Assembly: GCA_041662125.1 (NCBI GenBank)
Contig: JBAZTA010000003.1
Coordinates: 71,992-135,991 of the forward strand
DNA: 64,000 nucleotides
From: Candidatus Omnitrophota bacterium
GTDB taxonomy: Bacteria; Omnitrophota; Gorgyraeia; Gygaellales; Profunditerraquicolaceae
Direction of reading: 5' to 3'
Shown piece after piece: positions 1 to 64,000 of the stretch. How positions within the stretch are numbered: the stretch's first letter is position 1; every line of letters starts with the position of its first letter. Position numbers and translations under genes: made by a program. Under the pieces are notes generated by a model. It worked only from the letters and a program-made list of their open reading frames with translations, ran no database searches and was not told the DNA's origin.

Positions 1-552
1 CTGATAAATGATAAAGCCAGGTCATGTTTTTGCGGGCTGATAAAGAATATGCGGGCCCCCAGCGTTCTCCAAAATGCTGTAACGCGCCCGAGCGCTTTTT
101 TATCCGTACTCGTAAGAGGGGTAATGATACAGACAGAATTCATAAAAAGGTTGCCTGAAGCATTTTCAATGCCGCGTTTTTCCGATCCTGCCAGTGGATG
201 GCAGCCGACAAAACGGGGAAACAGCTTTGAGAGGCGCACAACTATTTTTTCTTTTGTGCTGCCTACGTCAATAACGATGCACGTTGGTTTGATCTCCCTG
301 GCGATCGCCGGAGCTAATGCGAGTATTGTTTTGACAGGAGTGGCAAGAATTATAAAGTCTGCGTCTTTTAAAAGCGTGATATCCTGCGAGCCTTTGTCAA
401 TAATGCCTTTTCTTTTGGCTGTAGCAATGGTATGCGCTGAGCGGCTTAAACCCAGTATTGTTTGCGCAAGCTTATGTTTTTTTATATCAAGGGCAAGAGA
501 ACCGCCGATCAATCCTGTTCCCACAATTGCAATCGTATTAAATGGTTTCATA
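1..552 (-). CDS. tyrA: prephenate dehydrogenase (partial, runs off the window start)
   Basis: Reverse-strand translation from the ATG at 550-552 reads MKPFNTIAIVGTGLIGGSLALDIKKH...GCHPLAGSEKRGIENA, a Rossmann NAD-binding N-terminus followed by the HPMAG-like motif typical of TyrA. The frame stays open to position 1. Confidence 0.8.
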
Positions 553-554
553 GG

Positions 555-1571
555 TTATATTTCCCTTAAGACAGCCTGCGCTACCGGTTTTAGTTCCTGC
601 ATGAGTTGATCAAAGGTTGACGGCAAGAGCGACTGCGGCCCGTCAGAAACGGCATCTTCCGGATGGCAGTGGACTTCAATGATGAGCCCGTCTGCCCCGC
701 CAGCTACCGCTGCCTTTGAAAGCGCAGGTACCAGCCCCCATTTTCCTGCCGCGTGGCTGGGGTCAACAATGATAGGCAGATGAGATAATTGTTTCACTAC
801 CGTCACAGCGCTGATGTCGAGAGTGTTACGCGTGGCGTCTTCAAATGTGCGTATGCCGCGTTCACAGAGTATGACATTAAAATTCCCTCCGGCCATGATA
901 TATTCAGCGGACATCAATAACTCTTTAATAGTAGAAGATAACCCTCTCTTTAATAAAACCGGTTTTTTAGCCAACCCGACTTCTTTGAGCAGGTTAAAGT
1001 TTTGCATGTTGCGCGCGCCGATCTGTAATATATCGACGTATTTGGCTACCAGCGCCACATCCCGGGTGTCCATGACTTCGCTTATGGTAACTAAACCAAA
1101 GTTATCTCCGGCTTCTTTGAGATGTTTTAACCCCTCTTCCCCGAGCCCTTGGAAACTGTATGGCGATGTCCGGGGTTTAAATGCGCCCCCGCGCAGTATG
1201 GTCGCTCCTGATTTTTTGACTTCCGCGGCAATTTCCATCAAGGACTCCCGGCTTTCAATTGCGCAGGGCCCTGCCATGACCACAAGTTTTTTCCCGCCGA
1301 TCTTTATTCCTTTACCGACATCAATAACTGAATCTTCTTTTTTGAATTCACGGGAAACGAGTTTATACGGAGCAAGGACCGGGATCACTTTCTCTACTCC
1401 CGGGAAAACTTCCAAAGGAGTATTGCGCAAGATATCTTCCGGGCCGATAACTCCGATAATAGTCCTTTGTGTCCCTTTTGAAAGATGCGGTGTCAATCCC
1501 AGCGATTTAACTTTTTCAACGATATGATTGATTTGTTCGTCAGTCGTATGAGGTTGTAAAACAATGATCAT
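555..1571 (-). CDS. aroF: 3-deoxy-7-phosphoheptulonate (DAHP) synthase, type I-beta with N-terminal regulatory domain
   Basis: 338 aa. The KDO8P/DAHP synthase core ([40 protein letters not shown]) follows a ~70 aa N-terminal ACT/ferredoxin-like extension. Confidence 0.85.
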
Positions 1572-1595
1572 GCCTGTCTCCTCTTTACCGTGCCG

Positions 1596-2675
1596 TTACA
1601 AGATCTCTTTTAAACGTTTAATAAATATTCGGTTTTCAGCCAAACTTCCTATTGAAACGCGGATAAAATCCCTAAGGCCGTATTGCTGCATATCTCGTAT
1701 GATCACGCCTTTTTTAAGAAGTTTTTGGAAGAGCGTGACCCCATCCATGGCAACATCAATGAGGATAAAATTCGCCACTGAGGGTATATACCGTAATCCC
1801 ATCTGATCAAGAGCGTTATAGAGGTATTGTTTTCCCTCGAGCGTCATCTGCCGTGTTTTTCGTAAGAATTCTTTGTCCTGGAGCGCGGCACTCGCAGCTT
1901 GCTGCGCGAGCATGTTTATATTAAAGGGCTGACGGGTTTTTTCCATAAACGGCGTTAATCGAGTGTTAGCAATCGCGTATCCGATCCGTAATCCCGCTAA
2001 TCCGTAAGCCTTGGAAAAAGTTTTCAGAATAATGACATTTTTCTTGATGTAATCCAGTGAATCAGGATAGTCATTAACGTCAATAAAGAGGTCGTAGGCT
2101 TGGTCAAGTACCACAATCACGTTTTGGGGTATTTTGGCCAGAAATCTTTCGAACTCAGATTTAGTAATATACGTACCTGTAGGATTGTTGGGATTAGCAA
2201 TAAATATAAGTTTTGTTTTTTTGTTGACTGCACGCGTGATCGCCTCTAGATCATACTTGAAATCTTTAAGGGGAATGGTACGAATGAGCTTCGCGTTGAC
2301 TTTTGCAATGATCTCGTATTCTAAAAAAGTGACCTTCGAGGTGATGATGTTCTCGTCATCATTGACGAATGTTTTAATGATGATATCAATGACTTCGTCG
2401 GAACCATTGCCTAAGACAATATTCTCAGGCAGGACTGCCAGCTTTTTTGCCAAGTTTTTTCTGAGATAAAAACTTTGGCTGTCCGGATAACGGTTGATCT
2501 TTAAGAGGTTGCGCTTGATCGCTAAGACCGCTTTAGGCGACGGGCCTAAGGGGTTCTCATTTGAAGCAAGTTTAATGATCCGGGAAAGTTTTAGTTCACG
2601 CTTGGTTTCTTCTATCGGTTTGCCGGCTTTGTACGGGGTTAAGTCAGCGATATTTTTTCTCACGAAGCTATTCAT
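1596..2675 (-). CDS. hisC: histidinol-phosphate/aromatic aminotransferase (class II PLP enzyme)
   Basis: 359 aa with the LASNENPLGPSP motif, FSKAYGLAGLRIGY lysine region and NPNNPTG. It sits inside the aromatic amino-acid operon, so it likely serves as the Phe/Tyr aminotransferase. Confidence 0.85.
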   Translation of the reverse strand: MNSFVRKNIADLTPYKAGKPIEETKRELKLSRIIKLASNENPLGPSPKAVLAIKRNLLKINRYPDSQSFYLRKNLAKKLAVLPENIVLGNGSDEVIDIIIKTFVNDDENIITSKVTFLEYEIIAKVNAKLIRTIPLKDFKYDLEAITRAVNKKTKLIFIANPNNPTGTYITKSEFERFLAKIPQNVIVVLDQAYDLFIDVNDYPDSLDYIKKNVIILKTFSKAYGLAGLRIGYAIANTRLTPFMEKTRQPFNINMLAQQAASAALQDKEFLRKTRQMTLEGKQYLYNALDQMGLRYIPSVANFILIDVAMDGVTLFQKLLKKGVIIRDMQQYGLRDFIRVSIGSLAENRIFIKRLKEIL

Positions 2676-2685
2676 ATGCCTTCCA

Positions 2686-3747
2686 CTATTCTCCCAGGGG
2701 GTATGACCCTAAAACTTTTAAAAATTTACACGTGTGTTCTAATGCTGCCAGAGCCCTTTTTACTTTCGGCTCTTCATAGTGGCCTTCCAGGTCAACAAAG
2801 AAATAATAATCCCACGCTTTCTTTTTTGAAGGCCGCGATTCGATTTTGGTAAGGTTGATTTTTTCCTTCTTGAACGGGACCAACATTTCGTGGAGCGCTC
2901 CTATCCGGTCTTTAATGGAAAACAAGATCGAAGTCTTATCGTGTCCTGTCGGCGGCACATCAGTTTTTCCAATGACAAAAAAACGTGTCGCGTTATGGGG
3001 TGAGTCTTCTATGTTTTGGGCGACAATGTTTAATTTATATATTTTTGCCGCAAGCAATGAAGCGATGCAGGCAGTATTCTTTCTTTCCGCGGCAATTTGA
3101 GCTGCGCGGGTAGTGCTTGATACTTCGATCCTCTCGGCATCATTGAGATTTTCTTGAAGCCAGATGCGGCATTGCCCGAATACGTGAGGGTTTGAGTACA
3201 CAGCTTTTATTGCTTTTTTCGGGCAGCGCGCTAAAAGGTTGTGCGTGACCTCAAGAATGATCTGAGCGCAGATCTTTAGGTCTGAATCAACGAACATGTC
3301 CAGCGTATGGTTGATCACCCCTTCAATCGAGTTTTCTATAGGAACGACGCCATAGGCGGCATTATCGCGTTCGACTTCCGTAAAGACATCATTAATATTA
3401 TTACAGGGAATGAATTCTACCTGTGAACCGAAGCGTTTTATAGCCGCTAAATGACTGAAAGTTGCTTCCGGGCCAAGATAGGCGATTTTTAACGAGTTGC
3501 CGAATGACAGGCTGCAGGACATTATTTCTCGGTAGATCGCTTCGAGCGCTTTACTGTTTAACGGGCCTTTATTGATCCCTGATATTTTCTTGAATACTTC
3601 CCGCTCGCGGTCAGGAGAATATACGCTTTTTCCCGCTTTGATCTTTACGCCGGCGATCGTTTGTGAAGTCTTGAGGCGTTTATTAAGCAGAGCAATGATG
3701 TTTTGATCGATTGAATCAATTTGTTTGCGCAGGTTCTCGAGTTTCAT
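2686..3747 (-). CDS. pheA: bifunctional chorismate mutase / prephenate dehydratase (P-protein)
   Basis: 353 aa: N-terminal CM_2 (LRKQIDSIDQNIIALLNKR), PDT domain (IAYLGPEATFSH, ESRP), and C-terminal ACT domain. Confidence 0.9.
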   Translation of the reverse strand: MKLENLRKQIDSIDQNIIALLNKRLKTSQTIAGVKIKAGKSVYSPDREREVFKKISGINKGPLNSKALEAIYREIMSCSLSFGNSLKIAYLGPEATFSHLAAIKRFGSQVEFIPCNNINDVFTEVERDNAAYGVVPIENSIEGVINHTLDMFVDSDLKICAQIILEVTHNLLARCPKKAIKAVYSNPHVFGQCRIWLQENLNDAERIEVSSTTRAAQIAAERKNTACIASLLAAKIYKLNIVAQNIEDSPHNATRFFVIGKTDVPPTGHDKTSILFSIKDRIGALHEMLVPFKKEKINLTKIESRPSKKKAWDYYFFVDLEGHYEEPKVKRALAALEHTCKFLKVLGSYPLGE

Positions 3748-4387
3748 TCTCCGGTTCTCCTTTAGTTAATGAAGCAGCTAGATCACCTTTTTCGATTTTA
3801 GGCAGTTCTTCTAAAGTGTTTAACCCGAAATATTCCAGGAACATTCTCGTGGTCCCGTAGACTTTAGGATTGCCCGGCGCTTTTTTTCTGCCGATGATCC
3901 TGATCAGGCTTTTCTCAAGCAGTGTTTTCATGACGCCATCGACATTTACTTTCCGCAGCGTTTCTATCTCTAATTTTGTCAGAGGCTGTTTATAGGCGAT
4001 AATTGCCAATGTTTCAAGTGCCGGTTTCGATAGTTTGTCGGAATGGGGGTCTTTGTATAATTTACGCAAAAATGTTATAAATTCAGGGGCTGCGATCATT
4101 TGAAAGCCGCCGGCGACTTCATATAACCGGATCCCCCGGTTTGTTGACTCATATTCCGATTTTAACGCATTAAGCACCGAACGGATCTCGTCTGCGGTCA
4201 AATGAGTAAAGACCTTTTTTATCTGTTCAATAAGCAGGGTTTTATCGTTTAAAAACAGCATCGCTTCAATCGCTGATTTTGTGTTGTCATGCGCATGCGC
4301 TGCGTATTCGAGAGTACTGGTTTTTGTCTCTTCTGGCGCGGCAGCGGCCGTTGGCTGTTCGGCTTCTTGTGCGTTTTCTTCAATCAT
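3716..4387 (-). CDS. scpB: segregation and condensation protein B
   Basis: 223 aa with the ScpB tandem winged-helix pattern (IEAMLFLNDKTL, LYEVAGGFQM, KPALETLAIIAYKQPLTKLEIE) and an acidic C-terminus. Confidence 0.8.
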   Translation of the reverse strand: MIEENAQEAEQPTAAAAPEETKTSTLEYAAHAHDNTKSAIEAMLFLNDKTLLIEQIKKVFTHLTADEIRSVLNALKSEYESTNRGIRLYEVAGGFQMIAAPEFITFLRKLYKDPHSDKLSKPALETLAIIAYKQPLTKLEIETLRKVNVDGVMKTLLEKSLIRIIGRKKAPGNPKVYGTTRMFLEYFGLNTLEELPKIEKGDLAASLTKGEPENETREPAQTN

Positions 4388-4429
4388 CGCGGTATCCTTT
4401 TTATGGCTTTGGTCGAGTCTCTGGCTATA

Positions 4430-5056
4430 CTATCGGATCTTGCGTTGTTTATAAACTTCGTTAAGCAGCTCTTCGGTTGTTTTAATGTTTTTGTTGTGTA
4501 GCAGTGCTTTTTTAAGCATAACGCAAGCTTCTGGTTTTTTGTATTCAAGCTGCATTAAGACCGCTAACGCTTCTTCTTCCATGGGCAACGTGACTGTTGG
4601 TTTCGTTGTTTCTGTGGAATCCTGAATAAGCCCGAATTTTCCTATTTTATTCTGAAGTTTAGCGATAATTTCTTTCGCGCGCTGTTGGCCTATCCCGGGA
4701 AGTGATTTCAAGAATTCGACATTGGCTTCATCAATGGCCTGGGCGATCAATGAGATCGGTTGATTTAATGCCTTCAGCGCTGCCCGCGGCCCGATCCCTG
4801 ATACCGTAATAAAGTTTTCGAAAAATTCTTTTTCCAGTTGATTCACAAACCCGATAAGTATCGGGATACTTTTTGATTGATCAACCTGTAAATAATGGTA
4901 CGTAATAAGGTTGATTATTTTATCGGGAGATACAAATTCAGGTAACCGCTGCATTACGGTTACCGGTATGAATACTTCATAGGTAAATCCTCCGGTTGAG
5001 ATGAGGAGGTAGTTTGGTCCTTTTTCAACTATAGTTCCTGAAATGCGGGCGATCAT
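4430..5056 (-). CDS. ruvA: Holliday junction DNA helicase RuvA
   Basis: 208 aa. MIARISGTIVEK is an OB fold, followed by the HhH motifs LPGIGQQRAKEII and a C-terminal RuvB-interaction domain. Confidence 0.9.
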   Translation of the reverse strand: MIARISGTIVEKGPNYLLISTGGFTYEVFIPVTVMQRLPEFVSPDKIINLITYHYLQVDQSKSIPILIGFVNQLEKEFFENFITVSGIGPRAALKALNQPISLIAQAIDEANVEFLKSLPGIGQQRAKEIIAKLQNKIGKFGLIQDSTETTKPTVTLPMEEEALAVLMQLEYKKPEACVMLKKALLHNKNIKTTEELLNEVYKQRKIR

Positions 5057-5562
5057 GCTTTTTGTGAGCCTTGTTTTATGAGCGAATCGGCTTTTTCAAA
5101 ATAACTGTATGCCAGGGCTAATGCCAACGCGTCAGTTACGTCGTGATACCGGGGAATACTTTTGAGCTTTAAGGTGCGTAATACCATCTGCTGCACTTGT
5201 TCTTTGGAGGCCTGCCCTTTGCCTACGATCGCTTTTTTTATCTGCGTGGCCGCATATTCCTTAAGCGGTATATTCCCCTTTGCGCAGGCAAGGCAGATGA
5301 TCCCGCGTGCCTGGCCTAAGAGGAATGCCGTTGTCTGGTGATGGCAATGCACGTAAACTTTTTCAAGGACCAAAACATCCGGCTTGTATTCAGATAGTAA
5401 TGCAAGTATCTTTTCGTAAATTATATTCAAACGTTCGGGTAATCTTTGCCGGTAGCGTGTGATGACCGCTCCTGCTTTGAGCAACGATACCCTGTTTTTA
5501 CAGCAATCAATGATACCGTAACCGGTAATTGCTAATGCCGGGTCGATTCCTATGATTCTCAT
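5053..5562 (-). CDS. ruvC: crossover junction endodeoxyribonuclease RuvC
   Basis: 169 aa. MRIIGIDPALAITGYGI shows the RNase H-like fold and catalytic acids. Confidence 0.9.
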   Translation of the reverse strand: MRIIGIDPALAITGYGIIDCCKNRVSLLKAGAVITRYRQRLPERLNIIYEKILALLSEYKPDVLVLEKVYVHCHHQTTAFLLGQARGIICLACAKGNIPLKEYAATQIKKAIVGKGQASKEQVQQMVLRTLKLKSIPRYHDVTDALALALAYSYFEKADSLIKQGSQKA

Positions 5563-5566
5563 GCTT

Positions 5567-6322
5567 TTAATCAGCAGAAGCTATTTGCTCCATTATTTCA
5601 TCGGGTATATCAAAATTGGCATATACTGCCTGCACGTCATCGTGGTTTTCAAGCGATTCGATCAAGGTTAATACCTGTTTTGCTTCCGGGCCTGCTAATT
5701 TAATCGTTGATGACGGAAGCATCGAGAGTTCAGCGGTAAGCCATTTGACCCCTTTTCCCTGGAGCGCTTGTTTTACTTTTTCCAGGTCAGCGGGGCTCGT
5801 AAAGATCTCAAAATTCTTTTCGTCCTGTTTTATGTCTTCGGCGCCTGCGTCAAGGGCGATATTCATTAATGCATCTTCCGCGATCTCTTTTTTGTCAATG
5901 AGGAGGTAGCCTTTTTTAGCGAACATCCAGTTTACCGCTCCTGTCCCTGACATACTGCCGCCTTTTTTCGACAAAATATTGCGCACTTCCGCGGTTGTAC
6001 GGTTTTTATTATCGGTGAGGGCTTCGATCAGGATCGCAACTCCTCCCGGCCCGTAAGATTCATACATGATCGTCTCGTAGGTGACTCCCGGGAGTTCTCC
6101 GGTTCCGCGTTTGATAGCCATTTTGACGTTGTCAGAAGGCATATTTTGTTCTCTGGCCTTGGCTATTGCGGCACGAAGGCTTGAGTTCATTTCCGGGTTA
6201 CCGCCGCCATCGCGCGCGGCCATGGTTATTTCTTTAATTAATTTTGTGTAAACTGCGCCTTTCTTTGCGTCTGTGGCTGCTTTTTTGTGTTTTATTCCAG
6301 CCCATTTTGAATGACCTGACAT
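5567..6322 (-). CDS. yebC: YebC/PmpR family DNA-binding transcriptional regulator
   Basis: 251 aa. The [23 protein letters not shown]-terminus is diagnostic of YebC. Confidence 0.9.
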
Positions 6323-6454
6323 GACTTCCTCCTTAATTGATTTCTACTTTCGTTTTATTTAATTGAAGTCTATAATCCCTGCTCAAAACCGTTTGCAAAG
6401 TGTATTGAAATAAAATAGCTTTGATCGTGGCTATAAACTGTTACCTGATATAAA

Positions 6455-6957
6455 AAAGGACAGGTAGATAAGCCGAGTTTTGTTATAACCACAGATATCT
6501 TCCAGAAGTAAAACCAGTGTAATTTGAGTTTTATTCCTGTGGTTATGGTGATTATTTCTCTCGATCATCCTGTTGCCAGGAAGACTCAAGCAGCTAACCC
6601 TTCTACCCATCTTGACCTATTACCGTACAAGATTTCAAACGGACCGTTTTTATCTATTCCAGCGCAATGCCGGAATAATGGATAGAACTATTTAACCTTG
6701 CTCCGCGCGGGGTTTTCCGTGCAAACCATATCGCTATGGCTTACGGTAGTCTCTTACACTGCCTTTTCACCTTTACCTCACCGCAATAAAGCGGCGAGGA
6801 AGTTTATTTTCTGTGGCACTTTCCCGACTGAGCACACGCTATATTTCTATAATGCGGCACAATGCTCTTGATTAAAGAGCGCGCTGTCCTCTGGAGCCCG
6901 GACTTTCCTCCCCGATATGCAGGATATCTGGGGCAATCACCTTCTACCTATCCTTAT
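6455..6957 (-). ncRNA. rnpB: RNase P RNA (bacterial type A), long variant ~500 nt
   Basis: The minus-strand RNA contains universally conserved motifs: GGAGGAAAGUCCGGGCUCCA (P4 5' strand, rc of 6889-6909); GGUAAAGGUGAAAAGGCAGUGUAAGAGACUACCG (P10-P12); GGAGCAAGGUUAAAUAG; GGGUAGAAGGGUUAGCUGCUUGAGUC; and 3' ACAAAACUCGGCUUAUC. A P1 helix GGAUAGGUAG/CUACCUGUCC closes the ends. Confidence 0.88.
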
Positions 6958-6974
6958 TGTCAAAGAATACAGAA

Positions 6975-7382
6975 TTACTTTTTAAGCGCTTCTTTTACCG
7001 CTTTTGTTGCTAACGCGTCAGCCCCTTGATTTTGTTCCCGGGGGATATGCTGTATCGTGAAATTCTTAAAACCTGCCATGAGGCGCAGAGCCTGGCCGTA
7101 TAATACTTGTATATTCTGGTTTTTTACTTTGTAAACTTTACGTATCTGGCGGAATAACAGTTCACTATCAGTATAAACATCCACGCTTTCAGCTTTTAAG
7201 AGCAGGCATTCCTGCAGACCGTAAATAAAGGCCGTATATTCCGCGATATTATTTGTCGCTAACCCGATATAGTGAGAAATATCCTTGATCGCCCGGCCAT
7301 TGTGCCAGATGATCACGCCTATCCCGCTGTGCCCGGGATTGCCCTTTGATGCCCCGTCAATATAAATCGTTAATTCTTTCAT
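6975..7382 (-). CDS. rnhA: ribonuclease HI
   Basis: 135 aa. MKELTIYIDGASKGNPG...TNNIAEYTA...YTDSELL...ADALA gives the DEDD catalytic residues of type 1 RNase H. Confidence 0.85.
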   Translation of the reverse strand: MKELTIYIDGASKGNPGHSGIGVIIWHNGRAIKDISHYIGLATNNIAEYTAFIYGLQECLLLKAESVDVYTDSELLFRQIRKVYKVKNQNIQVLYGQALRLMAGFKNFTIQHIPREQNQGADALATKAVKEALKK

Positions 7383-7419
7383 GATGCATTACCGTTTTTC
7401 TACTCATGCATGCGCGCGT

Positions 7420-8148
7420 TTATGAGGGGGTTTCTTCTATATATAATATCCGGTTACAGATGTCACAGCTAATAATATTTTCATACATCTGGACGAGATT
7501 AATGATTTGGGGCGAAACACTCATATGGCATCCCAGGCAGGAACCATCTTTTATGCCGACAATAGCCAGTCCATCCCGGATGGATAATACCCTTTCATAC
7601 TGCGAAAGTATGTTTTTGGCAATGCCGGGAATTATGTGGTTCCTTTGTGATTCTAATTGCGCTAATTGCTCGTCGACTTCTTTTATTTTGTTCTGCACCT
7701 GCGTTTTTTGGCCTTGAAAAGTTTTTTCTTCATTTACCAGGTTTTGTTTTTCTGACTCAAGTTCATTTTTGGTTTTGTCAATTTTCTCAAATGATTCCAA
7801 GATTTTATCCTCAATCACCGACGCATCCGCTTTTGAGGAGGCGATCTGTTGGAGCATGGTTTGGTAATCTTTGTTTGTTTTAAGCGCGAAAAGCTGTCCT
7901 TGGAGCTTCTTGGTAGCTTCTTCTTTGCTGGCTAATTCCAGCTCTTTTTCTTTTTTCTGTTTTTGGAATTCCAATGCTGATTTCTCAAGGCTTAAGAGCT
8001 TTTGTTTTTTTTCTTCAAATGCTGCTTCCAGGGCTTTTATTTCCAGGGGCATGACTTCTTTTTTTTCTTTTAACGAATAAATTTGACTGTCAATTTTCTG
8101 TAATTCTGAGAGCAGCTTAAGTCCTTCTTTTAAATTGACCGTAGGCAA
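7420..8148 (-). CDS. C4-type zinc-ribbon coiled-coil protein (COG1579/DUF164 family)
   Basis: 242 aa. A long coiled coil is followed by the CxxC...CxxC ribbon (GSCLGCHMSV...ISCDICNRILY). This family is commonly adjacent to rnhA. Confidence 0.7.
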   Translation of the reverse strand: MPTVNLKEGLKLLSELQKIDSQIYSLKEKKEVMPLEIKALEAAFEEKKQKLLSLEKSALEFQKQKKEKELELASKEEATKKLQGQLFALKTNKDYQTMLQQIASSKADASVIEDKILESFEKIDKTKNELESEKQNLVNEEKTFQGQKTQVQNKIKEVDEQLAQLESQRNHIIPGIAKNILSQYERVLSIRDGLAIVGIKDGSCLGCHMSVSPQIINLVQMYENIISCDICNRILYIEETPS

Positions 8149-8192
8149 TCTTTTCTCCTTTTATTGTAATTTGTCTCACGTAAAGTTATATA

Positions 8193-8266
8193 TGGGCGCA
8201 GAAGGACTCGGACCTTCGACCTCCACAATGTGAATGTGGCGCTCTAACCAACTGAGCCATGCACCC
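8193..8266 (-). tRNA. tRNA-Val (anticodon CAC)
   Basis: The reverse complement is GGGTGCATGGCTCAGTTGGTTAGAGCGCCACATTCACATTGTGGAGGTCGAAGGTCCGAGTCCTTCTGCGCCCA. It folds as a cloverleaf with a 7-bp acceptor stem, T-loop GGTCGAAGGTCC and anticodon loop TTCACAT. Confidence 0.85.
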
Positions 8267-8304
8267 ATAAAAATATAGAAAGAGTATCCTGTAAAGAGAT
8301 TCCA

Positions 8305-8376
8305 TGGGCCCAGAAGGTATCGAACCTCCGACCAAGTGATTATGAGTCACCTGCTCTACCACTGAGCTATGGGCCC
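8305..8376 (-). tRNA. tRNA with CAT anticodon (elongator Met or Ile2-lysidine type)
   Basis: The reverse complement is GGGCCCATAGCTCAGTGGTAGAGCAGGTGACTCATAATCACTTGGTCGGAGGTTCGATACCTTCTGGGCCCA. Anticodon loop is CTCATAA. The acceptor stem is fully paired with no C1-A72 mismatch, so it is not an initiator. Confidence 0.8.
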
Positions 8377-8536
8377 TAACATACTCAAGGTAATAGTTTT
8401 CCTTAAAAACACAGTACTATAATATACTATTGTAATGATGGTTTTGCAAGTTAAAAATAAAAATTTTCGGCGGGAAGTCCTGTCTCCTTATAGAGCGGCC
8501 TACGGTCAACGCCTGATAGTATCCGTAAAAGGCATT

Positions 8537-9517
8537 TTATTCATGGTTTGTTTTAATCGTTACCTGGTCCCATTTTAGAAATTTCGCCTCTTCGAAGAAA
8601 ACCTGATATTGGGACCCGCTCTTCTGTGAAGGATAAAGCCATACTTCTCTGTTTTTTTGCAGTTTATTTTTTACTAACGGGACTCCCAGTAATCGTTCAA
8701 CCTGGGTAAAGCCCATCTCAGGGGCAAGCATCTTAAACTTTGTAACGTTTTCTCCGGGCTTTATTTGAGCGGTATAGTTTGGCTTTTCTGGTAAGAGGCC
8801 TTCTTGTTGCGGCTTACGTTGTATTGTAGTAACCGGGATACTGATTTGTTGGACGTCTTGTTTGATCTTAGCTTCAACAGCAATAGGTTGAGCTTTTTCC
8901 TGGAGGCTGCCTGAGGCAGGTATTTTTTTATCTGTGGTGTCGATTGATTCCAGTTCTGGTACATAGAGCAAGAGGCTCTTGGCCAGAGTTTTAAATTCAG
9001 AGCTTAAATCATGTATTTGTGAATCCAAGGCTTCAAGGGTAAGGTTTTTATCTGCGTTAAGCTGATAGGCCTTTTTATAGACAGTATAAAGTTCCAGGAG
9101 TATGTTGGAAGTATCGAGATTGGCCGCCGCGTCTTTTTTAAAATCATTGATATCGATTTCAATAAGTGTTTGATTTGTTTCAAGCGTATCAAACTGGCTT
9201 TTGTTATCTCGTAAGAAATCTCCGATGGCATTTTGAAGGTCATGGTTATTCTTCAAAGCGCCGTGCCAAACCCCTGAGGTTTTCTCAAGGAGCTCTAATG
9301 ATACGTTGGTGTTAGTAATGATCTTTTGACTCAGCCCTTTTAGTTTGCAATTGTATTCCATCTGCTTACTTTCTTTTTTGTGTTGAGTTTTCTTCGTAAG
9401 CAGCGTAGAAAATAAAAAGCCCCCTATAAAACAAATAAGGCAGGTTGCGATGCATAAGGGGAAGAATGGGTCGATTTTTTTTGTATGTTTCATAATAAGA
9501 AAAGCAACTCTTTTCAA
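8537..9517 (-). CDS. hypothetical membrane-anchored protein, coiled-coil, possible BamE/SmpA-OmlA-like C-terminal domain
   Basis: 326 aa. An N-terminal TM (PLCIATCLICFIGGFLF) is followed by a low-complexity coiled coil. The C-terminal ~90 aa (GFTQVERLLGVPL...EVWLYP...YQVFFEE) resembles small beta-sheet lipoprotein domains. Confidence 0.45.
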   Translation of the reverse strand: MKRVAFLIMKHTKKIDPFFPLCIATCLICFIGGFLFSTLLTKKTQHKKESKQMEYNCKLKGLSQKIITNTNVSLELLEKTSGVWHGALKNNHDLQNAIGDFLRDNKSQFDTLETNQTLIEIDINDFKKDAAANLDTSNILLELYTVYKKAYQLNADKNLTLEALDSQIHDLSSEFKTLAKSLLLYVPELESIDTTDKKIPASGSLQEKAQPIAVEAKIKQDVQQISIPVTTIQRKPQQEGLLPEKPNYTAQIKPGENVTKFKMLAPEMGFTQVERLLGVPLVKNKLQKNREVWLYPSQKSGSQYQVFFEEAKFLKWDQVTIKTNHE

Positions 9518-9770
9518 CTTAAAAAAGTTGCTTTTTAAAAGTTTTGAAAAGACTCCTCCATTTCTTTATAAAGCATATTTCATGCCAAAATAAACAAATG
9601 GCGCTTTCATTCTGTTGTTTTTTAAACCCTTTCCTTACAAGTGGTTATAATCAGGATGAACAGAAGGTTTTTGGTTTATTCACTCGCAATGTTCACAATG
9701 ATGCAAATTGAATTCAAAAGACCCCCTTTTGCCTTCATTTTGTAAACATTTTTTAAGCCATGCGGGTGTT

Positions 9771-10814
9771 TTATTCGACCAGGTGTTTGGTGGGTTTGTA
9801 TTTCTTGAGTATCATGACGCTGAATATTGAGAGTATGAGAACAACAAAGCTTATAATTGAATCATAGATGAGCGGATTGATCCAAAAGCGTATTGGCATG
9901 AGTGATTCAAAAATGAGATAATGACTTACGTAAATGCCTAAGGTTAATGAAGAATATCGTTCAATAATGCTGTCTTTTCCCAGGCAGGGACGAGCTAATA
10001 CCAGGAGAAATGCTCCTAAACCAAACGGCAGGGTCGCCAGGCTAAAATCGAATTTCTGGATGCCGAAAGACCTTGCCAGAAAGTATGCTTCAGTTAGCTG
10101 TAAGATCATTCCAGCCAATAAAATATAGAGCGCTATCCTAAAATTAATGGTATTACGGCCGGAGAGCTTCCAGCCGATCGCCGTGAAAATCGCCCCGAAA
10201 AATGGCCCATTTCTCACGTTAAGGTGTAGGGAAATGCCGATCGGCGATTTGGAGTATACACCCGCAAGCAAGCCAAAAATATAGAGTGCGGCGCATATGT
10301 ATAAAACATATTTTTCTTTCTTGGCTGCCACGCAGTAGGTAATGATCGATAAAGCGATTATGAGCGCCGGTAGAAACCATAAATGCAGCCTGCTGCCTTG
10401 AAGTAAGAATAAAATAGGGTGGTTTCCTATGAAGCCGACCGTATCAGTAGAGAAGGCTTTTACATACCCGGGGAATCCGTTCTTAATGATCGATCCTAAT
10501 GTTGTTTCAGTGATGATACCGTAAAGAACTGTCCAGCCAACAAAAATTGAGAATATCCTTCGCGCGTATTGTTTAAAGACAACCAGGGGTGGCTTTTTTT
10601 GCAATGATTTACCGAAAAAATACCCGGAAACGATAAAAAAATACGGAACGGCAAAACGGCAGAGTTTATCTATAATGAAATTCACCGCCCACAAGGTGTC
10701 AGAGGCGTATTTCTCGGCGCTGAAATTATACGGTGAAGTATGAATACAAATAACGGCAAAGATAGCGAACAAACGCATCGTGTCAAAGCCTTGGAGATGT
10801 TTTTCAGCGGCCAA
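9771..10814 (-). CDS. acyltransferase family 3 (OafA-like) integral membrane protein
   Basis: 347 aa with about 10 TM helices. The N-terminal FDTMRLFAIFAVICIHT pattern is typical of PF01757. Confidence 0.75.
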   Translation of the reverse strand: MAAEKHLQGFDTMRLFAIFAVICIHTSPYNFSAEKYASDTLWAVNFIIDKLCRFAVPYFFIVSGYFFGKSLQKKPPLVVFKQYARRIFSIFVGWTVLYGIITETTLGSIIKNGFPGYVKAFSTDTVGFIGNHPILFLLQGSRLHLWFLPALIIALSIITYCVAAKKEKYVLYICAALYIFGLLAGVYSKSPIGISLHLNVRNGPFFGAIFTAIGWKLSGRNTINFRIALYILLAGMILQLTEAYFLARSFGIQKFDFSLATLPFGLGAFLLVLARPCLGKDSIIERYSSLTLGIYVSHYLIFESLMPIRFWINPLIYDSIISFVVLILSIFSVMILKKYKPTKHLVE

Positions 10815-10826
10815 GTCTACCTCCTC

Positions 10827-11549
10827 TTATTCAACTTCAAAGGAAATTATGACGGTAAATGATAATTGCGGGTAATCGAGCTCTTTTGGAAAAGCAGGAA
10901 ACGGTGAAGAATCCCTGATGCTTTTGATCGCGGTCTGCTTTAAATAGGAGTTTCCCGAAGATTTTTCTTCCAGAAATTTTAAATCAATCAGTTTTCCGTC
11001 ACTGGCAATGACAAATGATAAATATACTTCTCCGGTTACGGTGCGCACGTAGTTGTAATACGCCGCGCGCCTGATCTTTTCTCTGACGAACTGGTAATAA
11101 CCCATGTAAGAAGGGTTTTTGATCTTATCGGGTTCTACCATAGGTAAAGAGATTTTCTTTTTAATCGGGATCGTATCCGGCTTTATCAATGCCGGTTTAA
11201 TGAACGGTGATGGCCTGCGCAGGCTTTCTATATTTTTTGAGATATCCTGCAGGTTATTTTTTGAGTTGGGTAAAGGCGTTATTGTTTTATCAGCGGTTAT
11301 TGTGGGCTGCAGCGCTACCAGCGGCTGGTTTTTAAGCGCGATATTCTTGGCCGGGATTGCCTGCGGAGGCAGGCGTTTTACATAACTGATGCGGAGTTCC
11401 CGTTGTTTATTTTTTTCCGGTTTATGCAGTAATCCGGAATATTGAAAGAAAATTAAGCTATGGGCGAGCACAGAAAGAGTAAGTGATATTTGGAATATTT
11501 TGTCTGGGAACATGGATATTAGGTTAACATAGTAACTTAGTTTTTTCAA
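10827..11549 (-). CDS. tonB: energy transducer TonB
   Basis: 240 aa with an N-terminal TM, a Pro/Lys-rich spacer and the C-terminal TonB_C fold (YYQFVREKIRRAAYYNY...GEVYLSFVIASDGKLIDLKF...SSGNSYLKQTAIKSIRDSSPFPAFP). It lies immediately downstream of the BtuB-like receptor. Confidence 0.75.
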   Translation of the reverse strand: MKKLSYYVNLISMFPDKIFQISLTLSVLAHSLIFFQYSGLLHKPEKNKQRELRISYVKRLPPQAIPAKNIALKNQPLVALQPTITADKTITPLPNSKNNLQDISKNIESLRRPSPFIKPALIKPDTIPIKKKISLPMVEPDKIKNPSYMGYYQFVREKIRRAAYYNYVRTVTGEVYLSFVIASDGKLIDLKFLEEKSSGNSYLKQTAIKSIRDSSPFPAFPKELDYPQLSFTVIISFEVE

Positions 11550-11562
11550 GTATTATGCGGAA

Positions 11563-11707
11563 CACCTCGCCTTAATTTGAAAGGCGAGTGTACTGCTTTC
11601 TGCAGTAGAAAGCCGCACACCCGCGCAATTCCGCCGCAGCAAGCGGGGCGTACCCAGCCATACCAATTAGCTGGGTGCGATTAGCGCGTGGTGTTGCAGA
11701 CAACTCG
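11563..11707 (+). repeat. structured intergenic element, copy A (AGAAAG-loop hairpin plus bulged CACCC..GGGGUG hairpin, two sub-hairpins)
   Basis: Core GCAGTAGAAAGCCGCACACCCGCG...GCGGGGCG followed by TACCCAGCCATACCAATTAGCTGGGTGCG. The element is enclosed by the long-range pairing GGCGAGTG.../...CAACTCGCC. Related copies occur at 20148-20200 and, inverted, at 28707-28800. Confidence 0.5.
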
Positions 11708-11710
11708 CCA

Positions 11711-13555
11711 TCAAAACTCAATTTTCACGCCATTGGTGATAGCAAATCCCGGCATGGGAAATTCGCGGATCACTTCATATTTTTTGTTTAACAGGTTATC
11801 AATAGAAAAGTAATACGTGAAATATGGGTTGAATCTTTTTGATGCATGTATCCCGATTGAGTAAAATCTTTTCACTTTGACCGTGTTTGCGGCATCGTGG
11901 TAGCGTTTGTCGGTAAATTGAGCGTTTATTTTTATGGAAAAGCCATGTAAGTCTGCGTATGCAAGAGAACAATCAGCTTTATGTTTTGGCTGGTAGATAA
12001 GGTATTTGTTTGTTTGGTCATCGATCGCGCGCAAAAAAGTATATCCGGTATTAAACTGAATATTTTTCGCAAGCGAGATTTTATTCTCAAATTCTATGCC
12101 GTCAATGAGCGCTGAGCCTACATTATCAGGCATCCAAACTCCTGCATCTTCTGCCCAGTTGATCAGGTCTTTGAAGTCATTCCTGAAGTAAGTCAGGCGT
12201 GTGGTTAAAAAGTCATTGATGGATAGTGTTGTGCCGATTTCTTTTGTTATTCCTTTTTCCGGTTTTAATCCGGGATTTCCTTTTGCCCATCCTTCATCAG
12301 GCCAGTAGAGATCATTAAAGGTAGGCGCGCGGAAAGACCGGCTGATCAATCCATGGAATTTTAAGACAGGATTGAAGCGGTAGAGAAAGGAAAAATTGGG
12401 GTTGCTTTGAGTTCCGAAATTCGAATAATCGTCGAATCTGGCCCCTAAGTTGAATTCTAAATTTTCTAAAGCAGTGAATTTGTTCTCTAAATAACCGGCT
12501 ACGACGTGGTAGTTATTCTTTTGGGAATTAGTGCTGTCATTGGTATTGCCAATATAGTTAAAGCCACATATGAAGTGATAGCGGTCCTGGAAGAGTTTTT
12601 TATTGCCTTGAATGTCAAAGCCTGTTACGTTGGTCGTATGGATATCTTTTTTATTTGCGGTATCAAAAAAAGATCCGGCTGTGAACTCACTAAAAATCAA
12701 TTTATCATAACTGTGGTAGGATTTGAACGATAATCCAGCCGATTCATCAGGCGTATATTTCCAGGTGAGATCTTGAGAATTCTTTCGGGAATTCTGCTTG
12801 TCATCGGAATCAGGCTGGGATAGAGAGCCGGGTGAGCCGAGGTTGCTGGAATAAAAGCCGGAATTGAATATGATTGCATGGGCTTCGTGAGGCGTATATT
12901 TTAATTTCATATTATAATCTTGCGCGTTGAATAATGCGTTTGCCCTGAAGCCGTCTGAATGGGTATATCCATGGGTGAAGAGGTATCCGAATTGTGAGTT
13001 TGCGTTTCCATTTGTCAGGCGCTGGGTATAGGTGCGTAAGCTCCCGATACTGGAATATAGTTCTGTCTTAGGGCTTTTGCGCGGTGGATCTTTGGTGATG
13101 ATGTTAATCGCCCCCCCCATGGCGCTTGAACCGTAGAGATGGGATACCGGCCCATGCACGATTTCTATTTTATCTACCGTATCCAGCGGGATCATGCTTA
13201 AATCAGCCTCTCCATTTCTTGGGCTGTTTATAGGCTTGCCGTCGACCATAACTAACGTTTGCGCCGCGCTTGAGCCGCGCATGCGAATGTTTTTGGTCGC
13301 CCCCGGTCCTCCATAATTACTTATATTGACTGCGGTAAATTGCGTGAGGAGTTCGCTGAGGTCGCCTGATGCTGTTTTTTCAATGTCTTCTGAAGTTATC
13401 ATATCGACATTTTGAGGGGTATTTCCCGATGGTTCTTCGGTGCGTGAAGGGGTTACAACGATCTTTTCTAATGAAAGGTCCTGACTTTTCGAAATGCCAT
13501 AAAAGCTTAAAAAAACCAGTGCCGTTAGTATTACGTTCTTGATGCGTGGTATCAT
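11711..13555 (-). CDS. TonB-dependent outer-membrane receptor, BtuB-like (cobalamin/siderophore class)
   Basis: 614 aa. It has a signal peptide, TonB box LEKIVVTP, a plug domain, a 22-strand barrel and a C-terminal aromatic residue (…GVKIEF). It lies directly downstream of a candidate cobalamin riboswitch within the cob/btu locus. Confidence 0.85.
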   Translation of the reverse strand: MIPRIKNVILTALVFLSFYGISKSQDLSLEKIVVTPSRTEEPSGNTPQNVDMITSEDIEKTASGDLSELLTQFTAVNISNYGGPGATKNIRMRGSSAAQTLVMVDGKPINSPRNGEADLSMIPLDTVDKIEIVHGPVSHLYGSSAMGGAINIITKDPPRKSPKTELYSSIGSLRTYTQRLTNGNANSQFGYLFTHGYTHSDGFRANALFNAQDYNMKLKYTPHEAHAIIFNSGFYSSNLGSPGSLSQPDSDDKQNSRKNSQDLTWKYTPDESAGLSFKSYHSYDKLIFSEFTAGSFFDTANKKDIHTTNVTGFDIQGNKKLFQDRYHFICGFNYIGNTNDSTNSQKNNYHVVAGYLENKFTALENLEFNLGARFDDYSNFGTQSNPNFSFLYRFNPVLKFHGLISRSFRAPTFNDLYWPDEGWAKGNPGLKPEKGITKEIGTTLSINDFLTTRLTYFRNDFKDLINWAEDAGVWMPDNVGSALIDGIEFENKISLAKNIQFNTGYTFLRAIDDQTNKYLIYQPKHKADCSLAYADLHGFSIKINAQFTDKRYHDAANTVKVKRFYSIGIHASKRFNPYFTYYFSIDNLLNKKYEVIREFPMPGFAITNGVKIEF

Positions 13556-13584
13556 GGTTCTCCTTTTCTTTCCGTCGAAAGTAC

Positions 13585-13730
13585 TTCCTTGGTAGGTGAT
13601 AGACCGGACTTCTCTTACTTTGATAAGAGTTTACCGTTGCGGGGCAGTGGCTTTTGATTTTTCTTCTCCTTTTATGGAGACCTGTCTCCTTGCAGGCTCA
13701 AATAAGCACTTCCTTCACCTATCCGGGTTT
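13585..13730 (-). promoter_or_regulatory. candidate cobalamin (B12) riboswitch in the leader of the BtuB-like receptor
   Basis: The minus-strand RNA has a closing P1 (GGAUAGGUGA...UAUCACCUACC) enclosing GCCACUG, CCCGCAACGGUAAA and a B12-box-like AAGUCCGGUCUAUCACCUACC. It sits immediately upstream of the receptor start. Confidence 0.45.
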
Positions 13731-13734
13731 GATT

Positions 13735-14442
13735 TTACTTATCGCTGCTGCCGTATTTCTTGATATCAAGAAACCAGTGTTTCCAGAAACCGTCTTTTAA
13801 AATTGGTGATGATTCAATGATCTGGAGCCTTTTTTTAAAAATCGGTCCGTCGATAACAAGCGTATGGTATTCTCCGTTTTCTCCGCAGGGGCAGATGCCT
13901 TTTTTCTTTAGTTCCTCGATCAGGGGGAGGTTGATTTCTCTGCCGATGAATTCTTTGCCCATCAAGTCAGCTTTTGCGCTGACAATGATTGCTTTGAACC
14001 CCAATGCGATGAATTCTTTGATAATATTTTCCGTCGGGATCTCCCAGAGCGGCTCAACCGCCTGTATCCCTATCTCAGCGCAGACGCGTTCGACCCAGCT
14101 TTGGTGGTCTAAGAGGTAAATGTCACCGAACACCATTGATGTAATGCCCTGGGGTAAGAATTCGGTCACTGCTTTTTTAAACTCTGCTTCGTATTTTTGC
14201 ATGTCGGGGCTTACTTCTTTTTGAACTATAGGAACGCCGATTAATTCAGCCTGTAGTTTGAGCAGCCCTCCTTCAAGCCCGTGAAAACAGCCTCGTTTTG
14301 AGTCTTGAGAAATAAAGTTTAAAAGACAGGACACCTGGTATCCCGCCTTGAGCGCTTTATAGTACGCCAGGCAGCTGTCTTTTCCTCCGCTCCAGGAAGA
14401 TATTGCCGTTGTTTTTTTAGATGTTTTTGTCATAGTATCCAT
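13735..14442 (-). CDS. PP-loop ATP pyrophosphatase, Dph6/MJ0570 (DUF71) family
   Basis: 235 aa with the SWSGGKDS PP-loop and ExxE motifs. It is embedded between cobS and the btuB-like gene. Confidence 0.7.
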   Translation of the reverse strand: MDTMTKTSKKTTAISSWSGGKDSCLAYYKALKAGYQVSCLLNFISQDSKRGCFHGLEGGLLKLQAELIGVPIVQKEVSPDMQKYEAEFKKAVTEFLPQGITSMVFGDIYLLDHQSWVERVCAEIGIQAVEPLWEIPTENIIKEFIALGFKAIIVSAKADLMGKEFIGREINLPLIEELKKKGICPCGENGEYHTLVIDGPIFKKRLQIIESSPILKDGFWKHWFLDIKKYGSSDK

Positions 14443-14457
14443 GGTGGACCTCCTGTG

Positions 14458-15189
14458 CTAAAGAATACAAATCCATAATAAACAAATGATTTCGCTTATT
14501 TCGTTGATGGCTCCCAGCGTATCGCCTGTCATGCCTTCGATCTTACGGGATAAAGACCGGCCTAAGAAATAGGTGAAAATAGTTATGATGAGAAAAAGTA
14601 AAAGGCCCTGTAATCTGCCGATGCAGAGGGCGCATACTATGGTTACCAGCGCAGCTTTTGTTACAATTCCTGCGTTTATCCCTTCAAAGAAAGATTTCGC
14701 TTTGCCATCTTTGCGCGCGTAGGGGAATAAAAATAAGTTCCAGACTAAAGCCCATCTGCCAAGCAGGCACATTAAAAGTAATGCTGTCGGTTTAGCTGCT
14801 GGCGCTAAAGCATATAAAAAAGCAAATTTCAGGGACAGAGCGCTGGTTATACTGACTACTCCCATGACGCCGATATGCGGGTCTTTCATGATGGCAAGAG
14901 ATCCTTCTTTACTCTTGCCGCTTAAGAGGCCGTCTGCGGTATCAGCAAGCCCGTCAAGATGCATTGCTGCAGTCAGAATTGCCAGCGTAATCACGAGTAT
15001 AATATCGATAGATAACGGGGGTAATCCGATAAAACGGCACAGGGTATGCATGAAGCATAATGCGGCGCCGAGCAATAATCCTACGAGTGGAAAATATACT
15101 AATGATCGTGATGCTGTTTCTTGAGTGAGCGTTTTTATTTTTACCGGAATAATAGTTAAAAATTGTAAAGCAAAGAATAGATGTGTCAT
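14458..15189 (-). CDS. cobS: adenosylcobinamide-GDP ribazoletransferase (cobalamin 5'-phosphate synthase)
   Basis: 243 aa polytopic membrane protein. MTHLFFALQFLTIIPV and the DGLADTADG motif are present. Confidence 0.85.
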   Translation of the reverse strand: MTHLFFALQFLTIIPVKIKTLTQETASRSLVYFPLVGLLLGAALCFMHTLCRFIGLPPLSIDIILVITLAILTAAMHLDGLADTADGLLSGKSKEGSLAIMKDPHIGVMGVVSITSALSLKFAFLYALAPAAKPTALLLMCLLGRWALVWNLFLFPYARKDGKAKSFFEGINAGIVTKAALVTIVCALCIGRLQGLLLFLIITIFTYFLGRSLSRKIEGMTGDTLGAINEISEIICLLWICIL

Positions 15190-16247
15190 TGTGGCAATTT
15201 TTGAGAAACGTTGGCACTCTGGAAAGAGGCCATTTGGGTTAATATTTTTAAGGAAGCTTCGATGAGCGGCATTGCTAATGCGGCGCCGGTTCCTTCCCCG
15301 AGGCGCAGTCCTAAATTTAAAATAGGTTTAAGCCCTAGTTTCTTTAAGATCACCGCATGGCCTTTTTCCACTGATTCGTGGCTGGCGATCATATACTCTT
15401 TGCTGAGCGGCTGTAATGTATAAGCGATAAGTGCGGCCGCCCCCGAGTTGAAACCGTCTATAACAACAGGGATCTTACGCGCTGCTGCTGCCAGGATGAT
15501 GCCCGTGATCCCGCCAATTTCAAATCCTCCGACTTTTGCCAGGACATCAAGGGGGTCACTATGATCAGGCTGATTGATCTTAAGCGATTTTTTGATAACG
15601 CTGATTTTATGCTTAAGCCCACGTTCATCGATCCCTGTCCCTCTTCCGGTTACATCAACGACATCGTTTTTGGTCAATACCGCGGTGATAGCGCTTGATG
15701 CGGTGGTGTTGCCGATACCCATTTCCCCGGTCCCGATAATATCAATCCCATTCTTGAATTCGTTTTCGAAAATCGTGATACCGGTTTCTATCGCTTGGAT
15801 CGCTTGATCGCTTGACATCGCGGCAGTTTTTGCCATATTGCGCGTGCCGCAGGCGATTTTCTTCACGATTAACCCATTTTTCTGCGCCAGATCGACAGCG
15901 ACGCCCACATCAGCGACGACCACTTTGGCTCCGGCATGTTTTGCCAATACATTGATGCCTGCGCCTCCAGAAAGAAAATTATAAACCATTTGCGCAGTGA
16001 CTTCTTTGGGGAATGCGCTCACGTTTTCTTCAGTGACTCCGTGGTCAGCAACAAGGATGAAAATGACCTTGCGGGATACATCCGGGTTTTTCTGCCCCGT
16101 TATCCCGGCGATTTCTTTTGCCAGGTCTTCTAACCTGCCTAAACTTCCCTGTGGCTTGGTAAGATTATCCAGCCTTATTTGCGTTTCTTGCATCAGGAGA
16201 TGGTTGATACTGGTTATGTTTTTTAGAGTTTGAGTGAGAATATCCAT
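15186..16247 (-). CDS. cobT: nicotinate-nucleotide--dimethylbenzimidazole phosphoribosyltransferase
   Basis: 353 aa with GEMGIGNTT, the ADHGV region and C-terminal GEGTGAALAMPL. Confidence 0.9.
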   Translation of the reverse strand: MDILTQTLKNITSINHLLMQETQIRLDNLTKPQGSLGRLEDLAKEIAGITGQKNPDVSRKVIFILVADHGVTEENVSAFPKEVTAQMVYNFLSGGAGINVLAKHAGAKVVVADVGVAVDLAQKNGLIVKKIACGTRNMAKTAAMSSDQAIQAIETGITIFENEFKNGIDIIGTGEMGIGNTTASSAITAVLTKNDVVDVTGRGTGIDERGLKHKISVIKKSLKINQPDHSDPLDVLAKVGGFEIGGITGIILAAAARKIPVVIDGFNSGAAALIAYTLQPLSKEYMIASHESVEKGHAVILKKLGLKPILNLGLRLGEGTGAALAMPLIEASLKILTQMASFQSANVSQKLPQ

Positions 16248-16249
16248 TT

Positions 16250-16765
16250 TTATTTTACCTTTAACGGTTGCGCTGAAACCATAAAAATAACAGTATCTGA
16301 TTCTTGAGCGATGAGTTGATTGATCAATCCTGCGGTATCCCTGAAAGCTCTTGCCAGTTTGTTAGCCGGGACAATACCAAGCCCGACTTCATTAGAAACG
16401 AGTATAGCCTGAGAGTTGAGTTTTTTCAGCGCTGCGGCCAAAGAAGACATTTTTTTTTGAATGGTATTGTTTTTGATACCGGTTAACATGAGATTCGAAA
16501 CTAACAGTGTTAAACAATCAATGATGACGCATTCGAAATTAAAATCCTTAGCTTTAATTATTTTTTCAGGGTCGAGGCATTCCTCAAAAGTTTTCCAGGC
16601 AGATGGCCGGGATTGTTTATGGAGTTTGATGCGTTGTTTCATCTCTTGATCTTTGGCTTGGGCAGTGGCGATATAGGCGACTCTTGTAAAGCGCTTGGCT
16701 AATTTCAGGGCATGACTGCTTTTCCCGCTTCTTGCCCCTCCTAAAATAAAGGTTATTTTACCCAT
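16250..16765 (-). CDS. cobU: bifunctional adenosylcobinamide kinase / adenosylcobinamide-phosphate guanylyltransferase
   Basis: 171 aa. The Walker A GGARSGKS and the overall CobU/CobP length and fold fit. Confidence 0.85.
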   Translation of the reverse strand: MGKITFILGGARSGKSSHALKLAKRFTRVAYIATAQAKDQEMKQRIKLHKQSRPSAWKTFEECLDPEKIIKAKDFNFECVIIDCLTLLVSNLMLTGIKNNTIQKKMSSLAAALKKLNSQAILVSNEVGLGIVPANKLARAFRDTAGLINQLIAQESDTVIFMVSAQPLKVK

Positions 16766-17399
16766 TTTTTCCCTTCATGCGCATTCTTTTTAAAGAAGGC
16801 GGTTCTAAATGTTTGGTGTCGTTAAAGATCTTTATCCGAGCAGTTTTATCCGTATAAACAATAATACTGATGGCTGTTGAGCGCGGGATCTGTTTCCAGA
16901 AATCACGGGTTTTCAAGAGGTAGGTTATATAGATACTGATCGTCCCTCCGTGGCATACTACCGCTATTGTTTTATTGGTATTGGCAGCAACAATATTTTT
17001 TATTGCTTTTACTACCCGCTTCCTGAAATCTGTTACTTTTTCTCCCCGGGGGATAGCTACGCTGAAAGGGTCGTTAAGCCACCGGGAGTAAAGTGTTGTG
17101 TATTTTTTCATGATTTGCTTATGTTTAAGGCCTTCGAAGCATCCGAAATGCATTTCGCGTAAATCAGGGATCTTTTCTATTTCCTTGTCCTTGAAGATTA
17201 TCTGAGCTGTCTGGATAGCGCGTTTTCTATCGCTGGCATAAATTTTGTGGATAAGCTGGCCTTTGAGCCTTTCAGAGAGCCGTGCTGCTTGTTTTTTGCC
17301 GTCGGCATTAAGCGCTATATCTTTATAACCGCAATATTTTTTTTGAAAATTCCATGCGGTTTGCCCATGCCTGATCAAAAAGAGGGTTGTTGAGGTCAT
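16758..17399 (-). CDS. cobC: alpha-ribazole phosphatase (histidine phosphatase superfamily)
   Basis: 213 aa with the RHGQTAWN catalytic motif and a CHGG region. Its position in the cob operon supports CobC. Confidence 0.75.
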   Translation of the reverse strand: MTSTTLFLIRHGQTAWNFQKKYCGYKDIALNADGKKQAARLSERLKGQLIHKIYASDRKRAIQTAQIIFKDKEIEKIPDLREMHFGCFEGLKHKQIMKKYTTLYSRWLNDPFSVAIPRGEKVTDFRKRVVKAIKNIVAANTNKTIAVVCHGGTISIYITYLLKTRDFWKQIPRSTAISIIVYTDKTARIKIFNDTKHLEPPSLKRMRMKGKNG

Positions 17400-17409
17400 A
17401 TGTTTTCTG

Positions 17410-18204
17410 CTACCTTTCCGGGCTTTTATCAGTTGCGGAAACTAAAAGCACGTACGGTTTTTTATTTATCGGGTTTTTATCAACCACGACCACTGTTTTA
17501 TATACCGATTCGATTGTTTGATACGTGAGTACCTTTTCAGGCGAGCCTTCAGTAAAGATCTTCCCGTGATCCAGTAAAACCAGGCGGTTGCAATATTCCG
17601 CAGCGAGATTTAAGTCGTGCATTATAATGACAATGGTGAGGCTCTTGTTTTGGTTGAGCGTTTTGAGCATGTCTAATATTTGTATTTGATGCCCGATATC
17701 AAGGTGTGAAGTCGGTTCATCAAGGAATAATATTTTAGGCTCCTGCGCGAGCGCTTTGGCAATGAAGACACGCTGGCGTTCTCCGGAACTCAATTCATTG
17801 ATCCGCTTGTTCTTAAGCGTTTCGGTGTCTGTCAGAAGCATAGCTTCATGCGCAGTTGCCAGGTCTTGCTTTGTCTGCCACGCAAGGCGTTTCTGATGAG
17901 GTATCCTGCCCATGAGAACAATTTCAAAGGCAGTGAATGAAAAATTTACGGCAGTATCCTGGGCAACGAACGCAGCCTGCTGGCAGAATTCTTTAATGCC
18001 CATAGTATTGGTTTCTCGGTTGTTAAGCTGGATCGAGCCTTGGCGAGGTTTTAAGGCGCGGCTCATGACGCGTAGTAATGTTGTTTTGCCGGAACCGTTC
18101 GGCCCGATAATACCGATAAAATCACCTTTTGTGATCTCAAGCGTAATATCGTGCAATATGTCTCCTGTATAATAACCCGCGCTTAAATTGTTTATTTGTA
18201 TCAT
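17410..18204 (-). CDS. ABC transporter ATP-binding protein (BtuD/FecE-like, cobalamin/iron-complex import)
   Basis: Walker A GPNGSGKTT, signature LSSGERQRV and Walker B ILFLDEP. The start was reassigned to MIQINNL at 18204, because the track's longer 315 aa ORF overlaps the permease by 157 nt. Confidence 0.85.
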   Translation of the reverse strand: MIQINNLSAGYYTGDILHDITLEITKGDFIGIIGPNGSGKTTLLRVMSRALKPRQGSIQLNNRETNTMGIKEFCQQAAFVAQDTAVNFSFTAFEIVLMGRIPHQKRLAWQTKQDLATAHEAMLLTDTETLKNKRINELSSGERQRVFIAKALAQEPKILFLDEPTSHLDIGHQIQILDMLKTLNQNKSLTIVIIMHDLNLAAEYCNRLVLLDHGKIFTEGSPEKVLTYQTIESVYKTVVVVDKNPINKKPYVLLVSATDKSPER

Positions 18205-19181
18205 TTTTCTTGTACCCGTTGGCTCTTTTTGAGCAGGATAATGAATACAGGAGCGCCAATGATCGCTGTGATAACACCGATCGGGATCTCCAAAGGCGGA
18301 TATATGGTCCGTGAAACGGTATCGCAGGTGACCATGAATGCCGCTGCTGCCAGGCACGTCGTGGGAATAAGTATTTTATGATTTGAACCTACCAGTAAAC
18401 GCATGATATGGGGAATGATCAATCCGACAAAACCGATAATACCGCATATGCAGACGATGCCGGCGGTAATAAGCGAAGTGACTACCAGTAAGATCTTCTT
18501 GACAGTTTCAACGTTAATGCCTACGTGCAGCGCTTCTTCTTCTCCCAGGCTTATGGCATTGAGGTCCTGAGAAAATATGTAAAGTATTGCGATGCCTGCG
18601 CAAACCAGGAATGCGACCATGGCAATAAGAGTAATGTCGTATACCTGCAGGCTTCCCCAGAGCCACCAGGTTATCCCGTGCAGCGCTTCATTTCCTGAAA
18701 TTGAGATCAAAAAGACGATGACCGCTGAGAGTGCTACTGACACGATAACTCCGGAAAGTATCAGTGATTGTTCCTGAACCTTGTTGTTCTGTTTGGCCAG
18801 GGTATAGACTAAAATACAGCTGGAAATTGCCCCCAAGAATGCCGCCAAGGGGAAATAGATACGTGATATGCCAATGATCAGCCCTATGACTGCTGCCAGG
18901 CCCGCACCGCTTGATGTCCCCAGAAGGTATGGTTCAGCCAGCGGGTTGCGTAAAATAGCCTGGAGGACTAATCCCGAGACAGCTAAACCACTGCCGGCTA
19001 CTATCGCGATCAATATCCGGTAGAGCCGTAGCGTAAGGATCGGATGGTTTTCTTTCTTGAGTAATTCTCCAATTGATAAATTAGCCGCGCCTTTGATGAC
19101 GCCTATGATGACTGCCGCAATTAATATTGCTCCCAGCCAGAATAATATTTTCTTAAGATTAATATTCATGTGCGGATACAT
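18201..19181 (-). CDS. ABC transporter permease, FecCD/BtuC family
   Basis: 326 aa with about 9 TM helices and the LGEEEALHVGIN region typical of FecCD permeases. Confidence 0.85.
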   Translation of the reverse strand: MYPHMNINLKKILFWLGAILIAAVIIGVIKGAANLSIGELLKKENHPILTLRLYRILIAIVAGSGLAVSGLVLQAILRNPLAEPYLLGTSSGAGLAAVIGLIIGISRIYFPLAAFLGAISSCILVYTLAKQNNKVQEQSLILSGVIVSVALSAVIVFLISISGNEALHGITWWLWGSLQVYDITLIAMVAFLVCAGIAILYIFSQDLNAISLGEEEALHVGINVETVKKILLVVTSLITAGIVCICGIIGFVGLIIPHIMRLLVGSNHKILIPTTCLAAAAFMVTCDTVSRTIYPPLEIPIGVITAIIGAPVFIILLKKSQRVQEK

Positions 19182-20004
19182 ACAATTTCTCGAACAATAG
19201 CTTCAGGCCTTTGGTGATCCGCGGCCCCGGCCGAAGCAGTATATCGGGCTGTATGTCATTATAAATCCGGTTATTTCTTACGGCATTGATCTGCTGCCAT
19301 CCAAAACGTTTTTTGACCAGTTCAATTGGTTTTTCTTCATTCATATAGGTCAGGAATATGCAATCGGGGTTTTGCTTGATAACTTCTTCCGGGCTAAAGA
19401 TACTATAGGGTCGAAGCGTGTTTTTTGCAATGTTGATCCCTCCTGCTAAAGTGATAAGTTCATCAATAAATGAACCTTTTCCTGCGGTCGTCAGCGGCTC
19501 AAACCAGATCTCAATGAATATTTTCAAACGTTTATCCGCGGGGATACGCTGCGCTTGTTGAGTAATTTTGGTGATCTCATCTTGCATTGCAACGATCACC
19601 TGCTGTGCCTGAGTATTTCTTTTTGTCAATTCACCTATTTGCTTTATAGATTCCAGCAGCTCTTGTATATTTTTTGGGTCAGCTACATAAACCGGCAGCC
19701 CGTAACGTTTTAAACTTTCAATCGCAGGCGTTTGTTCAAGCCCGGTGCAAAATATATAATCGGGTTTAAGCGCCAGGATCTTTTCAATATTGGGAGAACT
19801 AAAATCACCTATCTTTTCTTTGGCTTTAGCTTTAGGTGGATAATTGCAAAAAGAGCTGACCCCGATAATCTCATCATCAAGGCCTAAAGCAAAAAGGATT
19901 TCCGTGGTTGACGGGGCTAATGAAATGTAACGGGTTCCTTCAGCGGCAAACAAAGGCAGTGAGGTTACCAGTAATAAGCAGGCACTAAGAATGAATTTTT
20001 TCAT
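19159..20004 (-). CDS. periplasmic cobalamin/iron-complex binding protein (BtuF-like, class III SBP)
   Basis: The start was reassigned to MKKFILSACLLLVTSLPLFAAEG, a signal peptide. The track's upstream extension covers the leader hairpin. Confidence 0.75.
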   Translation of the reverse strand: MKKFILSACLLLVTSLPLFAAEGTRYISLAPSTTEILFALGLDDEIIGVSSFCNYPPKAKAKEKIGDFSSPNIEKILALKPDYIFCTGLEQTPAIESLKRYGLPVYVADPKNIQELLESIKQIGELTKRNTQAQQVIVAMQDEITKITQQAQRIPADKRLKIFIEIWFEPLTTAGKGSFIDELITLAGGINIAKNTLRPYSIFSPEEVIKQNPDCIFLTYMNEEKPIELVKKRFGWQQINAVRNNRIYNDIQPDILLRPGPRITKGLKLLFEKLYVSAHEY

Positions 20005-20023
20005 GTGAGTAGTAGGTATATTA

Positions 20024-20147
20024 CTCCACCTCGTAAGCATGCGTAAAATTCCCTCATTTCCCAAGAGGTGCGCAAAAATTTCTTTTAAAATTTTTGCGGT
20101 GTTACGTTGTGGGAAATGAGGGAATTTTATTCGCATACTCGGTGGAG
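20024..20147 (-). promoter_or_regulatory. large leader hairpin (~125 nt) immediately upstream of the btuF-like start codon
   Basis: Outer arms CTCCACC/GGTGGAG, perfect 17-bp inner stem AATTCCCTCATTTCCCA/TGGGAAATGAGGGAATT, and a nested palindrome GCAAAAATTT...AAATTTTTGC at the apex. Confidence 0.5.
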
Positions 20148-20200
20148 TTTGCGGCAGAAAGCCGCATACCCGCGTAGTACCGATTAACGCGGGGTGTCGC
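20148..20200 (+). repeat. structured intergenic element, copy B
   Basis: TTTGCGGCAGAAAGCCGCATACCCGCGTAGTACCGATTAACGCGGGGTGTCGC: an AGAAA-loop hairpin followed by a bulged ACCCGCG/CGCGGGGTG hairpin. Same architecture as copy A (11594-11680). Confidence 0.5.
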
Positions 20201-20527
20201 TATATTTTGTTTTATATATGTGCTCAAAAAACCAAAAACCCCAAGGACAGTTTATGTGAATTAAACTATGCTCGGGGTTACGCCCTGTTTTAAAACCTTA
20301 TCCTCGAGGTATAACAAAATATGCAGGTGAGGTGTTCTGACTCGGAGATCATCCTACTTTTCCACGCCTTCCCGGAGCTAAAGCTCCAGTGGCTTGATCT
20401 TTGGAATTTCGTACTTCCTTACAGCAGCGGGACTGTGCTTGAATTTAACAAGCTTCCCTTACCTTTTTTCATCCTAACCGAAATATATAGTTGTGTCAAG
20501 AAAATTTTTTTAAAAAAAACCTAATTC

Positions 20528-20758
20528 CTAAGGATTGTCTTTGTCAGGGGCCCTTTTTACGAGTATTACAGCTGCGTTATATTCTATGCGCTGTCCCGGG
20601 CGGATCTTTGCTGCTTTGCGCGTTTCAATGATGCCGTCGACTTTAACCAAGCCTGATTCGATGGCGTGTTTAGCCATGCCGCCGCTTTCAGAGAGGCCCA
20701 TAATTTTTAATATTTTGAAAAGTTCGAGGTATTCGCTGGTCAGATCAAAAGAGTCCAT
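20528..20758 (-). CDS. S4-domain RNA-binding protein (YbcJ-like)
   Basis: 76 aa with the S4 fold pattern (GLVKVDGIIETRKAAKIRPGQRIEYN). Confidence 0.65.
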   Translation of the reverse strand: MDSFDLTSEYLELFKILKIMGLSESGGMAKHAIESGLVKVDGIIETRKAAKIRPGQRIEYNAAVILVKRAPDKDNP

Positions 20759-20763
20759 GGCTT

Positions 20764-21267
20764 TTAATATTCTATTCCCTTTCGAGCTTTTATTCCTTGT
20801 TTAAAATAGTGTTTTACTTCCTTGATCTCACTGACCAGGTCAGCACAGTCTCGAATTTGTTTCGGGGCGTTCCTGCCGGTCAGGATCAGTTCTATAGAGG
20901 AAGGTGTGTTTTTGAGCAGTTCGATTACTTTGCTTATTTCAATAAGCTTCAGGTTTATCGCGCAATTAATTTCATCAAGAATAACTACATTATAAGCGCG
21001 GGATGCTATTGCTTTGCTCACCGATAGAAATCCTTCTTGAGCAAGCTGAATATCTTTCTTGGTCGGCGACTTTCGAATAAAACATCGCCTGCCATGCTGG
21101 CAGAAAGTGATGTTCTTGAGCTTTTTTAAGGCTGCCAGCTCGCTGTACGGCTGGTTCTTTAAGAACTGGCAGATATATACGGTAAGGCCGGCGCCTGTAG
21201 CGCGCAGCGCCATCCCTAAGGCAGCGGTTGTTTTACCTTTTCCATCTCCCGTATAAACTTGGATCAT
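20764..21267 (-). CDS. cobO: cob(I)yrinic acid a,c-diamide / cob(I)alamin adenosyltransferase
   Basis: 167 aa with the P-loop GDGKGKTTAALGMALRA and the ILDEINCAIN region. It is a BtuR/CobA/CobO family member. Confidence 0.85.
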   Translation of the reverse strand: MIQVYTGDGKGKTTAALGMALRATGAGLTVYICQFLKNQPYSELAALKKLKNITFCQHGRRCFIRKSPTKKDIQLAQEGFLSVSKAIASRAYNVVILDEINCAINLKLIEISKVIELLKNTPSSIELILTGRNAPKQIRDCADLVSEIKEVKHYFKQGIKARKGIEY

Positions 21268-21761
21268 TGCGTTACCGCCTTCCAGCTCATGATCCCCAAT
21301 GCGCAGAGGACGCTTACAATTATTCCGGCAGCGATCACTCCCGCCACAATCGAGATAAATGCGTATCGAAATTTTATCTTAAAAAGAGATGCCGCGATCA
21401 CTCCGCTCCAGGCTCCGGTCATAGGTAAGGGTATCCCTACAAAGATGGCCAGGCCGATCGCTTCATATTTTTGTATGGAATCGGAATTTTTCATGGTGCG
21501 TTTTTCAATCCATGCAAAGAAACGTGTGTACCATTTGAATCTCATTAATTTCCGTGATAGAGGTTCAAATAAAAAGAGTGCGGGCGCGATAAAGCTGATG
21601 TTTCCCAGGACTGAGAGCCAGAAAGCCTTGTATAACGGCATTCCTAAAGACAGCCCTAAAGGGATCGCGCCTCTTAATTCTGAAATGGGCAATGCTCCGA
21701 CAATAAATACGATCCATTCTTTCGGTAAGCCTTTTAACCCGTGAAGTATTTCGTTTAACAT
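21264..21761 (-). CDS. small membrane protein, putative small-multidrug-export-like (PF06695-like)
   Basis: 165 aa with 4 TM helices and the ALPISELRGAIPLGL motif. The overlapping plus-strand ORF 21259-21744 has no domain signal. Confidence 0.45.
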   Translation of the reverse strand: MLNEILHGLKGLPKEWIVFIVGALPISELRGAIPLGLSLGMPLYKAFWLSVLGNISFIAPALFLFEPLSRKLMRFKWYTRFFAWIEKRTMKNSDSIQKYEAIGLAIFVGIPLPMTGAWSGVIAASLFKIKFRYAFISIVAGVIAAGIIVSVLCALGIMSWKAVTQ

Positions 21762-21828
21762 GGTCCTGCTTTCATGTGCATGCCTTTCATTTCTTTGAGT
21801 TTAAGCAAAGCTGACGGTAACCTTTTTT

Positions 21829-22488
21829 TTAGTTGTACTGGATGCCGGTTGCGTCGTTCCCAAATTTTCCTATTAAGGGGACAAAAACACAGCCGCATAT
21901 ATAGGTTGATTCAAGCTTGTTTGCTTTCTTTTCAACTAATGTTAACATTTGGCTCATCTGCTGCCCTATCGGTAAAATGAGCTTGCCGGATTCTTTAAGC
22001 TGTTCGGTTAACGGCAGCGGAATACAGGGGCTGGCGGCGGTGATGATGATCCGGTCAAAGGGAGCCTCTTCTTTCCAACCTAATGTCCCATCACCTATTG
22101 AAAAACGGATGTTTTTATATCCCATCGCAGTGAGGGTATCGGCTGCATGTAATGAGAGCTTTTCGAGCCGTTCTATGCTCAAGACCTCTTTTGCTAATTC
22201 CGCAAGTATTGCCGTTTGATATCCTGATCCTGTGCCGATCTCAAGGACTTTCTCTCCGCCGCTTAAGTCCAGGTATTGCGTCATTATTGCAACAATATAG
22301 GGTTGCGAAATGGTTTGTCCTTCTCCAATAGGCAGGGGAAAATCTTCGTAGGCCGAAGCAAGGTGTTCTTCATTCAGGAACCGGTGACGTTCTACTTTCC
22401 TGAAGGCATCAAGGACGCGTTTGTTTTTGATCCCCCGGGCAATAAGTTGTTTTTCAACCATGCGTTTTCTTAATGACGAGTAATCCAT
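21829..22488 (-). CDS. pcm: protein-L-isoaspartate O-methyltransferase
   Basis: 219 aa with TISQPYIVAIMT and the LEIGTGSGYQTA SAM motif. Confidence 0.85.
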   Translation of the reverse strand: MDYSSLRKRMVEKQLIARGIKNKRVLDAFRKVERHRFLNEEHLASAYEDFPLPIGEGQTISQPYIVAIMTQYLDLSGGEKVLEIGTGSGYQTAILAELAKEVLSIERLEKLSLHAADTLTAMGYKNIRFSIGDGTLGWKEEAPFDRIIITAASPCIPLPLTEQLKESGKLILPIGQQMSQMLTLVEKKANKLESTYICGCVFVPLIGKFGNDATGIQYN

Positions 22489-23210
22489 AGTTCTTTTATG
22501 ATGAATCTGATGAACCGAATGGTGTCCCAGACAGGATGAATGTTGCTTTTTTCACCCTGGTAGACAGTTTTTACCGGGATAGATTTAATGGTAAACCCCA
22601 GGCGTGCGGCTTGAATGAGGATTTCAGATTCAGCTTCATACTTATAGGTTTTCAGGTTTATTTTACTGAGTACTTCTTTTCTAATGAGCCGAAAGCCGCA
22701 TTGCGAATCGGGGATCTTTTGTTTGCATAATTGAGAAATAATCCAGGACATCAATTTGTTGGTTTGGATGCGTATGAATGGCATGGTTCTTAGCTGGTTC
22801 ATACGATTTCCTATCAATATTCCGGCATTCGATTGTTCGGCCAGGGCAATAAAGTGGGTCACTTCTTCGGGGAGGTGTTGGCCGTCTGCATCCATGGTAA
22901 CCACAGCGTCAAATTCCCGTGAAAGAGCGAAATCGAAACCTTTATTTAATGAGGCGCCTTTACCGATATTCTGCGGGTTAAGAAGCACTATTGCCCCCGA
23001 GTTTCTGGCAAGGGAAGCCGTATTGTCTGAGGAACCGTCGTCAATGAGTATGATCTCGAGGTTTTGCCCCAAAATGCTTTTGACGAGCCCTTCTACGGCG
23101 CGGGATTCGTTATAGGCGGGCATGATAACACAGGTTTTCATATTATGGCTCGATCCAGTATTTTCTGAACATATACCATTGTTCAGGGTATTTTCTGATA
23201 TACGTTTCAA
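22470..23210 (-). CDS. glycosyltransferase family 2 (Dpm1-like polyprenyl-phosphate glycosyltransferase)
   Basis: 246 aa with CVIMPAYNE, ILIDDGSSDNT and a DAD motif. Confidence 0.8.
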   Translation of the reverse strand: MKRISENTLNNGICSENTGSSHNMKTCVIMPAYNESRAVEGLVKSILGQNLEIILIDDGSSDNTASLARNSGAIVLLNPQNIGKGASLNKGFDFALSREFDAVVTMDADGQHLPEEVTHFIALAEQSNAGILIGNRMNQLRTMPFIRIQTNKLMSWIISQLCKQKIPDSQCGFRLIRKEVLSKINLKTYKYEAESEILIQAARLGFTIKSIPVKTVYQGEKSNIHPVWDTIRFIRFIIKELWITRH

Positions 23211-24039
23211 TGATCGCCTTGTAAAGAATTGTGATCTCTTCTACTTTTTTGTCATCTAAGCTAAAACCATTGTTTTTATCCTGGTTTTTTAAGGTTTGCG
23301 CAGGTATTTCAATCGGTTTTTCAAATCTGAGCGTGAAGCTGTCATCAGGGTTACGCAGCATGAACCCGGGTATGATGGGAGCTCCTGTTTTGAGCGCGAA
23401 GGCTGCCGGGCCTTTGGGCAGAGTTGTGAATTTATTAAGAAAATCGACCGCAACACCTTTTTCTTTAGTAAAATCCCTGTCTCCTACCAGTGCCAGGAGC
23501 TTATTATCTTTTAAGACCTTTAAGCTTTGCCTGACTGCATTCCCAAAAGGTATTATTTTTACATTTTTTATTGCCCTTTGAAAATTAAAAAAATCATTCA
23601 CTTTTTTGTTTTTATGCGGGAGCGCGACTGCCCAGAAAGGATATCCAAGCTGCGCGGTAACGACCCCTCCTAATTCCCAGTTTCCGATATGCGCGGTCAA
23701 TATAATGCCGCCTTTGCCTTTTTTGAGGGTATCATCCAGGTAGTGCAGGTTTTCAATGGTAATGTTGTTCCTGATATATTCTTTATTTAAGATTGAAAAC
23801 CTGAAGAAATCTACGAGGTATTTTGCAAAATTCCTGAACATCTCTAAGCGTATTTTATTGCGTTCCCGGGAGGTTTTTTCCGGGAAGATCGCTTTCAGGT
23901 TTTCCTTAACAGTTTTGCGGTCAATATTGGCAAAAAGGAAATGAACATCAGAGAAGAATATAGCCAGGTGGTAACTCAGCTTTAAGGGGAGCGCTAATAC
24001 TAAGAATTGCCCTAAACGGTAAAGGAGATAATTAAACAT
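23143..24039 (-). CDS. lysophospholipid/lipid A acyltransferase, LpxL (HtrB/MsbB) family
   Basis: 298 aa with a single N-terminal TM, an HIGNWE catalytic motif and a LPLAT fold. Confidence 0.7.
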   Translation of the reverse strand: MFNYLLYRLGQFLVLALPLKLSYHLAIFFSDVHFLFANIDRKTVKENLKAIFPEKTSRERNKIRLEMFRNFAKYLVDFFRFSILNKEYIRNNITIENLHYLDDTLKKGKGGIILTAHIGNWELGGVVTAQLGYPFWAVALPHKNKKVNDFFNFQRAIKNVKIIPFGNAVRQSLKVLKDNKLLALVGDRDFTKEKGVAVDFLNKFTTLPKGPAAFALKTGAPIIPGFMLRNPDDSFTLRFEKPIEIPAQTLKNQDKNNGFSLDDKKVEEITILYKAIIETYIRKYPEQWYMFRKYWIEP

Positions 24040-24066
24040 ATGTGTCGAATGTTGATTCGATGTGTG

Positions 24067-25185
24067 CTATTTAAGGCTTAATATCAACTTGCCAATATCA
24101 ACGCTGGAATTGGGCTTACTGATTTTTCCTGCGGATTCGCGTAATGCTTCAAGCATCTGCCGGTTTCCGATTAGTTCATCTATGGTAAAATTTATTTTAT
24201 TTGGTTTTTCTATCTTAACTGCCGCATGTTTTTGCGTCAAATAGTGGGTATTATTTATTTCCTGTCCCGGTATGGGTTTTACGATAATTAAGGGGAGTTT
24301 CTTAGTCAGTGCCTCTGCAGTCGTGATCCCTCCCGGTTTCGTGATGATGATATCGGCTATAGACATGAGTTCATTTATAGCATCGGTATATCCGAAAAGA
24401 ACAATTCTTTTCTTGTATTTCTTTATCTTTCGTTTGAGTGATCTGTTCAGCTTTTTGTTTGTTCCCGTAACGATGATCTCTTGAATATTGTGCGTAACTT
24501 TCTCTAAAGATTTAACAATTGTTTTGATGGGGCCCAGGCCCTGGCCTCCTCCCATGATCAAGAGGGTAGCCGCTTTTGGATCAAGTTTGAGCTTTTTTAT
24601 GACTTTGTCGCAGTCAACCGGATCATTGAATTTTGGGTCAAAGGGGATCCCGAAAGCTTTTATCCTGTTCTGAAAGATACCTTTTTTTATCAGGTTAAGC
24701 GAAACTTCTTCAGAAGGAGTTATATAATAATTGACCGTATCATAAACCCAGTATGAGTGCGGTACATAGTCGGTTAGCACAGCGATAAGCGGGATATCAG
24801 AGCCATAGGTCTTTTTGTAATCTGCGACCATTCCGCAGGGGAATGCCTGGGTACAGACAACAACATCGGGTTTAAAACGGTCAAAAAGGTTTTTGAGTTT
24901 CGGAGAATTGAATTTATGGATCACCTCTTTCATTTTTGCGATTTTCTTGGCAATTGTTGGGTTATCGTAAAGGTAATCCCAGATTTTAGGGGTTCGCTTA
25001 ATGATGCTCATGTAAATGCTGTTAACGAACTTTTCGGAGATCGGGTTTGTGTAATTAAATGCATTGATGTTGAGTGTTACGCTATCGGGTGATAACATCT
25101 TGATCGTTTTCTCGATCGCCAGTGTAGCGCTGTGGTGGCCGGAATTTTCAGAGATGTACATGAGGATGACACGTTTTTTGACCAT
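24067..25185 (-). CDS. glycosyltransferase family 28, MGDG-synthase/UgtP-like diacylglycerol glycosyltransferase
   Basis: 372 aa: N-terminal MGDG_synth domain and C-terminal Glyco_tran_28_C (LLIMGGGQGLGP, ITKPGGITTAEAL). Confidence 0.75.
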   Translation of the reverse strand: MVKKRVILMYISENSGHHSATLAIEKTIKMLSPDSVTLNINAFNYTNPISEKFVNSIYMSIIKRTPKIWDYLYDNPTIAKKIAKMKEVIHKFNSPKLKNLFDRFKPDVVVCTQAFPCGMVADYKKTYGSDIPLIAVLTDYVPHSYWVYDTVNYYITPSEEVSLNLIKKGIFQNRIKAFGIPFDPKFNDPVDCDKVIKKLKLDPKAATLLIMGGGQGLGPIKTIVKSLEKVTHNIQEIIVTGTNKKLNRSLKRKIKKYKKRIVLFGYTDAINELMSIADIIITKPGGITTAEALTKKLPLIIVKPIPGQEINNTHYLTQKHAAVKIEKPNKINFTIDELIGNRQMLEALRESAGKISKPNSSVDIGKLILSLK

Positions 25186-25187
25186 AG

Positions 25188-26357
25188 TTAGATTCTTCCT
25201 TCTTGATAAGCTTTTGTAAATGCTGCGACAATGTTCGGATTAAACTGCTGGCAGGCGAGGCTCTTGATCTCCTGAAGAGCTTCTTGTTTATCCTTTGCTT
25301 TACGATAGGGCCTGTCCGTTGTCATGGCATCGAAACTGTCGGCGACCGCGATAATAGCAGCGATTAGGGGGATATTTTCTTCACGTAATCCATCGGGATA
25401 TCCTTTTCCGTCATAGCGTTCATGGTGGTACTTTACCCCTAAAATGGCGTTTCCTAACTCTCCAATTGAATGAAGTATATTGGCGCCGATTACGGGGTGT
25501 GTCTGCATTTTTTTCCACTCTTCAGGCGTTAAAGGCCCTTCTTTGTTCAAGATGTTTTCCGGTATGCCGATCTTCCCGATATCATGGAGGAGTGCTGCTA
25601 TATGTAAATCTTCATAAAATTTATCCGCCAGGTTTATTGATTGTTCCTGGATTACTGTTTTGGCGATCTCGACACTGTAATGCGTTACCCGTTCAGTATG
25701 GCCGTGTGTATAGCGGTCTTTAGCTTCTACTGCCGCAGCAAGCGCGACTGTCGTGTTCATGAAGAGCTTTTGCCTTTTATCCAATTCGTCCTGCAGTTGT
25801 TTGAAAAGGCGCGCGTTGCGCATCGCCATCGCTACGTCTGAAGTCAGCGCGCTGAAAAATGCCAGCTCGTCCTGTTCAAACCGCCTCTTATTTTTCTTTT
25901 TTCCTAAAAATAATATGCCGACCAGGTCCTCCCGGAAAAAACTCGGTATACATACGGCGACATCAAAAATGTCAAGTTGATAGAGTACCTGTTCAAGCAG
26001 AGTCCTTATTTCCGGGCTAATATTCTTATTCTTTTTTAAGGCGTGTTCTGCTTCAGTATAGACGAAGGCCTCGTGATTAAAAAGCAGCCGTTCTTTATGT
26101 TCACGAAAGAACCGGATTAAAGGATTATCTATGTCGAGGCGGGCAAATCCTGCCGGCACCTTTAAGCCGAGCGGGCCCCGTGATACGGTGAGCACGTAGG
26201 TGTTTTGTTCAGGATGGTGCAGTAAAATCCCTGCGTGGCTTACTTGTACTTTTTGTACGACCAGCCTTACGATCATTTTAATGAGCAGGTCAGGCTCATG
26301 TACCAGGATCATGCTTTTAGCTGCCGCTTCAAGTTCTTTTTTGTAATCAATGCCCAT
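25188..26357 (-). CDS. GAF domain + HD-GYP c-di-GMP phosphodiesterase
   Basis: 389 aa: N-terminal GAF, then an HD domain (LLHDIGKIGIP) and the HD-GYP signature HHERYDGKGYPDGL. Confidence 0.85.
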   Translation of the reverse strand: MGIDYKKELEAAAKSMILVHEPDLLIKMIVRLVVQKVQVSHAGILLHHPEQNTYVLTVSRGPLGLKVPAGFARLDIDNPLIRFFREHKERLLFNHEAFVYTEAEHALKKNKNISPEIRTLLEQVLYQLDIFDVAVCIPSFFREDLVGILFLGKKKNKRRFEQDELAFFSALTSDVAMAMRNARLFKQLQDELDKRQKLFMNTTVALAAAVEAKDRYTHGHTERVTHYSVEIAKTVIQEQSINLADKFYEDLHIAALLHDIGKIGIPENILNKEGPLTPEEWKKMQTHPVIGANILHSIGELGNAILGVKYHHERYDGKGYPDGLREENIPLIAAIIAVADSFDAMTTDRPYRKAKDKQEALQEIKSLACQQFNPNIVAAFTKAYQEGRI

Positions 26358-26363
26358 GTGCCC

Positions 26364-26732
26364 TTATTCTTTTTTTAGGAAAGATAATACAATTCTTTCC
26401 AGCTCTTCCATCACGAGAGGTTTATGGATATAGTCAGAAGCCCCTAAGGCGATACATTTTTGGTAAATCTCTTCTTCGTCAGGTTTTTTACCTGTTACCA
26501 TGATGACTTGAATATCTTTGTTTTTCGCTTTAATGCATTGTAACGTCTCAATCCCGTCTTTACCGTCCATTTTTATATCGAGCAGTACTAATTGCGGGTG
26601 TTCTATATCAATTTTGCTTAATGCGTCATCGCCGCCGCAAGCAGTTTGTACGTCAATGTTACGCTTGCGGAAGAAACTAGCCGCAAACTCTCTGACATCC
26701 TGCTCATCATCAACAATCAGTAATTTAGCCAT
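26364..26732 (-). CDS. single-domain response regulator (CheY-like receiver)
   Basis: 122 aa with receiver residues LIVDDE, the phospho-Asp LLDIKMDG, and T/K at conserved positions. Confidence 0.85.
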   Translation of the reverse strand: MAKLLIVDDEQDVREFAASFFRKRNIDVQTACGGDDALSKIDIEHPQLVLLDIKMDGKDGIETLQCIKAKNKDIQVIMVTGKKPDEEEIYQKCIALGASDYIHKPLVMEELERIVLSFLKKE

Positions 26733-26799
26733 TCTACCCCCTTATTAATATAGCGTACTTCAAAAAAAAGAAAAGTTATTTTATTGCCTCACTGTTGCC

Positions 26800-28695
26800 T
26801 TATTCAAATGTCAGGGTCAGTGAAAAATTATCCTCTGAGTTTCCCAGCGTTACAGGAATGGGAGAAAATGGCGATGCCTGTAAGACGCAGAGTTCAGCGA
26901 CAGCATTTAAATTTTGATTAGTAGAAGTTACAATTTTTACCGGGCTTTTAAGGTTGCCGTCTTCATCAAGGGCAAAAGACAATGAAACTTTGCCTTTTTG
27001 AGTGGGATCATGGCGTGTTTGGGTATTCATTAAGGACTTTATCTTATTTATAATAGTTGTTTTGTATTCATCCAAAGTGCCTGGCTCTTTATTGCCAGCT
27101 TCAGCCGTGTTGTCATTACCTTGAGCTTGGGCAAAGGACTGAATATAGCTTATGTCTTTATCACCGGTGAGGCTGGTATATTCAAGAGGTTCGGCGCCGG
27201 TGATTATATGGGGAGTAATAAAAATCACCAGCTCCGTCTTTATGTTTTCAGTCCTGGTATTTTTTGTGAAAATATTGAGAATTGGTATATCACCCAAGAA
27301 TGGTATCTTTTTTTCTTCTTTTTCCCGCTGGTCTTTTTTAAGGCCGGCGATAATTATGGTTGTGCCGTCTTTTACCATGATCGTTGTTTCAGACTCAGAA
27401 GTGGTGACGATGGGGATCTGGGTAATTTTGCCGTCTGCGGTTATGTCGGTGCGTTTCGCGGAGCTAATTTCAGGTTTTATTTTCATGGTGACAAAACCGT
27501 CCCGGTTTATCGTCGGGGTAACATAGAGTTTAATCCCGACATCGACGAAATTCACCGATTGTGAAGTAACCGAAGAATCTCCCGACTGCGTGATGGCGGA
27601 AGTGATATAGGCTTCTTTGGTCCCGACCAGGATCTTTGCTTCCTGGTTATTCAGTGCCATGATCCGGGGGCTGGAAAGGATCTTGGTTTTTCCTATTGCG
27701 CTGAGCAAGTTGATCACTGATTTATATTCGCCTTTTTTGCTTACCGTTTCATTTGCAGCAGCAACTCCGAAAGATAGTTTGTTAGGGATGCTGGTAACAT
27801 CGCTTAAGGAAGGCGCTGGCAGCGAACTGACCAGCCGGACGTGGTCTTTAAGCCAGTAATCCCAGTCAATTCCCATGGTGAACTGGTCTTTTTGAGGGGT
27901 AATTTCGATGATTTGAGCGTCAATTAAGACCTGTTGTGTTTTTTCATCAAAAGCAGTGATAATTTTGGCTATGTCGTTGAGTTTTTCCGGGTAATCGGTT
28001 ACCGCGATCTTATTGGTCCGTTCATCGATTTTCATGGAGCCGATCGATTTTGTGATTGTTTCTGCGAGTTTTGCGCTTAATTTTTCTGCCGTCGCGTATT
28101 TAAGCTCAAAGATCATGGTTTCCAGAGGCAAGTCGGTTTTCAGGATAAAACTTTCTATTTCAGCTACTTTTTCCGGCGTATCGACTATGGTAAGGGTGTT
28201 TGAGCCTTCATCAACCACAACTTTGCCGATATTTGATTTTAGCTGCATAATGGCTTTCGATAAGTCTGCGGCTTTGGCATTCTTTATATGGAATACCTGC
28301 ACCTCTTTTTTATCCTGGAAACGTTCACCGTAAATAAGCTCATAATCACGTTGCGTCATGACGTTGATAATATCGTTTTTCTTGTCATAGGCGAGGTCAT
28401 TGGCAGATAACAGGATTTGAAAGGCTTCCCAGAGATCAACATCTTTTAGAAAGAGCGTTACTTTTCCGGTGACATTTTTTCCGACAATAATATTTAACCC
28501 GGAGCGAGTCGCAAGCATTTTCAGGACATCAGTAATGTCCATGCCCTTTATATCAAGTGAAACCCTGTTTTGTTCAGACGGCTTGGATATTTCCATTTGC
28601 GCAAGTTTTGCGTTTTGAGATATTTCCTGCGCAAAGGCTCTTGGGATAAACACGAACAATAGGAAACATAGGTATATGGTAATTCCCTTTTTCAT
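26800..28695 (-). CDS. type II secretion / type IV pilus secretin (GspD/PilQ family) with C-terminal TonB_C-like domain
   Basis: Start reassigned to MKKGITIYLCFLLFVFIPRAFA (signal peptide; RBS GGAGGA sits 6 nt upstream). It has N0/N domains and a secretin core (ILSSPRIMALNNQEAKILVG...IPFLGDIPILNIFTKN...ELVIFITPHII). The final ~95 aa (GKVSLSFALDEDGNLKSPVKIV...AVAELCVLQASPFSPIP) align with the C-terminus of the local TonB at 10827-11549. Confidence 0.85.
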   Translation of the reverse strand: MKKGITIYLCFLLFVFIPRAFAQEISQNAKLAQMEISKPSEQNRVSLDIKGMDITDVLKMLATRSGLNIIVGKNVTGKVTLFLKDVDLWEAFQILLSANDLAYDKKNDIINVMTQRDYELIYGERFQDKKEVQVFHIKNAKAADLSKAIMQLKSNIGKVVVDEGSNTLTIVDTPEKVAEIESFILKTDLPLETMIFELKYATAEKLSAKLAETITKSIGSMKIDERTNKIAVTDYPEKLNDIAKIITAFDEKTQQVLIDAQIIEITPQKDQFTMGIDWDYWLKDHVRLVSSLPAPSLSDVTSIPNKLSFGVAAANETVSKKGEYKSVINLLSAIGKTKILSSPRIMALNNQEAKILVGTKEAYITSAITQSGDSSVTSQSVNFVDVGIKLYVTPTINRDGFVTMKIKPEISSAKRTDITADGKITQIPIVTTSESETTIMVKDGTTIIIAGLKKDQREKEEKKIPFLGDIPILNIFTKNTRTENIKTELVIFITPHIITGAEPLEYTSLTGDKDISYIQSFAQAQGNDNTAEAGNKEPGTLDEYKTTIINKIKSLMNTQTRHDPTQKGKVSLSFALDEDGNLKSPVKIVTSTNQNLNAVAELCVLQASPFSPIPVTLGNSEDNFSLTLTFE

Positions 28696-28706
28696 ATTAG
28701 TCCTCC

Positions 28707-28800
28707 TGCCACAGAAAGTGGCATACCGGCCTATCCGATAAGGCCGGGTGTAAACAGCACCCCAGCTAATAGGTATGCTGGGTGCGCCCTTTCTGGGCAG
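28707..28800 (-). repeat. structured intergenic element, copy C (inverted relative to A and B), directly upstream of the secretin RBS
   Basis: Minus-strand RNA: a closing stem CUGCCCAGAAAG/CUUUCUGUGGCAG encloses hairpins CACCCAGC-AUACCUAUUA-GCUGGGGUG and CCGGCCU-UAUCGGAU-AGGCCGG. Hairpin 1 is near-identical to the second hairpin of copy A. Confidence 0.5.
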
Positions 28801-28816
28801 TAAGCGAAACATGCCG

Positions 28817-29458
28817 CTATAAGTATAGTTCAAATTTTTGCCCCTTATGATTGAGGATTATTTTGCCGTCAAGTATTTCTTCGACCATGAGTTCTCCGAT
28901 ACATTGGCCTTTGGAGACGTAATAGGTCTTTTCTGTTTTTTTATCTTCAATGATCGCCTGAGGATTATCACCGGCAATAACACCGACAAGATTTATGTCT
29001 TTCAGGAGATCGTGATTGACCGAAGCCATGCTTGTGCTTGTTTCCAAAGCAGCCTGGCTGTGAAACATTTGCTCGTTATTGATGCCTGTTTGATAATACT
29101 CAAGCGGTTTTATAGGGCTTGAACTTATTACTGGTTTCTGCACAATGCCTGGTTTCTCTTTTATGTCAGAGATGTTGATCGAAGGCGAGTTTATGAGAGG
29201 ATAGATCAGAGATCCTGTCAAGTATGCGAGTGAAGCGAAAAAACAGATCAAAACTATTTTTCCCGGGTTTAATCTTAAAGATATTATGTGTTGTGGCTTG
29301 ATTTTTGCATGGCCTGTTTTTGTTTGAACACTCGGCTCTGGAAGAGGGGGAACCCGTCCGGTTTGCAGCATTGATTGTTTTTCTGCCGGAAGGCGCTGTT
29401 TTTGCTCGTTTCGTATAAGCCGTAAAAGTTTTTCTTCAGGTGAAATATTGTCAGCCAT
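28817..29458 (-). CDS. GspC/GspB/PilP-like secretin-interacting inner-membrane protein
   Basis: 213 aa with one TM (IVLICFFASLAYLTGSLIY) and a C-terminal beta-domain (LVGVIAGDNPQAIIEDKKTEKTYYVSKGQCIG...ILDGKIILNHKGQKFEL) resembling the GspC HR / PilP fold. It lies between gspA and the secretin. Confidence 0.5.
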   Translation of the reverse strand: MADNISPEEKLLRLIRNEQKQRLPAEKQSMLQTGRVPPLPEPSVQTKTGHAKIKPQHIISLRLNPGKIVLICFFASLAYLTGSLIYPLINSPSINISDIKEKPGIVQKPVISSSPIKPLEYYQTGINNEQMFHSQAALETSTSMASVNHDLLKDINLVGVIAGDNPQAIIEDKKTEKTYYVSKGQCIGELMVEEILDGKIILNHKGQKFELYL

Positions 29459-29460
29459 AG

Positions 29461-30273
29461 TTATGCGCGTGCTGTTATTAAATGCTGGATAATCTCTTCA
29501 TCTACAGAGCTTTTCCCTTTCATGACGACAGTTTCCAGGGCATCATGGCATAAAAGCGCAATTTTGCGGGGATGCCCTTGAGTTTGTTCATAGATCAAAC
29601 GTATCGCTCCCAATGAAAATAACTCATCAGGGGCACTATGCCCGGCTTGCATAAGACGAAAAGCGATCATTTCTTTAACTTCCGTTTCGTCGAACGGATT
29701 AATGGTATATTTGAGGGCGATACGGTCGATAAAATTATTGATCCTCTTGATGCGCGGCAAGAGTTCCAGTTGCGCCATAATTACCAGTTGTAATAGTTTA
29801 AATTCATTGGTCTCGTAGTTGAGCAGCATGCGTAAGACTTCGAGGTTTTCGGTCGAGATAGTTTGTCCTTCATCAATAAGCAGGATTATCGTTTTATTCT
29901 CATTGATGCCGGCATGAAACAAATATTTTTCCAGGTCTTCTTTGAAAGTCAGGGTTGATTTAAAAGTTGATTTGATCCCGAAGATTTTTGTTAAGCTTAA
30001 CAGGAATTGAAATTCCGATTTATAACTGGGATCGAGGATCATATGGAAGACAAAATCGTCTTCGTTCTTGAAGGTTTGCAGGAGCGTGCGCGAGAGTGTT
30101 GTTTTGCCCATGCCGACATCCCCTAAAATTAAGCTTAAGCCTCTGCGCAGCCTTATGGCGATTTCCAGGCGTTTAAGTGTGGTGTCATGGCTGACGGAAC
30201 GGTAAAGGAACGCGGGGTCGGGGCTGGTAGAAAACGGTTCTTTTTCAAGTCCTAATACTTTAAAGTAACTCAT
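29461..30273 (-). CDS. gspA: T2SS protein A (ExeA/GspA-like AAA+ ATPase)
   Basis: 270 aa with Walker A LILGDVGMGKTTL, Walker B ILLIDEGQ and an ExeA-type N-terminus (PF13401-like). Confidence 0.8.
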   Translation of the reverse strand: MSYFKVLGLEKEPFSTSPDPAFLYRSVSHDTTLKRLEIAIRLRRGLSLILGDVGMGKTTLSRTLLQTFKNEDDFVFHMILDPSYKSEFQFLLSLTKIFGIKSTFKSTLTFKEDLEKYLFHAGINENKTIILLIDEGQTISTENLEVLRMLLNYETNEFKLLQLVIMAQLELLPRIKRINNFIDRIALKYTINPFDETEVKEMIAFRLMQAGHSAPDELFSLGAIRLIYEQTQGHPRKIALLCHDALETVVMKGKSSVDEEIIQHLITARA

Positions 30274-30481
30274 TCTTTATCTCATGAAGTGACTTATCTT
30301 GTTTTCTTAAGCTGCGAATTACCTTTAATGTTTCAACGTTTGAATCATTGAAATAACGATAATGGGTTTCAGGGCTACGGCTGATTTCTTTGAGAAGGCC
30401 AATTTTGAGGTAAAATTTTATGGTATGAATTGAATATCCGGTAATACGCGCTAAATCTTTTATTAAGTAAATGTTAGAAAT
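30260..30481 (-). CDS. small MerR-family HTH protein (non-ATG start; overlaps the gspA start codon)
   Basis: Reverse-strand frame reads ISNIYLIKDLARITGYSIHTIKFYLKIGLLKEISRSPETHYRYFNDSNVETLKVIRSLRKQDKSLHEIKNELL*, a canonical MerR HTH and wing. An RBS GGGAGG lies 5 nt before an AUU/AUC codon. It is absent from the ATG-only ORF track. Confidence 0.5.
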   Translation of the reverse strand: MSNIYLIKDLARITGYSIHTIKFYLKIGLLKEISRSPETHYRYFNDSNVETLKVIRSLRKQDKSLHEIKNELL

Positions 30482-30582
30482 GATTACCTCCCTTTACTCT
30501 CTAACTAGAGAGTATATCAGTTCCTGTATATTAGTCAAGGATAATTAGAGGAGCGATTTGGGATTGAGCTAAAGGGCGTGAT

Positions 30583-31110
30583 TTAATCAATAGAAAGCTT
30601 GGAAATACTGAAGTTTGCTTCAAGTAACGCAGAGTTAGTGCGAGAGGTGAATTGAAATCGTTTGATACGTATTAATAAAAGTGAGTTCTCCAGATTGTAA
30701 ATGAATTTAACATAATCATTAAGCGCGCCTTCTGTCCTTAATTCTATCAGGATTTCTTCGTAACTACCCTCTTCTTTTCGCAGTTGAGGCCGTATATCTA
30801 GTATTCTGATATTCGCCGTATTTGCCATATTCTCAATTTCGGAAAGCGTTATGAGCGTGGAATTTTCTTTAGCTCCTGAAACCGGGCCGGAAGCGCTCAA
30901 ACTGGTGTATTTTGTCTGCAGGGCCTGTTTTTGGCTTAAGAGTTGAAGGTATTTCTTCAGTTTTGTTTTCGTGCTGTGTATTTCTATGTTTAAAAGGCTT
31001 ATTTTTCGAATAACAGGTGTTATGATAAAATTATAGAATACGCTCAAAGATACGATTCCTATAGTACAATACAATATTGCTTTTTCTCTTTTGCTAAGTA
31101 TTTTCTGCAT
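30583..31110 (-). CDS. GspM/PilO-like inner-membrane assembly protein
   Basis: 175 aa with an N-terminal TM, a coiled coil and a C-terminal ferredoxin-like domain. It sits at the gspM position. Confidence 0.5.
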   Translation of the reverse strand: MQKILSKREKAILYCTIGIVSLSVFYNFIITPVIRKISLLNIEIHSTKTKLKKYLQLLSQKQALQTKYTSLSASGPVSGAKENSTLITLSEIENMANTANIRILDIRPQLRKEEGSYEEILIELRTEGALNDYVKFIYNLENSLLLIRIKRFQFTSRTNSALLEANFSISKLSID

Positions 31111-32549
31111 TACTGTTTCCCTTTAGTATTGTTGCAGGCAATCTCAAAGTCGACCATATCGCCGGTTTGGCTTTTGTTTTGAGTGGCATATTTCACTTTT
31201 ATCGTGAAATTCCTGAATATCGGTAATTTCTCAAGCACAGAGATAAATTCGAACACGGTACTCAAAGTTTGCGCTTGGCCGTGTAATATGATCTGCGAGT
31301 TTTCTTCATAGATAAGACTGGTTAATGATAGTGTATTGGGGACCGCGTTGTTTAACTCATAGAATACTTCAAGGCTTGAAAGGCGTTTCTCTGACCTGGT
31401 TTCTAATATCTTAAGCCTTGTATCCATCTCTTCTAAGGGTTTTGCCTCAGTTGCGAGCCTGGAAAGTTCCGCTTTTAACCGGTTTAAATAGTCAGTTTTT
31501 GTATTGAGGTTCTTTGCTATTGCGGCGCTTACCATGAATATGATACCGATAATTAAGAGAGCAATACGCAGATATGCATAGCGTTTAGACAGTTTTATAT
31601 GTTCTGATTTTATCTCATGAGGCAGAAGTTTTAAAGATTCTTCAATACTTCCTCCTCCCAGTCCAAACATGCTGACATAAGAAAATGGCGTGTTGGCAAG
31701 TGTTGCGGTTACCGCATCCGGTAACCTTAATTGGTCAGGAAATGTCCGTATGTCAGAGGATGGAATGGCCTGATCATTGAGTACTTCGTTTATACGCGTC
31801 AGTGATGCAGGTGTCCCTAAACATACTATTTTTTGCGGCTCTGTTTTTCCGACTTCTTTGAGAAAGGCATCGTTAGTTTTAATGATTTCTTCCCGCAACA
31901 GGTTTTTCCAGCCGGATGCCGGGCCGCTTAATTTAAAATACCGGTTGAAGAGTATTTTATTGTTAGCAATGATGATCAATTCGACCAGTTGGCCGTCAAT
32001 ATCCAGAAGCATAACCGGGGAAATTTCCTCAGGGTATAAACGGCAATAAAGGTTACTTATGCCGTAAGAGCTTAAGGTGAAGGAGAGTTGAGAGCATTTG
32101 AAGCTGTTAAAGATCCTTAGAGAACGTTGGAGTGTTTCTTTATGGGCGATAATCGCATTGATCACAGAAAAACCGTCTTTGTCTTTTTCAATGACCTGAT
32201 AGGCGGTAATTAATTCTTGCGCAGAATAAGGAAGGTATTTTGCCGCCTGTAAAGAAAGCATTTTATCTATTTCTTCGGGTAAGTGTGTGGGGAATTTTAG
32301 ATACCGGCAGGTCGTATTTGCCCGGGGGAATGAAACAATGATCTCATTTTTATGGAACCCAAGTTTTTTTAATGCCTCAGATAGGGCTTCTGTTATCTTT
32401 TTCTCATCCATGCTTTCCGCAGGCAGCATGATGGTTTCTAACGCAACAAAATCATTATAAGGAGTATTGCCCGGAAGGCATTTAAGCACCCGTATGGTGT
32501 TTTCAATGATCTGACAGACAAAAATAGGTTTTTTAGTTTTAGCTTTCAT
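31110..32549 (-). CDS. GspL-like protein (PilM-type actin-like cytoplasmic domain fused to TM and PilN-like periplasmic domain)
   Basis: 479 aa: residues ~1-300 have the PilM/FtsA-like fold, a TM (LRIALLIIGIIFMVSAAIA) follows, then a ~130 aa periplasmic coiled-coil/PilN-like domain. Confidence 0.7.
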   Translation of the reverse strand: MKAKTKKPIFVCQIIENTIRVLKCLPGNTPYNDFVALETIMLPAESMDEKKITEALSEALKKLGFHKNEIIVSFPRANTTCRYLKFPTHLPEEIDKMLSLQAAKYLPYSAQELITAYQVIEKDKDGFSVINAIIAHKETLQRSLRIFNSFKCSQLSFTLSSYGISNLYCRLYPEEISPVMLLDIDGQLVELIIIANNKILFNRYFKLSGPASGWKNLLREEIIKTNDAFLKEVGKTEPQKIVCLGTPASLTRINEVLNDQAIPSSDIRTFPDQLRLPDAVTATLANTPFSYVSMFGLGGGSIEESLKLLPHEIKSEHIKLSKRYAYLRIALLIIGIIFMVSAAIAKNLNTKTDYLNRLKAELSRLATEAKPLEEMDTRLKILETRSEKRLSSLEVFYELNNAVPNTLSLTSLIYEENSQIILHGQAQTLSTVFEFISVLEKLPIFRNFTIKVKYATQNKSQTGDMVDFEIACNNTKGKQ

Positions 32550-33423
32550 GTAAGGATATTATTTTTTTTTCTTGCCGGTCGTAAACCGCGGCAAAGATAC
32601 TCTTTATTGTACCCATATTTCCAACAACTTCAATTAAAAAATAGTTTGATTTAAATTCGACTTTTTCCACAAGACTATTGAATATGTTGGTTTCTTCGTC
32701 ACCGGAAAGCGTGACCGTAATATCGTTTTTATCAGTGAATGCGCCTTTGGTATTGCGTAATGCTATGATCTTTGATGTTACGCTGTCTGCGTAATTATCT
32801 GCCATTGGTTCAGCAAGGGTCCGTGCAACATACCGGCAGAAAATCTTTAAGGTTTCCGGTGAAGCCGTGTTTACATTGAGTGTTTCCTTTGTGCTGTTTC
32901 CATAGATGGTGATGAGATCTTTGAGCATGGTTAGATATTCCCGGGTAAAATCCTTGACCAGGAGTAATTCTTCCGGAGCGCTGAATTTTTCTGCTTTGCA
33001 GGAATAACCGGATTTCTCATATATCTTGTTTTCATCAGCTTTATCACCGCGCCAGATCAGGATATTGTCAAACAGGCTGCTTGCGTCAGGGATCTGGCAA
33101 TTTTCAAGCAGGGTAAGCAATAATTCACGGGAGGCAGTATTGATGTTGATCTTACGTTCTTGGTCTGTTACTTCGAATATATCTTTGTTGTTTGCCCAGT
33201 TCTCAAGTAAAGAGTCGCAATCCGGTGTCTGGTCATTATCAATTTCCCTGATCGCCCGGTTTAATCCTGCGTGACTGAGGTATTGAGCTTTAAGCTTGTT
33301 TTTCTGGTAATTACTCATCCGCAGAGAGAATGATACCCGGTGGGCGATACTGATAGCAAGGATCGCTAGTATCACCAGGGTCCAGAGGGTTATGATAAGT
33401 GATTGCGCTTTTTTTTGAACCAT
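32539..33423 (-). CDS. gspK: T2SS minor pseudopilin K
   Basis: 294 aa with an N-terminal hydrophobic helix (SLIITLWTLVILAILAI) and two repeats of the GspK-specific NTAS helix-hairpin motif (ININTAS, LNVNTAS). Confidence 0.75.
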   Translation of the reverse strand: MVQKKAQSLIITLWTLVILAILAISIAHRVSFSLRMSNYQKNKLKAQYLSHAGLNRAIREIDNDQTPDCDSLLENWANNKDIFEVTDQERKININTASRELLLTLLENCQIPDASSLFDNILIWRGDKADENKIYEKSGYSCKAEKFSAPEELLLVKDFTREYLTMLKDLITIYGNSTKETLNVNTASPETLKIFCRYVARTLAEPMADNYADSVTSKIIALRNTKGAFTDKNDITVTLSGDEETNIFNSLVEKVEFKSNYFLIEVVGNMGTIKSIFAAVYDRQEKKIISLHES

Positions 33424-33438
33424 TCCGGTTGAGATGAT

Positions 33439-34026
33439 CTATCCTCCCTGCGGTATATATATAGTCCGAACAAGCGTGATCGTTGATTTCTTTTTTATCG
33501 ACACAAGCACTTTTACTGCTGCCGGCAGCTTTTCTTGAGCGATCCAGGAAGACTGCCACTGCAGGGGCTCTTTGGGATCAGGAGCCTGTCCGTAACTAAA
33601 TGAGATCTTTTCAATATCGCCTGTCATCTCATCAGGTTGGATGTTTGATTTTTCGTTAAGGCTTTCTTTGTTTTTCCGGCAGAGCCGTAAAAGTTTATTA
33701 TTGACGAGTGTATAGGAAATAAATGCCACGTCTTTCTGGCGGTTGTTTCCCTCGTAGGTGTCAAGTATCGTCAGAAAGTTGATCTCGCTGCCGGTCCCCG
33801 AGAAAAGAGGTTTACCTTTTGAGAACAAAAACGAGTTCCTTAAGTCGCTGTTAATACGTTCTATTATCTGCCCTCCCGCTAAAAAACCGTTGAGTGCTTC
33901 ATCAATATTGCCGTACCCGAAAATTCCTATTTGGAGAGCAGAGAAAATACTCAGGGCTACCACAAGCAATAGTGTTGAGGCAATAAGTAATTCTATAAGG
34001 GTGAATCCCCGGGTTTTACTGGTCAT
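33439..34026 (-). CDS. minor pseudopilin, GspJ-like (prepilin-type N-terminal cleavage/methylation domain)
   Basis: 195 aa with the prepilin motif RGFTLIELLIASTLLLVV. Confidence 0.65.
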   Translation of the reverse strand: MTSKTRGFTLIELLIASTLLLVVALSIFSALQIGIFGYGNIDEALNGFLAGGQIIERINSDLRNSFLFSKGKPLFSGTGSEINFLTILDTYEGNNRQKDVAFISYTLVNNKLLRLCRKNKESLNEKSNIQPDEMTGDIEKISFSYGQAPDPKEPLQWQSSWIAQEKLPAAVKVLVSIKKKSTITLVRTIYIPQGG

Positions 34027-34397
34027 CGTAAATATGTTTGAAAGGTTATCGTCTCTTGCCTTTTTGACCTCATCCAGCGTATATCAACGCTGGAGGTGTA
34101 CAGGTTTAATTCTGTGTTTAATTCTTTCTGAAAGCGCAATTGGAATTTGCCGGCCGTAGTGCGGCTGTCAGGATTTTCTTGAGCGATAAGAGAATTATTC
34201 TCTTTGAATTCCAGTTCCTGCAGCTTATCTTTTGCCAGTAAAACTGCCTGGAGCACCTCGCAGGATAACGCCGCCGAACGGGTAGAAAAAGAGAATCCTT
34301 GTAATATAATGACGATACCCGATGAAAGTATCGCTATAGAGATCAGCAGCTCTAATAATGAAAAAGCGCCTTTACTGCTCCTTAGTTTTAATCCCAC
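34023..34397 (-). CDS. minor pseudopilin, GspI-like
   Basis: 124 aa with KGAFSLLELLISIAIL. Size and gene order fit GspI. Confidence 0.65.
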   Translation of the reverse strand: MGLKLRSSKGAFSLLELLISIAILSSGIVIILQGFSFSTRSAALSCEVLQAVLLAKDKLQELEFKENNSLIAQENPDSRTTAGKFQLRFQKELNTELNLYTSSVDIRWMRSKRQETITFQTYLR

Positions 34398-34812
34398 CGA
34401 ATACTCCTTGTGTTGTCAGGGTGATGTTTTGTTTTTGCCTGTTGATAAGTGTGATGGTGACTTTGTCGATTGTTCCGTCAGGATAAACGAATATCTCCGG
34501 TTGGTCGGATTCTATGTGTATGCCGTCGGGCAGGCGGTAATTCCGAAAATGGCTGGCATCGGCCTCAAATTTTACCCGGTAACTATTTTCTTGAGTGTCC
34601 AGGATTAAACGTATGGGTTTTGTTTCGACGATCGCCCGCTGGCTCAGGAAGTTGATATATGCTTGTAACTGCCGTGAAGCGTTGGCCAGTTGTATGTTCT
34701 CGGCGGAACGCTTGAATTGGGGTAATGACAGGGCGGTCAAGATCCCCAGCAGGGTTATGACGATAAGCAGTTCGATAAATGTAAAACCAACATGTCCCGG
34801 CGTCTTGGTCAT
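34372..34812 (-). CDS. minor pseudopilin, GspH-like
   Basis: 146 aa with GFTFIELLIVITLLGILTAL. Confidence 0.65.
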   Translation of the reverse strand: MTKTPGHVGFTFIELLIVITLLGILTALSLPQFKRSAENIQLANASRQLQAYINFLSQRAIVETKPIRLILDTQENSYRVKFEADASHFRNYRLPDGIHIESDQPEIFVYPDGTIDKVTITLINRQKQNITLTTQGVFGGIKTKEQ

Positions 34813-34818
34813 AGCCTT

Positions 34819-35238
34819 TTACCAGTTACTTATATCATCATGATCCCCTTCTATCATATTGGCACCCGCAGAAGAAAGATCATAATTTTCATTATGCGCG
34901 CCGGGAGATGTATAGGAATAGGCATTGCCCCAGGGGTCTTTGGGAACTTTTTTAAGGTACGGCCCTTTCCAGCCCTTCAGCGATCCCGGGTTAGTGATAA
35001 GTGCTTGGAGCCCTTCTGTAGTCGCAGGATAACGGTCGTTATCGGTTTCGAAGATGTCTAATGCCAGTGCGATAGATGCGTTTATTTCCGACTGGGCAGC
35101 GGCGATCTTTGCAGTTTCAGAACGCCCCACGAGCCGGGGAGCGACCATCGCAGCTAATATGCCGATAATGACCACGACAAGCATTAATTCTATTAACGTA
35201 AAGGCTTTAAGAGGTTGTTGCTTGAGCTTTTCTATCAT
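34819..35238 (-). CDS. gspG: T2SS major pseudopilin G
   Basis: 139 aa. KAFTLIELMLVVVIIGILAAMVAP...DPWGNAYSY...YDLSSAGANMIEGDHDDISNW has the GspG-specific DPWG and C-terminal calcium-site motifs. Confidence 0.9.
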   Translation of the reverse strand: MIEKLKQQPLKAFTLIELMLVVVIIGILAAMVAPRLVGRSETAKIAAAQSEINASIALALDIFETDNDRYPATTEGLQALITNPGSLKGWKGPYLKKVPKDPWGNAYSYTSPGAHNENYDLSSAGANMIEGDHDDISNW

Positions 35239-35241
35239 GAG

Positions 35242-36450
35242 CTATCTCACAATTAAATTGATCTGGAATATTGGCAAAAGCATTGCAATGACGATGAAAC
35301 CAACCACTAACCCCATGATCAAGATTATCACCGGCTCTAAAAGACGGGTTAAAGTTTTAATAATCCGGTCGACTTCTTTTTCATAATCAACGGCGATCCT
35401 TAAAAGTGCTTTCTCGAGATTTCCGGTTTCTTCTCCGGTATTGACGATGTTCGTCACCAAGGACGGGAATAAGGCAGAGCCTTTGAGGCATTGGGAAAGG
35501 CTTCCCCCCTGTGATAACGTATGTTTAAACGTTAAAACCTCTTGTTTGAGGACTTCGTTTTGAATGGATGATGCGGTGACATCCAGCGCGTATACAATCG
35601 GGATCCCTCCAGAGATTAACAAAGATAAGGTGCGGACAAAACGGCTGATCTCAGTCTTTAAGATAATGATCCCTAATCCCGGTATTTTGATCTTGAAACG
35701 GTCAAAGATCATTCTGCCTTCAGGTTTCATAGAGAGTTGACGGATGATGAAAACAATGACTATGATAATTAACCCGAGTATGAGCCAGTACGTGCGTAAG
35801 AATATTGAAACAGTAACTAAAATCTGTGTCGGCAAGGGCAAAACCTGCCCCATATCAGTAAACATGGTGACCAGGCGGGGAATAACAAACCCTAAAAGGA
35901 TAAAGACCGTGATGATACTGACTGCTAAAAGGAAAAACGGGTAGGTTAATGCTGCTAAGAGAGAACTTTTAAATTCTTCTTCTTTTTCCATGAATTCTGC
36001 CAGCCGTTTGAGCGCGGGCTCAACTGACCCGCCTACTTCGCCGGAATGGACCATGGAAATGTATAATGGCGAGAATATCCCGGGATATTCAGAGAAACTT
36101 TCTGACAGGGATCGACCGTCTCTAATTTTATGAGCGATATCCTGTAATACTGCTTTGAAATATGTGTCGGCAGTCTGGTTGGATAATATGGTAAGGCCAT
36201 TTAAGATAGTGACGCCTGATTCTATCAGGCTTGCGAGTTGTCCGGTAAAAAGGGAGACGTTTTTATCGGATACCTTCCAGAGCCGCCGTAAACCTGTTTT
36301 CTGAAGGTTGGGGGCCGCGCTTTGAATAGAAACCGGAAAATACCCCTTTTGGGTGATTTTATTTACAGCGTCTTGTTCGCTCTCCGCTTCAATACTGCCC
36401 TCTATGATCTCTTGTGGTTTTGATTTTGCGGTATAAATATATTTTTGCAT
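35242..36450 (-). CDS. gspF: T2SS/T4P inner-membrane platform protein F
   Basis: 402 aa with duplicated GspF domains and 3 TM segments. YIYTAKSKPQEIIEGSIEAESEQDA is the typical N-terminus. Confidence 0.9.
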   Translation of the reverse strand: MQKYIYTAKSKPQEIIEGSIEAESEQDAVNKITQKGYFPVSIQSAAPNLQKTGLRRLWKVSDKNVSLFTGQLASLIESGVTILNGLTILSNQTADTYFKAVLQDIAHKIRDGRSLSESFSEYPGIFSPLYISMVHSGEVGGSVEPALKRLAEFMEKEEEFKSSLLAALTYPFFLLAVSIITVFILLGFVIPRLVTMFTDMGQVLPLPTQILVTVSIFLRTYWLILGLIIIVIVFIIRQLSMKPEGRMIFDRFKIKIPGLGIIILKTEISRFVRTLSLLISGGIPIVYALDVTASSIQNEVLKQEVLTFKHTLSQGGSLSQCLKGSALFPSLVTNIVNTGEETGNLEKALLRIAVDYEKEVDRIIKTLTRLLEPVIILIMGLVVGFIVIAMLLPIFQINLIVR

Positions 36451-36459
36451 GAGTACTCT

Positions 36460-38169
36460 TTAGGTGAGTTCTTCCTGCTGGGTGACGCGTATAACTTCGG
36501 TTAACGTCGTAATGCCAAGTTCAACTTTTTGCATTCCGTTTTGACGCATCGTGCGCATCCCTTGCGCAATGGCCTTTTGCATAATGTGCTGGCTGGAGGC
36601 GTGATTTATGATGAGATCCCGTATAGCGTCAGTGACCGTGAGGATTTCATAGATCGCAGTCCTCCCCTGGTATCCGGTAAAACGGCATTCTTCGCAGCCC
36701 GTGCCTTCATAAAACACGGCATTTCCAGATTTGGAATTCATATCTTTTATCTGTCCCAGTATTTCTTTTTTCGACGGTGAGACAATCTTGCATTTTGGGC
36801 AGATCACCCTTACTAAACGCTGAGCAATAAGGCATTCAAGCGAGGATGATACTAAAAATGGCTCCACTCCCATATCGACAAGACGAGTTACTGCGCCGGA
36901 TGCGTCGTTGGTATGCAGGGTTGAGAAAACCAGATGCCCCGTTAATGCGGCGCGTATCGCGATCTCTGCGGTCTCATAATCCCGGACTTCTCCGATCATC
37001 ATGATATCAGGGTCATGGCGCAGCATGTGCCGCAATCCCATGGCAAAATCAAGGCCGATCTTAGGTGAGACCTGCATTTGGTTGACGCCTTTGAGCTGGT
37101 ATTCTATGGGGTCTTCTATCGTGATGATCTTGACTGAGTCTGAGTTAATACGCGCAAGGCTGGCATAAAGTGTCGTCGATTTTCCTGAACCGGTCGGGCC
37201 GGTAACGAAAATGATCCCGTGAGGTTTTTTGATCACCTGCTCGATGATCGCTAAATCCTGCGGCAGAAGCCCTAATTTCTCAAGTTCGAGGAAAAAACGC
37301 TGGCTTAAGATCCTGATGTGTACAGCTTCCCCAAAGGCCGTCGGCAGGGTCGAAATACGCAGGTCAAGTTCGGTATCATTAATGCCTATTTTTATCCTTC
37401 CATCTTGCGGCAGCCTGTGTTCTGCGATATTAAGGTGCGCCATGATCTTAATGCGTGAGACGATCGCTTGATGGAATACACTAATGGTTTTGGGAATGTT
37501 GATATTGTAGAGGATGCCATCAATACGAAACCGAGTACGCAATTCACCTTCAAATGGTTCCAGATGAATATCGGTTGCCCGGTCTTTAATGGCTTCGGTC
37601 AGTATTTGATTGACAAATTTAATGATTGAGGCGCCTTCGGCCAAGGATTCAAGGTCTTCGGTTTTTTGTATATCGAGTTTTGCTTCTTCAGCAGGAAGTT
37701 TTAGCGATATCATCTTCTCGAGCGTTTCAGCTCCTACCCCGTAATATTTCCGGATAGCTTCCTGAATTTGGAATTCGCTGGTTAAGACACCTTTTATTTC
37801 AAAGCCCAAAAGCAGCCGTAAGTCGTCAAGGGTGCGGGTATCCAGCGGGTCTGCCATGGCGATGGTCAGCGTATTTTCGTTTAAGTCAATAGGGATGATC
37901 TTATAATGGCTTGAGAATTTCGGAGTGACCTTTTGAATTACTGCCGTTGGAATCTCCAAATCATTTAACTTGATGTACGGGACATTGAGCTGGTGGGAAA
38001 GCACGGTGAATATCCTCTCCTCGATCGCGAATCCCATTCGAGAGAGGGTAGTGCAGAGATGTTCATGAGTTTTCTTCTGTTCTTTTAATCCGGCTTCTAA
38101 CTGTTCTTTGGTGATGATGCCTTGATCCAGCAGCATCTTGCCGATCATTTTCGTAGATTTTGTGGACAT
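36460..38169 (-). CDS. gspE: T2SS/T4P assembly ATPase (GspE/PilB) with N-terminal MshEN-type domain
   Basis: 569 aa with Walker A GPTGSGKST, Asp/His boxes and a C-terminal CPKC...CEEC zinc site. The N-terminus MIGKMLLDQGIITKEQLEAGLKEQ ... LCTTLSRMGFAIEERIFTVLSHQLNV matches the tandem MshEN c-di-GMP-binding motif. Confidence 0.9.
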   Translation of the reverse strand: MSTKSTKMIGKMLLDQGIITKEQLEAGLKEQKKTHEHLCTTLSRMGFAIEERIFTVLSHQLNVPYIKLNDLEIPTAVIQKVTPKFSSHYKIIPIDLNENTLTIAMADPLDTRTLDDLRLLLGFEIKGVLTSEFQIQEAIRKYYGVGAETLEKMISLKLPAEEAKLDIQKTEDLESLAEGASIIKFVNQILTEAIKDRATDIHLEPFEGELRTRFRIDGILYNINIPKTISVFHQAIVSRIKIMAHLNIAEHRLPQDGRIKIGINDTELDLRISTLPTAFGEAVHIRILSQRFFLELEKLGLLPQDLAIIEQVIKKPHGIIFVTGPTGSGKSTTLYASLARINSDSVKIITIEDPIEYQLKGVNQMQVSPKIGLDFAMGLRHMLRHDPDIMMIGEVRDYETAEIAIRAALTGHLVFSTLHTNDASGAVTRLVDMGVEPFLVSSSLECLIAQRLVRVICPKCKIVSPSKKEILGQIKDMNSKSGNAVFYEGTGCEECRFTGYQGRTAIYEILTVTDAIRDLIINHASSQHIMQKAIAQGMRTMRQNGMQKVELGITTLTEVIRVTQQEELT

Positions 38170-38230
38170 ACCTCCCCCTTATCTATAAAAAATTATACGG
38201 TATATGATTTAGAATGTAAAGATGAATAAT

Positions 38231-39304
38231 TTAATACAGGATAAGCGGATTAAATTTAAGCCTATTGAAAATGAGCCAGCAGGTAGGTGCAATTGCTTTC
38301 CAGGGCTGGAGTGTCCAGAAATCAGAGGCATCGCCGGTGTTTGTAGCCAAGAGGACCGAACCGTCTTTTTGTTGGGCTTTGGTAGCTTCGTTCAGATAAA
38401 AACTATATTTTGAACTTACGTGAGCACGCAAGAACGCCAGTGACATTTGTAATGTGCCTTCCAGCCAAACTGTATCGAGATGGCTGTTATAGTCAAATCC
38501 TTTGATGAGCGCTGATGAGTTATTCAGGGGTTTAATTAAACCCAGGTTATTTTCTGCCCACGATAAGGCGGCAGAGTATTTTACCCCTAAAAGTAAAACT
38601 CCAAGCGATTGCACGTCAGTAACCGCTGTTGAATCAAAGGGGCCGCGGTTGAATCGCGTCCCATCCCATACCGCGGGGCTGGTAATGAATTTTTTGATTT
38701 TTTGCGCCTTGCTATAATATGAAAAAAGATTGTTTAAACGCCCGTAATTAGAAAGTGCAGCGCAGGCGATAATATTATGCTCGGTGCTTTTCCAAGAGTC
38801 ATAGGTGCTGCCTCGCAGTCCTGCGTCATTGCTATCCTGGAGTTTCAGCAGAAAGTCAGCGAGCAGTCTTTGCGTGGCGAGAAACTCTTTGGAGTTCGTA
38901 TGTTTTTGATAAATAGTATATGCTTGTAATAACCATGCGGTATTCCCGCAGTAAGAAACCCCATTGCCTCTTCCTGATGCGTCGGAAAACGTATAACTTT
39001 CGTAAGGCACGTTATCCAGGCTTAATTTTACTTCAGTACTTAACGTAGCCAGGATCTCTTGAGCTAATCCGTAATTGCCCGTGATTGTAAATGCGATCGC
39101 AGCAAGGGCATTGTCATAAACGTAGCTGATATCACTTGCGTCTTCCTGATATGAATCCACAAGCCCTATTCCTTTAATTTGATTGGCGAGAAATATCTGC
39201 GCTTTCCAAGCGGAATTGTTTTTAACTTGCACGGGAGCGCTATATGCGCAGGTAGACATTGCAGTGAAAACAAGTAAGAATAAAATTTTTGCGAATTTCA
39301 TCAT
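38231..39304 (-). CDS. secreted hypothetical protein (signal peptide; possible alpha/alpha-toroid glycosidase-like fold), candidate T2SS cargo
   Basis: 357 aa with signal peptide MMKFAKILFLLVFTAMSTCAYSA. Repeated aromatic/Ala-rich helical segments (YDNALAAIAF, NTAWLLQAY, IIACAALSNYG) suggest a six-hairpin fold. Confidence 0.4.
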   Translation of the reverse strand: MMKFAKILFLLVFTAMSTCAYSAPVQVKNNSAWKAQIFLANQIKGIGLVDSYQEDASDISYVYDNALAAIAFTITGNYGLAQEILATLSTEVKLSLDNVPYESYTFSDASGRGNGVSYCGNTAWLLQAYTIYQKHTNSKEFLATQRLLADFLLKLQDSNDAGLRGSTYDSWKSTEHNIIACAALSNYGRLNNLFSYYSKAQKIKKFITSPAVWDGTRFNRGPFDSTAVTDVQSLGVLLLGVKYSAALSWAENNLGLIKPLNNSSALIKGFDYNSHLDTVWLEGTLQMSLAFLRAHVSSKYSFYLNEATKAQQKDGSVLLATNTGDASDFWTLQPWKAIAPTCWLIFNRLKFNPLILY

Positions 39305-39357
39305 GTTCGTATCCTTTTTAGTTTATAGTTTTAGTTTACCGTGAAAATACCGTCACC

Positions 39358-41067
39358 TTATTCAAATTGTTTAAAACGTATCATAGTGTGCGTATGTAAA
39401 ATATATTTTGCAATAGTCATGAGTATCCCGAAACCATAAAAAACAGCAGGTAAGAATTTAATCGTTGAAGCCTCATCAAAATAACGTGTGCGGATAGGTA
39501 TCTCCTCTATCTTAAGGTTGTGCAGAAAAAGCTGTACAATGATCTCGGTGTCGAAAACAAAATTATCGCTGTTGAGGCAATAGTGTATTGAGCGCAGAGT
39601 TTTTGCCGAATACGCCCTAAAGCCGGAATGGTATTCCGTCAGAAATACTCCAAAAGCAATATTCTCCAGCGCAGTAAGGATTATATTAATATTGTGTTTC
39701 CAAAGCGGCATGCCGCCTTCGAGAGCTCCCCCCTTCATCATCCGCGACCCGAATACCGCATCCGCCCTGCCTTGTTCTATCGGTTCGATGAGGTCCGCGA
39801 TTGCTTTGGGGTCATATTGATAATCCGGATGAACCATTATGACAACATCTGCTCCAAGTTCGAGAGCTTTTTTATAGCAGGTTTTTTGATTAGCGCCGTA
39901 TCCTTTATTTCTGTCATGCTCAAATACTTTGAGCCCTAATTTCTTAGCTACGTTTATGGTGTCATCGGTACTGCCATCATCGACAAGCAGTATATCATCA
40001 ACAATATCGCGAGAAATATCGCTTACGGTTTTTTCTAAAGTTTTAGCAGCGTTATAGGCTGGTAAGACCACTATTTTTTTTAGATTATTTCTCTCTGTAT
40101 GAAGGGGAGGAATTTCCAGCTCTTCCAGATATTCAATTTTTCGTATTTTCTTTGCGTATACCTCGATCTGGTCTTTGAAATCAATGGGGAATAATACATT
40201 ACGTATGATCTTTTTTTGGATGAGGAAAATAAAGATATCGTGCAATACTTTATTATATGACTTAAATCTGCTTACCCAGTACTGCAGGCTGAATATCCGT
40301 GTGTGTGATTTGCTTTTTATTGGCATAAAACCAGCAGCGCGCAGCATCGCGAACAGGGTTTTTTGGGTAAAATAAAAAATATGATGCTGTTTAACTCCCC
40401 ACCAGCGCGCTTTTAATATCCTGCTCAGGAAACTGGCTATATCAGGAGTATTAATGCAAATAATCCCATTGGTTTTTAATATTCTTCTTGTTTCAATGAG
40501 TAACCCTTTGGGGTCGGGGATATGCTCTAAAGTATCTTTTATGATGACGACATCAAAAAAATTATTAGCGTAGTGCTTCTCGTGTAAAGAACCTTCAAAA
40601 ATAGTCTCGATTTTAAGGTTTGTTTGAGCATAGTGGACTGCCCATGACGATAATTCTACGCCGTATATTTCCCAGCCTGTTTTGCGTGCTTCGTCCAATA
40701 AAAAGCCTGTTGCGCAGCCTATCTCTAACAATTTCCCCGTCTTTCCCATTTTCTTAAGTATTCGTAAAATTGATTGGTCAGATAACCGCCTTCCTTTCTC
40801 TTCTTGTATATAAAGTTCGTCTTGCATATCTTTATAGGTTGACTTGAGTTCATCAACAGGCTGGCGAGGATTGGCATAGATAAGATTACAATGGCGGCAT
40901 TTAACGATGCGCAGCGGAGCCGCAAGGGTATGGTCGGTTATCGTATAGTTCTTCTTGAGCGTTGATATGTCGCCCGTATAGGTTTTGTATACAACGGTAT
41001 AATTATCGGCGCCGCATAAATTGCACCCTATATTCTCTAACATTTTTTGAACGCTCTTATCATTCAT
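39358..41067 (-). CDS. bifunctional class I SAM-dependent methyltransferase / family 2 glycosyltransferase
   Basis: 569 aa with an N-terminal zinc ribbon (CNLCG...CRHCN) plus methyltransferase (LLEIGCATGFLL), and a C-terminal GT2 (VVLPAYNAAKTL...LLVDDGSTDDT). Confidence 0.75.
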   Translation of the reverse strand: MNDKSVQKMLENIGCNLCGADNYTVVYKTYTGDISTLKKNYTITDHTLAAPLRIVKCRHCNLIYANPRQPVDELKSTYKDMQDELYIQEEKGRRLSDQSILRILKKMGKTGKLLEIGCATGFLLDEARKTGWEIYGVELSSWAVHYAQTNLKIETIFEGSLHEKHYANNFFDVVIIKDTLEHIPDPKGLLIETRRILKTNGIICINTPDIASFLSRILKARWWGVKQHHIFYFTQKTLFAMLRAAGFMPIKSKSHTRIFSLQYWVSRFKSYNKVLHDIFIFLIQKKIIRNVLFPIDFKDQIEVYAKKIRKIEYLEELEIPPLHTERNNLKKIVVLPAYNAAKTLEKTVSDISRDIVDDILLVDDGSTDDTINVAKKLGLKVFEHDRNKGYGANQKTCYKKALELGADVVIMVHPDYQYDPKAIADLIEPIEQGRADAVFGSRMMKGGALEGGMPLWKHNINIILTALENIAFGVFLTEYHSGFRAYSAKTLRSIHYCLNSDNFVFDTEIIVQLFLHNLKIEEIPIRTRYFDEASTIKFLPAVFYGFGILMTIAKYILHTHTMIRFKQFE

Positions 41068-42970
41068 TGAGTGTGAAGTCAGTCAAATAAACACTTCCGC
41101 AGGAGCATCCAACGGAGGGTTCTAAGTATTTATCTGTTATACGGTTAAAAAATTTAAGCGAAAGCACGTATTTGCCTGCAGAAAACCACTCAGGCAGCTT
41201 AATATATTTATATTCTTTTATTATACTGTTTGGCTTCCATAAATATGAAGGCAATATTCTGTAGCAAAGCGGTGAATACAGGCTGGCTATAAGTTTTCCG
41301 GAAGCATCCATGATAGTAAAGACAGTATCAATATCATCGCTGGTCTTTTGCGTCGAGCTCCAATAAAGAATACAGTTTAAATAATTATTTCTTATGTCGG
41401 CTGTTTCATGGCCGAGAAATTCAATTGAGCTGTTTATACGGCAGCGATTGACATTGCTTATGGCAGGCTCTGATTTTAATACGTCATAAAGCGGGTACGC
41501 GTCTTTCTCACCCTTTTGAAATAAAATAAGATTATTGATGACACGCCGGGTTTTCCAATTTCCTGAGTTGATAAAGTCATCGAAACAAGCAAGCGGATTT
41601 TGTTTTAAAAAAGCATAAAAAGTCTGATGGTCATTAGAATCTATCAACGCATATTGGGCATCCGGGGGCAAAAGGTATTTCTTTGAGGATATCGTATAGG
41701 TCCCTATATATACATGGTGGAAAGAATAAAGCGATTTGCGATGAGCAAGATGAGATAAAAATTCAAATGTAGCCACTATTGGGGCATCAGGAGGTATCTC
41801 TTTAAGTAATAAGTCTTTTTCTAGATCCAATTGGGTTTTCTGAAGGAAATTTTTACGATGTTCCAGTAAAACGATATAGGGGCCCATAATTGTACTTGAG
41901 GCGAAGGCGGATAAAAATAAGATACCGGCCGCCGCTGCCTGGTTTTTTTTAACCCATTCTAAAGATGCTATCTTTTTTATTCCATTAATGTATGCGAAGA
42001 AAAGAAATGGTACGATTTCGGCTGTGTAATGATAGAAGATCATGGTTTCCGCTTCGCGATTGGATAATAAGTGCTGCAGAAAAAAAGGCAGCGCAGGCAA
42101 AATACTCAGAGGAGACAGTAACGGTATATATATAAACAATGAGAAAAGTTCGTTCAGGTATTTAATTTTGTCACCCGTAAACATGACTTTGATAACTTCC
42201 CCGGGATGGGTAATGATTTTTATAAGGATACTCGAATATGAATCTCCCAGCTGGCTGTATATCGAGATAAATTCTATCACTCCTTTGTTGCAGTACGGTA
42301 AGATGATAAAGATGCACAAACAGAAATATAAAACTCCCAATACTATCGGCGTAATGATCCAGGCGCGTTTTTTACGTTTGAGGAGCGCATAGAACCCCAG
42401 CGCTATAACGGCAAGTGAAATATTCTCCTGGCAGGACATTGCTAATATCATACATAAAAGATAATTCCTGAATTGATTTTTTTGAAAATAATAAAGCGTG
42501 CAGAGTAAGAAAAAGGTCGAAAATGCTATGGGATGGAATTCGTATAAGTTAATAAAGCCTAATAAAGGATTGATAAGGTATAGTAACGCGATCAGCAGGG
42601 CCCATCGGTATCCTACGATAAGCCTGGCGAGATAGTATAGTGGGTATGCCCCTGCTCCTAAAGCTAATGACTGCAGGAAGAGAAGTGTGCAGGGATGGGG
42701 AAATAGTTTGTAGAAAGGCGCCAGTAAGAACGTGATGGGGTGTACATGGTTACCTAAGAAATTTATCCCTAAAATAGAGTTATAGAGTGAGCCATGCAGG
42801 ATATTCCACATGATCTGGGAGTGTACCGCAAGGTCGAAATCCCAGTAAGCAAAAGCGCGATATTTGAGGAAACAAAGTGCGCTCAGAAAGGCTACATAAA
42901 GTATGATGCTGACGTTGAGCAATAAAATCACGCTGCGTTCTTTTATGTTAGATATTGATCCTGTGCTCAT
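41060..42970 (-). CDS. large polytopic membrane protein, DUF2079-like (putative glycosyltransferase of the GT-C type)
   Basis: 636 aa with about 12 TM helices in the N-terminal half (YRAFAYWDFDLAVHSQIMWNILHGS) and a soluble C-terminal domain. Confidence 0.45.
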   Translation of the reverse strand: MSTGSISNIKERSVILLLNVSIILYVAFLSALCFLKYRAFAYWDFDLAVHSQIMWNILHGSLYNSILGINFLGNHVHPITFLLAPFYKLFPHPCTLLFLQSLALGAGAYPLYYLARLIVGYRWALLIALLYLINPLLGFINLYEFHPIAFSTFFLLCTLYYFQKNQFRNYLLCMILAMSCQENISLAVIALGFYALLKRKKRAWIITPIVLGVLYFCLCIFIILPYCNKGVIEFISIYSQLGDSYSSILIKIITHPGEVIKVMFTGDKIKYLNELFSLFIYIPLLSPLSILPALPFFLQHLLSNREAETMIFYHYTAEIVPFLFFAYINGIKKIASLEWVKKNQAAAAGILFLSAFASSTIMGPYIVLLEHRKNFLQKTQLDLEKDLLLKEIPPDAPIVATFEFLSHLAHRKSLYSFHHVYIGTYTISSKKYLLPPDAQYALIDSNDHQTFYAFLKQNPLACFDDFINSGNWKTRRVINNLILFQKGEKDAYPLYDVLKSEPAISNVNRCRINSSIEFLGHETADIRNNYLNCILYWSSTQKTSDDIDTVFTIMDASGKLIASLYSPLCYRILPSYLWKPNSIIKEYKYIKLPEWFSAGKYVLSLKFFNRITDKYLEPSVGCSCGSVYLTDFTLNE

Positions 42971-43031
42971 TGATTTTTGTTATTCTCTGAATGTGTTGTG
43001 TTTTGGGGCATAAGAGTAAAATGATCAAGGA

Positions 43032-45233
43032 TTACAAAACAGGTTGTATAGCTTTGAACAGCGGTAATTCTACTATAAATTTAGTGCCGATTGTGTGCTG
43101 CGATTCGATGAAGATCTTTCCTGTATGGGTATCGGTGATGATCTTGTTGATGACGTATAGCCCCAGGCCCGTGCCTCTGCGCGAAGAAACCTTTGTGGTA
43201 AAAAACGGGGTAAAAAGTTTTTTAAAGTTCTCTTCCTTGACCCCCATGCCGTTGTCCTGGATTTCAATGCGCATGATAGCGTCTTGTTCCTGGGCGCGGA
43301 TGGTTATCTTGCCCCTATACCCTTCTTCTTGCAGCGTCGTTCTTCGTTCTACGATAGCATCGTAGGCATTATCGATAAAATTGAAGAATACTTCTTCTAA
43401 TTGTACGAGGTTGCCTTTGATTTTTGCTAAATCTAAGGGATATTCGCGAATGAGGTCGAAATCAGCTAATTTGACTTTATACTGGACCATGGCTAAGGTG
43501 CCGTCAATGATCTGGTCCATGGTCAGGGCTTCAAAACCTTCGTTTCCTTTACGGGTGTATTTTAAAATACCTTTGACTACTTCTCCACCCTGGATGACAT
43601 TAAACTGTATGCGTTCAAGGGCATGGTTGATCTGGCCTAACATAACTTTGATCTCAGGCGAACAGTTTGAAGCGTCGGTTATTTTGATGGTGTCAATAGT
43701 GTCTCCGGCGATCAATGAGAGCGCGTAAAAGCGGTTATTAATCTGATGTGATAACCCGTCAGCCATAGTGCCGATAGTAGCCATTTTTTCAGCCTGGGCG
43801 ATCTGCTCTTGCATATTTTTGGCATCTTCATAGAATTGGGCGTTTTCAATGGCTAAGGCTGCCTGGCTTGCAAGTATCTGAAAAACATTGAGGTCTTCAA
43901 GCGTGTAAATTTGTCCGGAAAGTTTGTCGCCGAGAACAATAAAACCGAGAAGTTTGTTTTCAAGGAAGCTGGGAATGATGACCGCGGCGGACAAAAGGTT
44001 CATATTTTCTTCCAGCGCTTTGTATACAGGCTCGTTAAAATCCTGCATTTTCCGTTTTACTTCTTCGTAAACCAGCGGCTGCCTGGTTTTGTTGATCCAG
44101 GTCAACAACGGATTTTTTGAAGATATTTTTTTAGCAAGAGCTCTTTTTTTGTCCCTGCAAACTTGTAGAGTGAACTCTTGTTCTTCTGTATTAAAAAGAT
44201 AGATCGCTGCGAAAGAAATCCTTACAGTTTTGGTAATGATGTGAGTGATCAAATCAAAAAGTTTGGCCAGATTTCTAATACGCGTTATACCGATTGAGGC
44301 CTGTTTTAAGGTGTTTTGGTATCTTTTTTGTTCTTTGAGTATCCTTCCTTCTGCTTTGCGTTCTAAATAAATATAAATAAATGGGCCAACAGTCGCTAAA
44401 ACTGCCATCAGGATTAAAGGAATAGCCCACCAATTCAGGTTAAATATGCCGATCAGCCAATATTTCGCCAATAATGCTACCGCAAACGGAATTCCTAAAA
44501 CAAAAGTGTAAACAAGCACAAAAATACCAGTGCGGGTTATGGCGACTTTAATATCCATCAAGCGGTATTTAATAATGGCATAGGTGGCGACGCAAACATA
44601 GACCGGGACTGCGTAGGTGCCGTACGGGTTCAAGGGGAAAATATCAAGATCATAAATAATAAGGAAATTATTGACGCCACCGATAAATCCAAAAAGAGAA
44701 CTCCAGAAGAGGTATTTCATCTGGTTATGCCGCAGCCCTTTTGAGTGTATATATTCAAGAAAAAGGCGTAATAAACCATAAGCAACGCAAGCCGCGAAAT
44801 AAAAGACAAAAAGATGATACCATATTCCTCCCGGTGTCATCAGATAGAGCACGTTATGCCGGGGAGTGACATTTTTTACAAATAAAGATGTGAATCCTGC
44901 TGCAACTGAAACGCAGGCTATAAAATACATGAGCCGCAGGAGCCATTTTTTTAGCGGTGTGATCATATCGTTCAGGAAGACCAGGACAAAATGCACGAAG
45001 GTGACCGGGATGAAAGCGGCGCCGATATGCAGGGCGTGCGCCGCAAATATTGATGTTTCTTGGTTTCTGGTAAATCCGTGTATTGAGACAAAGAAACTCC
45101 AAATAGAGATACTGAAAGAGTAGAGCGCGAAAATTCTGTTCAGTTTGGCTTTTGGGTTCTTGATAAATACGAATAACGCCAGGAATAATGTGGTGAGCGA
45201 TGTTAATAAGGTTGAGATGGCGAAATTGTTCAT
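43032..45233 (-). CDS. sensor histidine kinase (polytopic N-terminal sensor, GAF, HisKA, HATPase_c)
   Basis: 733 aa with about 7 N-terminal TM helices, a GAF domain, a H-box ATIGTMADGLSHQINN, and N/G boxes (DNGMGV...GTGLGL). Confidence 0.85.
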   Translation of the reverse strand: MNNFAISTLLTSLTTLFLALFVFIKNPKAKLNRIFALYSFSISIWSFFVSIHGFTRNQETSIFAAHALHIGAAFIPVTFVHFVLVFLNDMITPLKKWLLRLMYFIACVSVAAGFTSLFVKNVTPRHNVLYLMTPGGIWYHLFVFYFAACVAYGLLRLFLEYIHSKGLRHNQMKYLFWSSLFGFIGGVNNFLIIYDLDIFPLNPYGTYAVPVYVCVATYAIIKYRLMDIKVAITRTGIFVLVYTFVLGIPFAVALLAKYWLIGIFNLNWWAIPLILMAVLATVGPFIYIYLERKAEGRILKEQKRYQNTLKQASIGITRIRNLAKLFDLITHIITKTVRISFAAIYLFNTEEQEFTLQVCRDKKRALAKKISSKNPLLTWINKTRQPLVYEEVKRKMQDFNEPVYKALEENMNLLSAAVIIPSFLENKLLGFIVLGDKLSGQIYTLEDLNVFQILASQAALAIENAQFYEDAKNMQEQIAQAEKMATIGTMADGLSHQINNRFYALSLIAGDTIDTIKITDASNCSPEIKVMLGQINHALERIQFNVIQGGEVVKGILKYTRKGNEGFEALTMDQIIDGTLAMVQYKVKLADFDLIREYPLDLAKIKGNLVQLEEVFFNFIDNAYDAIVERRTTLQEEGYRGKITIRAQEQDAIMRIEIQDNGMGVKEENFKKLFTPFFTTKVSSRRGTGLGLYVINKIITDTHTGKIFIESQHTIGTKFIVELPLFKAIQPVL

Positions 45234-45240
45234 AGTTTAC

Positions 45241-46287
45241 TTATTTTAAGACAAAATAACTTTGACTGGCGAAATCAAAACGGCGTTCTTCAACGATCGT
45301 ATACCCTGTTTTTTTAAACAGCTCTCTCCATTCTTCCCGGGAGAGCAGGTGTTGTTTTGCTAATGAGTGAAAGAGATGATGTTCAGCGATGGCAGATGCG
45401 TTTTTACGTATTATTTCAGAGGGTTGCCTGCAAAGTTCACAAATGATGAGATATTTGTCCTTGAAACGATTTTTTAGTTTTTTAAAAAGCTCGGTTAACC
45501 TGATTAAGTCGTCACCGATAAACTCATGCATGACATACATGCTGGTAATGGCGTCAACATCATCTAAAGCAACATCTATTGTATCAATTTTAAAGATATC
45601 TCCAACAAGTAATTTGATTTTTTTATCTAACCCGCGCTTAGTGACTTGTTCCCGGGCGTAGTTGATTGATTCCGCGGAAAGGTCAATGCCGTAACCGCAG
45701 AGCTTTTTTTCGTGGCCGCAGAGACTTATTAAGAATTCGGCGCTCCCGCAGCCTAAATCCATGACTTTTTTAAACTTGTATTTTTTGATGATATTCCTGG
45801 TCATGGGAAAGGGTAGCCATTTTTCTGTCTCAGCGCTTGCTTGAGAAACCGATTTTTCTCTACGGATAACATCTTTTCCGTACACTTTTTCTTTTTTGAG
45901 CAATGCTTCCAGGTTTTCAAAAATGGGGGCGTACGCGTGTAGAAAAAAGAATGCTCCTTGCGCATAGGTCAATGCGTGCTTGCTTTTTTTGGTTAGAAAA
46001 TAATCGTTTCCTTTTTTTTCAAGCATGCGCACCGCGTAAAGGTATTCGCAGAGTATAGTGAGTGTTTCTTTATCTAAATGCTTCTGCCGTGAGAAATCAG
46101 CGCAGTTAATCATCCCTTTTTCAGAGATGAGTTCAAAGAATCCTACATGAATGAGGCTGACCATGCAATGCATGGTCATGTAACTGCGAGCGTATTTTAA
46201 TATTTCACCGTGAGTTTTCTTGATGTCGGAAACCTGTTTTGTCCCTAGTGTTTTAATCAGATCGTATACCTGCTGTATCATAGTCAT
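45241..46287 (-). CDS. SAM-dependent O-methyltransferase-like protein
   Basis: 348 aa with an N-terminal dimerisation-like helical domain, then motif I VMDLGCGSAEFL and motif post-I. Confidence 0.7.
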   Translation of the reverse strand: MTMIQQVYDLIKTLGTKQVSDIKKTHGEILKYARSYMTMHCMVSLIHVGFFELISEKGMINCADFSRQKHLDKETLTILCEYLYAVRMLEKKGNDYFLTKKSKHALTYAQGAFFFLHAYAPIFENLEALLKKEKVYGKDVIRREKSVSQASAETEKWLPFPMTRNIIKKYKFKKVMDLGCGSAEFLISLCGHEKKLCGYGIDLSAESINYAREQVTKRGLDKKIKLLVGDIFKIDTIDVALDDVDAITSMYVMHEFIGDDLIRLTELFKKLKNRFKDKYLIICELCRQPSEIIRKNASAIAEHHLFHSLAKQHLLSREEWRELFKKTGYTIVEERRFDFASQSYFVLK

Positions 46288-46880
46288 ATTCCTTTCCCCT
46301 GTTTATATGGTCGTAAGGGTAAAAAAGCATTCACCGCTTTTTTGTAGTGTAAATAAATATCGGGGAACCTCGAGAGTAATTCTTTTTCTTCTAGTTTTAT
46401 GCGCGTTAAAAGAAACGGCGCCTGGATTAACGCTACCGCCGTAACAGTCAAATATGAATTTGAAATCAATGAAAAACCGGTTAATTCAAGGATGACCGCC
46501 AAATAGTACGGGTGGCGTATAAATTGGTATGGTCCCGTGGTAATGATTTTCTTTACCAATTTGGCGCTAACATGGATATTCCAATTATCGCCACATTCTT
46601 TCATTGCTGCAGCGCGAAGTTTTATTCCGGTAAGAAAAATACTGAATCCCAGGGCACTTATCCAATAATTGACCGGCCGGTTTCCCGAAAAATATTCAAC
46701 TATCGCCAGAGCGGCTATTATGCAATACGTAATCAGGGGGATAGTGGTTATTAATTGAGGTGTTTGATGGGCGACTTCTTTTGATACGGCAAAAGTTGCG
46801 CTTGCCCGTTCGATGGCAAAACAAACAATAACAATAAGGTAAAAAGAACTAAAGATCGTTTCTGTCTGGAACTTATGCAT
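46284..46880 (-). CDS. isoprenylcysteine carboxyl methyltransferase (ICMT)/PEMT-family membrane methyltransferase
   Basis: 198 aa with 4-5 TM helices and the C-terminal signature TTGPYQFIRHPYYLAVILE. Confidence 0.75.
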   Translation of the reverse strand: MHKFQTETIFSSFYLIVIVCFAIERASATFAVSKEVAHQTPQLITTIPLITYCIIAALAIVEYFSGNRPVNYWISALGFSIFLTGIKLRAAAMKECGDNWNIHVSAKLVKKIITTGPYQFIRHPYYLAVILELTGFSLISNSYLTVTAVALIQAPFLLTRIKLEEKELLSRFPDIYLHYKKAVNAFLPLRPYKQGKGI

Positions 46881-46990
46881 TAGTGCGTTTAAACAAAGAT
46901 CGGCAATGCATCGATGAATTCCGTGCCGATTTTATGCTGTGATTTGATGAATGTTTTACCTTTATATTTTGTTGATCCTGTACGCATGGA

Positions 46991-47368
46991 TTATTTCCCC
47001 AGGTTCTTTTTTACCGCCGAAATAAAGACTTCGACGTCAAACGGTTTATAGATATAATCAGCGACGCCAAGCTGTTGAGCTTCGATCCTGTTTTCGTCTG
47101 AGGCATAGCCGGTTATGATGATTTCAGGGACAGTAGTATTATATTTATCCTTGATTATCTGCCGTAATCGTTTAATAGTCTCTATCCCGTTCATCCCGGG
47201 CATGCGGATATCGGCAATGATCAGGTCAAAAGAACAAACTTCAGCGGCTTGTAGCGCTTCTTGGCCGCTTGCGGCTGATGCTATGTCATAGCCGAAGGTT
47301 TTCAGGTAGCGCGTTAAAGTTTTAAGCACCAGGGAATCATCATCAACCACGAGAATGTTTTTATCCAT
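46991..47368 (-). CDS. single-domain response regulator
   Basis: 125 aa with receiver residues VVDDD, DLIIADIRMPGMNG and a conserved K. Confidence 0.85.
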   Translation of the reverse strand: MDKNILVVDDDSLVLKTLTRYLKTFGYDIASAASGQEALQAAEVCSFDLIIADIRMPGMNGIETIKRLRQIIKDKYNTTVPEIIITGYASDENRIEAQQLGVADYIYKPFDVEVFISAVKKNLGK

Positions 47369-47394
47369 AGTAAAACTCCTTCTTCGTATAGAGT

Positions 47395-47808
47395 TTACAG
47401 GTTAGTAAAGTTTACGATCACCTGTTTCATATTATCGGGTATATTGGTGAATTTCTTGGCTATAACATCGACAAAGGCTACTTTTTGCACGCCTTTTGCG
47501 ATAACGTTACCGGTGCGCTCATTTTTAAAGTCTATATGCATCTCAAAGGATATTTTTTTGATATTGGCGGTAGTTAAGATCGCCTGGATCTTGTCTGCCC
47601 AGCGGCAGGTTCCGGTCACGGTGATAGATAATCCCATGGTGAACATTTGTATGGGACTTTCCACGAATTTCAGGTGGTCCGGGCAGGAAGATTTAAAATA
47701 CTGTTCTCTGGTCATGGACATCCATTCGCCGATCTTTTCCAAATGGACTTTTCCTGATGCTGACAGGTCTTCAAAATAGATGTCAAATCCGGAATTGAAT
47801 GTTTTCAT
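47395..47808 (-). CDS. hotdog-fold thioesterase-like protein
   Basis: 137 aa with the 4HBT-like pattern FEDLSASGKVHLEKIGEWMSMTREQYF. Confidence 0.4.
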   Translation of the reverse strand: MKTFNSGFDIYFEDLSASGKVHLEKIGEWMSMTREQYFKSSCPDHLKFVESPIQMFTMGLSITVTGTCRWADKIQAILTTANIKKISFEMHIDFKNERTGNVIAKGVQKVAFVDVIAKKFTNIPDNMKQVIVNFTNL

Positions 47809-47814
47809 GTAAGT

Positions 47815-48285
47815 TTAATATTTAAACAGCAATGATTTTTCGTCTACTGCAATAGGGGTTAAGATATTTTTGACCAGATTTTCCGGTAGATTTACCACAT
47901 CTGCTGTTTTTGAATTACGGAAGCATATTTTTTGCTTTCCCAGGCTTATCAATAACGCGTTATCTTTACGGATCAAAGTAAACAGAAGATTGAATCCTTT
48001 TTCTTTGATGTCCGCAGCGTTGACTTTAATGAGAATTTCATCCTGCAGTATAGCTTCACGCTTATACTGTATGTCGCAAAAAGAAACTTCGGTTTCGATA
48101 AGCGGTTTTAAGTTCTCCTGGAAACCGAGGTTTTTCCAGGCCAAAAGCGCGTCTCGGGCAATATTGTACCAGCGGATATAGTTGATAAACGAAGCGCTTC
48201 CGTAGGGAGTTGTGTCTCCCTGTGTTACGATAAGCTCGAATATGAATTCACGCTGTTTGGACGCCGTAAATATTGGTTGGTTCAT
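47815..48285 (-). CDS. hotdog-fold (4HBT-family) thioesterase-like protein
   Basis: 156 aa with VTQGDTTPYGSASFINYIRWYNIARDALL, similar to the YbgC/4HBT active-site region. Confidence 0.45.
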   Translation of the reverse strand: MNQPIFTASKQREFIFELIVTQGDTTPYGSASFINYIRWYNIARDALLAWKNLGFQENLKPLIETEVSFCDIQYKREAILQDEILIKVNAADIKEKGFNLLFTLIRKDNALLISLGKQKICFRNSKTADVVNLPENLVKNILTPIAVDEKSLLFKY

Positions 48286-48286
48286 T

Positions 48287-48661
48287 TTACTTTAAGTTTT
48301 TTTTGACTATCTCCAGGAAATCTTTTATATCAAACGGTTTAGAGAGATAATCGGCAACTTTGAGTGCCTGCGCCTCTTTCAAATGCTCATCACTGGAGTA
48401 TCCGGTGATCAGTATCTCCGGTATGGGCTTCTTTTGGGATATCTTATAATAATGCCTGATATTTTTGATAATTTCAAGACCGTTTACTTCGGGCATCCGG
48501 ATATCTGATACCACCAGGTTAAATTCGATTTCTTTTATCTTTTCCATCGCTTCAGTATTATTACGGGCAATAGCGACAGTATAGCCCTCTTTTTTAAATA
48601 ATCGTTTTAAGCTTTCTGTCACTAATTCTTCGTCATCGATCACCAGGATGTTCTTACTCAT
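48287..48661 (-). CDS. single-domain response regulator
   Basis: Start reassigned to MSKNILVIDDEELV (ATG at 48659-48661) and the receiver domain is complete. The track's longer start would overlap the kinase gene. Confidence 0.85.
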   Translation of the reverse strand: MSKNILVIDDEELVTESLKRLFKKEGYTVAIARNNTEAMEKIKEIEFNLVVSDIRMPEVNGLEIIKNIRHYYKISQKKPIPEILITGYSSDEHLKEAQALKVADYLSKPFDIKDFLEIVKKNLK

Positions 48662-48692
48662 AGCGCTCCTTACTTTTTTAAAAAAATTAAAC

Positions 48693-50852
48693 TTACAGTG
48701 TGCTGAGTTCTTTAGCGTCAGGCAGTAAAATATTGAATACCGTCCCTGTATTGACTTCTGATTCAACCGTGATCAACCCTTTGTGTTTTTCAATGATTGA
48801 TTGGCAGATCGACAAGCCAAGCCCTAATCCTTTTCCGACATCTTTGGTTGTAAAGAACGGATCGAATATCTTAGAAATGATCTCTTTTGGGATGCCGCTG
48901 CCTTCATCTTTGATCAACATTTTTATCCATTTGCCGCTTTTGGCGACAGAAACATGAATTGTCCCGCTTTTTTTAACGCCGATAATAGCGTCTTTGGCAT
49001 TTATGAGAATATTCGTTATTACCTGTTCCAATTCATTCTGGTTGCCTAAGACAAAACAATTCCTTTCTTTTTCTTCTATATCGATCTTTATATTATCTTG
49101 TTCAAATTGGTAGCTTAAGAATGCGATTACTTTGTTTAATATGTCGGATACCAGGATTCTGCCGATCTTTGACTCTTCAAGGGGCTTTTTCGCGTATGCC
49201 ATCAATTTCTGAACGATCGTGCGGCAGCGTTTTGTTGCCTCTTCTATAAGCTCTAAAGATTCTTTGGAATCGATATCCAGGGTGTCGCAGGTTGCAAGGA
49301 GTATCTGGACATTGGTCAATATCGCAGTTAAGGGATTGTTGATCTCATGGGCAACGCCGCCGGCAAGGGTGCCAACGGTCGCCAGCTTCTCAGCGTGCAC
49401 AAGCTGCTTCTGGACATCGACTAATTCTTCAGTGCGTTGTTTAACTTCCTCTTCTATCTTGCCATATAATTGCGCGTTTTCTGTTGCCAGGGCCGCCTCG
49501 CTGGCTAAAAAAGAAAAGTTCAATAAATCGTCAGAATTATAGATCTTCCCCGAAAGTTTCTCACCCAGGATCAGTATGTCAAATATTTTATCTTGCAGGA
49601 AACAGGGTACTATAACGGCGGCATTGAGTTTTCTCATTTGTTCTTCTAACTTCTTAAAGTCCTGTTTAGAATTATCTTCGGCTTGGTGTTTGATTTCTTC
49701 GTATACTAAGGGTTCTTTATTCTTTTCAAGCCAGGAGATCAATATGTTTTTGTGTTCGATGCTCTGTGGTTGGGAATCTTTTACATGGGTGCCGGCCTTT
49801 AAAAGAAAAACCTTCTTTTTTGCATCGAGAACATAGATGATCGCATGCGAGATACGGACAACTTCAGTTACCGTCTGAGCGATATAATCGATCAATTTTT
49901 GTAAATTACGGATCCTGGAGAGATCAACCGCCACATGTTTGAGGGTTTCTTGATAACGGCGTTGTTCCCGCAATAATATGGACTCTGCCTTTTTTTCAAG
50001 ATACACGTAGACAAACGGCCCGATGGTCCCTAGCATCACTAATGAAGAAAATGGGCCCATCCACCAATTCGTACCTAAATGTCTCATAAACCATTCTTTG
50101 AGAACTGCAGAAAGAATAAAAGGGATCCCCAAGACAATAGAATAAACCGCTAAAAATACAGCAGCGCGGGTAATGACGATTGAAATATCCATGATCCTGT
50201 ATCTGACGATAGCGTACGCTGTCGCTAGGATAAAAATGATTACCGGTGCAAATCCAATAGGATAGATTTCGATGCCGTAATGCGCTAAATAATCCAATCC
50301 TCCTAAATAACCAAAAGAAATCGCCCAGAACATGTATTTTGCTCTTTGGCGTTCCAGCGCAAGCCTAGCTGAAAGGTATCCGAGCCGAAGGTTACGAAAG
50401 GCCATGATCAAAGGTGTAATCCAGAATATGAGGAAAATATTGTGTAAGACGCCGATTTTCGTATGGTATCCCCAATAGTGCATGGTTACTCCGTTTACCA
50501 GCAGGCTTGTTCTCGTGAGAAGCGCAAAAATAAAGGCTAAGAGGTAAAAAAAAGTGATTATCCTGTTTTTTTGCGGTATTTTTACAAAGGCGACCGAAAA
50601 ATGGTATGTCGCAGGAGTAATAAAGGCGATCCCCAGGTAGGCGAATTGACACCAGAAATAGGCTGATTTTTCCGCAGTGCTTATATAAGACATAAAATAA
50701 CCCAGGTTCCAAAGAAAGCAGCTAAAACCCAATATTCCAAATGCCCTATTTGCGGAAGATTTCCTGTTTTTGAGATAAACAAACGCGCCGATGATCAAAC
50801 AAAATAAAGCGGTGATTAACGGCGGTATCGCATAAGGATTAAATTTAAACAT
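48693..50852 (-). CDS. sensor histidine kinase, paralog of 43032-45233 (polytopic sensor, GAF, HisKA, HATPase_c)
   Basis: 719 aa with the same architecture as the first kinase: H-box ATVGTLAGGVAHEINNPL and ATP lid DEGSGIP...GLGLGLS. Confidence 0.85.
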   Translation of the reverse strand: MFKFNPYAIPPLITALFCLIIGAFVYLKNRKSSANRAFGILGFSCFLWNLGYFMSYISTAEKSAYFWCQFAYLGIAFITPATYHFSVAFVKIPQKNRIITFFYLLAFIFALLTRTSLLVNGVTMHYWGYHTKIGVLHNIFLIFWITPLIMAFRNLRLGYLSARLALERQRAKYMFWAISFGYLGGLDYLAHYGIEIYPIGFAPVIIFILATAYAIVRYRIMDISIVITRAAVFLAVYSIVLGIPFILSAVLKEWFMRHLGTNWWMGPFSSLVMLGTIGPFVYVYLEKKAESILLREQRRYQETLKHVAVDLSRIRNLQKLIDYIAQTVTEVVRISHAIIYVLDAKKKVFLLKAGTHVKDSQPQSIEHKNILISWLEKNKEPLVYEEIKHQAEDNSKQDFKKLEEQMRKLNAAVIVPCFLQDKIFDILILGEKLSGKIYNSDDLLNFSFLASEAALATENAQLYGKIEEEVKQRTEELVDVQKQLVHAEKLATVGTLAGGVAHEINNPLTAILTNVQILLATCDTLDIDSKESLELIEEATKRCRTIVQKLMAYAKKPLEESKIGRILVSDILNKVIAFLSYQFEQDNIKIDIEEKERNCFVLGNQNELEQVITNILINAKDAIIGVKKSGTIHVSVAKSGKWIKMLIKDEGSGIPKEIISKIFDPFFTTKDVGKGLGLGLSICQSIIEKHKGLITVESEVNTGTVFNILLPDAKELSTL

Positions 50853-52314
50853 GTGGTTTTCTTTTGTGTTTATATGCGTACTGATGATAATTGAGCCCGG
50901 TTAAGATCCACATTATTGAAGTGCATTGTTTGTTCCAGAGGCTCTTCAATATAAATTTTACCTCTCCCGTATTGAAGCTTAGTAAGGAGAGTAAAGAAAT
51001 CAAGAAGCGAGTTTTCGAAAATAAAGTCTTATTTTCCTGCCTGACAAAAATACCTTTATTCCATAAATATTGTAAGCGTTCATATAAACGAGGATAAGAA
51101 TAAATATCTTTGAGGAGCCATGTCTGGCCGTCCTCTAGCTGTTGCTGTGAAATAAGTTTAGGCCTGTAACAGGCCCAGTCAGCGTTCGCTTTCCACCATT
51201 CGAAACCGAGAGCTCTCTGTTCAGCTTTTAACCTCGCAAAAACTTTTGAGCCGGGAAGCAGCGTCATAATATTGATCATTGAAAAGGCGATGTGAGTATC
51301 TTGTATAAACCGGGCTGTTTCTTTAAAAATAGCATCCGTATCAGTATCGCTTCCTAAGATGAAAGACCCAAAAATAGACATTTTATGTTTATGCACTTTT
51401 TCAATTATTCCTTTATACTCATTGGTTTTATTTATCATATCTTTATTCATTGATGCCACACTCGGCTGGGAAATTGATTCAAATCCAACGAAAATAACCC
51501 GGCACCCCGCAGCATACATTAAATCTAACATAGTGTCGTTGGATAACCTGTTTATTGAAGACTGGCACATCCAGTTCTTTATTTTAAGAGGGACAAGTCT
51601 TTTAAACAAATCTTGAGCATACGCAGGAATTGAAAGCAGGTTATCATCAGTAAAGAAAATTAACTTTTGCGTGTCAATTGCTTGCAGTTTTTTGATCTCT
51701 TCAACGACAATGTCGATCCTTTTATGCCGGTATTCCCGTCCGTTAAACTCTTTTACGGTGCAAAATTCGCAGTCGTAAGGGCAGCCGCGGCCGGTTTGAA
51801 TAGTAAAATAGCAATAGCGTTGGTTTTTCAGCAGGTCCCAACGGGGTATGGGGGAATGCGTCAGGTCAGGGAATCCGCTCGTGCGGTAGGTTTTTTGCAA
51901 ACTTCCTTTTCTGGCGTCTTCTATTACCTGTTGCCAAATTTCTTCAGCTTCTCCGATAACAACTGCATCGCTGTGCTGTGCTGCTTCTTCAGGCAGCATT
52001 GAAGCATGAATGCCGCCCATGATGACTAAAACGCCTCTTTTTCTGAATTCATCCGCGATCGCGTAAGCGCGCGGGATAACACAGGTCATTCCCGTAATTC
52101 CTACGAGGTCAACATGCTCGTTAAAATCAATCGTTTCAACATTTTCGTCAGTGAGGATTACTTCGATATCGCCAGGAGTGAGTGCCGCTAAAGTAGGAAG
52201 TGCAAGTGGGGCCCCTCCTGCTTTTTTACGGGTCAGGTGAGAAAGTGTTTTTAAATCCCAGAAACTTTCCCCCCACTCATCCAGTCTTTTTGGTGAGATG
52301 AGTTTTATTCTCAT
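50845..52314 (-). CDS. B12-binding radical SAM protein (class B rSAM)
   Basis: 489 aa with an N-terminal cobalamin-binding Rossmann domain (DLVGITGMT) and a radical SAM core with GRGCPYDCEFCTV. Confidence 0.85.
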   Translation of the reverse strand: MRIKLISPKRLDEWGESFWDLKTLSHLTRKKAGGAPLALPTLAALTPGDIEVILTDENVETIDFNEHVDLVGITGMTCVIPRAYAIADEFRKRGVLVIMGGIHASMLPEEAAQHSDAVVIGEAEEIWQQVIEDARKGSLQKTYRTSGFPDLTHSPIPRWDLLKNQRYCYFTIQTGRGCPYDCEFCTVKEFNGREYRHKRIDIVVEEIKKLQAIDTQKLIFFTDDNLLSIPAYAQDLFKRLVPLKIKNWMCQSSINRLSNDTMLDLMYAAGCRVIFVGFESISQPSVASMNKDMINKTNEYKGIIEKVHKHKMSIFGSFILGSDTDTDAIFKETARFIQDTHIAFSMINIMTLLPGSKVFARLKAEQRALGFEWWKANADWACYRPKLISQQQLEDGQTWLLKDIYSYPRLYERLQYLWNKGIFVRQENKTLFSKTRFLISLLSLLSFNTGEVKFILKSLWNKQCTSIMWILTGLNYHQYAYKHKRKPHV

Positions 52315-53875
52315 GAATGATGCTTTGCATCCTTTCTATAAGCTGATTGTCTATCAGTGTATCTCCCCAATAAAAATCAGCAACTTCAAAACCATGCTTT
52401 TTGCCTAAATTTCTGATTTCTTCAATTTTTTCTATTGTAATATTGCCTCTTCCAAAGCTGTAATTTTCAAAGCGTTTTTCTAAAGCCAGGATTATTCCCT
52501 CAGCGAAACATCCGTATATCACGTGCGGCGACGGAAGCCCAAAATCAAGCGGAAAGGCTATGGGTGTCGGGCTTTTCGCTAATCCTCCGGAAAATACAAA
52601 GATGTCGTTTCTTTGTGTCGGCGCGTGAGAAATGTTTTTTGGATAGCCCACATCGCAAATAATGGCTCCCGGTTTAAACCATTCGACCTGCAGAATGGGC
52701 GCTGTAGCGCTGGCAGCTGAAATAATAATATCCGCGCCTTCGACCGCCTTTTTATTATCTAAACTGATCGTTACGCGGGCTTTCTTTTTTTTCTTTAATT
52801 CAGCGCTCAATTTGCTTAAATGTGATTTTGTCCTGCCGGTAATGACAAGGTTTTTTACTGTATCAGTAAAAAACCGGGCACAGGCGCTTCCGATATCTCC
52901 CGTGCCGCCTATAATCGCCAAGGTTGATTTACTGATGTCCAAGTTTACTAAATCAGCTGCTTTTAAAACACCGTCAATAGCCATCGCTGCAGTATAGGTG
53001 TTCCCTGAGGTGACTGCGATATCGACTTCTCGTGAGATCTCCTGTCCGATCCGCTCAGCGACAATAGAGGTAAAACCGCCTAAGGTAACAATGCCAATAC
53101 CGTGTTTTTCGGCGATTTTGCAGGCGCGGACTACCTTCGAAAATACGCTCCAGATATCTTTTTCCATCATATCGGGAATGAATGTTGCGATCATAAATGA
53201 ACCATTCACGCTTTCCCCTGTCCGGGACCTGAAATCATTGATATCATAGAGTTTAAACGAAGGGCTGACATGGAAGAGCTGGCTGACAAATTCAGGAGAG
53301 CTGACGTTGAAATTCGGATTTAACGTCTTAAAGCATTTTTCCAGGTGCGAGAAATCATAGGGGTGGGCGATAATACCAAAGCCGGCTACCTTATCGATGT
53401 TGCCGTGTTTATAACTATCATAGCGAAGCGAGATTATTTTCTTTTCAATCGCTTCCAACATCGCTTCAAAATTCTTCGTGAGCAGTTTTTTTATGTAGCT
53501 TTCCGCAAATTCTTTTATCGCGGGAATATCGACTTTAAGCGAAACGTTAACGGTCACCAGAGTGCCCTGCGGATCGTCCTGGAACTTCCAGGAGCCTTTA
53601 AATTCATGCAGGTCGCCTTCGCTTGCTTTAAATAGGATTTGGTTATGAGTAAGGTTGAGCGTGTCAACTTCTGTCCAGCTCATGGGGATACTGTCGACCT
53701 GGATCTTCCATTTTGTTTTAATCGTATTATGGATTTTTTCTAAGACAGTGACTTCCTTGACATTGGGCATATAGCCGGGAAATTCATTGACTTTGGTCAG
53801 TAACCTGATCACTCTCCATTTTTTCGCGGGTATTAACTTTGAAACGTTTATTTCTATGAGTTCATTATTTTCCAT
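52277..53875 (-). CDS. SRPBCC (START/Bet v1-like lipid-binding) domain fused to NAD(P)-binding Rossmann oxidoreductase (COG5322-like)
   Basis: 532 aa: an N-terminal ~150 aa polyketide-cyclase/SRPBCC-like domain, then a dinucleotide fold IIGGTGDIGSACARFF. Confidence 0.55.
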   Translation of the reverse strand: MENNELIEINVSKLIPAKKWRVIRLLTKVNEFPGYMPNVKEVTVLEKIHNTIKTKWKIQVDSIPMSWTEVDTLNLTHNQILFKASEGDLHEFKGSWKFQDDPQGTLVTVNVSLKVDIPAIKEFAESYIKKLLTKNFEAMLEAIEKKIISLRYDSYKHGNIDKVAGFGIIAHPYDFSHLEKCFKTLNPNFNVSSPEFVSQLFHVSPSFKLYDINDFRSRTGESVNGSFMIATFIPDMMEKDIWSVFSKVVRACKIAEKHGIGIVTLGGFTSIVAERIGQEISREVDIAVTSGNTYTAAMAIDGVLKAADLVNLDISKSTLAIIGGTGDIGSACARFFTDTVKNLVITGRTKSHLSKLSAELKKKKKARVTISLDNKKAVEGADIIISAASATAPILQVEWFKPGAIICDVGYPKNISHAPTQRNDIFVFSGGLAKSPTPIAFPLDFGLPSPHVIYGCFAEGIILALEKRFENYSFGRGNITIEKIEEIRNLGKKHGFEVADFYWGDTLIDNQLIERMQSIIHENKTHLTKKTG

Positions 53876-54458
53876 TGATTTTTTCCTTTATTGCGTTTTT
53901 TATCCTTGTAATGCCTTCCTGCAGGTCAGAATCGTCGATGACATCTTCAAACTCTTTTAATAAAAAAACGGGTTTGCATATTCTTACCGTTATGGAGACA
54001 AATCGCGGGAATTTCGCTTTAATGGGGAGCGCTTCAAAGGCGCCCGAGATCGCGCACGGCACTATCGGCCGGCCCGTTTTCATCGCTAAGAGTGCTGCCC
54101 CTCTCTTAAACTCGCGTAATCTACCGTCTCTGCTGATGCCTCCTTCGGGGAACAATCCTACGATATTATTCTTAACTAAAAGCTCAATGGCGCATTCGGA
54201 AGACGCCCCTGTTGGTAAACAATCGAGTTTACGCAGTGCCCATTTTAATTTCGGGAAGGCGTATAACGAGCGGGAAGCAATACAATAGACCTTAGCAGGT
54301 ATCGCTGCCGCGACAACAAGCGGGTCTAGGAAACTTGCATGATTTGCCACTACGATATAATTACTTTTTTTAGGCAAATTCTCCCGACCTTCTATCTTAA
54401 GCCGGAAAAACAACTTTAGGAAAATAATGCAACCTGCGCGGAATATAGTATACCACAT
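53865..54458 (-). CDS. plsC: 1-acyl-sn-glycerol-3-phosphate acyltransferase (LPLAT/PlsC family)
   Basis: Contains motifs VVANHASFLDPLVV (HX4D), FPEGGISRDG and PIVPCAISG. Start reassigned to MWYTIFRAG (ATG at 54456-54458) to avoid a 77-nt overlap with the next gene. Confidence 0.8.
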   Translation of the reverse strand: MWYTIFRAGCIIFLKLFFRLKIEGRENLPKKSNYIVVANHASFLDPLVVAAAIPAKVYCIASRSLYAFPKLKWALRKLDCLPTGASSECAIELLVKNNIVGLFPEGGISRDGRLREFKRGAALLAMKTGRPIVPCAISGAFEALPIKAKFPRFVSITVRICKPVFLLKEFEDVIDDSDLQEGITRIKNAIKEKINGK

Positions 54459-54477
54459 ATATATAAATAGCGACGAG

Positions 54478-55521
54478 CTATCGGATGTGTGCCTGCTGTA
54501 TAAGATCGCAGACCTCAAAGCCGTACCCAACAGCGATATCGGCGATATCCTCAAGCCTGTTTATATTTGTCGCCCCTCCTAGTGAGAAATTGCCGGTTCT
54601 TTCTTCAAACGCTAACAAAATCGGCTCGGCAAATGCCGCGTGTATCAAATTGTCGGGTAAGCCTAAATCAATGCCAAGATCAATTGATGCCGGCAATTTA
54701 ATCATGCCGCCTTTTATAACCGTACTATCTTTTAAGAGCGCGGCCAGTGTATCGAGGTTTTGGCAATCTGGCACAGCGCAAATAATGCTTTTCGGTTTCA
54801 ATCTGATGCGAGCGAATTTTTCACAAGCGGTATTGGATACGAGGATAAAAATATCCGCCTGCGCTGCTTTTTCAGGCAGCTCATCCATTGAGATTGACTC
54901 AATAGATCCCTGTTTGTGCTCTTCTGTGTTCTGTAAAACAAGTATTTCTTTCAGGGTCTTGAGTTTTTCTTCGTCAGTATCGGCCAGTATGATGTTTGAA
55001 GCGTATGAAGCCAGTTTTTTTGCGCAGAGCATTCCCAGTGATGAAGCTGCCCCGATTATTGCGATTGAAGCATGGTTGAGCTGAAGTTTCTTTTCCTGAG
55101 CTCTCAGGAAAATAGATTCAAAAAATGACCAGCTCAAAAGAGACTCCCCGCTGGTAAAAGGTATTTTTATTTTCTGGGCAATGGTTGTTAAGTCTTGCGC
55201 AGAAAGTCCATATGAGCCGTTGGTGCCCATGATCCGGGCTCCTAAGCGGCCTGCAAGAAGGCCTGCTTCTATGATCTTGGTTTTGATTGTTTCTTTATCA
55301 AGTGAATCGATGGTTTGTTTTAAAACAGGCCAAACGATTATGTGTCCTGAGACCTCTTTACCTTCCCGGGAACGGATCTTTTTTAGAGTGAGCACTTTAA
55401 AAGAGAGATTTTTTCGTAATAAGAATCCCAGAGCTGAATTTGGAAGGAATCGTGTAACCGGCAGTAATCGTTTGAGTTCCTGTGTGGTGGTTGGATTTAT
55501 AAGAATGGCGAATGTTTTCAT
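54478..55521 (-). CDS. NAD(P)-binding Rossmann oxidoreductase, paralog of the C-terminal domain of 52277-53875
   Basis: 347 aa with IIGAASSLGMLCAKKL. The C-terminal GFEVCDLIQ region parallels GFEVADFYW of the paralog. Confidence 0.55.
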   Translation of the reverse strand: MKTFAILINPTTTQELKRLLPVTRFLPNSALGFLLRKNLSFKVLTLKKIRSREGKEVSGHIIVWPVLKQTIDSLDKETIKTKIIEAGLLAGRLGARIMGTNGSYGLSAQDLTTIAQKIKIPFTSGESLLSWSFFESIFLRAQEKKLQLNHASIAIIGAASSLGMLCAKKLASYASNIILADTDEEKLKTLKEILVLQNTEEHKQGSIESISMDELPEKAAQADIFILVSNTACEKFARIRLKPKSIICAVPDCQNLDTLAALLKDSTVIKGGMIKLPASIDLGIDLGLPDNLIHAAFAEPILLAFEERTGNFSLGGATNINRLEDIADIAVGYGFEVCDLIQQAHIR

Positions 55522-55530
55522 GGTTATCCG

Positions 55531-55773
55531 TTAAGGATTTAAGATATCAGGCGAATTCTTTCTGCGCTCTTTTCCAGCGCCGTTATGAATTACTTTATCT
55601 TTGATCCAGTTTTCAATATAATTTTTGTGGAAACGCCAATCAGTGCCTATTTTAAATGCGGGGATCTTACCTTCCCGCGCGTATTTATTCACGGTCAAAG
55701 GGTGAATGTTCAGGTATTCGGCAACCTCTTTGGTGGTCATGATAGGTTTATTTTCATTAATGTTTTCAGCCAT
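55531..55773 (-). CDS. excisionase-family helix-turn-helix DNA-binding protein
   Basis: 80 aa. MTTKEVAEYLNIHPLTVNKYAREGKIPAFKIGTDWRF is the MerR-superfamily excisionase-type HTH_17. Confidence 0.7.
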   Translation of the reverse strand: MAENINENKPIMTTKEVAEYLNIHPLTVNKYAREGKIPAFKIGTDWRFHKNYIENWIKDKVIHNGAGKERRKNSPDILNP

Positions 55774-55874
55774 AGTTCACCTTATTTAGACATATTTAGA
55801 ATAGTTATAAATATACAAAGAAAACCACCTGTTGTCAATGACAATTTATTATTAAAGCTAAGTGACATTTATAG

Positions 55875-56639
55875 TTAGGTGAATTTCTTAGAATGGATTT
55901 GTTGAGAATATTCTTGATAGAGTAAATACAATCCTTTAAGGGTCAAATCAGGGTCGACCTTGTCAATTTTCGTGCAGTAAGGGCGAATGAAGGCAATATT
56001 TCCTCCTGTGGCGATAACACGGGAGTTTTTCCCGATCTTAGCCTTTATGCGTTCAGTGAGGTTATCGGTAAGGCAGGCAAACCCGTACACAATGCCGCTT
56101 AACATGCTGTTTTTAGTATCTTTGCCGATAAATGCTCTGGGTTTTTCCAGCTGTATACGGGGTAAAAGGGCAGTTTTATTTTTGAGTACTTCCAGAGAAA
56201 TACGCAGGCCCGGTATGATCATGCCTCCTAAATATTCTTTTCTTTTGGAAATAACATCAAAGGTGATCGCAGTCCCGTAGTCAATGACTACAAGCGGTGC
56301 TCCATAGAGCATGATCCCGGCGTAGGCATTGACGAGACGGTCCTGTCCGACCTGTTGGGTGTCATGGTATAAGTTTGTGATAGGGACGATATAATCGCGC
56401 CCTAAAATAACGGGTTGAGTGTTTAAGAATTGATTAATAGCCTTTTGGAGTTTGACGGTACTCGTGGGGACCACGCTGCAGATAATAGCTTTTTTGATCG
56501 GATAGCTTTTGAAGATCCCGGAAAGTTGTTTTGCGTAACCCGGTTTTTGTGTCGGGATAATAAAACGTTTCAGTAGCTTTTTTCCCTTAAAAACGCCGAG
56601 GTTAATATTTGTGTTCCCGATATCAGCTGTGAGAAGCAT
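55875..56639 (-). CDS. coaX: type III pantothenate kinase
   Basis: 254 aa with MLLTADIGNTNINLGVF, the DxGTA motif (VVIDYGTAITFD) and GGNIAFI. Confidence 0.9.
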   Translation of the reverse strand: MLLTADIGNTNINLGVFKGKKLLKRFIIPTQKPGYAKQLSGIFKSYPIKKAIICSVVPTSTVKLQKAINQFLNTQPVILGRDYIVPITNLYHDTQQVGQDRLVNAYAGIMLYGAPLVVIDYGTAITFDVISKRKEYLGGMIIPGLRISLEVLKNKTALLPRIQLEKPRAFIGKDTKNSMLSGIVYGFACLTDNLTERIKAKIGKNSRVIATGGNIAFIRPYCTKIDKVDPDLTLKGLYLLYQEYSQQIHSKKFT

Positions 56640-56654
56640 GTGCTCTCCCTTATT

Positions 56655-58625
56655 TTACCTGGTCTGTTCCTGTAACGCTTTGATTTTATCGCGCAGTATT
56701 GCCGCTTGTTCAAATTGTAAACTTCTTGCTGCCAGTTCCATTGCGTGTTCTAATTCGGCAATATATTTTTTCATTTCGTATTCATCTTTTTCCTGGCCGG
56801 TGAGTTCCTGCACAAACCTTTCAGCGCCCGCTATATCTTCTATGCCTTCTTTTATAGTTTTTTCAATTGAGCGGGGAGTGATCTTATTCTTTTTGTTGAA
56901 TGCAAGTTGGATTTTCCGGCGCCGCAAGCTCTCAAAGATCGATTTTTTCATTGAAGCGGTGACCGTATCCGCGTACATGATCACGGTGCCGTTAATATTG
57001 CGCGCTGCCCTTCCGGAAACCTGGATAAGCGAGCTTGCCGATCTCAAGAACCCTTCTTTATCAGCGTCTAAGATCGCTACAAGGGAAACTTCCGGCAGAT
57101 CAAGTCCTTCTCTGAGCAAATTGATACCGACTAAACAGTCAAAATCTTTTTTTCGCAGTTCTCTGAGTATTTTGGAACGTTCGATGGTCTCTATGTCTGA
57201 ATGGAGGTATTTTACCCTGATTCCCTTCTCTTGTAAATAGTCCGTGAGATCTTCCGCCATTTTTTTGGTAAGCGTGGTTACTAATGTCCGTTCATTGCGT
57301 GCAGCCCTTATTTTTACTTCTTTGATCAAATCGTCAAGCTGGTTTTGGGTGGGCTTAATGATGATTTCAGGATCGATAAGCCCTGTTGGACGGATGATCT
57401 GTTCAACGACTTTGCTTTCACTGAGCTTGATTTCATAGTCAGTGGGTGTTGCCGAAACGAAAATAGTTTGTTTTATGAGTTCGTTAAACTCGTTAAAGGT
57501 AAGTGGCCGGTTATCCAGGCATGACGGAAGTCGAAACCCGTATTCTACCAGAGTTTCTTTTCTTGCTTTATCTCCTGCATACATCCCTCGTATCTGGGGC
57601 AGGCTGACATGCGACTCATCAATGACCGTCAAAAAGTCACCCCTGAAATAGTCGATCAGCGAATACGGCCGTGACCCGGCCGGCCTGCCTGAAAGGTGGC
57701 GTGAATAATTCTCTATCCCATGACAGTAACCTATCTCTTTGAGCATTTCCATGTCATAGCGGGTGCGGGATTCAAGCCTTTGGGCTTCCAATAACTTGTT
57801 TTTTCCCTTTAAAACGGCAAGCTGTTGATTCAGCTCAGATTGTATTGATGAGATAGCCCCGTTAATACTGTCTTGGGAAGCAATAAAATGTTTTGCCGGA
57901 TATATCGCGACTTGTTCAAGCACGCAGATTATCTCGGCAGAAACCGGGTTTATTTCCGTTATTTTATCAATGGTCTCATCCAATAACTCCACACGCAATG
58001 CTTTTTCCTGATATGTCGGATATATCTCGATAACGTCGCCGCGTACCCTGAATTTTCCTCGAATGAATTCATAGTCGTTTCGCTCATACTGGATTTTAAT
58101 GAAACTAAGCAGTAGTTCATCGCGGGAAACGCGTTGCCCTTTTTCGATGAAAACCAGCATATTTCTATAATCTTGAGGATTACCGAGATTGTAAATGCAG
58201 GAAACTGAAGCGACAATCAGGACATCATTGCGCGACATAAGGTTTGAGGTCGCTGAAAGCCGCAGCCTGTCAAGGCGGTCATTAATTGAAGAATCCTTTT
58301 CAATATAAGTATCTGTCGAAGGTATGTAGGCTTCCGGTTGGTAATAATCATAGTAGCTGACGAAATATTCAACTGCGTTATGAGGAAAGAATTCTTTGAA
58401 TTCAGCGTAAAGCTGGGCTGCCAGGGTTTTATTATGGGAAATAACCAGAGTCGGCAAGTTCACCTTTTCGATGATATTGGCCAGGGTAAAGGTTTTTCCT
58501 GAGCCGGTTACTCCCAAAAGGGTCTGAAAACGGGTTTTTTCCAGGATTGAACTGGTCAACTCTTGTATTGCTTTTGGCTGGTCGCCGCAAGGTTCAAATT
58601 GTGAGGCTAGCGAGAATTTTTCCAT
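56655..58625 (-). CDS. uvrB: excinuclease ABC subunit B
   Basis: FSLASQFEPCGDQPKAI, GVTGSGKTF, a beta-hairpin region and a C-terminal UVR domain. Start reassigned to MEKFSL at 58625, because the upstream MAICF codons lie inside a terminator-like hairpin. Confidence 0.93.
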   Translation of the reverse strand: MEKFSLASQFEPCGDQPKAIQELTSSILEKTRFQTLLGVTGSGKTFTLANIIEKVNLPTLVISHNKTLAAQLYAEFKEFFPHNAVEYFVSYYDYYQPEAYIPSTDTYIEKDSSINDRLDRLRLSATSNLMSRNDVLIVASVSCIYNLGNPQDYRNMLVFIEKGQRVSRDELLLSFIKIQYERNDYEFIRGKFRVRGDVIEIYPTYQEKALRVELLDETIDKITEINPVSAEIICVLEQVAIYPAKHFIASQDSINGAISSIQSELNQQLAVLKGKNKLLEAQRLESRTRYDMEMLKEIGYCHGIENYSRHLSGRPAGSRPYSLIDYFRGDFLTVIDESHVSLPQIRGMYAGDKARKETLVEYGFRLPSCLDNRPLTFNEFNELIKQTIFVSATPTDYEIKLSESKVVEQIIRPTGLIDPEIIIKPTQNQLDDLIKEVKIRAARNERTLVTTLTKKMAEDLTDYLQEKGIRVKYLHSDIETIERSKILRELRKKDFDCLVGINLLREGLDLPEVSLVAILDADKEGFLRSASSLIQVSGRAARNINGTVIMYADTVTASMKKSIFESLRRRKIQLAFNKKNKITPRSIEKTIKEGIEDIAGAERFVQELTGQEKDEYEMKKYIAELEHAMELAARSLQFEQAAILRDKIKALQEQTR

Positions 58626-58629
58626 GAAA

Positions 58630-58666
58630 CAAATAGCCATTGATACGCACTATCAATGGCTATGCT
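58630..58666 (-). terminator. rho-independent terminator-like hairpin downstream of nadC, abutting the uvrB start codon
   Basis: Minus-strand RNA AUAGCCAUUGAUA-GUGCG-UAUCAAUGGCUAU (13-bp perfect stem) followed by UUGUUUC and then the uvrB AUG. Confidence 0.6.
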
Positions 58667-58693
58667 CATTTGCAATTATTTACTTTTTGTTAT

Positions 58694-59581
58694 TTAACCG
58701 GGTAGGATATCTAAACTGATATCCGCTGTTTTAAACGAATGGGTTAAGTCTCCTACTGAAATAATATCAACGCCGGTTGCCGCGAGTTTCTTGACGATCT
58801 TGATATTTACTCCTCCGGAAGTTTCAAGTTTTGTTTTCGGATGATGGCTGTCAAACCGGGTATTATCGCGGATCTCAACCGCAGTTTTGATGTCTTTGAT
58901 ATCCATATTGTCTAACATGATCACATCCGGCTTAAAGCGCAGCGCGTGGTTGAATTCCTGCATATTTTGCACTTCGATCTCAACTTTATACCCTTTCGGG
59001 ACTTTGGGGAATTGATGGTATCCATCCATAATTTGGATATGATTATCTTTTATCAAGATCATTTCATCCAAAGCCATACGGTGGTTAAATCCTCCTCCGA
59101 TACGGACAGCATATTTCTGTAATTCGCGCAGGCCTGGCATAGTTTTACGGGTATCGGTGATCTTAACTTTATATGGTTTGACTTTTTCCACATATTCCCT
59201 GGTTTTTGTCGCGATACCTGAAAGCATGCTTAAGAGGTTAAGACCGACTCGTTCTGCGCTGAGGATACTGTGGGCTTTACCTTCAATGAGCGCTATTTTT
59301 TTTCCTTTTTTTACCTGGTGGCCTTCTTTGACTTGCGGGGTAAAGATAATATTCTTATCAACTGTCGTAAAAACCCGTTGGATGACTGCCATGCCGCAGA
59401 TCACGCAATCTTCTTTGGCGATCAGAATAGCTTTGATCTGTTTGTCTTGTGGAATAGTCAGTTGAGTGGTGATATCTCCTTTGCCGATATCTTCACATAA
59501 GGCGTGCCGTACGATACTATCCAGTTTGCTCTGGTCCAAACTTGGTTCAGCGCTTGAAAGGAAATACTTATTGGAGTCCAT
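58694..59581 (-). CDS. nadC: nicotinate-nucleotide diphosphorylase (carboxylating) / quinolinate phosphoribosyltransferase
   Basis: 295 aa with ALCEDIGKGDITT and MLDNM, in the TIM-barrel QPRTase family. Confidence 0.9.
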   Translation of the reverse strand: MDSNKYFLSSAEPSLDQSKLDSIVRHALCEDIGKGDITTQLTIPQDKQIKAILIAKEDCVICGMAVIQRVFTTVDKNIIFTPQVKEGHQVKKGKKIALIEGKAHSILSAERVGLNLLSMLSGIATKTREYVEKVKPYKVKITDTRKTMPGLRELQKYAVRIGGGFNHRMALDEMILIKDNHIQIMDGYHQFPKVPKGYKVEIEVQNMQEFNHALRFKPDVIMLDNMDIKDIKTAVEIRDNTRFDSHHPKTKLETSGGVNIKIVKKLAATGVDIISVGDLTHSFKTADISLDILPG

Positions 59582-62255
59582 CGCTCACCTCCTTCTGTTT
59601 TTTTAATTTCTCGTTAAGTTCCGATAGTTTAATTTTTTCTTTCTCCACTATGTCTTGCGGTGCCCGCTTTACAAAGTTCTCGTTCGATAAAAGATTTTCT
59701 TTTGCTTTTATTTCGGATAGGGTCTTTTGTATCTCGGTATCTATCTTGTTTTTATGCTTCTGGGTATCCAGTACGCCGGAAAGCGGGATAACGATATGCG
59801 CGCCGTTTAAGACTAAATCGAATTGGCCGGGGCTATGGATATATTCCGCTTGGCTTGCGGTGCCAATAAGCTTGTTTTTGGAGATAGTTTCAATGTGAGT
59901 TGCAAGCGATTGAAAGAGCTTTTGCTCAACCAAAGAGGTGAAAACCTTAAAATTAAGGATACTCGTAAGCGGGATCTCAAGTTCAGCCCGTAAGTTGCGG
60001 ATAGCAGTGACCGCAACAAACACCGCAGACATTTTTTCTTCGATTTTCTTATCGATGAGGTTGGTTTGCAGGTGCGGCCAGGGTTGGATCATGATCGATT
60101 CCGTTGCCGGGTGCAGGCGGTGCCAGATTTCTTCTGTAATAAACGGCATGAAGGGATGGATGACACGCAAAAACTTTTCCAGCACCTTATACATAATGAG
60201 TTGATTATGGGGATCCTTGATGTCGGTTTTTATTAATTCCAGGTACCAGTCGCAGAAATCGTGCCAGAAAAACCCATATAAAAGGTTCGCTGCTTCATTA
60301 AACTTAAAGGAGTCGAGGTTCTTGTTTGCTTCTCTTATTACGGAATACAGCCTGCTTAATATCCAGCGGTTAACGATATCCAGTTCATTTTTTTTAACAT
60401 GCGCGCAAAGGTCTTCTTTGATATACGCAGTATCAAGGTTCATCATGATAAATCGTGAAGCGTTCCATATTTTGTTCGCGAAATTCCTTCCTTGCTCAAA
60501 GCGTTCTTTGGATAAATATACATCCTGGCCCTGGGCGGTAATTGAAATGAGGCTGAACCGCAGCGCGTCAGTCCCGTATTCATTGATAATTTCAAGAGGG
60601 TCGATGATGTTGCCGAGGGATTTCGACATCTTTTTACCTTCACTATCCCTGACGGTCCCGTGTATGTAGACATCTTTAAACGGGATATCTTTCATGAATT
60701 CAAGCCCGGACATGATCATGCGCGCTACCCAGAAGAAAATAATTTCAGGCGCGGTTACCAGGACAGAAGTAGGGTAGAAATAGTCCAATTCCTGCTTTGC
60801 CTGCTGCCGTTTGCCTTCAGGCAATGAATCGAATGGCCAGTAAAATGTTGCGAACGGCCATAGCCAGCTTGAAAACCAGGTATCTAATACATCTTCATCC
60901 TGATATATATCAGATGACCCGCAGCCGGGGCAATGCGTTGGTTGTTTCCGGGAGACGATGACTCCTGCTGCGGGATGAGGTTTTTCTGCGCAGGTTTTGC
61001 AGTAATAGACCGGAATGCGATGTCCCCACCAGATCTGCCGTGAAATGCACCAATCCTGGATGTTTTCCATCCAGTTCAGGTAAACTTTTGTCCATCGTTT
61101 CGGATGAAACTTTATTTTTCCTTTTTTTACGGCTTCTATTGCCGGCTTGGCGAGCGGGCCCATTTTAACGAACCACTGTTTTGATAAATATGGCTCAATA
61201 AGAGTATGGCAGCGGTAGCAGTGCCCTGCTGATAATTCATGCGGCTGTATTTTTTCAAGCAGCCCTTGATCTTTCATGTCCTTAATAATGGCTTCACGGG
61301 CTTTAAAGCGGTCCATGTTTTTATAGGCCGCGGCATTTTCGTTCAAGCGGCCGTCAGGAAACATGATCGTGATGAATTGCAAGTTATGCTTTTTGCCCAT
61401 CGCGTAATCATTGGGGTCATGAGCAGGCGTGACCTTTACCGCGCCGGTACCGAATTTTGCGTCGACCATTTCATCGCCGATGATCTCAATTTCACGGTTT
61501 ACCAGGGGCACGATAAGTTTTTTACCGATCAATTTTTTGTAGCGTTTATCTTTAGGGTTCACCGCGACTGCAGTGTCGCCCAGCATGGTTTCCGGACGGG
61601 TTGTCGCCACGACTACAAAATCAGTAGGGGACTCCTTAAGCGGGTATTTTAAAAAAAAGAGATTACCCTGTAACTGCTGGTGAGGAGCTTCTTCATCAGA
61701 AAGGGCAGTTTGGCAGCGGGGGCACCAGTTAATGATATAGTTTCCTTGATAAATCAGGCCCTTTTCATATAAACTGACAAATACTTCTTTGACCGCGCTG
61801 GAATAATCCTGGTCCATGGTAAAACGAAGCCTCTCCCAGTCGCAGGAAGACCCTAATTTCTTAAGCTGGCGAATTATGGTTTGGCCGTATTCTTCTTTCC
61901 ACGACCACACTCTTTCAATGAATTTCTCTCTTCCCATGTCCTGGCGTTTGAGGTTTTCTTTGGCAATTGATTTCTCGACCACATTCTGTGTCGCAATTCC
62001 GGCGTGGTCAGTACCGGGCATCCAGAGGGCCTCTTGCCCTTTCATACGGTGATAGCGCACCAGTATATCCTGAATAGTGTTATTAAGGGCATGCCCCATG
62101 TGCAGGATACCGGTTACATTGGGGGGAGGAATAACGATGCAAAACGGCGCTTTCGCCGGATCAGGCTTCCCATGGAAGAGATTCTTTTCCTGCCAGAAGG
62201 CGTACCACCTGTCTTCTACTTCTTTGGAGTTATAAATTTTAGGTAATTCACTCAT
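59568..62255 (-). CDS. valS: valine--tRNA ligase
   Basis: 895 aa with PPPNVTGILHMGHA (HIGH), KMSKSLGN, an editing domain and a C-terminal coiled coil. Confidence 0.95.
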   Translation of the reverse strand: MSELPKIYNSKEVEDRWYAFWQEKNLFHGKPDPAKAPFCIVIPPPNVTGILHMGHALNNTIQDILVRYHRMKGQEALWMPGTDHAGIATQNVVEKSIAKENLKRQDMGREKFIERVWSWKEEYGQTIIRQLKKLGSSCDWERLRFTMDQDYSSAVKEVFVSLYEKGLIYQGNYIINWCPRCQTALSDEEAPHQQLQGNLFFLKYPLKESPTDFVVVATTRPETMLGDTAVAVNPKDKRYKKLIGKKLIVPLVNREIEIIGDEMVDAKFGTGAVKVTPAHDPNDYAMGKKHNLQFITIMFPDGRLNENAAAYKNMDRFKAREAIIKDMKDQGLLEKIQPHELSAGHCYRCHTLIEPYLSKQWFVKMGPLAKPAIEAVKKGKIKFHPKRWTKVYLNWMENIQDWCISRQIWWGHRIPVYYCKTCAEKPHPAAGVIVSRKQPTHCPGCGSSDIYQDEDVLDTWFSSWLWPFATFYWPFDSLPEGKRQQAKQELDYFYPTSVLVTAPEIIFFWVARMIMSGLEFMKDIPFKDVYIHGTVRDSEGKKMSKSLGNIIDPLEIINEYGTDALRFSLISITAQGQDVYLSKERFEQGRNFANKIWNASRFIMMNLDTAYIKEDLCAHVKKNELDIVNRWILSRLYSVIREANKNLDSFKFNEAANLLYGFFWHDFCDWYLELIKTDIKDPHNQLIMYKVLEKFLRVIHPFMPFITEEIWHRLHPATESIMIQPWPHLQTNLIDKKIEEKMSAVFVAVTAIRNLRAELEIPLTSILNFKVFTSLVEQKLFQSLATHIETISKNKLIGTASQAEYIHSPGQFDLVLNGAHIVIPLSGVLDTQKHKNKIDTEIQKTLSEIKAKENLLSNENFVKRAPQDIVEKEKIKLSELNEKLKKQKEVSDGLQ

Positions 62256-62283
62256 AGTGAGAATATAGCGTAGAGAGATAAAA

Positions 62284-62493
62284 TTATTTTTTCTTTACGT
62301 TTGTTTTTGAAGAATCCAGGATCTCCGGCTTTTCGTAATATTCGCTGCTTACTTGTTTTTTTTGCAATGTCCCGACTTCTTTGGTGATCGAATCAAGGAT
62401 TTTCAAACATCCCGGGCCTTTCAGTCCTTTAATATGTACTTTTAATTGCCCGTCATCAGAAATAAAGAGTTCTATTTCCTGCTTGGCAGCCAT
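62284..62493 (-). CDS. DUF2997 family small protein
   Basis: 69 aa. IELFISDDGQLKVHIKGLKGPGCLK...SEYYEKPE matches the DUF2997 consensus. Confidence 0.7.
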   Translation of the reverse strand: MAAKQEIELFISDDGQLKVHIKGLKGPGCLKILDSITKEVGTLQKKQVSSEYYEKPEILDSSKTNVKKK

Positions 62494-62505
62494 ATGCCCT
62501 CCTCT

Positions 62506-62907
62506 TTATGACCACTTGCGCGCAACAAGGCGGATAGTATTATTTTGGACCTTCTCTTCCTGCGCAATAACATAGCCCTGTTTCTTGAGTTGGTCTATAA
62601 CGACATTATACGAGTAACGCTGCCTCAGTTTCTTTATTAAATTTTGCTGTTCCTTGATTTGAGCGGGGTTTAATCCTGAGGTATCGGCAATTACTGAGTA
62701 GTCGCCTTTTGCTGTTTTTTCGAAACCGATATTCCTACCGTTTTTGTCTGTGATGATCAGGTCAGCTTTATGGATGGTACCATCGGCGGCCTTCATCGAT
62801 GAAAGTTGGCGGTATTCAATGCCTAAATCCACAATTGATTTAATCAAGGCTGACAGGCAGTGTAGTTCTAATCCTATGATACCTTCTCCTGACATAATTC
62901 CCTCCAT
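62506..62907 (-). CDS. DUF1257 (Ycf35-like) family protein
   Basis: 133 aa with KSIVDLGIEY...KADLIITDKNGRNIGFEKTAKGDYSVIADTSGLN, matching DUF1257. Confidence 0.7.
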   Translation of the reverse strand: MEGIMSGEGIIGLELHCLSALIKSIVDLGIEYRQLSSMKAADGTIHKADLIITDKNGRNIGFEKTAKGDYSVIADTSGLNPAQIKEQQNLIKKLRQRYSYNVVIDQLKKQGYVIAQEEKVQNNTIRLVARKWS

Positions 62908-62914
62908 TTATTTA

Positions 62915-63619
62915 TCAGCGAAATACCCTAAAGAAACAAGACCCGAATTGGAAAACGATGAAAATCAGGAATACAATAAGGCCGACAATACGCCAACTCA
63001 GGCTTCTTCTGATGCTTTCTAAACGTGATGCAATATCAAATGATGCTTGTTGTGCCTGCGTATTCCTTTCGTTAAGCCATGCTTCTATAACTTTGGAACT
63101 ATACCCCTGCTTACGGATACGCCCCATTAAAGCGAAAATCTCGGGGGGCAGATTTTTATCAGTTGATTTATATATTTTATCGTCAATATTTAAAACGATT
63201 ACATTCTCAGATTCTTTGACGGCTTTCAAATCTCCGGCTAAGGTAAAGTCTATGCCGCAGACCCAGCAATTTGCCCTGTCAGCTTGATTTACCGCTTGGC
63301 AGGCAGGACAGCGTTTTAATCCTTTTACTTTTGTTTGATAGTCTTCTGCAAATTTAGTCTTTAGTCCAGCGCTGCAATAATAACATTTCTCCGCCAGGGG
63401 GGAGTTTTCAGCGCCGCAATAGGGGCAGAGAAAAAAATAATCAACTTTTGCCGGAGCTGTTTCCTGTGGCGTGATTTTGTCTGATATCTCTACTTTGATC
63501 TTTTTATTGCCTATTTCTAAACATTCAAACCGTTTTGAAGCCCGCAGGTAACTTTCACAAACGCGGCCCTTGGTGGTATGTTCTAACCGTTCAAAGCGTT
63601 TTAAGAATTTCTTGATCAC
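62915..63619 (-). CDS. double zinc-ribbon protein with C-terminal transmembrane anchor
   Basis: 234 aa with two ribbons (CPYCG...CYYC and CPAC...CWVCG) and a C-terminal TM WRIVGLIVFLIFIVFQF. Confidence 0.55.
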   Translation of the reverse strand: MIKKFLKRFERLEHTTKGRVCESYLRASKRFECLEIGNKKIKVEISDKITPQETAPAKVDYFFLCPYCGAENSPLAEKCYYCSAGLKTKFAEDYQTKVKGLKRCPACQAVNQADRANCWVCGIDFTLAGDLKAVKESENVIVLNIDDKIYKSTDKNLPPEIFALMGRIRKQGYSSKVIEAWLNERNTQAQQASFDIASRLESIRRSLSWRIVGLIVFLIFIVFQFGSCFFRVFR

Positions 63620-64000
63620 TCCAGTTCCAATTTCCTTTCTTTATCGTGGGAATGTGTTTTATTCCCTTCCTTGCTGGCGCAGCGAGCCCTGAATTTCGCC
63701 CAGTCCCTGAGCTGATCAATATTTTCTTTCATGGTAACTGATAAAGGCACGCTTTGCTTGATATTTGTCACGATATCCGTAGTCGTTATATCCCTGTTCT
63801 CAAGAAAAGCGTCATACATCGCTGAAATGACCGCTTGTTCGATCTCGGCCCCGCTGAAACCCGTGCTTTCTTTGGCGAGTAACTCCAGATCGAATTTTAC
63901 GGGGTCACGCTTGCGTTTTTTTATATGGATGCCAAAGATGTCCCTGCGGTCACTTTCTGATGGCAAGTCAACAAAGAAAATTTCGTCGAAACGCCCTTTT
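63616..64000 (-). CDS. AAA+ ATPase, Ycf46/CbbX-like (C-terminal part; gene continues beyond the window end)
   Basis: The C-terminal AAA lid (FDEIFFVDLPSESDRRDIFGIHI...LAKESTGFSGAEIEQAVISAMYDAF) overlaps the next gene by 4 nt. Confidence 0.75.
   Translation of the reverse strand, partial: KGRFDEIFFVDLPSESDRRDIFGIHIKKRKRDPVKFDLELLAKESTGFSGAEIEQAVISAMYDAFLENRDITTTDIVTNIKQSVPLSVTMKENIDQLRDWAKFRARCASKEGNKTHSHDKERKLELE

Follow-up and report, generated by a model that had tools for sequence, protein, structure and literature searches.

The three intergenic sites considered here are ordinary members of an undescribed REP/BOX-like repeat family, specific to the Omnitrophota and a few MAGs labelled Planctomycetes. 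We consider it probable (about 0.6) that the element, a non-coding unit of about 45 nt made of two hairpins, is a small non-autonomous mobile repeat that spread at the DNA level, and not a gene-specific RNA switch. The Omnitrophota are uncultivated, ultra-small and partly predatory bacteria known only from metagenomes, and we found no description of the element, or of Omnitrophota repeated DNA generally, in Rfam or the searchable literature.

The window, which is the whole 64-kb stretch of Candidatus Omnitrophota DNA that was analysed (42.5% GC), contains six units grouped as three intergenic clusters at 11561-11695, 20150-20198 and 28707-28799. The initial annotation had reported three copies. 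The AGAAA loop, the CAYACC...G-GGTG frame, both hairpins and the bulged G are present at all three sites as it described them, but the sites hold six units in total. These were scored with a covariance model (R1) built from 22 units of other genomes and three units of the window; U4 and U5 were not included in the model and were nevertheless recovered by it. U1 (11561..11607, minus strand; 59.7 bits, E 1.2e-14) is a complete two-hairpin unit between the stop of a TonB-dependent receptor gene (11711) and the start of a TonB-like gene (11549), both assigned by Pfam, and is sense to the minus-strand genes around it. Its stem-1 arm shares a 7-nt overlap with U5, a plus-strand host unit that is split in two. 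The 5' part of U5 (11601..11631; R1 match 11601-11652, 28.2 bits, E 5e-6, and alignment) runs through hairpin 1 (TGCAGT-AGAAA-GCCGCA) and the 5' arm of stem 2 (CACCCGCGC) into loop 2, of which it has the first half (AATTC), while its 3' part (11678..11695, plus strand; from alignment and sequence) completes loop 2 (CGATTA) and, with the 3' arm GCGCGTGGTG, stem 2, and adds TT. Nested between them, at TTC^CGAT of loop 2, is U6 (11632..11677, plus strand), which was placed by alignment and belongs to a subfamily with an AGCAA loop and a CCCAGC stem. As CG stands at both joints, its boundary can be placed only to within 2 nt. A partial R1 match at 11653-11675 corresponds to its hairpin 2, and it is near-identical to L024:3914-3960 (32.6 bits). 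The U5 composite aligns with the uninterrupted unit L069:2477-2525. This first cluster, then, is a single nest (U6 in U5) adjoined by U1; it had been delimited as 11594-11680 with two hairpins, whereas it starts at 11561, ends at about 11695 and comprises three units.

The second cluster is the single unit U2 (20150..20198, plus strand; 63.4 bits), antisense to the btuF operon. The third, initially read as one inverted copy, resolves into two tail-to-tail units separated by 3 nt: U3 (28707..28752, plus strand; 68.2 bits), antisense to the secretin gene, and U4 (28756..28799, minus strand; 36.6 bits, E 2.5e-8), which is sense and has a 5-bp stem 1 and a CCCAGC stem 2. Besides these matches, the R1 scan of the 64-kb window returned nothing with E < 0.1. 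Rfam 15 gave no match to the units at gathering score and no credible sub-threshold match; its other matches in the window, all away from the units, are RNase P, the cobalamin riboswitch and tRNAs only.

The unit has the layout TG-stem1-AGAAA-stem1'-CA / YACC-stem2-(WWTYCCGATWA loop)-stem2'-G(bulge)-GTG, with the consensus TGCCGCAGAAAGCGGCAYACC...GGGTG. Its loops are conserved across lineages of 40-56% GC and its stems covary. A covariation check and a covariance-model search, both of which the initial annotation had suggested, revealed abundant compensatory changes and many further copies. In the alignments 96-97% of stem cells are paired, and double-sided changes affect 9 of 15 pairs in the first round and 14 of 15 (with 97% paired) in the second; the covariation score is 0.39-0.49, compared with 0.15 in shuffles and less than 0.08 in slid controls. 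Compensatory changes are evident even among the window copies, in stem 1 (GCGGC/GCCGC, GCCAC/GTGGC, ACTGC/GCAGT) and in stem 2 (CCCGCG, CCGGCC, CCCAGC, CTCGCC). The R1 search accepted 54 matches in genome loci and 252 in 120 metagenome loci, with best E-values reaching 1e-17; across Omnitrophota genomes and metagenomes the element numbers in the hundreds. When 185,579 species genomes were scanned with a loose pattern, matches with both hairpins were confined almost entirely to Omnitrophota MAGs, Velamenicoccus archaeovorus LiM among them. Density is uneven: near-identical units recur at many loci of a single MAG, VGKK01, and there is a cluster every few kb in VGKK01 and Ga0194111 contigs but none in 22 kb of locus L113.

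Between co-directional genes the orientation of the units is random, with 73 sense and 72 antisense units in 49 and 50 intergenic regions, respectively. At the loci examined no neighbour-gene cluster is enriched and the genes flanking units are unrelated; arrays occur in many unrelated contexts with no recurrently adjacent gene. Presence also varies among relatives. The window secretin shares 84% identity with an Omnitrophota protein at NCBI, and the syntenic locus L112 (secretin 84% identical) carries four units upstream of the secretin gene compared with two in the window, while L113 (secretin 61% identical) has a 17-nt gap at this locus and no unit. U4 is orthologous to L112:9861-9904. Both U3 and the corresponding L112 unit abut the secretin Shine-Dalgarno sequence (SD) exactly, and their stem 1 has changed in a compensatory manner (TGCCAC/GTGGCA versus TTTCAC/GTGAAA).

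The btuF leader does contain a regulatory RNA, a cobalamin riboswitch aptamer at 20309..20497 on the minus strand (RF00174, 86.6 bits against a gathering score of 31.5), which controls the btuF-like transporter operon and is no part of the repeat. A terminator stem and T-run can be read downstream of the aptamer, and U2 lies between this terminator and the btuF-like ORF. In the btuF leader of L112, the riboswitch and terminator are present and the unit is absent. We therefore reject a gene-specific cis-regulatory RNA (riboswitch or leader), given the random orientation, the unrelated flanking genes, and the lack of a unit in the L112 btuF leader and in L113. The initial annotation had placed U2 and the U3/U4 pair exactly at translation-initiation regions, where they could modulate expression. 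This holds for the location of the pair, as the first base of U3 (28707) is the complement of the first A in the secretin SD AGGAGGA (28707-28701; ATG 28695-28693, minus strand; secretin by Pfam), but the plausible btuF start (MKKFILSACLLLV..., ATG 20004-20002) follows U2 only after about 146 nt. A regulatory purpose is not supported as stated, in view of the L112 leader and because a preference for inserting at pyrimidine tracts, including the SD-complement CTCC, accounts for the position beside the secretin ribosome-binding site. Units may have incidental effects on adjoining genes, and any effect on expression of btuB, btuF or the secretin gene would be a by-product of the landing site.

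Units inside units suggest mobility. Complete units lie precisely within loop 2 of other units, at TTC^CGAT, and their removal restores the exact consensus loop (L209:6247, L014:3067, L093:6466, L206:256, L138, L149, L217 and U6 of the window). There is no target-site duplication at the nested units, the joints reading TTTC|CGATAA (L209), AATTC|CTCTTAAG (L014) and CAATTC|CGATTAG (L093 and window). The same nested composites are present in the window, L024 and L093, and these may have been dispersed ready-made instead of being nested anew each time. In L171, a module of about 260 nt is duplicated, and one copy is without units where the other has three. The left flanks are biased, without a single defined sequence: of the bases at -1, 51% are T and 32% are C, the last 6 nt before the unit contain 4.08 pyrimidines against a background of 3.21, and the commonest 3-nt flanks are TTT (13%), ACT (10%), GCT (8%) and TTC (8%). 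A terminator T-run directly precedes 16 sense but 4 antisense units, and a CTCC-type flank, the complement of the SD, precedes 8 antisense units and no sense units.

Single units account for 116 of 179 arrays when identical units are collapsed. Neighbouring pairs are direct in 78 cases and inverted in 15, with a modal gap of 0 nt, and head-to-tail arrays keep an exact 45-nt period for up to 7 units. Arrays in Lake Tanganyika-type contigs, a single lineage, are bracketed by short inverted-repeat modules (GCAATAACTTACG...CGTAAGTTATGC) that are not present in the window genome. The unit ends, TGCCGC... and ...CGGGTG, are not complementary, and hence there are no terminal inverted repeats. Genome fragments of up to 22 kb revealed no gene, transposase or otherwise, associated with units, and a crude regular expression for the HUH...Y motif matched none of 814 ORFs.

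We propose that units would insert whole, beginning with the first base of stem 1 and closing with the GGTG that follows stem 2, with fixed polarity and without target duplication directly 3' of a pyrimidine-rich tract, usually one in or beside a hairpin. Four kinds of site would qualify: a terminator T-run, the CTCC complementary to an SD, the TTC within another unit's loop 2, and the terminal GT(T) of a preceding unit. Arrays would then be extended into exact 45-nt tandems, whether through slippage or through further units inserting behind those already present. The conserved AGAAA, YCCGAT and CAYACC/GGGTG segments would most likely be recognition determinants for a trans-acting enzyme on a folded single strand, one that may work like the HUH/Y1 transposases of the IS200/IS605-RAYT type, with stems that need only pair. 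It is possible, and we offer it tentatively, that the units are the substrate of an unrecognised single-stranded DNA transposition system conserved across the Omnitrophota, whose enzyme reads both loops and the bulged-G junction and integrates at hairpin-exposed pyrimidine tracts, including its own loop at TTC^CGAT.

Several observations weigh against mobility, among them the failure to find an associated transposase gene in the genome fragments and the recurrence of the nested composites. The target preference is a bias with no strict site, slippage alone could produce the tandem arrays, and loop conservation across lineages of such different GC content could also mean a host function. As regards an IS200/IS605-like process in particular, the unit opens directly with hairpin 1, an end geometry that those elements do not have.

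A host function could take the form of RNA modules, REP/BIME-like or BOX-like, whose hairpins block 3'-5' exonucleases, set the mRNA stability of individual cistrons or tune access to the SD, and whose loops are recognised by an RNA-binding protein. Every unit is intergenic and falls inside a long co-directional operon, folding of the window clusters is far more favourable than that of shuffled sequence on either strand (z -4.2 to -5.7), and such modules would also be consistent with the conserved loops and with the compensated stem that ends at the secretin SD in two genomes. However, with a 1:1 ratio of orientations one transcript in two would show UUUCU in place of AGAAA in the loop, which would leave a loop-specific RNA partner with only half of the copies to act on. 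Selection at the RNA level also does not fit the stems, where G.T (31) is about as frequent as A.C (35), one conserved Y.G position excepted. Moreover, sense units right after terminators would receive no transcription from upstream, the number of units at one locus differs between close relatives, and nested copies destroy loop 2 of their host. We therefore regard RNA modules as unlikely.

More doubtful again are DNA-level binding sites, cruciform or duplex, with arrays kept by selection and no mobility; the conserved chromosomal protein bound there could be nucleoid-associated, could be gyrase or IHF (as at E. coli BIMEs), or could serve recombination or segregation. Orientation independence, stems that are Watson-Crick symmetric on both strands, loop and junction sequences conserved across a phylum, and exactly phased arrays would all be expected of such sites, but nothing ties the units to any chromosomal landmark, and their density differs greatly between relatives. 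Precise nesting and the filled and empty paralogous sites would require an insertion process anyway. Finally, short GC-rich intergenic hairpins are common, and most of the 111 pattern matches outside the Omnitrophota are chance matches without stem 1. Yet the notion that the similarity as a whole is chance, or that the hairpins are ordinary terminators, is refuted by hundreds of relatives with covarying stems, by the R1 E-values and the recovery of units outside the model, and by the lack of a T-run 3' of the unit hairpins.

For annotation of the window, there is no need to invoke new regulatory RNAs at btuB, btuF or the secretin gene. More broadly, a phylum-wide 45-nt element is a marker for binning and strain typing. 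It likely also causes contig breaks and spurious ORF calls, the latter because 45 nt equals 15 codons and arrays stay in frame. The element also makes precise insertion without duplication tractable to study, both in hairpin loops and beside terminators and ribosome-binding sites. If single-stranded DNA transposition is indeed responsible, it would be the smallest self-targeting hairpin transposon described, and one with which structure-guided DNA insertion could readily be studied in an uncultivated phylum.

The initial annotation had favoured a REP/MITE-like repeat over a cis riboswitch, and this main reading is supported. The units are dispersed, randomly oriented and variably present at a locus, but strict membership of either class fails on the defining features testable here. 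A MITE would have terminal inverted repeats and target-site duplications, and the Omnitrophota unit has neither. REP sequences, BIMEs and REPINs, partnered with RAYT (TnpA-REP, HUH Y1) transposases in Proteobacteria, are likewise short, intergenic, high-copy imperfect palindromes that cluster, occur in both orientations, vary in copy number between relatives and are presumably read as single-stranded structures; REPIN-like inverted pairs exist here too (U3/U4, U1/U5). In contrast to REPs, the unit lacks the GT(A/G)G tetranucleotide (no GTAG, GTGG) at either foot, consists of two different hairpins with conserved loops, nests precisely in the loop of its own kind, and is common to many lineages of a phylum and not to one species or genus. 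Direct tandems dominate over the inverted doublets typical of REPINs, and no RAYT was found among the 814 ORFs of our genome fragments with the crude motif search.

In layout, although no sequence relationship is expected, a likeness may be drawn to the BOX elements of Streptococcus pneumoniae (boxA-(boxB)n-boxC), with a module of about 45 nt repeated head-to-tail in variable number, an intergenic position, a stable predicted structure, no coding capacity, no known transposase and, in the Lake Tanganyika-type contigs, bracketed arrays. The phylum differs, however, single units are the rule here, and the window genome is without bracketing repeats. Because the units abut with a 0-nt gap and no unique spacers, they are not a CRISPR array, and their many unrelated contexts without a recurrent adjacent gene also exclude a type III toxin-antitoxin RNA array (ToxI-like). 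Like IS200/IS605 elements and their miniature PATEs, the unit has neither terminal inverted repeats nor a target-site duplication, bears hairpins at both ends and would insert with fixed polarity 3' of a short target; here the target is only a pyrimidine-rich bias (TTC, TTT, TCC), the hairpins stand at the very ends without guide or cleavage spacers, and no TnpA was found in the genome fragments. Fixed-orientation insertion into a palindrome loop, or after a terminator stem and T-run, is also known from IS1397 and ISKpn1 (REP loops) and from class C group II introns (after terminators), but those are autonomous, kilobase-size and enzyme-encoding, whereas the Omnitrophota unit is 45 nt long and non-coding.

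The three repeat-bearing sites in the window share a single building block of about 45 nt, hereafter the unit. On its top strand, hairpin 1 consists of an AGAAA loop closed by a 5-6-bp stem (TGNNNC-AGAAA-GNNNCA) and adjoins hairpin 2 without a spacer; hairpin 2 has the frame YAC-C...G-(bulged G)-GTG and an A/T-rich loop 2 of 8-13 nt that includes YCCGAT. A scripted search for AGAAA loops with a closing stem of 4 bp or more detected four full units in the window. A covariance model of the unit (R1), trained on three units of the window and 22 from other genomes, was then run over all 64 kb on both strands with filters off. It matched U3 (28707-28752, plus strand, 68.2 bits), U2 (20150-20198, plus, 63.4 bits), U1 (11561-11607, minus, 59.7 bits), U4 (28756-28799, minus, 36.6 bits) and U5 (11601-11652, plus, 28.2 bits), the last two of which lay outside the training set; there was no other match with E < 0.1 in this search. 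The structured element that the initial annotation placed at three sites is thus real, with R1 matches at all of them. A less sensitive nhmmer search missed U4.

The anatomy of two of the sites differs from that first described. Cluster A (11561-11695), previously taken as one copy with two hairpins, comprises U1 and a host unit, U5, whose loop 2 (CAATTC|CGATTAG) is split by a complete further unit, U6 (11632-11677; AGCAA loop, CCCAGC stem), as alignment with related loci reveals; the 3' arm of U5 picks up again at 11678-11695. Cluster C (28707-28799) is not a single inverted copy but U3 and U4 arranged tail-to-tail. All clusters fold far better than shuffled sequence, whichever strand is taken (for A and C, z lies between -4.2 and -5.7).

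The structure of the unit is under constraint. In a first alignment, partly constrained by the search pattern, 96% of cells were paired and double-sided changes occurred at 9 of 15 pairs. Among the 69 distinct metagenome units in the matches listed, 97.1% of cells are paired, and the compensatory changes between copies that the initial annotation named as a check appear, double-sided, at 14 of the 15 pairs, with a covariation score of 0.486 vs 0.155 for shuffled and at most 0.073 for slid controls. Sequence is nearly fixed in the loops, in the C-G pair that closes hairpin 1 and in the CAYACC/GGGTG frame, and the stems vary freely, remaining Watson-Crick on both strands. A structure selected as RNA only is expected to carry more G.U than A.C mismatches. 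In the unit stems G.T (31) and A.C (35) are equally rare, the conserved Y.G at the base of stem 2 aside, and because G.U shows no excess the stems do not fit RNA-only selection. Searches of Rfam with the window clusters and unit-rich loci, at gathering and permissive thresholds, gave no match to the units. A T-loop or tRNA-like hairpin 2 was rejected, ARAGORN calling only the two true tRNAs; loop 2 also appears to depart from the T-loop consensus. Kissing of the AGAAA loop with TTTC in loop 2, and guide-like pairing of loop 1 with a TTC target, were likewise set aside: by eye there is no covariation, since AGCAA-loop variants keep TTC-type loops and flanks.

Evidence for insertion comes from the nested copies. 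Loop 2 of one unit encloses a second, complete unit in at least eight independent contexts, and removal of the inner unit restores the exact consensus loop with zero duplicated bases. The restored host loop reads TTTC/CGATAA in L209 (L numbers denote loci from other genomes or metagenomes), AATTC/CTCTTAAG in L014, identical to the intact loop at L021:3957, CATC/CGATGA in L206, and CAATTC/CGATTAG in L093 and in window U5. L138, L149 and L217 are likewise nested, and L206 and L221 doubly so. The U5/U6-type composite recurs at L024:3748-3848 and L093:6432-6536, and the host unit U5 is found uninterrupted at L069:2477-2525. Filled and empty paralogous sites occur in L171, where a module of ~260 nt is present twice upstream of a LemA-like gene, one copy unit-free and the other with three units, one of them nested. 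The module itself (ATTCCGCCAGAGGCGGAA...CAGATATTTYCAAGATACRC...GGAGTTAACCCAGAAAGGGTAGACC...; L171 660-1190, minus strand) is non-coding and conserved across several Omnitrophota species including Velamenicoccus archaeovorus (also L041, L042, L122, L123, L129, L145, L223, L227); it has no Rfam match and could be a conserved leader, an sRNA or a larger composite repeat.

The flanks of the units are polar. Outside arrays, the preceding base is T in 51% and C in 32% of cases, and the six preceding bases hold 4.08 pyrimidines vs 3.21 in the background. Relative to the flanking genes, a T-run (≥5 T) directly precedes 16 sense vs 4 antisense units, nearly always with a GC-rich terminator stem ahead, and a CTCC/CCTC/TCCT flank, the complement of the Shine-Dalgarno (SD) sequence, precedes 8 antisense and 0 sense units. 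This polarity indicates that insertion follows a pyrimidine tract on the strand of the unit itself. Depending on orientation, such a tract is either the tail of a terminator or an anti-SD, which explains the 1:1 orientation: with units masked ahead of ORF calling, those between co-directional genes number 73 sense (49 intergenic regions) and 72 antisense (50 intergenic regions). The main earlier reading, of a REP/MITE-like repeat rather than a riboswitch, holds. Overlapping head-to-head pairs (6-7 nt; U1/U5 and L112:9822/9861) fit insertion after the TTTC of a reverse-complemented loop 1. Neighbouring pairs are 78 direct vs 15 inverted, and direct head-to-tail arrays have a 0-nt gap, an exact 45-nt period and up to 7 units; these may stem from slippage, or from new units inserting behind the GT(T) with which an earlier unit ends. 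Near-identical units at many loci of one MAG, VGKK01 (L016, L032, L033, L064), are a sign of recent spread.

The 45-nt period equals 15 codons, so some reading frames run uninterrupted through tandem arrays and yield spurious ORFs of 100-150 aa or 5'-extended genes (L211 2941-3387, L226 846-1181, L024 3736-4089, window 26800-28833). The 75 units placed "inside ORFs" by naive calling are an artefact of such in-frame read-through and of 5' over-extension, and unit arrays probably give rise to false "hypothetical proteins" when Omnitrophota MAGs are annotated.

In the window, nearly all ORFs of at least 150 aa are encoded on the minus strand and separated by very short gaps, and the repeat occupies 3 of the ~13 gaps longer than 60 nt, all at 11-29 kb and none at 29-64 kb. 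Cluster A sits between a TonB-dependent receptor gene (Plug and barrel) and a TonB-C-like gene, U2 within the leader of a btuF-like (Peripla_BP_2)/FecCD operon, and cluster C between a 213-aa gene and the secretin gene. The window also encodes a class A RNase P RNA (6453-6954, minus strand; 224 bits), 502 nt long vs 367 model positions, its peripheral helices being much enlarged by insertions of roughly 50 and 47 nt. Many Omnitrophota homologues of the window secretin (26800-28695; P0001-P0120) carry, besides Secretin/Secretin_N, precomputed TonB C-terminal matches (PF03544/PF13103), a combination that is unusual for a T2SS/T4P secretin; some sources name them "TonB family protein".

The initial annotation had put two of its copies exactly at translation-initiation regions, with a possible role in expression. 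For U3 the position stands: it starts with the base complementary to the leading A of the secretin SD AGGAGGA (ATG at 28695). For U2 it does not. The longest btuF-like ORF starts at 20136, which, judged from sequence, is probably 44 codons too far upstream; the ATG at 20004-20002 opens a signal-peptide-like sequence (MKKFILSACLLLV...) that aligns with the N-terminus in the syntenic relative L112, and has no good SD within 10 nt. Taking it as the probable start leaves U2 ~146 nt from the start codon. Placement for translational control also needs correcting, as landing after an anti-SD tract explains why U3 and the corresponding L112 unit abut the secretin SD. Nor is U2 part of the expression platform of a cobalamin riboswitch, because the aptamer (20309-20497, minus strand; Rfam) and a terminator read from the sequence (stem and T-run, ~20278-20226) both precede U2, and the L112 btuF leader has riboswitch and terminator with zero units. 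Upstream of its secretin gene the syntenic L112 has four units vs two in the window; in L113, a further relative, the secretin gap is 17 nt and 22 kb contain no unit. The neighbours of units are unrelated housekeeping genes, with no enriched family among 814 clustered ORFs. The unit is not a gene-specific regulatory RNA.

The btuF leader also holds an 86-nt perfect palindrome (20044-20129), unique in the window, whose fully complementary 20-nt outer arms (20044-20063/20110-20129) enclose an inner palindrome with 11-nt arms (20071-20081/20088-20098). The 86-nt palindrome is separated from U2 by 20 nt (GCATACTCGGTGGAGTT) that recur beside U2-like units of L069 and L049; at those two loci a different palindrome (AAATTTTCTTCGA...) occupies the equivalent position. 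The 86-nt palindrome may represent a composite element or another family of repeats.

We propose that the unit is a non-autonomous element mobilised in trans, which would be recognised as a folded single strand through its conserved loops and junction and would integrate in fixed polarity at pyrimidine tracts lying within or next to hairpins, leaving no target duplication. This is the best-supported model; we infer both transposition as the process and an HUH/Y1-like class for the enzyme. Family clustering and an HUH-Y regular expression found no transposase or associated gene among the 814 neighbouring ORFs in genome fragments. Secondary roles in the host are possible, such as mRNA stabilisation as in REP/BOX or protein binding as in BIMEs, but trans-mobilised insertion accounts better for the orientation data and the nested copies.

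Further copies, for which the initial annotation proposed a genome-wide search, exist well beyond the window. A deliberately loose pattern run on one genome per species returned mostly chance matches lacking stem 1; matches with full stems 1 and 2 all came from Candidatus Omnitrophota MAGs, V. archaeovorus LiM included, or from a few labelled Planctomycetales/Planctomycetia. R1 recovered 54 credible units in genome loci, many missed by the loose pattern, and a metagenome scan with a specific 21-mer gave at least 120 loci, with 252 R1 matches in the loci listed. Around seed matches there is one further cluster per ~29 kb, and the window has three in 64 kb, which extrapolates to tens to a few hundred units per genome. 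The window itself belongs to Omnitrophota; its secretin is 100% identical to a JGI protein (396-kb contig) and 84% to an NCBI "Candidatus Omnitrophota" protein. Exact matches to window proteins, sought in order to lengthen its contig, came only from short Logan contigs. Loci from "uncultured Planctomycetales/Planctomycetia" MAGs (L014, L021, L044, L049, L072 (CAZPNW01), L052, L029) contain arrays and nests; these could be mislabelled or mis-binned Omnitrophota contigs, or reflect a wider PVC-group distribution. A diverged subfamily (L074:3334-3381, L062:697-745, L198:1192, L215:13215, L232:6429, L171:687) has hairpin 1 TAAYCC-AGAAA-GGRTTA and a compensatory frame change, TAGACC...GGGTCTA for CAYACC...GGGTG, and some members stand directly before an SD in sense orientation. 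A phage origin was rejected, as viral contigs gave chance-level matches only.

A literature search for intergenic repeats or RNA motifs in Omnitrophota found no description, and the unit is an undescribed member among the small repeated hairpin elements; CRISPR and type III TA arrays were rejected. It works like REP/BIME/REPIN and BOX elements, yet it differs from REP/RAYT (no GTAG, doublets a minority, no RAYT found in the genome fragments) and from MITEs (no TIR, no TSD). On Lake Tanganyika-type contigs (Ga0194111, Ga0194112, Ga0194125, VGKK01), single units and arrays are bracketed by short inverted repeats, GCAATAACTTACGTCGYACT ... GYGCTCCGTAAGTTATGCGC (L064 818-950, L151 930-1020, L147, L125, L153, L196, L231 and others); the resulting BOX-like A-(B)n-C layout is absent from the window genome. 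The noteworthy features of the unit are precise self-nesting and hairpin-adjacent insertion, a behaviour that recalls IS200/IS605-type elements, hairpin-targeting IS elements and group IIC introns.

Follow-up and report, generated by a model that had tools for sequence, protein, structure and literature searches.

A probable palindromic insertion between a canonical cobalamin riboswitch and the btuF start codon in one sub-clade of Omnitrophota

Does the very large hairpin that directly precedes a cobalamin uptake and salvage operon in a Candidatus Omnitrophota genome belong to an unusual B12-sensing RNA, or is it an element of another kind? The locus lies in a 64,000-nucleotide stretch of DNA, hereafter the window, in which a btuF-like gene encodes a periplasmic cobalamin-binding protein; a homology search recovered this product, with 100% identity, as P0001 (281 aa) and also as P0002, both from a Candidatus Omnitrophota MAG. 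A first-pass annotation had read the operon as btuFCD-cobC-cobU-cobT-cobS, and this gene content holds: domains and proteins of the types Peripla_BP_2, FecCD, ABC ATPase, CobC-like phosphatase, CobU, CobT and CobS were found, and the downstream genes further include those for TonB, a TonB-dependent receptor and a Diphthami_syn_2 protein. The same annotation found no classical cobalamin riboswitch in the leader and offered the hairpin as a possible non-canonical B12 RNA. Our analysis leads to a different answer, namely that the hairpin is very probably a palindromic insertion, derived in origin and located behind a canonical riboswitch, and not a sensor. The positions of the features discussed below are collected in the table.

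Features of the btuF leader and related elements, numbered from the first nucleotide of the window
Feature	Position	Strand	Remarks
btuF-like periplasmic cobalamin-binding protein gene	19159..20004	(-)	ATG at 20004; MKKFILSA... signal peptide
G-less, SD-less leader	20005..20022	(-)	UAAUAUACCUACUACUCAC; between big hairpin and AUG
Big hairpin	20023-20148	(-)	126 nt; outer stem, perfect 20-bp stem, 46-nt apex
Two-hairpin module, copy B	20151..20194	(-)	P1 CCCGCG-UUAAUCGGUACUA-CGCGGG (20169-20194); P2 GCGGC-UUUCU-GCCGC (20151-20165)
AU-rich linker	20195..20225	(-)	after the U-tract
Intrinsic terminator	20226..20279	(-)	riboswitch expression platform; stem AACCCCGAG...CCUUGGGGUU, then U5GGU6
Cobalamin riboswitch aptamer (RF00174)	20309..20497	(-)	full length, model 1-189 of 189
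Promoter-like site	20471..20499	(-)	TTGACA, 17-nt spacer, TAGGAT; 10/12 consensus matches; 5' of riboswitch
Two-hairpin module, copy A	11631..11697	(-)	between btuB-like TonB-dependent receptor gene and tonB
Two-hairpin module, copy C	28761..28799	(+)	upstream of and antisense to secretin gene, not B12-related

A whole-window Rfam scan at gathering thresholds identified a cobalamin riboswitch aptamer in this leader with a score of 86.6 bits (gathering threshold 31.5, E = 5.8e-20), contrary to the earlier statement, and this is the sole RF00174 match within 19900-20600. Membership of the family extends to the leader as a whole, in which an above-threshold aptamer lies on the strand of the gene, with an expression platform and B12 genes downstream. 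The expression platform is an intrinsic terminator whose stem (20237-20279) has a folding energy of -22.6 kcal/mol (z = -3.35) and 18-nt arms that are 83% complementary; by inspection, the CCCC...GGGG stem and the U-tract are kept in all orthologues. The promoter-like site upstream of the aptamer is likewise matched in orthologous leaders by a TTGACA-17-TAGGCT/TATAAT arrangement, and a promoter scan found no sigma-70-like site inside the spacer between the riboswitch and btuF. The succession of promoter, aptamer, terminator and U-tract, followed by btuFCD and the cob salvage genes, is that of a textbook RF00174 system with a terminator platform. With a canonical riboswitch and terminator in place, B12 control of the operon is accounted for by these ordinary parts without the hairpin. 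The main value of the analysis is in this respect corrective, as no new B12-sensing RNA is needed for the operon. The large hairpin is what sets the leader apart from the textbook arrangement, since it lies downstream of the terminator and outside the riboswitch.

The interval originally flagged, 20005-20230, ends about 80 nt short of the aptamer; besides the large hairpin it includes the end of the terminator U-tract, the AU-rich linker and two small hairpins. Within the linker, 13 nt (20202-20214) are 92% complementary to the 3' end of the aptamer (20310-20322), and this pairing appears in the minimum-free-energy fold of the full leader. By inspection it is missing in relatives, and we regard it as chance or lineage-specific.

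The existence and approximate size of the hairpin were described correctly. RNA folding of the leader from 20232 to 20000 on the minus strand gave -93.7 kcal/mol, compared with -45.5±4.0 kcal/mol for dinucleotide shuffles (z = -12.1), and the hairpin upstream of the btuF start, reported as ~125 nt, measures 126 nt. It contains 51 pairs, three of them G.U, with a folding energy of -66.9 kcal/mol. The stem given as 17 bp is indeed perfect but is longer, comprising 20 bp formed by UAAAAUUCCCUCAUUUCCCA and UGGGAAAUGAGGGAAUUUUA (arms 20044-20063 and 20110-20129, separated by 46 nt). The outer CUCCACC/GGUGGAG arms are present as claimed (20023-20038 and 20133-20148, 81% complementary), and the outer stem to which they belong (CUCCACCGAG... 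/ ...CGAGGUGGAG) contains a CGAG/CGAG tandem G.A. The AU-rich palindrome at the tip was also confirmed, with 11 perfect base pairs (20071-20081 with 20088-20098) and a total of 11-12 bp within the apex at 20071-20098. Among the local inverted repeats of the window, the big hairpin is the longest and the sole perfect one of 20 nt; by our own arithmetic, the chance expectation for such perfect 20-nt repeats is ~1e-5. When the full leader of 486 nt was folded, the hairpin formed identically, indicating that it folds independently of the riboswitch. Four metagenome contigs, each assembled independently, carry homologous hairpins at this position, which makes an assembly artefact unlikely.

The big hairpin region matches no Rfam family; generic microRNA-precursor models gave sub-threshold matches of at most 31 bits (thresholds 67-195), which signify "long hairpin" and nothing further. 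A clear cobalamin match elsewhere in the leader was the very outcome that the earlier annotation had named as refuting its proposal of a non-canonical B12 RNA, and with the RF00174 match this proposal falls away. Several other identities were considered and set aside. An intrinsic terminator on either strand would require a U-tract, and the sequence 3' of the hairpin is UAAUAUACC on the sense strand and GUUUGCGGC on the antisense strand; the hairpin is also absent from the output of the terminator scan. By inspection there are no R'/R'' core motifs of an integron attC site, and the integrase context is likewise lacking. The 3' arm is 70% complementary to an aptamer segment (20403-20422), and this complementarity, missing in relatives, was treated as chance or lineage-specific. 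A match of one arm to positions 863-889 of the window lies within coding sequence and comprises just 12 exact bases, which we attribute to chance. The riboswitch is of an already known kind, and the hairpin falls under the heading of a co-transcribed intergenic palindromic element, with no described family.

Copies of the hairpin were sought at three scales. The 64-kb window contains no further copy. Searching 596 Gb of representative genomes with a 17-mer from the arm gave 67 single-arm matches in unrelated taxa, compared with ~69 expected, and no match with both arms. A 20-mer from the arm had no match in viral contigs. The shape of the element is that of a MITE (126 nt, inverted arms paired over ~45 bp, no credible ORF), whereas the multiple dispersed copies of a MITE were not found in the window, the representative genomes or the viral contigs. 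The flanks, compared by inspection, read CAAA|...|TAAT in the window and ATAA|...|TATA in the related leader L070, with no unambiguous direct duplication.

Twelve orthologous leaders were retrieved by a BtuF homology search. BtuF identity to the window protein is 76-79% in a small sub-clade and 63-68% in the outgroup lineages, and is ~58-68% for many Omnitrophota proteins; a metagenome scan with BtuF yielded one additional locus, L070. RF00174 is present in all 12 leaders, with scores of 52-98.6 bits. In the five outgroup lineages (L072/73, L074/75, L076, L077, and L078) the ATG follows the terminator stem after 7-28 nt, and 85-87 nt separate the end of the aptamer from the ATG (measured in L072 and L074). 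In the sub-clade of the window (window, L068, L069, and L070/71), in contrast, a spacer is present and the aptamer end is 216-324 nt from the ATG, so that the start codon stands 130-240 nt from a terminator that abuts it in other lineages. Because the spacer is absent from the five outgroup lineages and confined to the sub-clade, it is a derived feature, an insertion of ~130-240 nt that separates terminator and start codon. BtuF identities place the window on the outermost branch of the sub-clade: (window, (L070/71, (L068, L069))).

The hairpin occupies the same site in all four sampled sub-clade leaders, where it occurs in three distinct versions. Its presence in orthologous leaders had been proposed as a check, with a divided outcome: it was found in the four closest relatives and is absent from the five more distant lineages. 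Outside the hairpin, the spacer is not alignable between lineages. The L070 spacer holds a further palindrome with 28-nt arms (89%) separated by 2 nt, in which the terminator U-tract forms part of an arm; furthermore, the 5' base of the L070 hairpin is the exact reverse complement of its own 3' base. The L068/69 spacer contains a U-tract/A-tract hairpin and ~85 extra nt between the big hairpin and the AUG. In L068/69 the 3' base of the hairpin (GTGCTTAAGCGCGGAAT) also recurs as an orphan duplicate next to the leader, indicating that a rearrangement took place and yet a hairpin was retained.

The hairpins of the window and its relatives were compared by arm-by-arm alignment with shuffles; the 46-nt apex misled whole-hairpin MAFFT alignment. 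The similarity between the 5' arms of the window and L068 is significant, being equalled in 5 of 2000 shuffles. Common to the window and its relatives are the lower main stem (AAAAUUC/GAAUUUU) and the G-less leader, and the base motif of the window hairpin recurs in L068/69 as CCGAG/CGAGG. The upper stem and apex of the relatives differ from those of the window: their stem measures 18-19 bp, and their 16-nt loop is conserved as ACCCGCU(C/U)C(C/U)CAUA(C/A)A. Perfect upper stems are found in three of the hairpins (20 bp in the window, 18 bp in L069, and 19 bp in L070). When L068, L069 and L070 are aligned, 34 pairs are 94% paired, compared with 26-49% in slid controls. In four pairs both partners changed, no pair shows a one-sided change, and one G.U pair is invariant; column shuffles reached as good a result in 4 of 500 cases. 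These covariation statistics are weak, coming from four leaders with three distinct versions. The arms, with ~60-83% identity, diverge faster than the riboswitch (86-93%), and the loop changes at a rate similar to the arms. Asymmetric features nevertheless persist through this divergence, namely the CGAG/CGAG tandem G.A in the window and L068/69, and the invariant G.U together with 3' bulges (A, CU) in L068, L069 and L070.

On these alignments, the hairpin is the conserved core of the sub-clade insertion, with pairing kept through sequence turnover, apical replacement and flanking rearrangements. That pairing persists while the surrounding spacer turns over indicates that complementarity is actively kept. 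What keeps it may be selection on the RNA or homogenisation of the DNA; the available data would fit both and cannot separate them. The apex of the window hairpin looks like a perfect palindrome that grew inside an ancestral loop.

Between the hairpin and the AUG lies a leader whose G-less character is kept in the relatives (AAUAUAUACAUACUCAC-AUG, compared with UAAUAUACCUACUACUCAC-AUG in the window). SD cores precede just 25-42% of the window ORFs. Sequestration involving the anti-SD was considered and rejected: GGUGGAG lies 19 nt from the AUG, the relatives have GCGCGGAA at that place, and most window genes have no SD. The end of the hairpin is 18 nt from the AUG in the window, 14 nt in L070/71 and ~100 nt in L068/69, and this variation argues against occlusion of the ribosome binding site or any other role that depends on fixed spacing. 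A longer ORF from 20136 through the hairpin was judged spurious, the true start being the ATG at 20004, and the spacer contains no credible small ORF.

The explanation that we favor, with a probability of roughly 0.5 for the statement in full, is that the hairpin is a co-transcribed palindromic insertion with an RNA-level structural role in the 5' UTR. The aptamer would act through the terminator that follows it, and the palindromic insertion would have arisen in one Omnitrophota sub-clade, between this terminator and the btuF start codon. As there is no promoter-like site between the riboswitch and the gene, the hairpin would be transcribed only in read-through (low-B12) transcripts. In the read-through RNA, it is predicted to form a duplex of roughly 50 bp ahead of the SD-less, G-less AUG leader, and this long dsRNA would separate the riboswitch leader from the translated mRNA. 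Its likeliest role would be that of a 5'-UTR structural module, serving for RNase III-type processing, as a 5' stabilizer or insulator in front of an unstructured region where ribosomes land, or for both, while template switching during replication may supply perfect arms on which selection then acts. A processing site and a captured palindromic element were both among the earlier alternatives; they come close to our conclusion and remain viable.

It is by analogy with known hairpins that we infer a processing or stability role. RNase III substrates need roughly two helical turns, and 20 uninterrupted base pairs suffice. Against a length of at least 20 bp of largely uninterrupted dsRNA, the big hairpin has a perfect stem of 20 bp and 51 pairs overall, and the stems of the relatives, at 18-19 bp, are perfect or nearly so. 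The E. coli ompA 5' stem-loop and the RNase III sites of leaders are known 5'-UTR stabilizer or processing hairpins. Like the ompA-type stabilizers, the big hairpin is strong, lies just upstream of the ribosome landing region in a long leader and contains 20 uninterrupted base pairs. Unlike them, it is internal, ~320 nt from the predicted transcript start, whereas stabilizers of this type are short and located at the extreme 5' end of the transcript. The Correia repeat-enclosed elements of Neisseria, together with ERIC, RUP and BOX, offer a comparison in size: they are palindromic elements of ~100-150 nt with long arms, located in intergenic regions or 5' UTRs, and are expected to form long hairpins in mRNA. 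Correia hairpins are targets of RNase III, whose binding leads to cleavage or protection and alters the expression of adjacent genes (PMC2649163; general review, PMC3184786). A second analogy is with REP/BIMEs, which can influence the stability of mRNA (PMC3184786).

A more specific and speculative version of this role, to which we give much less credence, holds that the hairpin is a selected, undescribed post-riboswitch module with a conserved basal tandem G.A, recruited when the start codon was displaced, and serving RNase III processing or protein binding. A gene for an S4-domain RNA-binding protein lies upstream of the leader in those sub-clade contigs that extend there, directly upstream in the window, and its product would be a candidate binder; the fate of the mRNA would then be uncoupled from the riboswitch leader. 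Were this version true, the locus would provide a clean bacterial case in which template switching renews the perfect arms of a hairpin that has a function.

The chief competitor to an RNA-level role, which we consider possible though less probable than the favored reading, is that the hairpin is a neutral DNA palindrome, serving neither RNA nor protein, whose arms are kept perfect by template switching or hairpin-templated correction, the compensatory changes being single mutational events. Template switching is known to create and maintain perfect stems and to generate apparent compensatory changes in one step (PMC8794818), and the big hairpin resembles the hairpins of that work in its perfect arms, two-sided changes, nested tip palindrome and lack of strand asymmetry. 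The hairpins of the window and its relatives are almost exclusively Watson-Crick paired, with 0-3 G.U pairs, and their stabilities on the sense and antisense strands are near equal (-97.5 vs -96.6, -66.9 vs -66.5, -70.4 vs -68.5, and -67.6 vs -66.8 kcal/mol), so that nothing in these properties points to RNA over DNA. One-sided changes, of which G-C to G-U would be usual under RNA-level selection, were not seen, the loop evolves as fast as the stems, and the window hairpin carries its perfect nested palindrome at the tip. The exact reverse complementarity of the L070 hairpin base points the same way. The same spacer also gathers non-homologous palindromes, including the one in L070 that has taken the U-tract into its arm, and the site could simply be one that tolerates or generates palindromes. 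On the other hand, arm-to-arm copying would erase the tandem G.A, the G.U and the 3' bulges, which persist across lineages; every sampled lineage of the sub-clade retains the hairpin, although the remaining spacer is unalignable; and the 64 kb contain no second palindrome of this kind, arguing that the genome has no general tendency to make palindromes. The template-switch work, moreover, covers the origin and maintenance of such hairpins and not their function. A related possibility, which we think rather unlikely, concerns origin and is compatible with either a structural module or a neutral palindrome: the ancestor of the sub-clade may have received a degenerate, low-copy MITE (Correia- or ERIC-like) in the AT-rich stretch that lies between terminator and ATG, with the arms as terminal inverted repeats. 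The size of 126 nt and the long inverted arms, the derived occurrence where five outgroup lineages have an empty site, the orphan 3'-end duplicate of L068/69, which suggests repeated insertion or rearrangement, and the presence of other small mobile or duplicative repeats (four two-hairpin modules in the window, and insertions between btuF and btuC in relatives) are consistent with such an origin. It is disfavored by the single copy in the 64-kb window, by the searches in which the 17-mer arm stood at chance level in 596 Gb, both arms never occurred together and viral contigs gave 0 matches, and by flanks that on inspection show no clear target-site duplication. Correia elements, by comparison, occur in hundreds of near-identical copies with a TA target duplication and conserved termini, whereas the big hairpin is single-copy in 64 kb, confined to one locus, different in sequence among close relatives and without a copy in representative genomes, and shows no clear duplication.

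Two further proposals would give the hairpin a regulatory function. One is a DNA-level operator for a transcription factor or nucleoid protein, serving a second, riboswitch-independent promoter just upstream of btuF. Its palindromic symmetry would suit an operator, and TAATAT / TATATA between the hairpin and the ATG could, on inspection, be the -10 element of a near-leaderless transcript. We nevertheless hold this to be very unlikely, as the promoter scan returned no sigma-70-like site in the spacer, the arms (20-45 bp, 16-46 nt apart) are unlike known operators, and the window and its relatives differ in arm sequence, whereas a protein-binding site should be conserved. Least probable, and in our judgement scarcely tenable, is the idea that the hairpin is a variant or non-canonical RNA that responds to B12 or senses another ligand. 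It does head a B12 uptake and salvage operon, and its position is conserved in the closest relatives; but the leader is already occupied by a canonical riboswitch, the hairpin is a simple near-perfect duplex with neither a multi-helix junction nor a conserved unpaired core, its sequence and apex vary among close relatives, and it has no Rfam family and is missing from five lineages that have the same operon and riboswitch.

Whichever process keeps the arms paired, the locus is a natural experiment in which a palindromic insertion parted a riboswitch terminator from the start codon that it usually abuts. If the pairing is selected, read-through of the riboswitch would be followed by a step that acts on processing or stability; without selection, the locus would be a good bacterial example of template switching that keeps a functionless stem perfect.

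The small hairpins next to the big one belong to a different element. The repeat that had been noted here as copy B was confirmed: it consists of the two hairpins P1 and P2, and 21 of 24 nt are identical to positions 11602-11625 (0 such matches expected). The module follows the descriptor [ACCCNGC-UAAUNGGUA..-GCNGGGU] then [GC stem-UUKCU-stem], and the window has three TAATNGGTA sites, each of them within the hairpin context of the module (0.38 expected). There are four modules per 64 kb, one of them nested, at sites near 11.6 kb (-), 20.2 kb (-) and 28.8 kb (+). The nesting is in copy A: its outer module resembles copy B, and the loop of this outer module has received a 46-nt inner module that resembles copy C. 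The alignment score of outer copy A and copy B is 56, compared with 6.7±3.2 for shuffles (0/3000), and the score of inner copy A and copy C was likewise reached in 0/3000 shuffles. The module was not found in the leaders of the relatives. Rfam scans of copies A and C gave no matches, a scan of viral contigs with the small-hairpin descriptor gave 0 matches, and a relaxed descriptor search (≤2 loop mismatches) gave 29 matches compared with 33 in shuffles, which is noise. The base of the big hairpin resembles the last hairpin of copy A (CGAGGUG), and we considered whether it is part of the repeat; the alignment of outer copy A with copy B stops after the second small hairpin, and this candidate was rejected.

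Like REP/BIME elements, the module at 20151-20194 consists of short, G+C-rich imperfect palindromes that form stem-loops, is intergenic and occurs in both orientations, and it would thus be classed as a small dispersed REP-like repeat unrelated to B12. The big hairpin, in contrast, is rich in AT, has four times the length and is not repeated. As far as the tools used here show, the two-hairpin repeat is uncatalogued, and its nested copy indicates that an uncultivated Omnitrophota lineage carries small, duplicative hairpin repeats. Repeat-flanked insertions were also observed between btuF and btuC in the relatives.

In the window, the S4_2 RNA-binding-domain gene (Table) lies after cobA/btuR and upstream of the cobalamin riboswitch that heads the btuFCD-cob operon, an arrangement also seen in the related loci L068 and L069 and on the contig that encodes the BtuF homologue P0003. 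In the relative L070, an S4-like coding sequence is likewise found upstream of the riboswitch, while the contig of L071 ends too early to judge the presence of the gene. In relatives, the S4 gene is additionally separated from the leader by crcB, DUF190 and a small membrane ORF. The S4 gene is missing from the outgroup loci, and cobA is likewise missing in two of these (L072 and L074). The S4 gene and the 126-nt palindromic hairpin of the leader are found together, but this co-occurrence counts as only one evolutionary event.

In the window, the linker directly following the U-tract of the riboswitch terminator (20202–20214) is complementary to the 3′ end of the aptamer (20310–20322) over 13 nt (92%), and the two segments enclose the terminator in the MFE fold; this pairing is not kept among relatives. 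L070 contains a 28-nt palindrome (1850–1907, equivalent to L071 346–403; 89%) with a spacer of only 2 nt, whose 5′ arm is the 3′ strand of the terminator plus the U-tract. An analogous U-tract/A-tract hairpin (UUUUUCCGC...GCGGAAAAA) occurs in L068 and L069. Relatives also carry insertions of 590–730 nt between btuF and btuC (L069 3955–4673, L070 2843–3228 and L071 1339–1912); in the window, btuF and btuC overlap. GTCGCAGGTCGCAGGTCGCAA-type heptamers, directly repeated at a spacing of ~350 nt, form the boundaries of these insertions, whose core is GC-rich and looks structured.

Additional features of the window (bit score where available)
Feature	Position	Strand	Remark
RNase P RNA, class A	6453–6954	−	224 bits
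Small dispersed two-hairpin repeat, copy A	11631–11697	−	
Copy B	20151–20194	−	
Copy C	28761–28799	+	
Diphthami_syn_2 (PF01902) gene	13735–14442	−	
S4_2 (PF13275) gene	20528–20758	−	corresponding genes in L068, L069

In the two-hairpin repeat, ACCCNGC-UAAUNGGUA-GCNGGGU comes first, and then a GC stem whose loop is UUKCU. Four modules, belonging to two subfamilies and lying in both orientations, occur in the 64 kb, and the loop of one module holds another (insertion point TAATCG^G). The repeat has no match among Rfam families and has the appearance of a REP-like or mobile element.

Within the B12 uptake/salvage cluster, the Diphthami_syn_2 gene is flanked by cobS on one side and a btuB-like TonB-dependent receptor on the other, and is an unusual partner for such genes. 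The secretin ORF as listed begins at a TTG (28833); the true initiation codon of the gene is probably an ATG at 28698 with AGGAGGAC ahead of it (28698–28720, minus strand). Across the window, an SD core lies upstream of only 25–42% of long ORFs. The RNase P RNA spans 502 nt versus 367 model positions, with large insertions in several variable helices, including two sites of ~50 nt each.

What the first reader, a model, noticed from the sequence alone, without database searches (positions are those of the whole stretch)
25188..39304. Complete T2SS-like machine wired to c-di-GMP signalling
The gene order on the minus strand is gspE-F-G-H-I-J-K-L(fusion)-M-[MerR]-A-C/B-D, all with tight or overlapping junctions. 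GspE carries a tandem MshEN motif at its N-terminus (MIGKMLLDQGIITKEQLEAGLKEQ / LCTTLSRMGFAIEERIFTVLSHQLNV). MshEN is a known c-di-GMP-binding module of MshE/PilB-type ATPases. Immediately downstream of the secretin sit a GAF/HD-GYP c-di-GMP phosphodiesterase and a CheY-like receiver. Together these suggest that second-messenger levels gate pilus or secretion assembly. The GspL equivalent is a single PilM/PilN-type fusion, and GspC is replaced by a small PilP-like protein, making this a T2SS/T4aP hybrid typical of poorly studied lineages.
Basis: partly seen in the sequence, partly recalled or inferred. Interest (0 to 1): 0.7.

Follow-up and report, generated by a model that had tools for sequence, protein, structure and literature searches.

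The report
Omnitrophota secretion machine beside c-di-GMP genes
This is a type II secretion-like machine found throughout the uncultured phylum Omnitrophota; here it lies between a sensor kinase and its receiver/c-di-GMP-degrading enzyme, and its motor ATPase carries a modified c-di-GMP-binding motif, so second-messenger control is plausible but unproven and the principle is already known from other bacteria.

Summary
On the minus strand lie gspE-F-G-H-I-J-K, a PilM-PilN fusion, a GspM/PilO-like gene, a small merR-like gene with an ATT start, a short GspA/MshM-like ATPase, a GspC-type TM+HR protein and a secretin with a TonB_C-like tail. A receiver and a GAF-HD-GYP phosphodiesterase follow. 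The organism is a Candidatus Omnitrophota bacterium, and related clusters occur in at least 80 of its GTDB species.

GspE aligns without gaps to V. cholerae MshE, with two 24-residue motifs and a 5-residue spacer. Both motif-initial Arg are replaced (Met/His here, Leu/Phe in orthologues). Gly40 is an invariant Cys in 120/120 orthologues. Published work shows Arg is dispensable, whereas Gly-to-Ala at that position costs about 10-fold in affinity. Binding is therefore possible but untested.

Receiver plus HD-GYP follow the secretin in only 14 of 62 informative species. Elsewhere the orthologue of the window's upstream 7TM-GAF kinase sits next to them, so kinase, receiver and HD-GYP form the cohesive unit. 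Even so, GGDEF or HD-GYP genes border this cluster in at least four different arrangements.

Verdict: a real machine. The c-di-GMP link is plausible and partly supported, and it is a new variant of a known kind.

The parts
43032..45233 (-). 7TM-GAF histidine kinase (HK1), the probable partner of the receiver at 26364-26732
   Evidence: HisKA_7TM, GAF and HATPase_c matches. Orthologues at 46-60% identity lie 0-1 kb upstream of the receiver/HD-GYP pair in L088, L089, L090, L091 and L096.
39358..42970 (-). DUF2079 membrane protein (41060-42970) and a methyltransferase-GT2 fusion (39358-41067), lying between HK1 and the secretion genes
   Evidence: Pfam matches and NCBIfam matches. No hit to the window's DUF2079 or 38231-39304 protein beside the cluster in more distant loci; only weak GT2-domain hits to the MT-GT2.
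38231..39304 (-). Secreted (alpha/alpha)6-barrel protein resembling glycoside hydrolases; candidate cargo of the machine
   Evidence: N-terminal signal-peptide-like sequence. No Pfam or NCBIfam match. AF2 model with pLDDT 94.7. Foldseek matches to glycosidases 5z3a and 7c25, MmpH 7qsj (TM 0.71-0.73), GH116 and GH76. Homologous domains occur in large proteins that also carry CBM56, CBM30 or PKD domains.
38192..38220 (-). Promoter-like site in the 61-nt gap upstream of gspE
   Evidence: TTTACA-17-TATAAT, 11 of 12 matches. Consensus match only; the total number of such sites in the region is at chance level.
36460..38169 (-). GspE/PilB-type assembly ATPase with an N-terminal MshEN domain
   Evidence: T2SSE 2e-136; TIGR02533 605 bits (cut-off 630); TIGR02538 591 bits (cut-off 676). 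Walker A GPTGSGKST and the CPKC...CEEC motif are visible in the translation. More than 120 Omnitrophota orthologues at 69-92% identity.
37990..38148 (-). Tandem MshEN_N motif, residues 8-60: MIGxxLLxxGIIxxxxLxxxLxxQ, 5-residue spacer, HLCxxLxxxGFxxxxxIxxxLxxQ
   Evidence: NF053729 at 48.2 bits against a cut-off of 38. Gapless alignment to VcMshE 5HTL. Column counts in 120 orthologues.
35242..36450 (-). GspF/PilC-type platform protein
   Evidence: T2SSF 2.5e-59; TIGR02120 364 bits (cut-off 424).
34819..35238 (-). GspG major pseudopilin
   Evidence: TIGR01710 at 135 bits against a cut-off of 88.85; T2SSG 4e-30. The C-terminus ends ...DDISNW, as is typical of GspG (read from the sequence).
32539..34812 (-). 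Minor pseudopilins GspH (34372-34812), GspI (34023-34397), GspJ (33439-34026) and GspK (32539-33423)
   Evidence: N_methyl matches. Best NCBIfam matches are ComGD (1.5e-14) then GspH (8.7e-12) for the first gene, and GspI, GspJ and GspK for the others. T2SSJ 31.4 bits exceeds its cut-off of 28; GspK 82 bits is below its cut-off of 130.
31110..32549 (-). PilM-PilN fusion protein, with the architecture of GspL
   Evidence: PilM_2 7.8e-9 on residues 45-209 and PilN 2e-8 on residues 395-472. Amuc_1101-family PilM-like match 1.4e-15.
30583..31110 (-). GspM/PilO-like protein
   Evidence: Weak matches to PilO, T2SSM and NF040576 GspM (36.5 bits against a cut-off of 60).
30495..38220 (-). Proposed first transcription unit: gspE through the GspM-like gene. 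The span runs from the promoter-like site upstream of gspE to the merR promoter region.
   Evidence: Inference from the 9 to -26 nt junctions between these genes and the promoter-like sites.
30495..30538 (-). Conserved promoter-like site (TTGACT, 16 nt, TATACT) overlapping a perfect palindrome TACTCTCTA-GT-TAGAGAGTA; probable operator of the MerR-like protein
   Evidence: The pattern CTCT-N2-10-AGAG is found at the same place in 43 of 58 loci, and the -35 element CTTGACAAA is also conserved.
30260..30481 (-). Small MerR-family helix-turn-helix protein (73 aa) with an ATT start; it overlaps the next gene by 14 nt
   Evidence: MerR_1 2.9e-16. Start codon context. Twelve of 57 orthologous loci have no canonical in-frame start codon.
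29461..30273 (-). Short GspA/ExeA/MshM-like AAA+ ATPase with no transmembrane or peptidoglycan-binding domain
   Evidence: AAA_22 3.3e-16; TIGR03015 163 bits (cut-off 324.5). Orthologues at 44-92% identity in nearly all loci.
28817..29458 (-). Minimal GspC-type protein: cytoplasmic helix, transmembrane helix and a C-terminal HR-domain beta-sandwich, with no PDZ domain
   Evidence: T2SSC 1e-3. Orthologues carry PF11356 and some carry PF16537 T2SSB. AF2 pLDDT about 95 for residues 149-213. Best PDB match is the GspC HR domain 3oss_C (TMt 0.84, rmsd 0.9 A), followed by PilP, LspC and PulC.
26800..28695 (-). Secretin (N0, two Secretin_N domains and a Secretin domain) with a C-terminal TonB_C-like domain at about 26848-27000
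   Evidence: Secretin 1.1e-45, Secretin_N 7.7e-23, TonB_C 2.2e-5. PilQ 256 bits and GspD 243 bits, both below cut-off. Many orthologues share the TonB_C or TonB_2 match.
26364..26732 (-). Stand-alone receiver (CheY-like) protein
   Evidence: Response_reg 2.5e-26. The acidic pocket DD, the phospho-acceptor D in LLDIKM, and the T and K residues are visible in the sequence.
25188..26357 (-). GAF-like + HD-GYP protein, a predicted c-di-GMP phosphodiesterase
   Evidence: HD_5 1.8e-36, HD 4.5e-20, weak GAF. HD, HHE..DG.GYP and all the metal-ligand columns are invariant in 12 orthologues.
21829..25185 (-). Genes that always follow the HD-GYP gene: an MGDG/diglucosyl-DAG synthase-like GT28, a lipid A-type acyltransferase, a GT2 and PCMT
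   Evidence: Pfam and NCBIfam matches. Where the locus extends far enough, MGDG and further genes of this block follow HD-GYP in the HD-GYP-positive loci.

Best explanation
The locus encodes a type II secretion-type machine of the type IV filament superfamily. This machine is a conserved lineage trait of Candidatus Omnitrophota.

What is shown:
- The motor ATPase GspE and platform GspF are predicted to assemble a short pseudopilus of GspG, tipped by GspH, I, J and K.
- A PilM-PilN fusion and a PilO/GspM-like protein form the inner-membrane alignment complex.
- A minimal GspC (transmembrane helix plus HR domain) is predicted to connect that complex to the secretin's N0 domain.

What is inferred:
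- The genes form three transcription units: (i) gspE to gspM; (ii) merR-gspA-gspC-gspD, driven by a conserved promoter with a palindromic operator; (iii) receiver, HD-GYP and the glycolipid genes.
- The signal-peptide-bearing (alpha/alpha)6 glycosidase-like protein just upstream of gspE is a candidate cargo.
- The regulatory model: the 7TM-GAF kinase at 43032-45233 phosphorylates the stand-alone receiver, and the receiver modulates the GAF-HD-GYP phosphodiesterase. This would be a split version of the RpfC/RpfG logic. The resulting local c-di-GMP level would be read by the N-terminal MshEN_N four-helix bundle of GspE, gating assembly of the machine.
- The receptor motif is a derived form, (L/M)IG...Q / (F/H)(I/L)C...Q. 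In this form large hydrophobic residues would stack on the guanines in place of Arg.
For: The machine:
- Family matches above or near curated cut-offs for E, F, G, J and the secretin.
- The GspC HR-domain fold.
- The gene set and order are conserved in 80 species-level loci.

The receptor:
- NF053729 scores above its cut-off.
- The alignment to MshE 5HTL is gapless, with 11 of 14 key positions identical or conservative.
- Ligand-contacting Gln and Leu positions are conserved in orthologues: Q32 in 111/120, L25 in 120/120, L58 in 120/120, Q61 in 89/120.
- Arg-free high-affinity binding is documented for PilF GSPII-B, and a hydrophobic first residue increases affinity (PMC11731258).

The signalling link:
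- Receiver plus HD-GYP lie 15-236 nt after the secretin in 14 of 62 informative species. These loci are scattered through a large clade of the secretin tree.
- HK1 orthologues are contiguous with the receiver/HD-GYP pair in L088-L091 and L096.
- A GAF-GGDEF gene lies divergently next to gspE in L168.
- A gene encoding a protein with a GGDEF-type domain starts 63-70 nt after the secretin in L063 and L066.
- A PAS-GGDEF gene lies upstream of pilMN in L056.
- In L091 the order is HK, REC, RECx3-GAF-GGDEF, HD-GYP, glycolipid genes, gspE, gspF.
Against: - Gly40 of the MshEN motif, whose backbone NH binds the guanine, is Cys in 120/120 orthologues. Gly-to-Ala at this position lowered affinity about 10-fold in PilF, and near-consensus GSPII domains such as PilF GSPII-A and XpsE do not bind (PMC12002112, PMC5013675).
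- Q61 is His, Lys or another residue in about a quarter of orthologues.
- 48 of 62 informative loci lack receiver/HD-GYP after the secretin.
- The HD-GYP gene is always followed by glycolipid genes. In the metagenome sample it more often follows HK1 (5 loci) than the secretin (1 locus). It may therefore serve the glycolipid genes instead.
- The window contains no GGDEF gene.
- The whole 64 kb is transcribed in one direction, so co-orientation carries no information.
- Promoter and terminator scans are at chance level overall.
- No prepilin peptidase was found in the window.
- Nothing here is experimental.
Confidence: 0.5

Rival explanations
1. The adjacency is inherited gene order without functional coupling. 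HK1, the receiver and HD-GYP form a signalling unit that controls the downstream envelope glycolipid/glycosyl genes (GT28 MGDG-synthase-like, lipid A-type acyltransferase, GT2). The secretion cluster merely lies between the kinase and the receiver in this lineage. Under this reading the MshEN-like N-terminus of GspE is a structural or protein-interaction domain that no longer binds c-di-GMP, as in XpsE and PilF GSPII-A.
For: - Wherever the contig extends far enough, the GT28 gene, and further downstream the acyltransferase and GT2, follow HD-GYP in the HD-GYP-positive loci.
- In the HD-GYP-centred sample, HK1 is the upstream neighbour in 5 loci and the secretin in 1.
- 48 of 62 loci lack the linkage.
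- HD-GYP and the GT28 gene are 2 nt apart, whereas the secretin and the receiver are 67 nt apart with a promoter-like site between them.
- Cys replaces Gly40 in every orthologue, and non-binding near-consensus domains are documented (PMC12002112, PMC5013675).
Against: - Unrelated c-di-GMP enzymes (GGDEF proteins of three different architectures) also border the cluster in other lineages: L168, L056, L063/L066 and L091.
- The block also sits directly upstream of gspE in L091 and L038. Repeated adjacency after rearrangement is hard to explain by inheritance alone.
- The residues that contact only the ligand (Q32, Q61) remain largely conserved.
Confidence: 0.3
2. The machine is a pilus system of the MSH or type IVa kind rather than a secretion system. 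It would build surface filaments for attachment to prey or host cells, in line with the proposed epibiotic or predatory lifestyle of Omnitrophota. c-di-GMP would control piliation, as it does for MshE and PilB.
For: - The alignment module has pilus-type composition: a PilM-PilN fusion (as in MshI), a PilO-like protein, a short MshM-like ATPase and a PilP/HR-fold protein.
- The secretin scores slightly higher on PilQ than on GspD, and source annotations often call it MshL.
- The full-length ATPase aligns to PilB from residue 9.
- Adhesin-like giant proteins lie next to the secretin module in L004 and L007.
Against: - The major subunit passes the GspG equivalog cut-off and has the GspG C-terminal signature.
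- A full H-I-J-K set is present, including a GspK-like protein that lacks Glu5.
- There is no PilT in the window.
- The MshL equivalog scores 185 bits, below its cut-off of 250.
Confidence: 0.15
3. The derived MshEN_N domain, with its LIG/FIC starts and invariant Cys, binds a ligand other than c-di-GMP, such as another cyclic dinucleotide. Alternatively, its binding is switched by the redox state of the Cys.
For: - Cys is invariant (120/120) at a position that faces the ligand pocket in the homologous domains (PMC12002112).
- MshEN binds cGAMP weakly (PMC5013675, legend to figure 1).
Against: - There is no direct evidence.
- The neighbouring enzymes are of c-di-GMP types (HD-GYP, GGDEF).
- The rest of the motif follows the c-di-GMP consensus.
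Confidence: 0.05

Closest known systems
Classical type II secretion system (Gsp/Pul/Eps of Escherichia, Klebsiella and Vibrio)
   Same: It has GspE, F, G, H, I, J and K in the canonical order, a GspM-like protein, a GspC HR domain that structurally matches the domain seen bound to GspD N0 in 3OSS, and a secretin with an N0 domain and Secretin_N domains.
   Different: - GspL is replaced by a PilM-PilN-type fusion.
- GspC has no PDZ or coiled-coil domain.
- The secretin module lies at the end of the cluster behind its own merR-type regulator and promoter.
- The secretin carries a C-terminal TonB_C-like domain.
- No GspN or GspO was found in the 64 kb.
- The GspE N-terminus is MshE/PilB-like rather than the GspL-binding N1E type.
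V. cholerae MSHA pilus system and the MshEN domain of MshE (PDB 5HTL)
   Same: The ATPase N-terminus aligns without gaps, with two 24-residue motifs and a 5-residue spacer. The accessory set resembles MshI (PilM/N), MshJ, MshK, MshL and MshM (a short ExeA-like ATPase).
   Different: R9, R38 and G40 of MshE correspond to M, H and C here (L, F and C in the family). The filament subunits are Gsp-type pseudopilins and the gene order differs. The MshL equivalog score is below its cut-off.
T. thermophilus PilF GSPII-B domain (PDB 8PDK and related entries)
   Same: It is an arginine-free MshEN-type site in which hydrophobic or aliphatic residues at the first position of each motif stack on the guanines. 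The published extended consensus is (R/K/L)LG.
   Different: PilF keeps Gly at the third position of both motifs, whereas this family has Cys in motif II. PilF drives a true type IV pilus and carries three tandem domains.
RpfC/RpfG-type two-component control of an HD-GYP phosphodiesterase (from general knowledge of Xanthomonas)
   Same: A sensor kinase, a receiver and an HD-GYP enzyme act as one signalling unit. All HD-GYP catalytic motifs are intact.
   Different: The receiver is a separate protein, the HD-GYP protein carries a GAF-like domain instead, and the kinase has a 7TM-GAF sensor. In this lineage the kinase gene is separated from the other two by about 16 kb of secretion and glycosylation genes.
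Aeromonas ExeA-ExeB (GspA-GspB) secretin assembly factors
   Same: An ExeA-like AAA+ ATPase is encoded next to the secretin, and a TonB-like element is associated with the secretin. ExeB is described as 39% similar to TonB and binds ExeD (PMC4098917).
   Different: The ATPase is short (270 aa) with no transmembrane or peptidoglycan-binding domain. The TonB_C-like domain is fused to the C-terminus of the secretin rather than being a separate GspB.
Type II secretion-like loci reported near giant genes in Omnitrophota (bioRxiv 10.1101/2023.11.21.568195 and 10.64898/2026.06.07.730766)
   Same: Same phylum. Both describe a conserved multi-subunit gspD/E/F-containing system associated with glycoside hydrolases and adhesin-like proteins.
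   Different: Those reports mention rcpC/Tad-like components and a rotamase. They do not describe the MshEN variant, the merR-gspA-gspC-gspD module or the HD-GYP linkage. Whether they describe the same locus family was not determined here.

Membership tests
Type II secretion system | GspE-type assembly ATPase and GspF platform protein | tested here: met
   T2SSE 2e-136 and T2SSF 2.5e-59. The GspE and GspF equivalogs are the best NCBIfam matches, though slightly below cut-off (605 vs 630; 364 vs 424).
Type II secretion system | GspG major pseudopilin | tested here: met
   TIGR01710 at 135 bits against a cut-off of 88.85.
Type II secretion system | Minor pseudopilins GspH, I, J and K | tested here: inconclusive
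   Four prepilin-type genes lie in the right order. T2SSJ is above its Pfam cut-off. The H, I and K matches are below cut-off; GspI and GspK are the best matches for their genes, while the first gene scores ComGD ahead of GspH. The K-like protein lacks Glu5.
Type II secretion system | GspL and GspM inner-membrane components | tested here: inconclusive
   There is no T2SSL match. Instead there is a PilM_2+PilN fusion with a GspL-like architecture. The GspM and PilO matches are below cut-off.
Type II secretion system | GspC with an HR domain that contacts the secretin | tested here: met
   The AF2 model matches the GspC HR domain 3oss_C (TMt 0.84, rmsd 0.9 A). No PDZ domain is present.
Type II secretion system | GspD secretin | tested here: met
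   Secretin, Secretin_N and GspD N0 matches. The protein is not distinguished from PilQ (256 vs 243 bits, both below cut-off).
Type II secretion system | Prepilin peptidase GspO | tested here: not met
   No Peptidase_A24 match among the ORFs of at least 150 aa scanned across the 64-kb window. The gene may lie elsewhere in the genome.
Type II secretion system | Secretion of folded periplasmic proteins | not testable with these tools
   There is only a candidate cargo: the signal-peptide glycosidase-like protein at 38231-39304.
MshEN c-di-GMP receptor domain | Two 24-residue motifs separated by a 5-residue spacer at the N-terminus | tested here: met
   Residues 8-31 and 37-60 with spacer 32-36. 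The alignment to 5HTL is gapless. NF053729 scores above its cut-off.
MshEN c-di-GMP receptor domain | Gly at positions 11, 18, 40 and 47 (VcMshE numbering; the criterion used for the published logo, PMC5013675) | tested here: not met
   G10, G17 and G46 are present, but position 40 is Cys39, and it is Cys in 120/120 orthologues.
MshEN c-di-GMP receptor domain | R, K or L at the first position of each motif (extended consensus, PMC11731258) | tested here: inconclusive
   The window has Met and His. The family has Leu (107/120) and Phe (103/120). These are large hydrophobic or aromatic residues, but Met, His and Phe are untested.
MshEN c-di-GMP receptor domain | Leucine clusters (L10, L54, L58 and L39, L25, L29) and terminal Gln32 and Gln61 | tested here: met
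   The window has I9, I53, L57, L38, L24, L28, Q31 and Q60. These are conserved in orthologues, except that Q61 is Q in only 89/120.
MshEN c-di-GMP receptor domain | Measured c-di-GMP binding | not testable with these tools
   Requires ITC, DRaCALA or NMR.
HD-GYP c-di-GMP phosphodiesterase | HD and HHExxDGxGYP motifs with a full set of metal ligands | tested here: met
   HDIGK and HHERYDGKGYP are present. H220, H258, D259, H287, H311, H312, E313, D340 and D343 are invariant in 12 orthologues.
HD-GYP c-di-GMP phosphodiesterase | Hydrolysis of c-di-GMP | not testable with these tools
   Requires an enzyme assay.
Type IVa pilus / MSH pilus | Pilin-type major subunit, PilT retraction ATPase, and PilQ or MshL secretin equivalog | tested here: not met
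   The major subunit is a GspG equivalog. There is no PilT in the window. PilQ and MshL scores are below cut-off.

The most novel reading that the evidence does not exclude
Omnitrophota have turned the MshEN module of their secretion ATPase into a distinct receptor subtype: arginine-free, with LIG/FIC motif starts and an invariant pocket-facing Cys. This receptor would be served by a dedicated local circuit of a 7TM-GAF kinase, a receiver, an HD-GYP enzyme and, in some lineages, adjacent GGDEF enzymes. In these ultra-small, possibly predatory bacteria, secretion or attachment would then be switched by a private c-di-GMP pool, or by a redox-gated or alternative-dinucleotide signal. The secretin module would be a separately regulated unit with a built-in TonB-like assembly domain and an autoregulated merR-type switch translated from an AUU/AUC start codon.
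Probability: 0.15. Interest if true: 0.65.

Novelty: new variant of a known kind. Interest (0 to 1): 0.45.

Why it matters
Omnitrophota are abundant, uncultured, very small bacteria. Their proposed predatory or epibiotic lifestyle is thought to depend on secretion or pilus machines and extracellular glycosidases.

A phylum-wide, well-defined T2SS-type locus with identifiable control points gives concrete targets for biochemistry and for reading metatranscriptomes. Those control points are a derived MshEN site, a kinase/receiver/HD-GYP unit, and a merR-type operator in front of the secretin module.

The invariant Gly-to-Cys change also gives a natural test of how far the MshEN consensus can drift while still binding c-di-GMP.

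The general principle, c-di-GMP binding to T2SS and T4P ATPases, is already established. The gain is therefore incremental unless the variant proves to behave differently.

Tried and rejected
- The mechanical ORF list showed no ORF over 30 aa in the 309-nt gap, which at first suggested there was no MerR gene. Three-frame translation and orthologues showed the gene is real but starts at ATT.
- I first judged the missing Arg residues to be disqualifying for c-di-GMP binding. The literature on PilF GSPII-B reversed that judgement.
- I compared the window's HK1 and receiver with the kinase/receiver pair next to the secretin in L003. At 31% and 35% identity they are paralogues, not orthologues. The true HK1 orthologues (46-60%) were found only in the HD-GYP-centred scan.
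- Promoter and terminator scans were at chance level overall; only individual intergenic sites are mentioned.
- A regex and tblastn search found no GGDEF, EAL or PilZ motif in the window. EAL and PilZ were not searched for in the related loci.
- The neighbour-joining secretin tree is star-like and poorly resolved. It cannot separate one ancestral arrangement with many losses from several gains.
- A sequence search of the PDB with the 357-aa protein found nothing. Only the structure prediction was informative.
- No structure was predicted for the GspE N-domain, because a ligand-free model would not decide whether it binds.

Full report
**Origin and setting.** The window belongs to a Candidatus Omnitrophota bacterium. 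The secretin and the GspC-like protein have 100%-identical entries from a 395-kb JGI/NCBI MAG contig. The 120 best homologues of the secretin and of GspE that carry a name are all labelled Omnitrophota or Omnitrophica. Every credible gene in the 64 kb lies on the minus strand. Shared orientation is therefore no evidence of linkage.

**Check of the observation.**
- The order is GspE (36460-38169), GspF, GspG, GspH, GspI, GspJ and GspK, then a PilM_2+PilN fusion (31110-32549) and a PilO/GspM-like protein.
- Next come a 309-nt gap, an AAA_22 ATPase (29461-30273), a 213-aa protein with a weak T2SSC match, and a secretin (26800-28695, counted from the likely Met47 start).
- A receiver (26364-26732) and a GAF-like HD-GYP protein (25188-26357) follow.
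- Junctions within gspE to gspM range from +15 to -26 nt.
- GspG passes its NCBIfam equivalog cut-off. GspE and GspF score just under theirs, with the Gsp models ranked first.

The 'MerR' gene looked absent from the ORF list. Translation of the gap shows a 73-codon frame that begins at ATT, 5 nt after GGAGG, and overlaps the ATPase gene by 14 nt. It matches Pfam MerR_1 at 2.9e-16, and orthologues are present in most related loci.

The word 'complete' is not justified. No prepilin peptidase, GspN or PilT is encoded in the window. The stated range also includes an undescribed gene, 38231-39304.

**Individual components.** The 213-aa protein was modelled from 42 orthologues.
- It has a conserved cytoplasmic helix, a transmembrane helix and a C-terminal beta-domain with pLDDT about 95.
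- Its best PDB match is the GspC HR domain from the ETEC GspC-GspD complex (3oss_C; TMt 0.84, rmsd 0.9 A). PilP, LspC and PulC HR follow.
- It is therefore a minimal GspC without a PDZ domain. However, it is membrane-anchored by a helix, as GspC is.
- Some orthologues also carry the Pfam T2SSB match.

The secretin ends in a TonB_C-like domain, and many orthologues share this feature. ExeB/GspB is described as TonB-like and binds the secretin (PMC4098917). A built-in GspB-type function is therefore a reasonable but untested idea.

The ATPase upstream is a short ExeA/MshM-like AAA+ module.

The 357-aa protein upstream of gspE has a signal-peptide-like N-terminus and no Pfam match.
- Its AF2 model has pLDDT 94.7 and folds as an (alpha/alpha)6 barrel.
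- The model resembles glycoside hydrolases: 5z3a, MmpH 7qsj, GH116 and GH76.
- Homologous domains occur in proteins of up to 7491 aa that also carry CBM56, CBM30 or PKD domains.
- It is a candidate cargo. This fits published ideas about Omnitrophota secretion systems and extracellular glycosidases (bioRxiv 10.1101/2023.11.21.568195; 10.64898/2026.06.07.730766).

**The MshEN motif.** GspE residues 4-68 align without gaps to V. cholerae MshE 5HTL. The correspondences between window residues and MshE residues are:

| Window | MshE |
|---|---|
| M8 | R9 |
| I9 | L10 |
| G10 | G11 |
| G17 | G18 |
| L24 | L25 |
| L28 | L29 |
| Q31 | Q32 |
| H37 | R38 |
| L38 | L39 |
| C39 | G40 |
| G46 | G47 |
| I53 | L54 |
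| L57 | L58 |
| Q60 | Q61 |

The NCBIfam model for the MshE-related c-di-GMP motif scores 48.2 bits against a cut-off of 38.

In 120 orthologues the deviations are a family trait:

| MshE position | Residue counts in 120 orthologues |
|---|---|
| R9 | Leu 107 |
| R38 | Phe 103 |
| G40 | Cys 120 |
| G11 | Gly 119 |
| L25 | Leu 120 |
| L58 | Leu 120 |
| Q32 | Gln 111 |
| Q61 | Gln 89, His 20 |

What the literature says about these positions:
- Wang et al. (PMC5013675) show that the Arg residues stack on the guanines, the Gly backbone NH groups bind O6 and N7, and the Gln residues bind the ribose and phosphate. Arg9 changes altered affinity less than five-fold. XpsE, with many substitutions, does not bind.
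- Neissner et al. (PMC11731258) show that PilF GSPII-B binds at 6 nM with Lys and Leu in place of both Arg. They extend the consensus to (R/K/L)LG and conclude that a large hydrophobic first residue favours high affinity.
- In the resurrected PilF GSPII-A (PMC12002112), Gly-to-Ala at the G40-equivalent position cost about 10-fold, and Arg-to-Ser at the R38-equivalent position abolished binding.

The real uncertainty is the invariant Cys. I put the chance of physiologically relevant c-di-GMP binding at roughly one half.

**Conservation of the linkage, centred on the secretin.** A scan of one genome per GTDB species returned 304 confirmed matches, of which 80 loci were kept. Nearly all are labelled Omnitrophota. 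A tblastn survey with all window genes gave the following:
- The merR-gspA-gspC-gspD module is almost universal, and gspE to gspM is usually directly upstream.
- Of 62 loci with at least 1.6 kb after the secretin, 14 have receiver plus HD-GYP 15-236 nt downstream.
- Where the contig extends far enough, these are followed by the GT28 gene and then by the acyltransferase, GT2 and PCMT genes.
- On a rough neighbour-joining tree these 14 loci are scattered through one large clade. They are absent from the deep clades.

**Conservation of the linkage, centred on the HD-GYP gene.** A metagenome scan found few full-length orthologues, but they were informative.
- In L088, L089, L090, L091 and L096 the gene 0-1 kb upstream of the receiver/HD-GYP pair is the orthologue of the window's 7TM-GAF kinase at 43032-45233, at 46-60% identity. 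Paralogues score about 30%.
- Only L093 has the secretin in that position.
- Kinase, receiver and HD-GYP are therefore the cohesive signalling unit.
- In the window's lineage, DUF2079, a methyltransferase-GT2 fusion, the glycosidase-like gene and the whole secretion cluster lie between the kinase and the receiver.

**Other c-di-GMP genes next to the cluster.**
- In L168 (the same genome as L042) a GAF-GGDEF gene lies divergently right upstream of gspE, while receiver and HD-GYP follow the secretin.
- In L063 and L066 a 1350-aa protein starts 63-70 nt after the secretin. Its N-terminal GGDEF-type domain has the variant motif RYAGDEF.
- In L056 a kinase, a receiver, a radical-SAM protein and a PAS-GGDEF protein precede pilMN.
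- In L091 a RECx3-GAF-GGDEF protein sits between the receiver and HD-GYP, and gspE-gspF follow the glycolipid genes.
- L038 also has the acyltransferase and GT2 genes directly before gspE.

Different enzymes in different positions argue for a functional association. The events are few, they are not phylogenetically independent, and no formal null model was computed.

**Mechanism and rivals.** The most likely reading (confidence about 0.5 for the whole chain) has two parts. First, this is a T2SS-type machine; that part alone I hold at about 0.85. Second, its assembly ATPase reads c-di-GMP through a derived MshEN site, and the c-di-GMP level is set locally by HK1, the receiver and the GAF-HD-GYP enzyme.

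The main rival (0.3) holds that the signalling unit serves the glycolipid genes that invariably follow it, and that the GspE N-domain no longer binds nucleotide. A pilus rather than secretion function (0.15) is not excluded by the pilus-like alignment module, but the GspG equivalog and the H-I-J-K set argue against it.

**Transcription units.** A conserved promoter-like element (TTGACT, 16 nt, TATACT) overlaps a perfect palindrome, TACTCTCTA-GT-TAGAGAGTA (30514-30495), just before the merR-like gene.
- The pattern CTCT-N2-10-AGAG is found at the same place in 43 of 58 loci. Deep-branching clades have two tandem copies.
- Twelve of 57 loci have no canonical start codon for this gene and use ATT or ATC after a strong Shine-Dalgarno sequence.
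- The secretin module therefore probably has its own autoregulated promoter, separate from gspE to gspM.

**Novelty and score.** c-di-GMP binding by T2SS and T4P ATPases through MshEN is established (PMC5013675), as is its occurrence in gsp operons and next to HD-GYP domains. T2SS-like loci in Omnitrophota have also been noted in preprints.

What appears new here:
- the arginine-free, Cys-containing motif variant fixed across a phylum;
- the secretion cluster lying between the kinase and the receiver/HD-GYP genes of one signalling unit;
- the merR-gspA-gspC-gspD module with its conserved operator;
- the fusion of a TonB_C-like domain to the secretin.

This is a new variant of a known kind, of moderate interest (0.45). 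Nothing was tested experimentally.

Noticed in passing
window 30479-30481 (start of the merR-like gene, 30260-30481, minus strand): The regulator gene starts at ATT, 5 nt after GGAGG. In 12 of 57 orthologous loci there is no in-frame ATG, GTG or TTG at all, and an ATT or ATC follows a strong Shine-Dalgarno sequence. A non-canonical start codon therefore seems to be a conserved feature of this gene. One possibility is low or IF3-sensitive translation.
   Followed up: partly
window 30495-30538, minus strand: A promoter-like site (TTGACT, 16 nt, TATACT) overlaps a perfect palindrome, TACTCTCTA-GT-TAGAGAGTA. The pattern CTCT-N2-10-AGAG and the -35 element CTTGACAAA recur at the same place in 43 of 58 related loci. 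Deep-branching loci (L069, L074, L079, L084, L087) have two tandem palindromes. This is probably the operator of the MerR-like protein.
   Followed up: partly
window about 26848-27000 (C-terminus of the secretin, 26800-28695): The secretin carries a C-terminal TonB_C/TonB_2-like domain, shared by many Omnitrophota orthologues. It may be a built-in equivalent of the TonB-like assembly factor GspB/ExeB.
   Followed up: partly
window 38053-38055 (Cys39 of GspE): Cys occupies the position of Gly40 of the MshEN motif in 120 of 120 orthologues, and Phe or His occupies the Arg38 position. [quoted passage not shown]
   Followed up: partly
window 38231-39304, minus strand: This protein has a signal-peptide-like N-terminus and no Pfam or NCBIfam match. 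It is predicted with high confidence to fold as an (alpha/alpha)6 barrel similar to glycoside hydrolases. It belongs to an unnamed family of about 680 representative clusters, which also occurs as a domain in giant proteins carrying CBM56, CBM30 or PKD domains.
   Followed up: yes
window 48287-52314, minus strand: There is a second 7TM histidine kinase (48693-50852) with its own receiver (48287-48766), preceded by a B12-binding radical-SAM gene (50845-52314). A similar kinase, receiver and radical-SAM trio sits upstream of pilMN in L056.
   Followed up: no
L063 11927-15985 and L066 3368-7411: A 1350-aa protein with an N-terminal GGDEF-type domain (motif RYAGDEF), followed by a large region containing a P-loop-like motif (not domain-scanned), is encoded directly after the secretin in two distant Omnitrophota lineages.
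   Followed up: partly
L091 3635-5941: A protein with three receiver domains followed by GAF and GGDEF domains lies between the receiver and the HD-GYP gene. This makes that operon a complete unit of kinase, diguanylate cyclase and phosphodiesterase. The glycolipid genes follow, and then gspE and gspF.
   Followed up: partly
L004 601-8262 and L007 83-2248: Large adhesin-like proteins lie just upstream of the merR-gspA-gspC-gspD module. One is 2553 aa with fn3, He_PIG and Big_9 domains; the other is 721 aa with cadherin-like and dockerin domains.
   Followed up: no
window 20309-20497, 6453-6954 and 8192-8376: A cobalamin riboswitch lies upstream of a corrinoid uptake and salvage gene set (BtuF-like, FecCD, ABC transporter, CobU, CobT, CobS and a TonB-dependent receptor at about 11.7-20.1 kb). 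There is also an RNase P RNA whose match spans 502 nt against a 367-position model, and tRNA-Val and tRNA-Met genes.
   Followed up: no
window 1-64000: All credible protein-coding and RNA genes in the 64 kb are on the minus strand.
   Followed up: no
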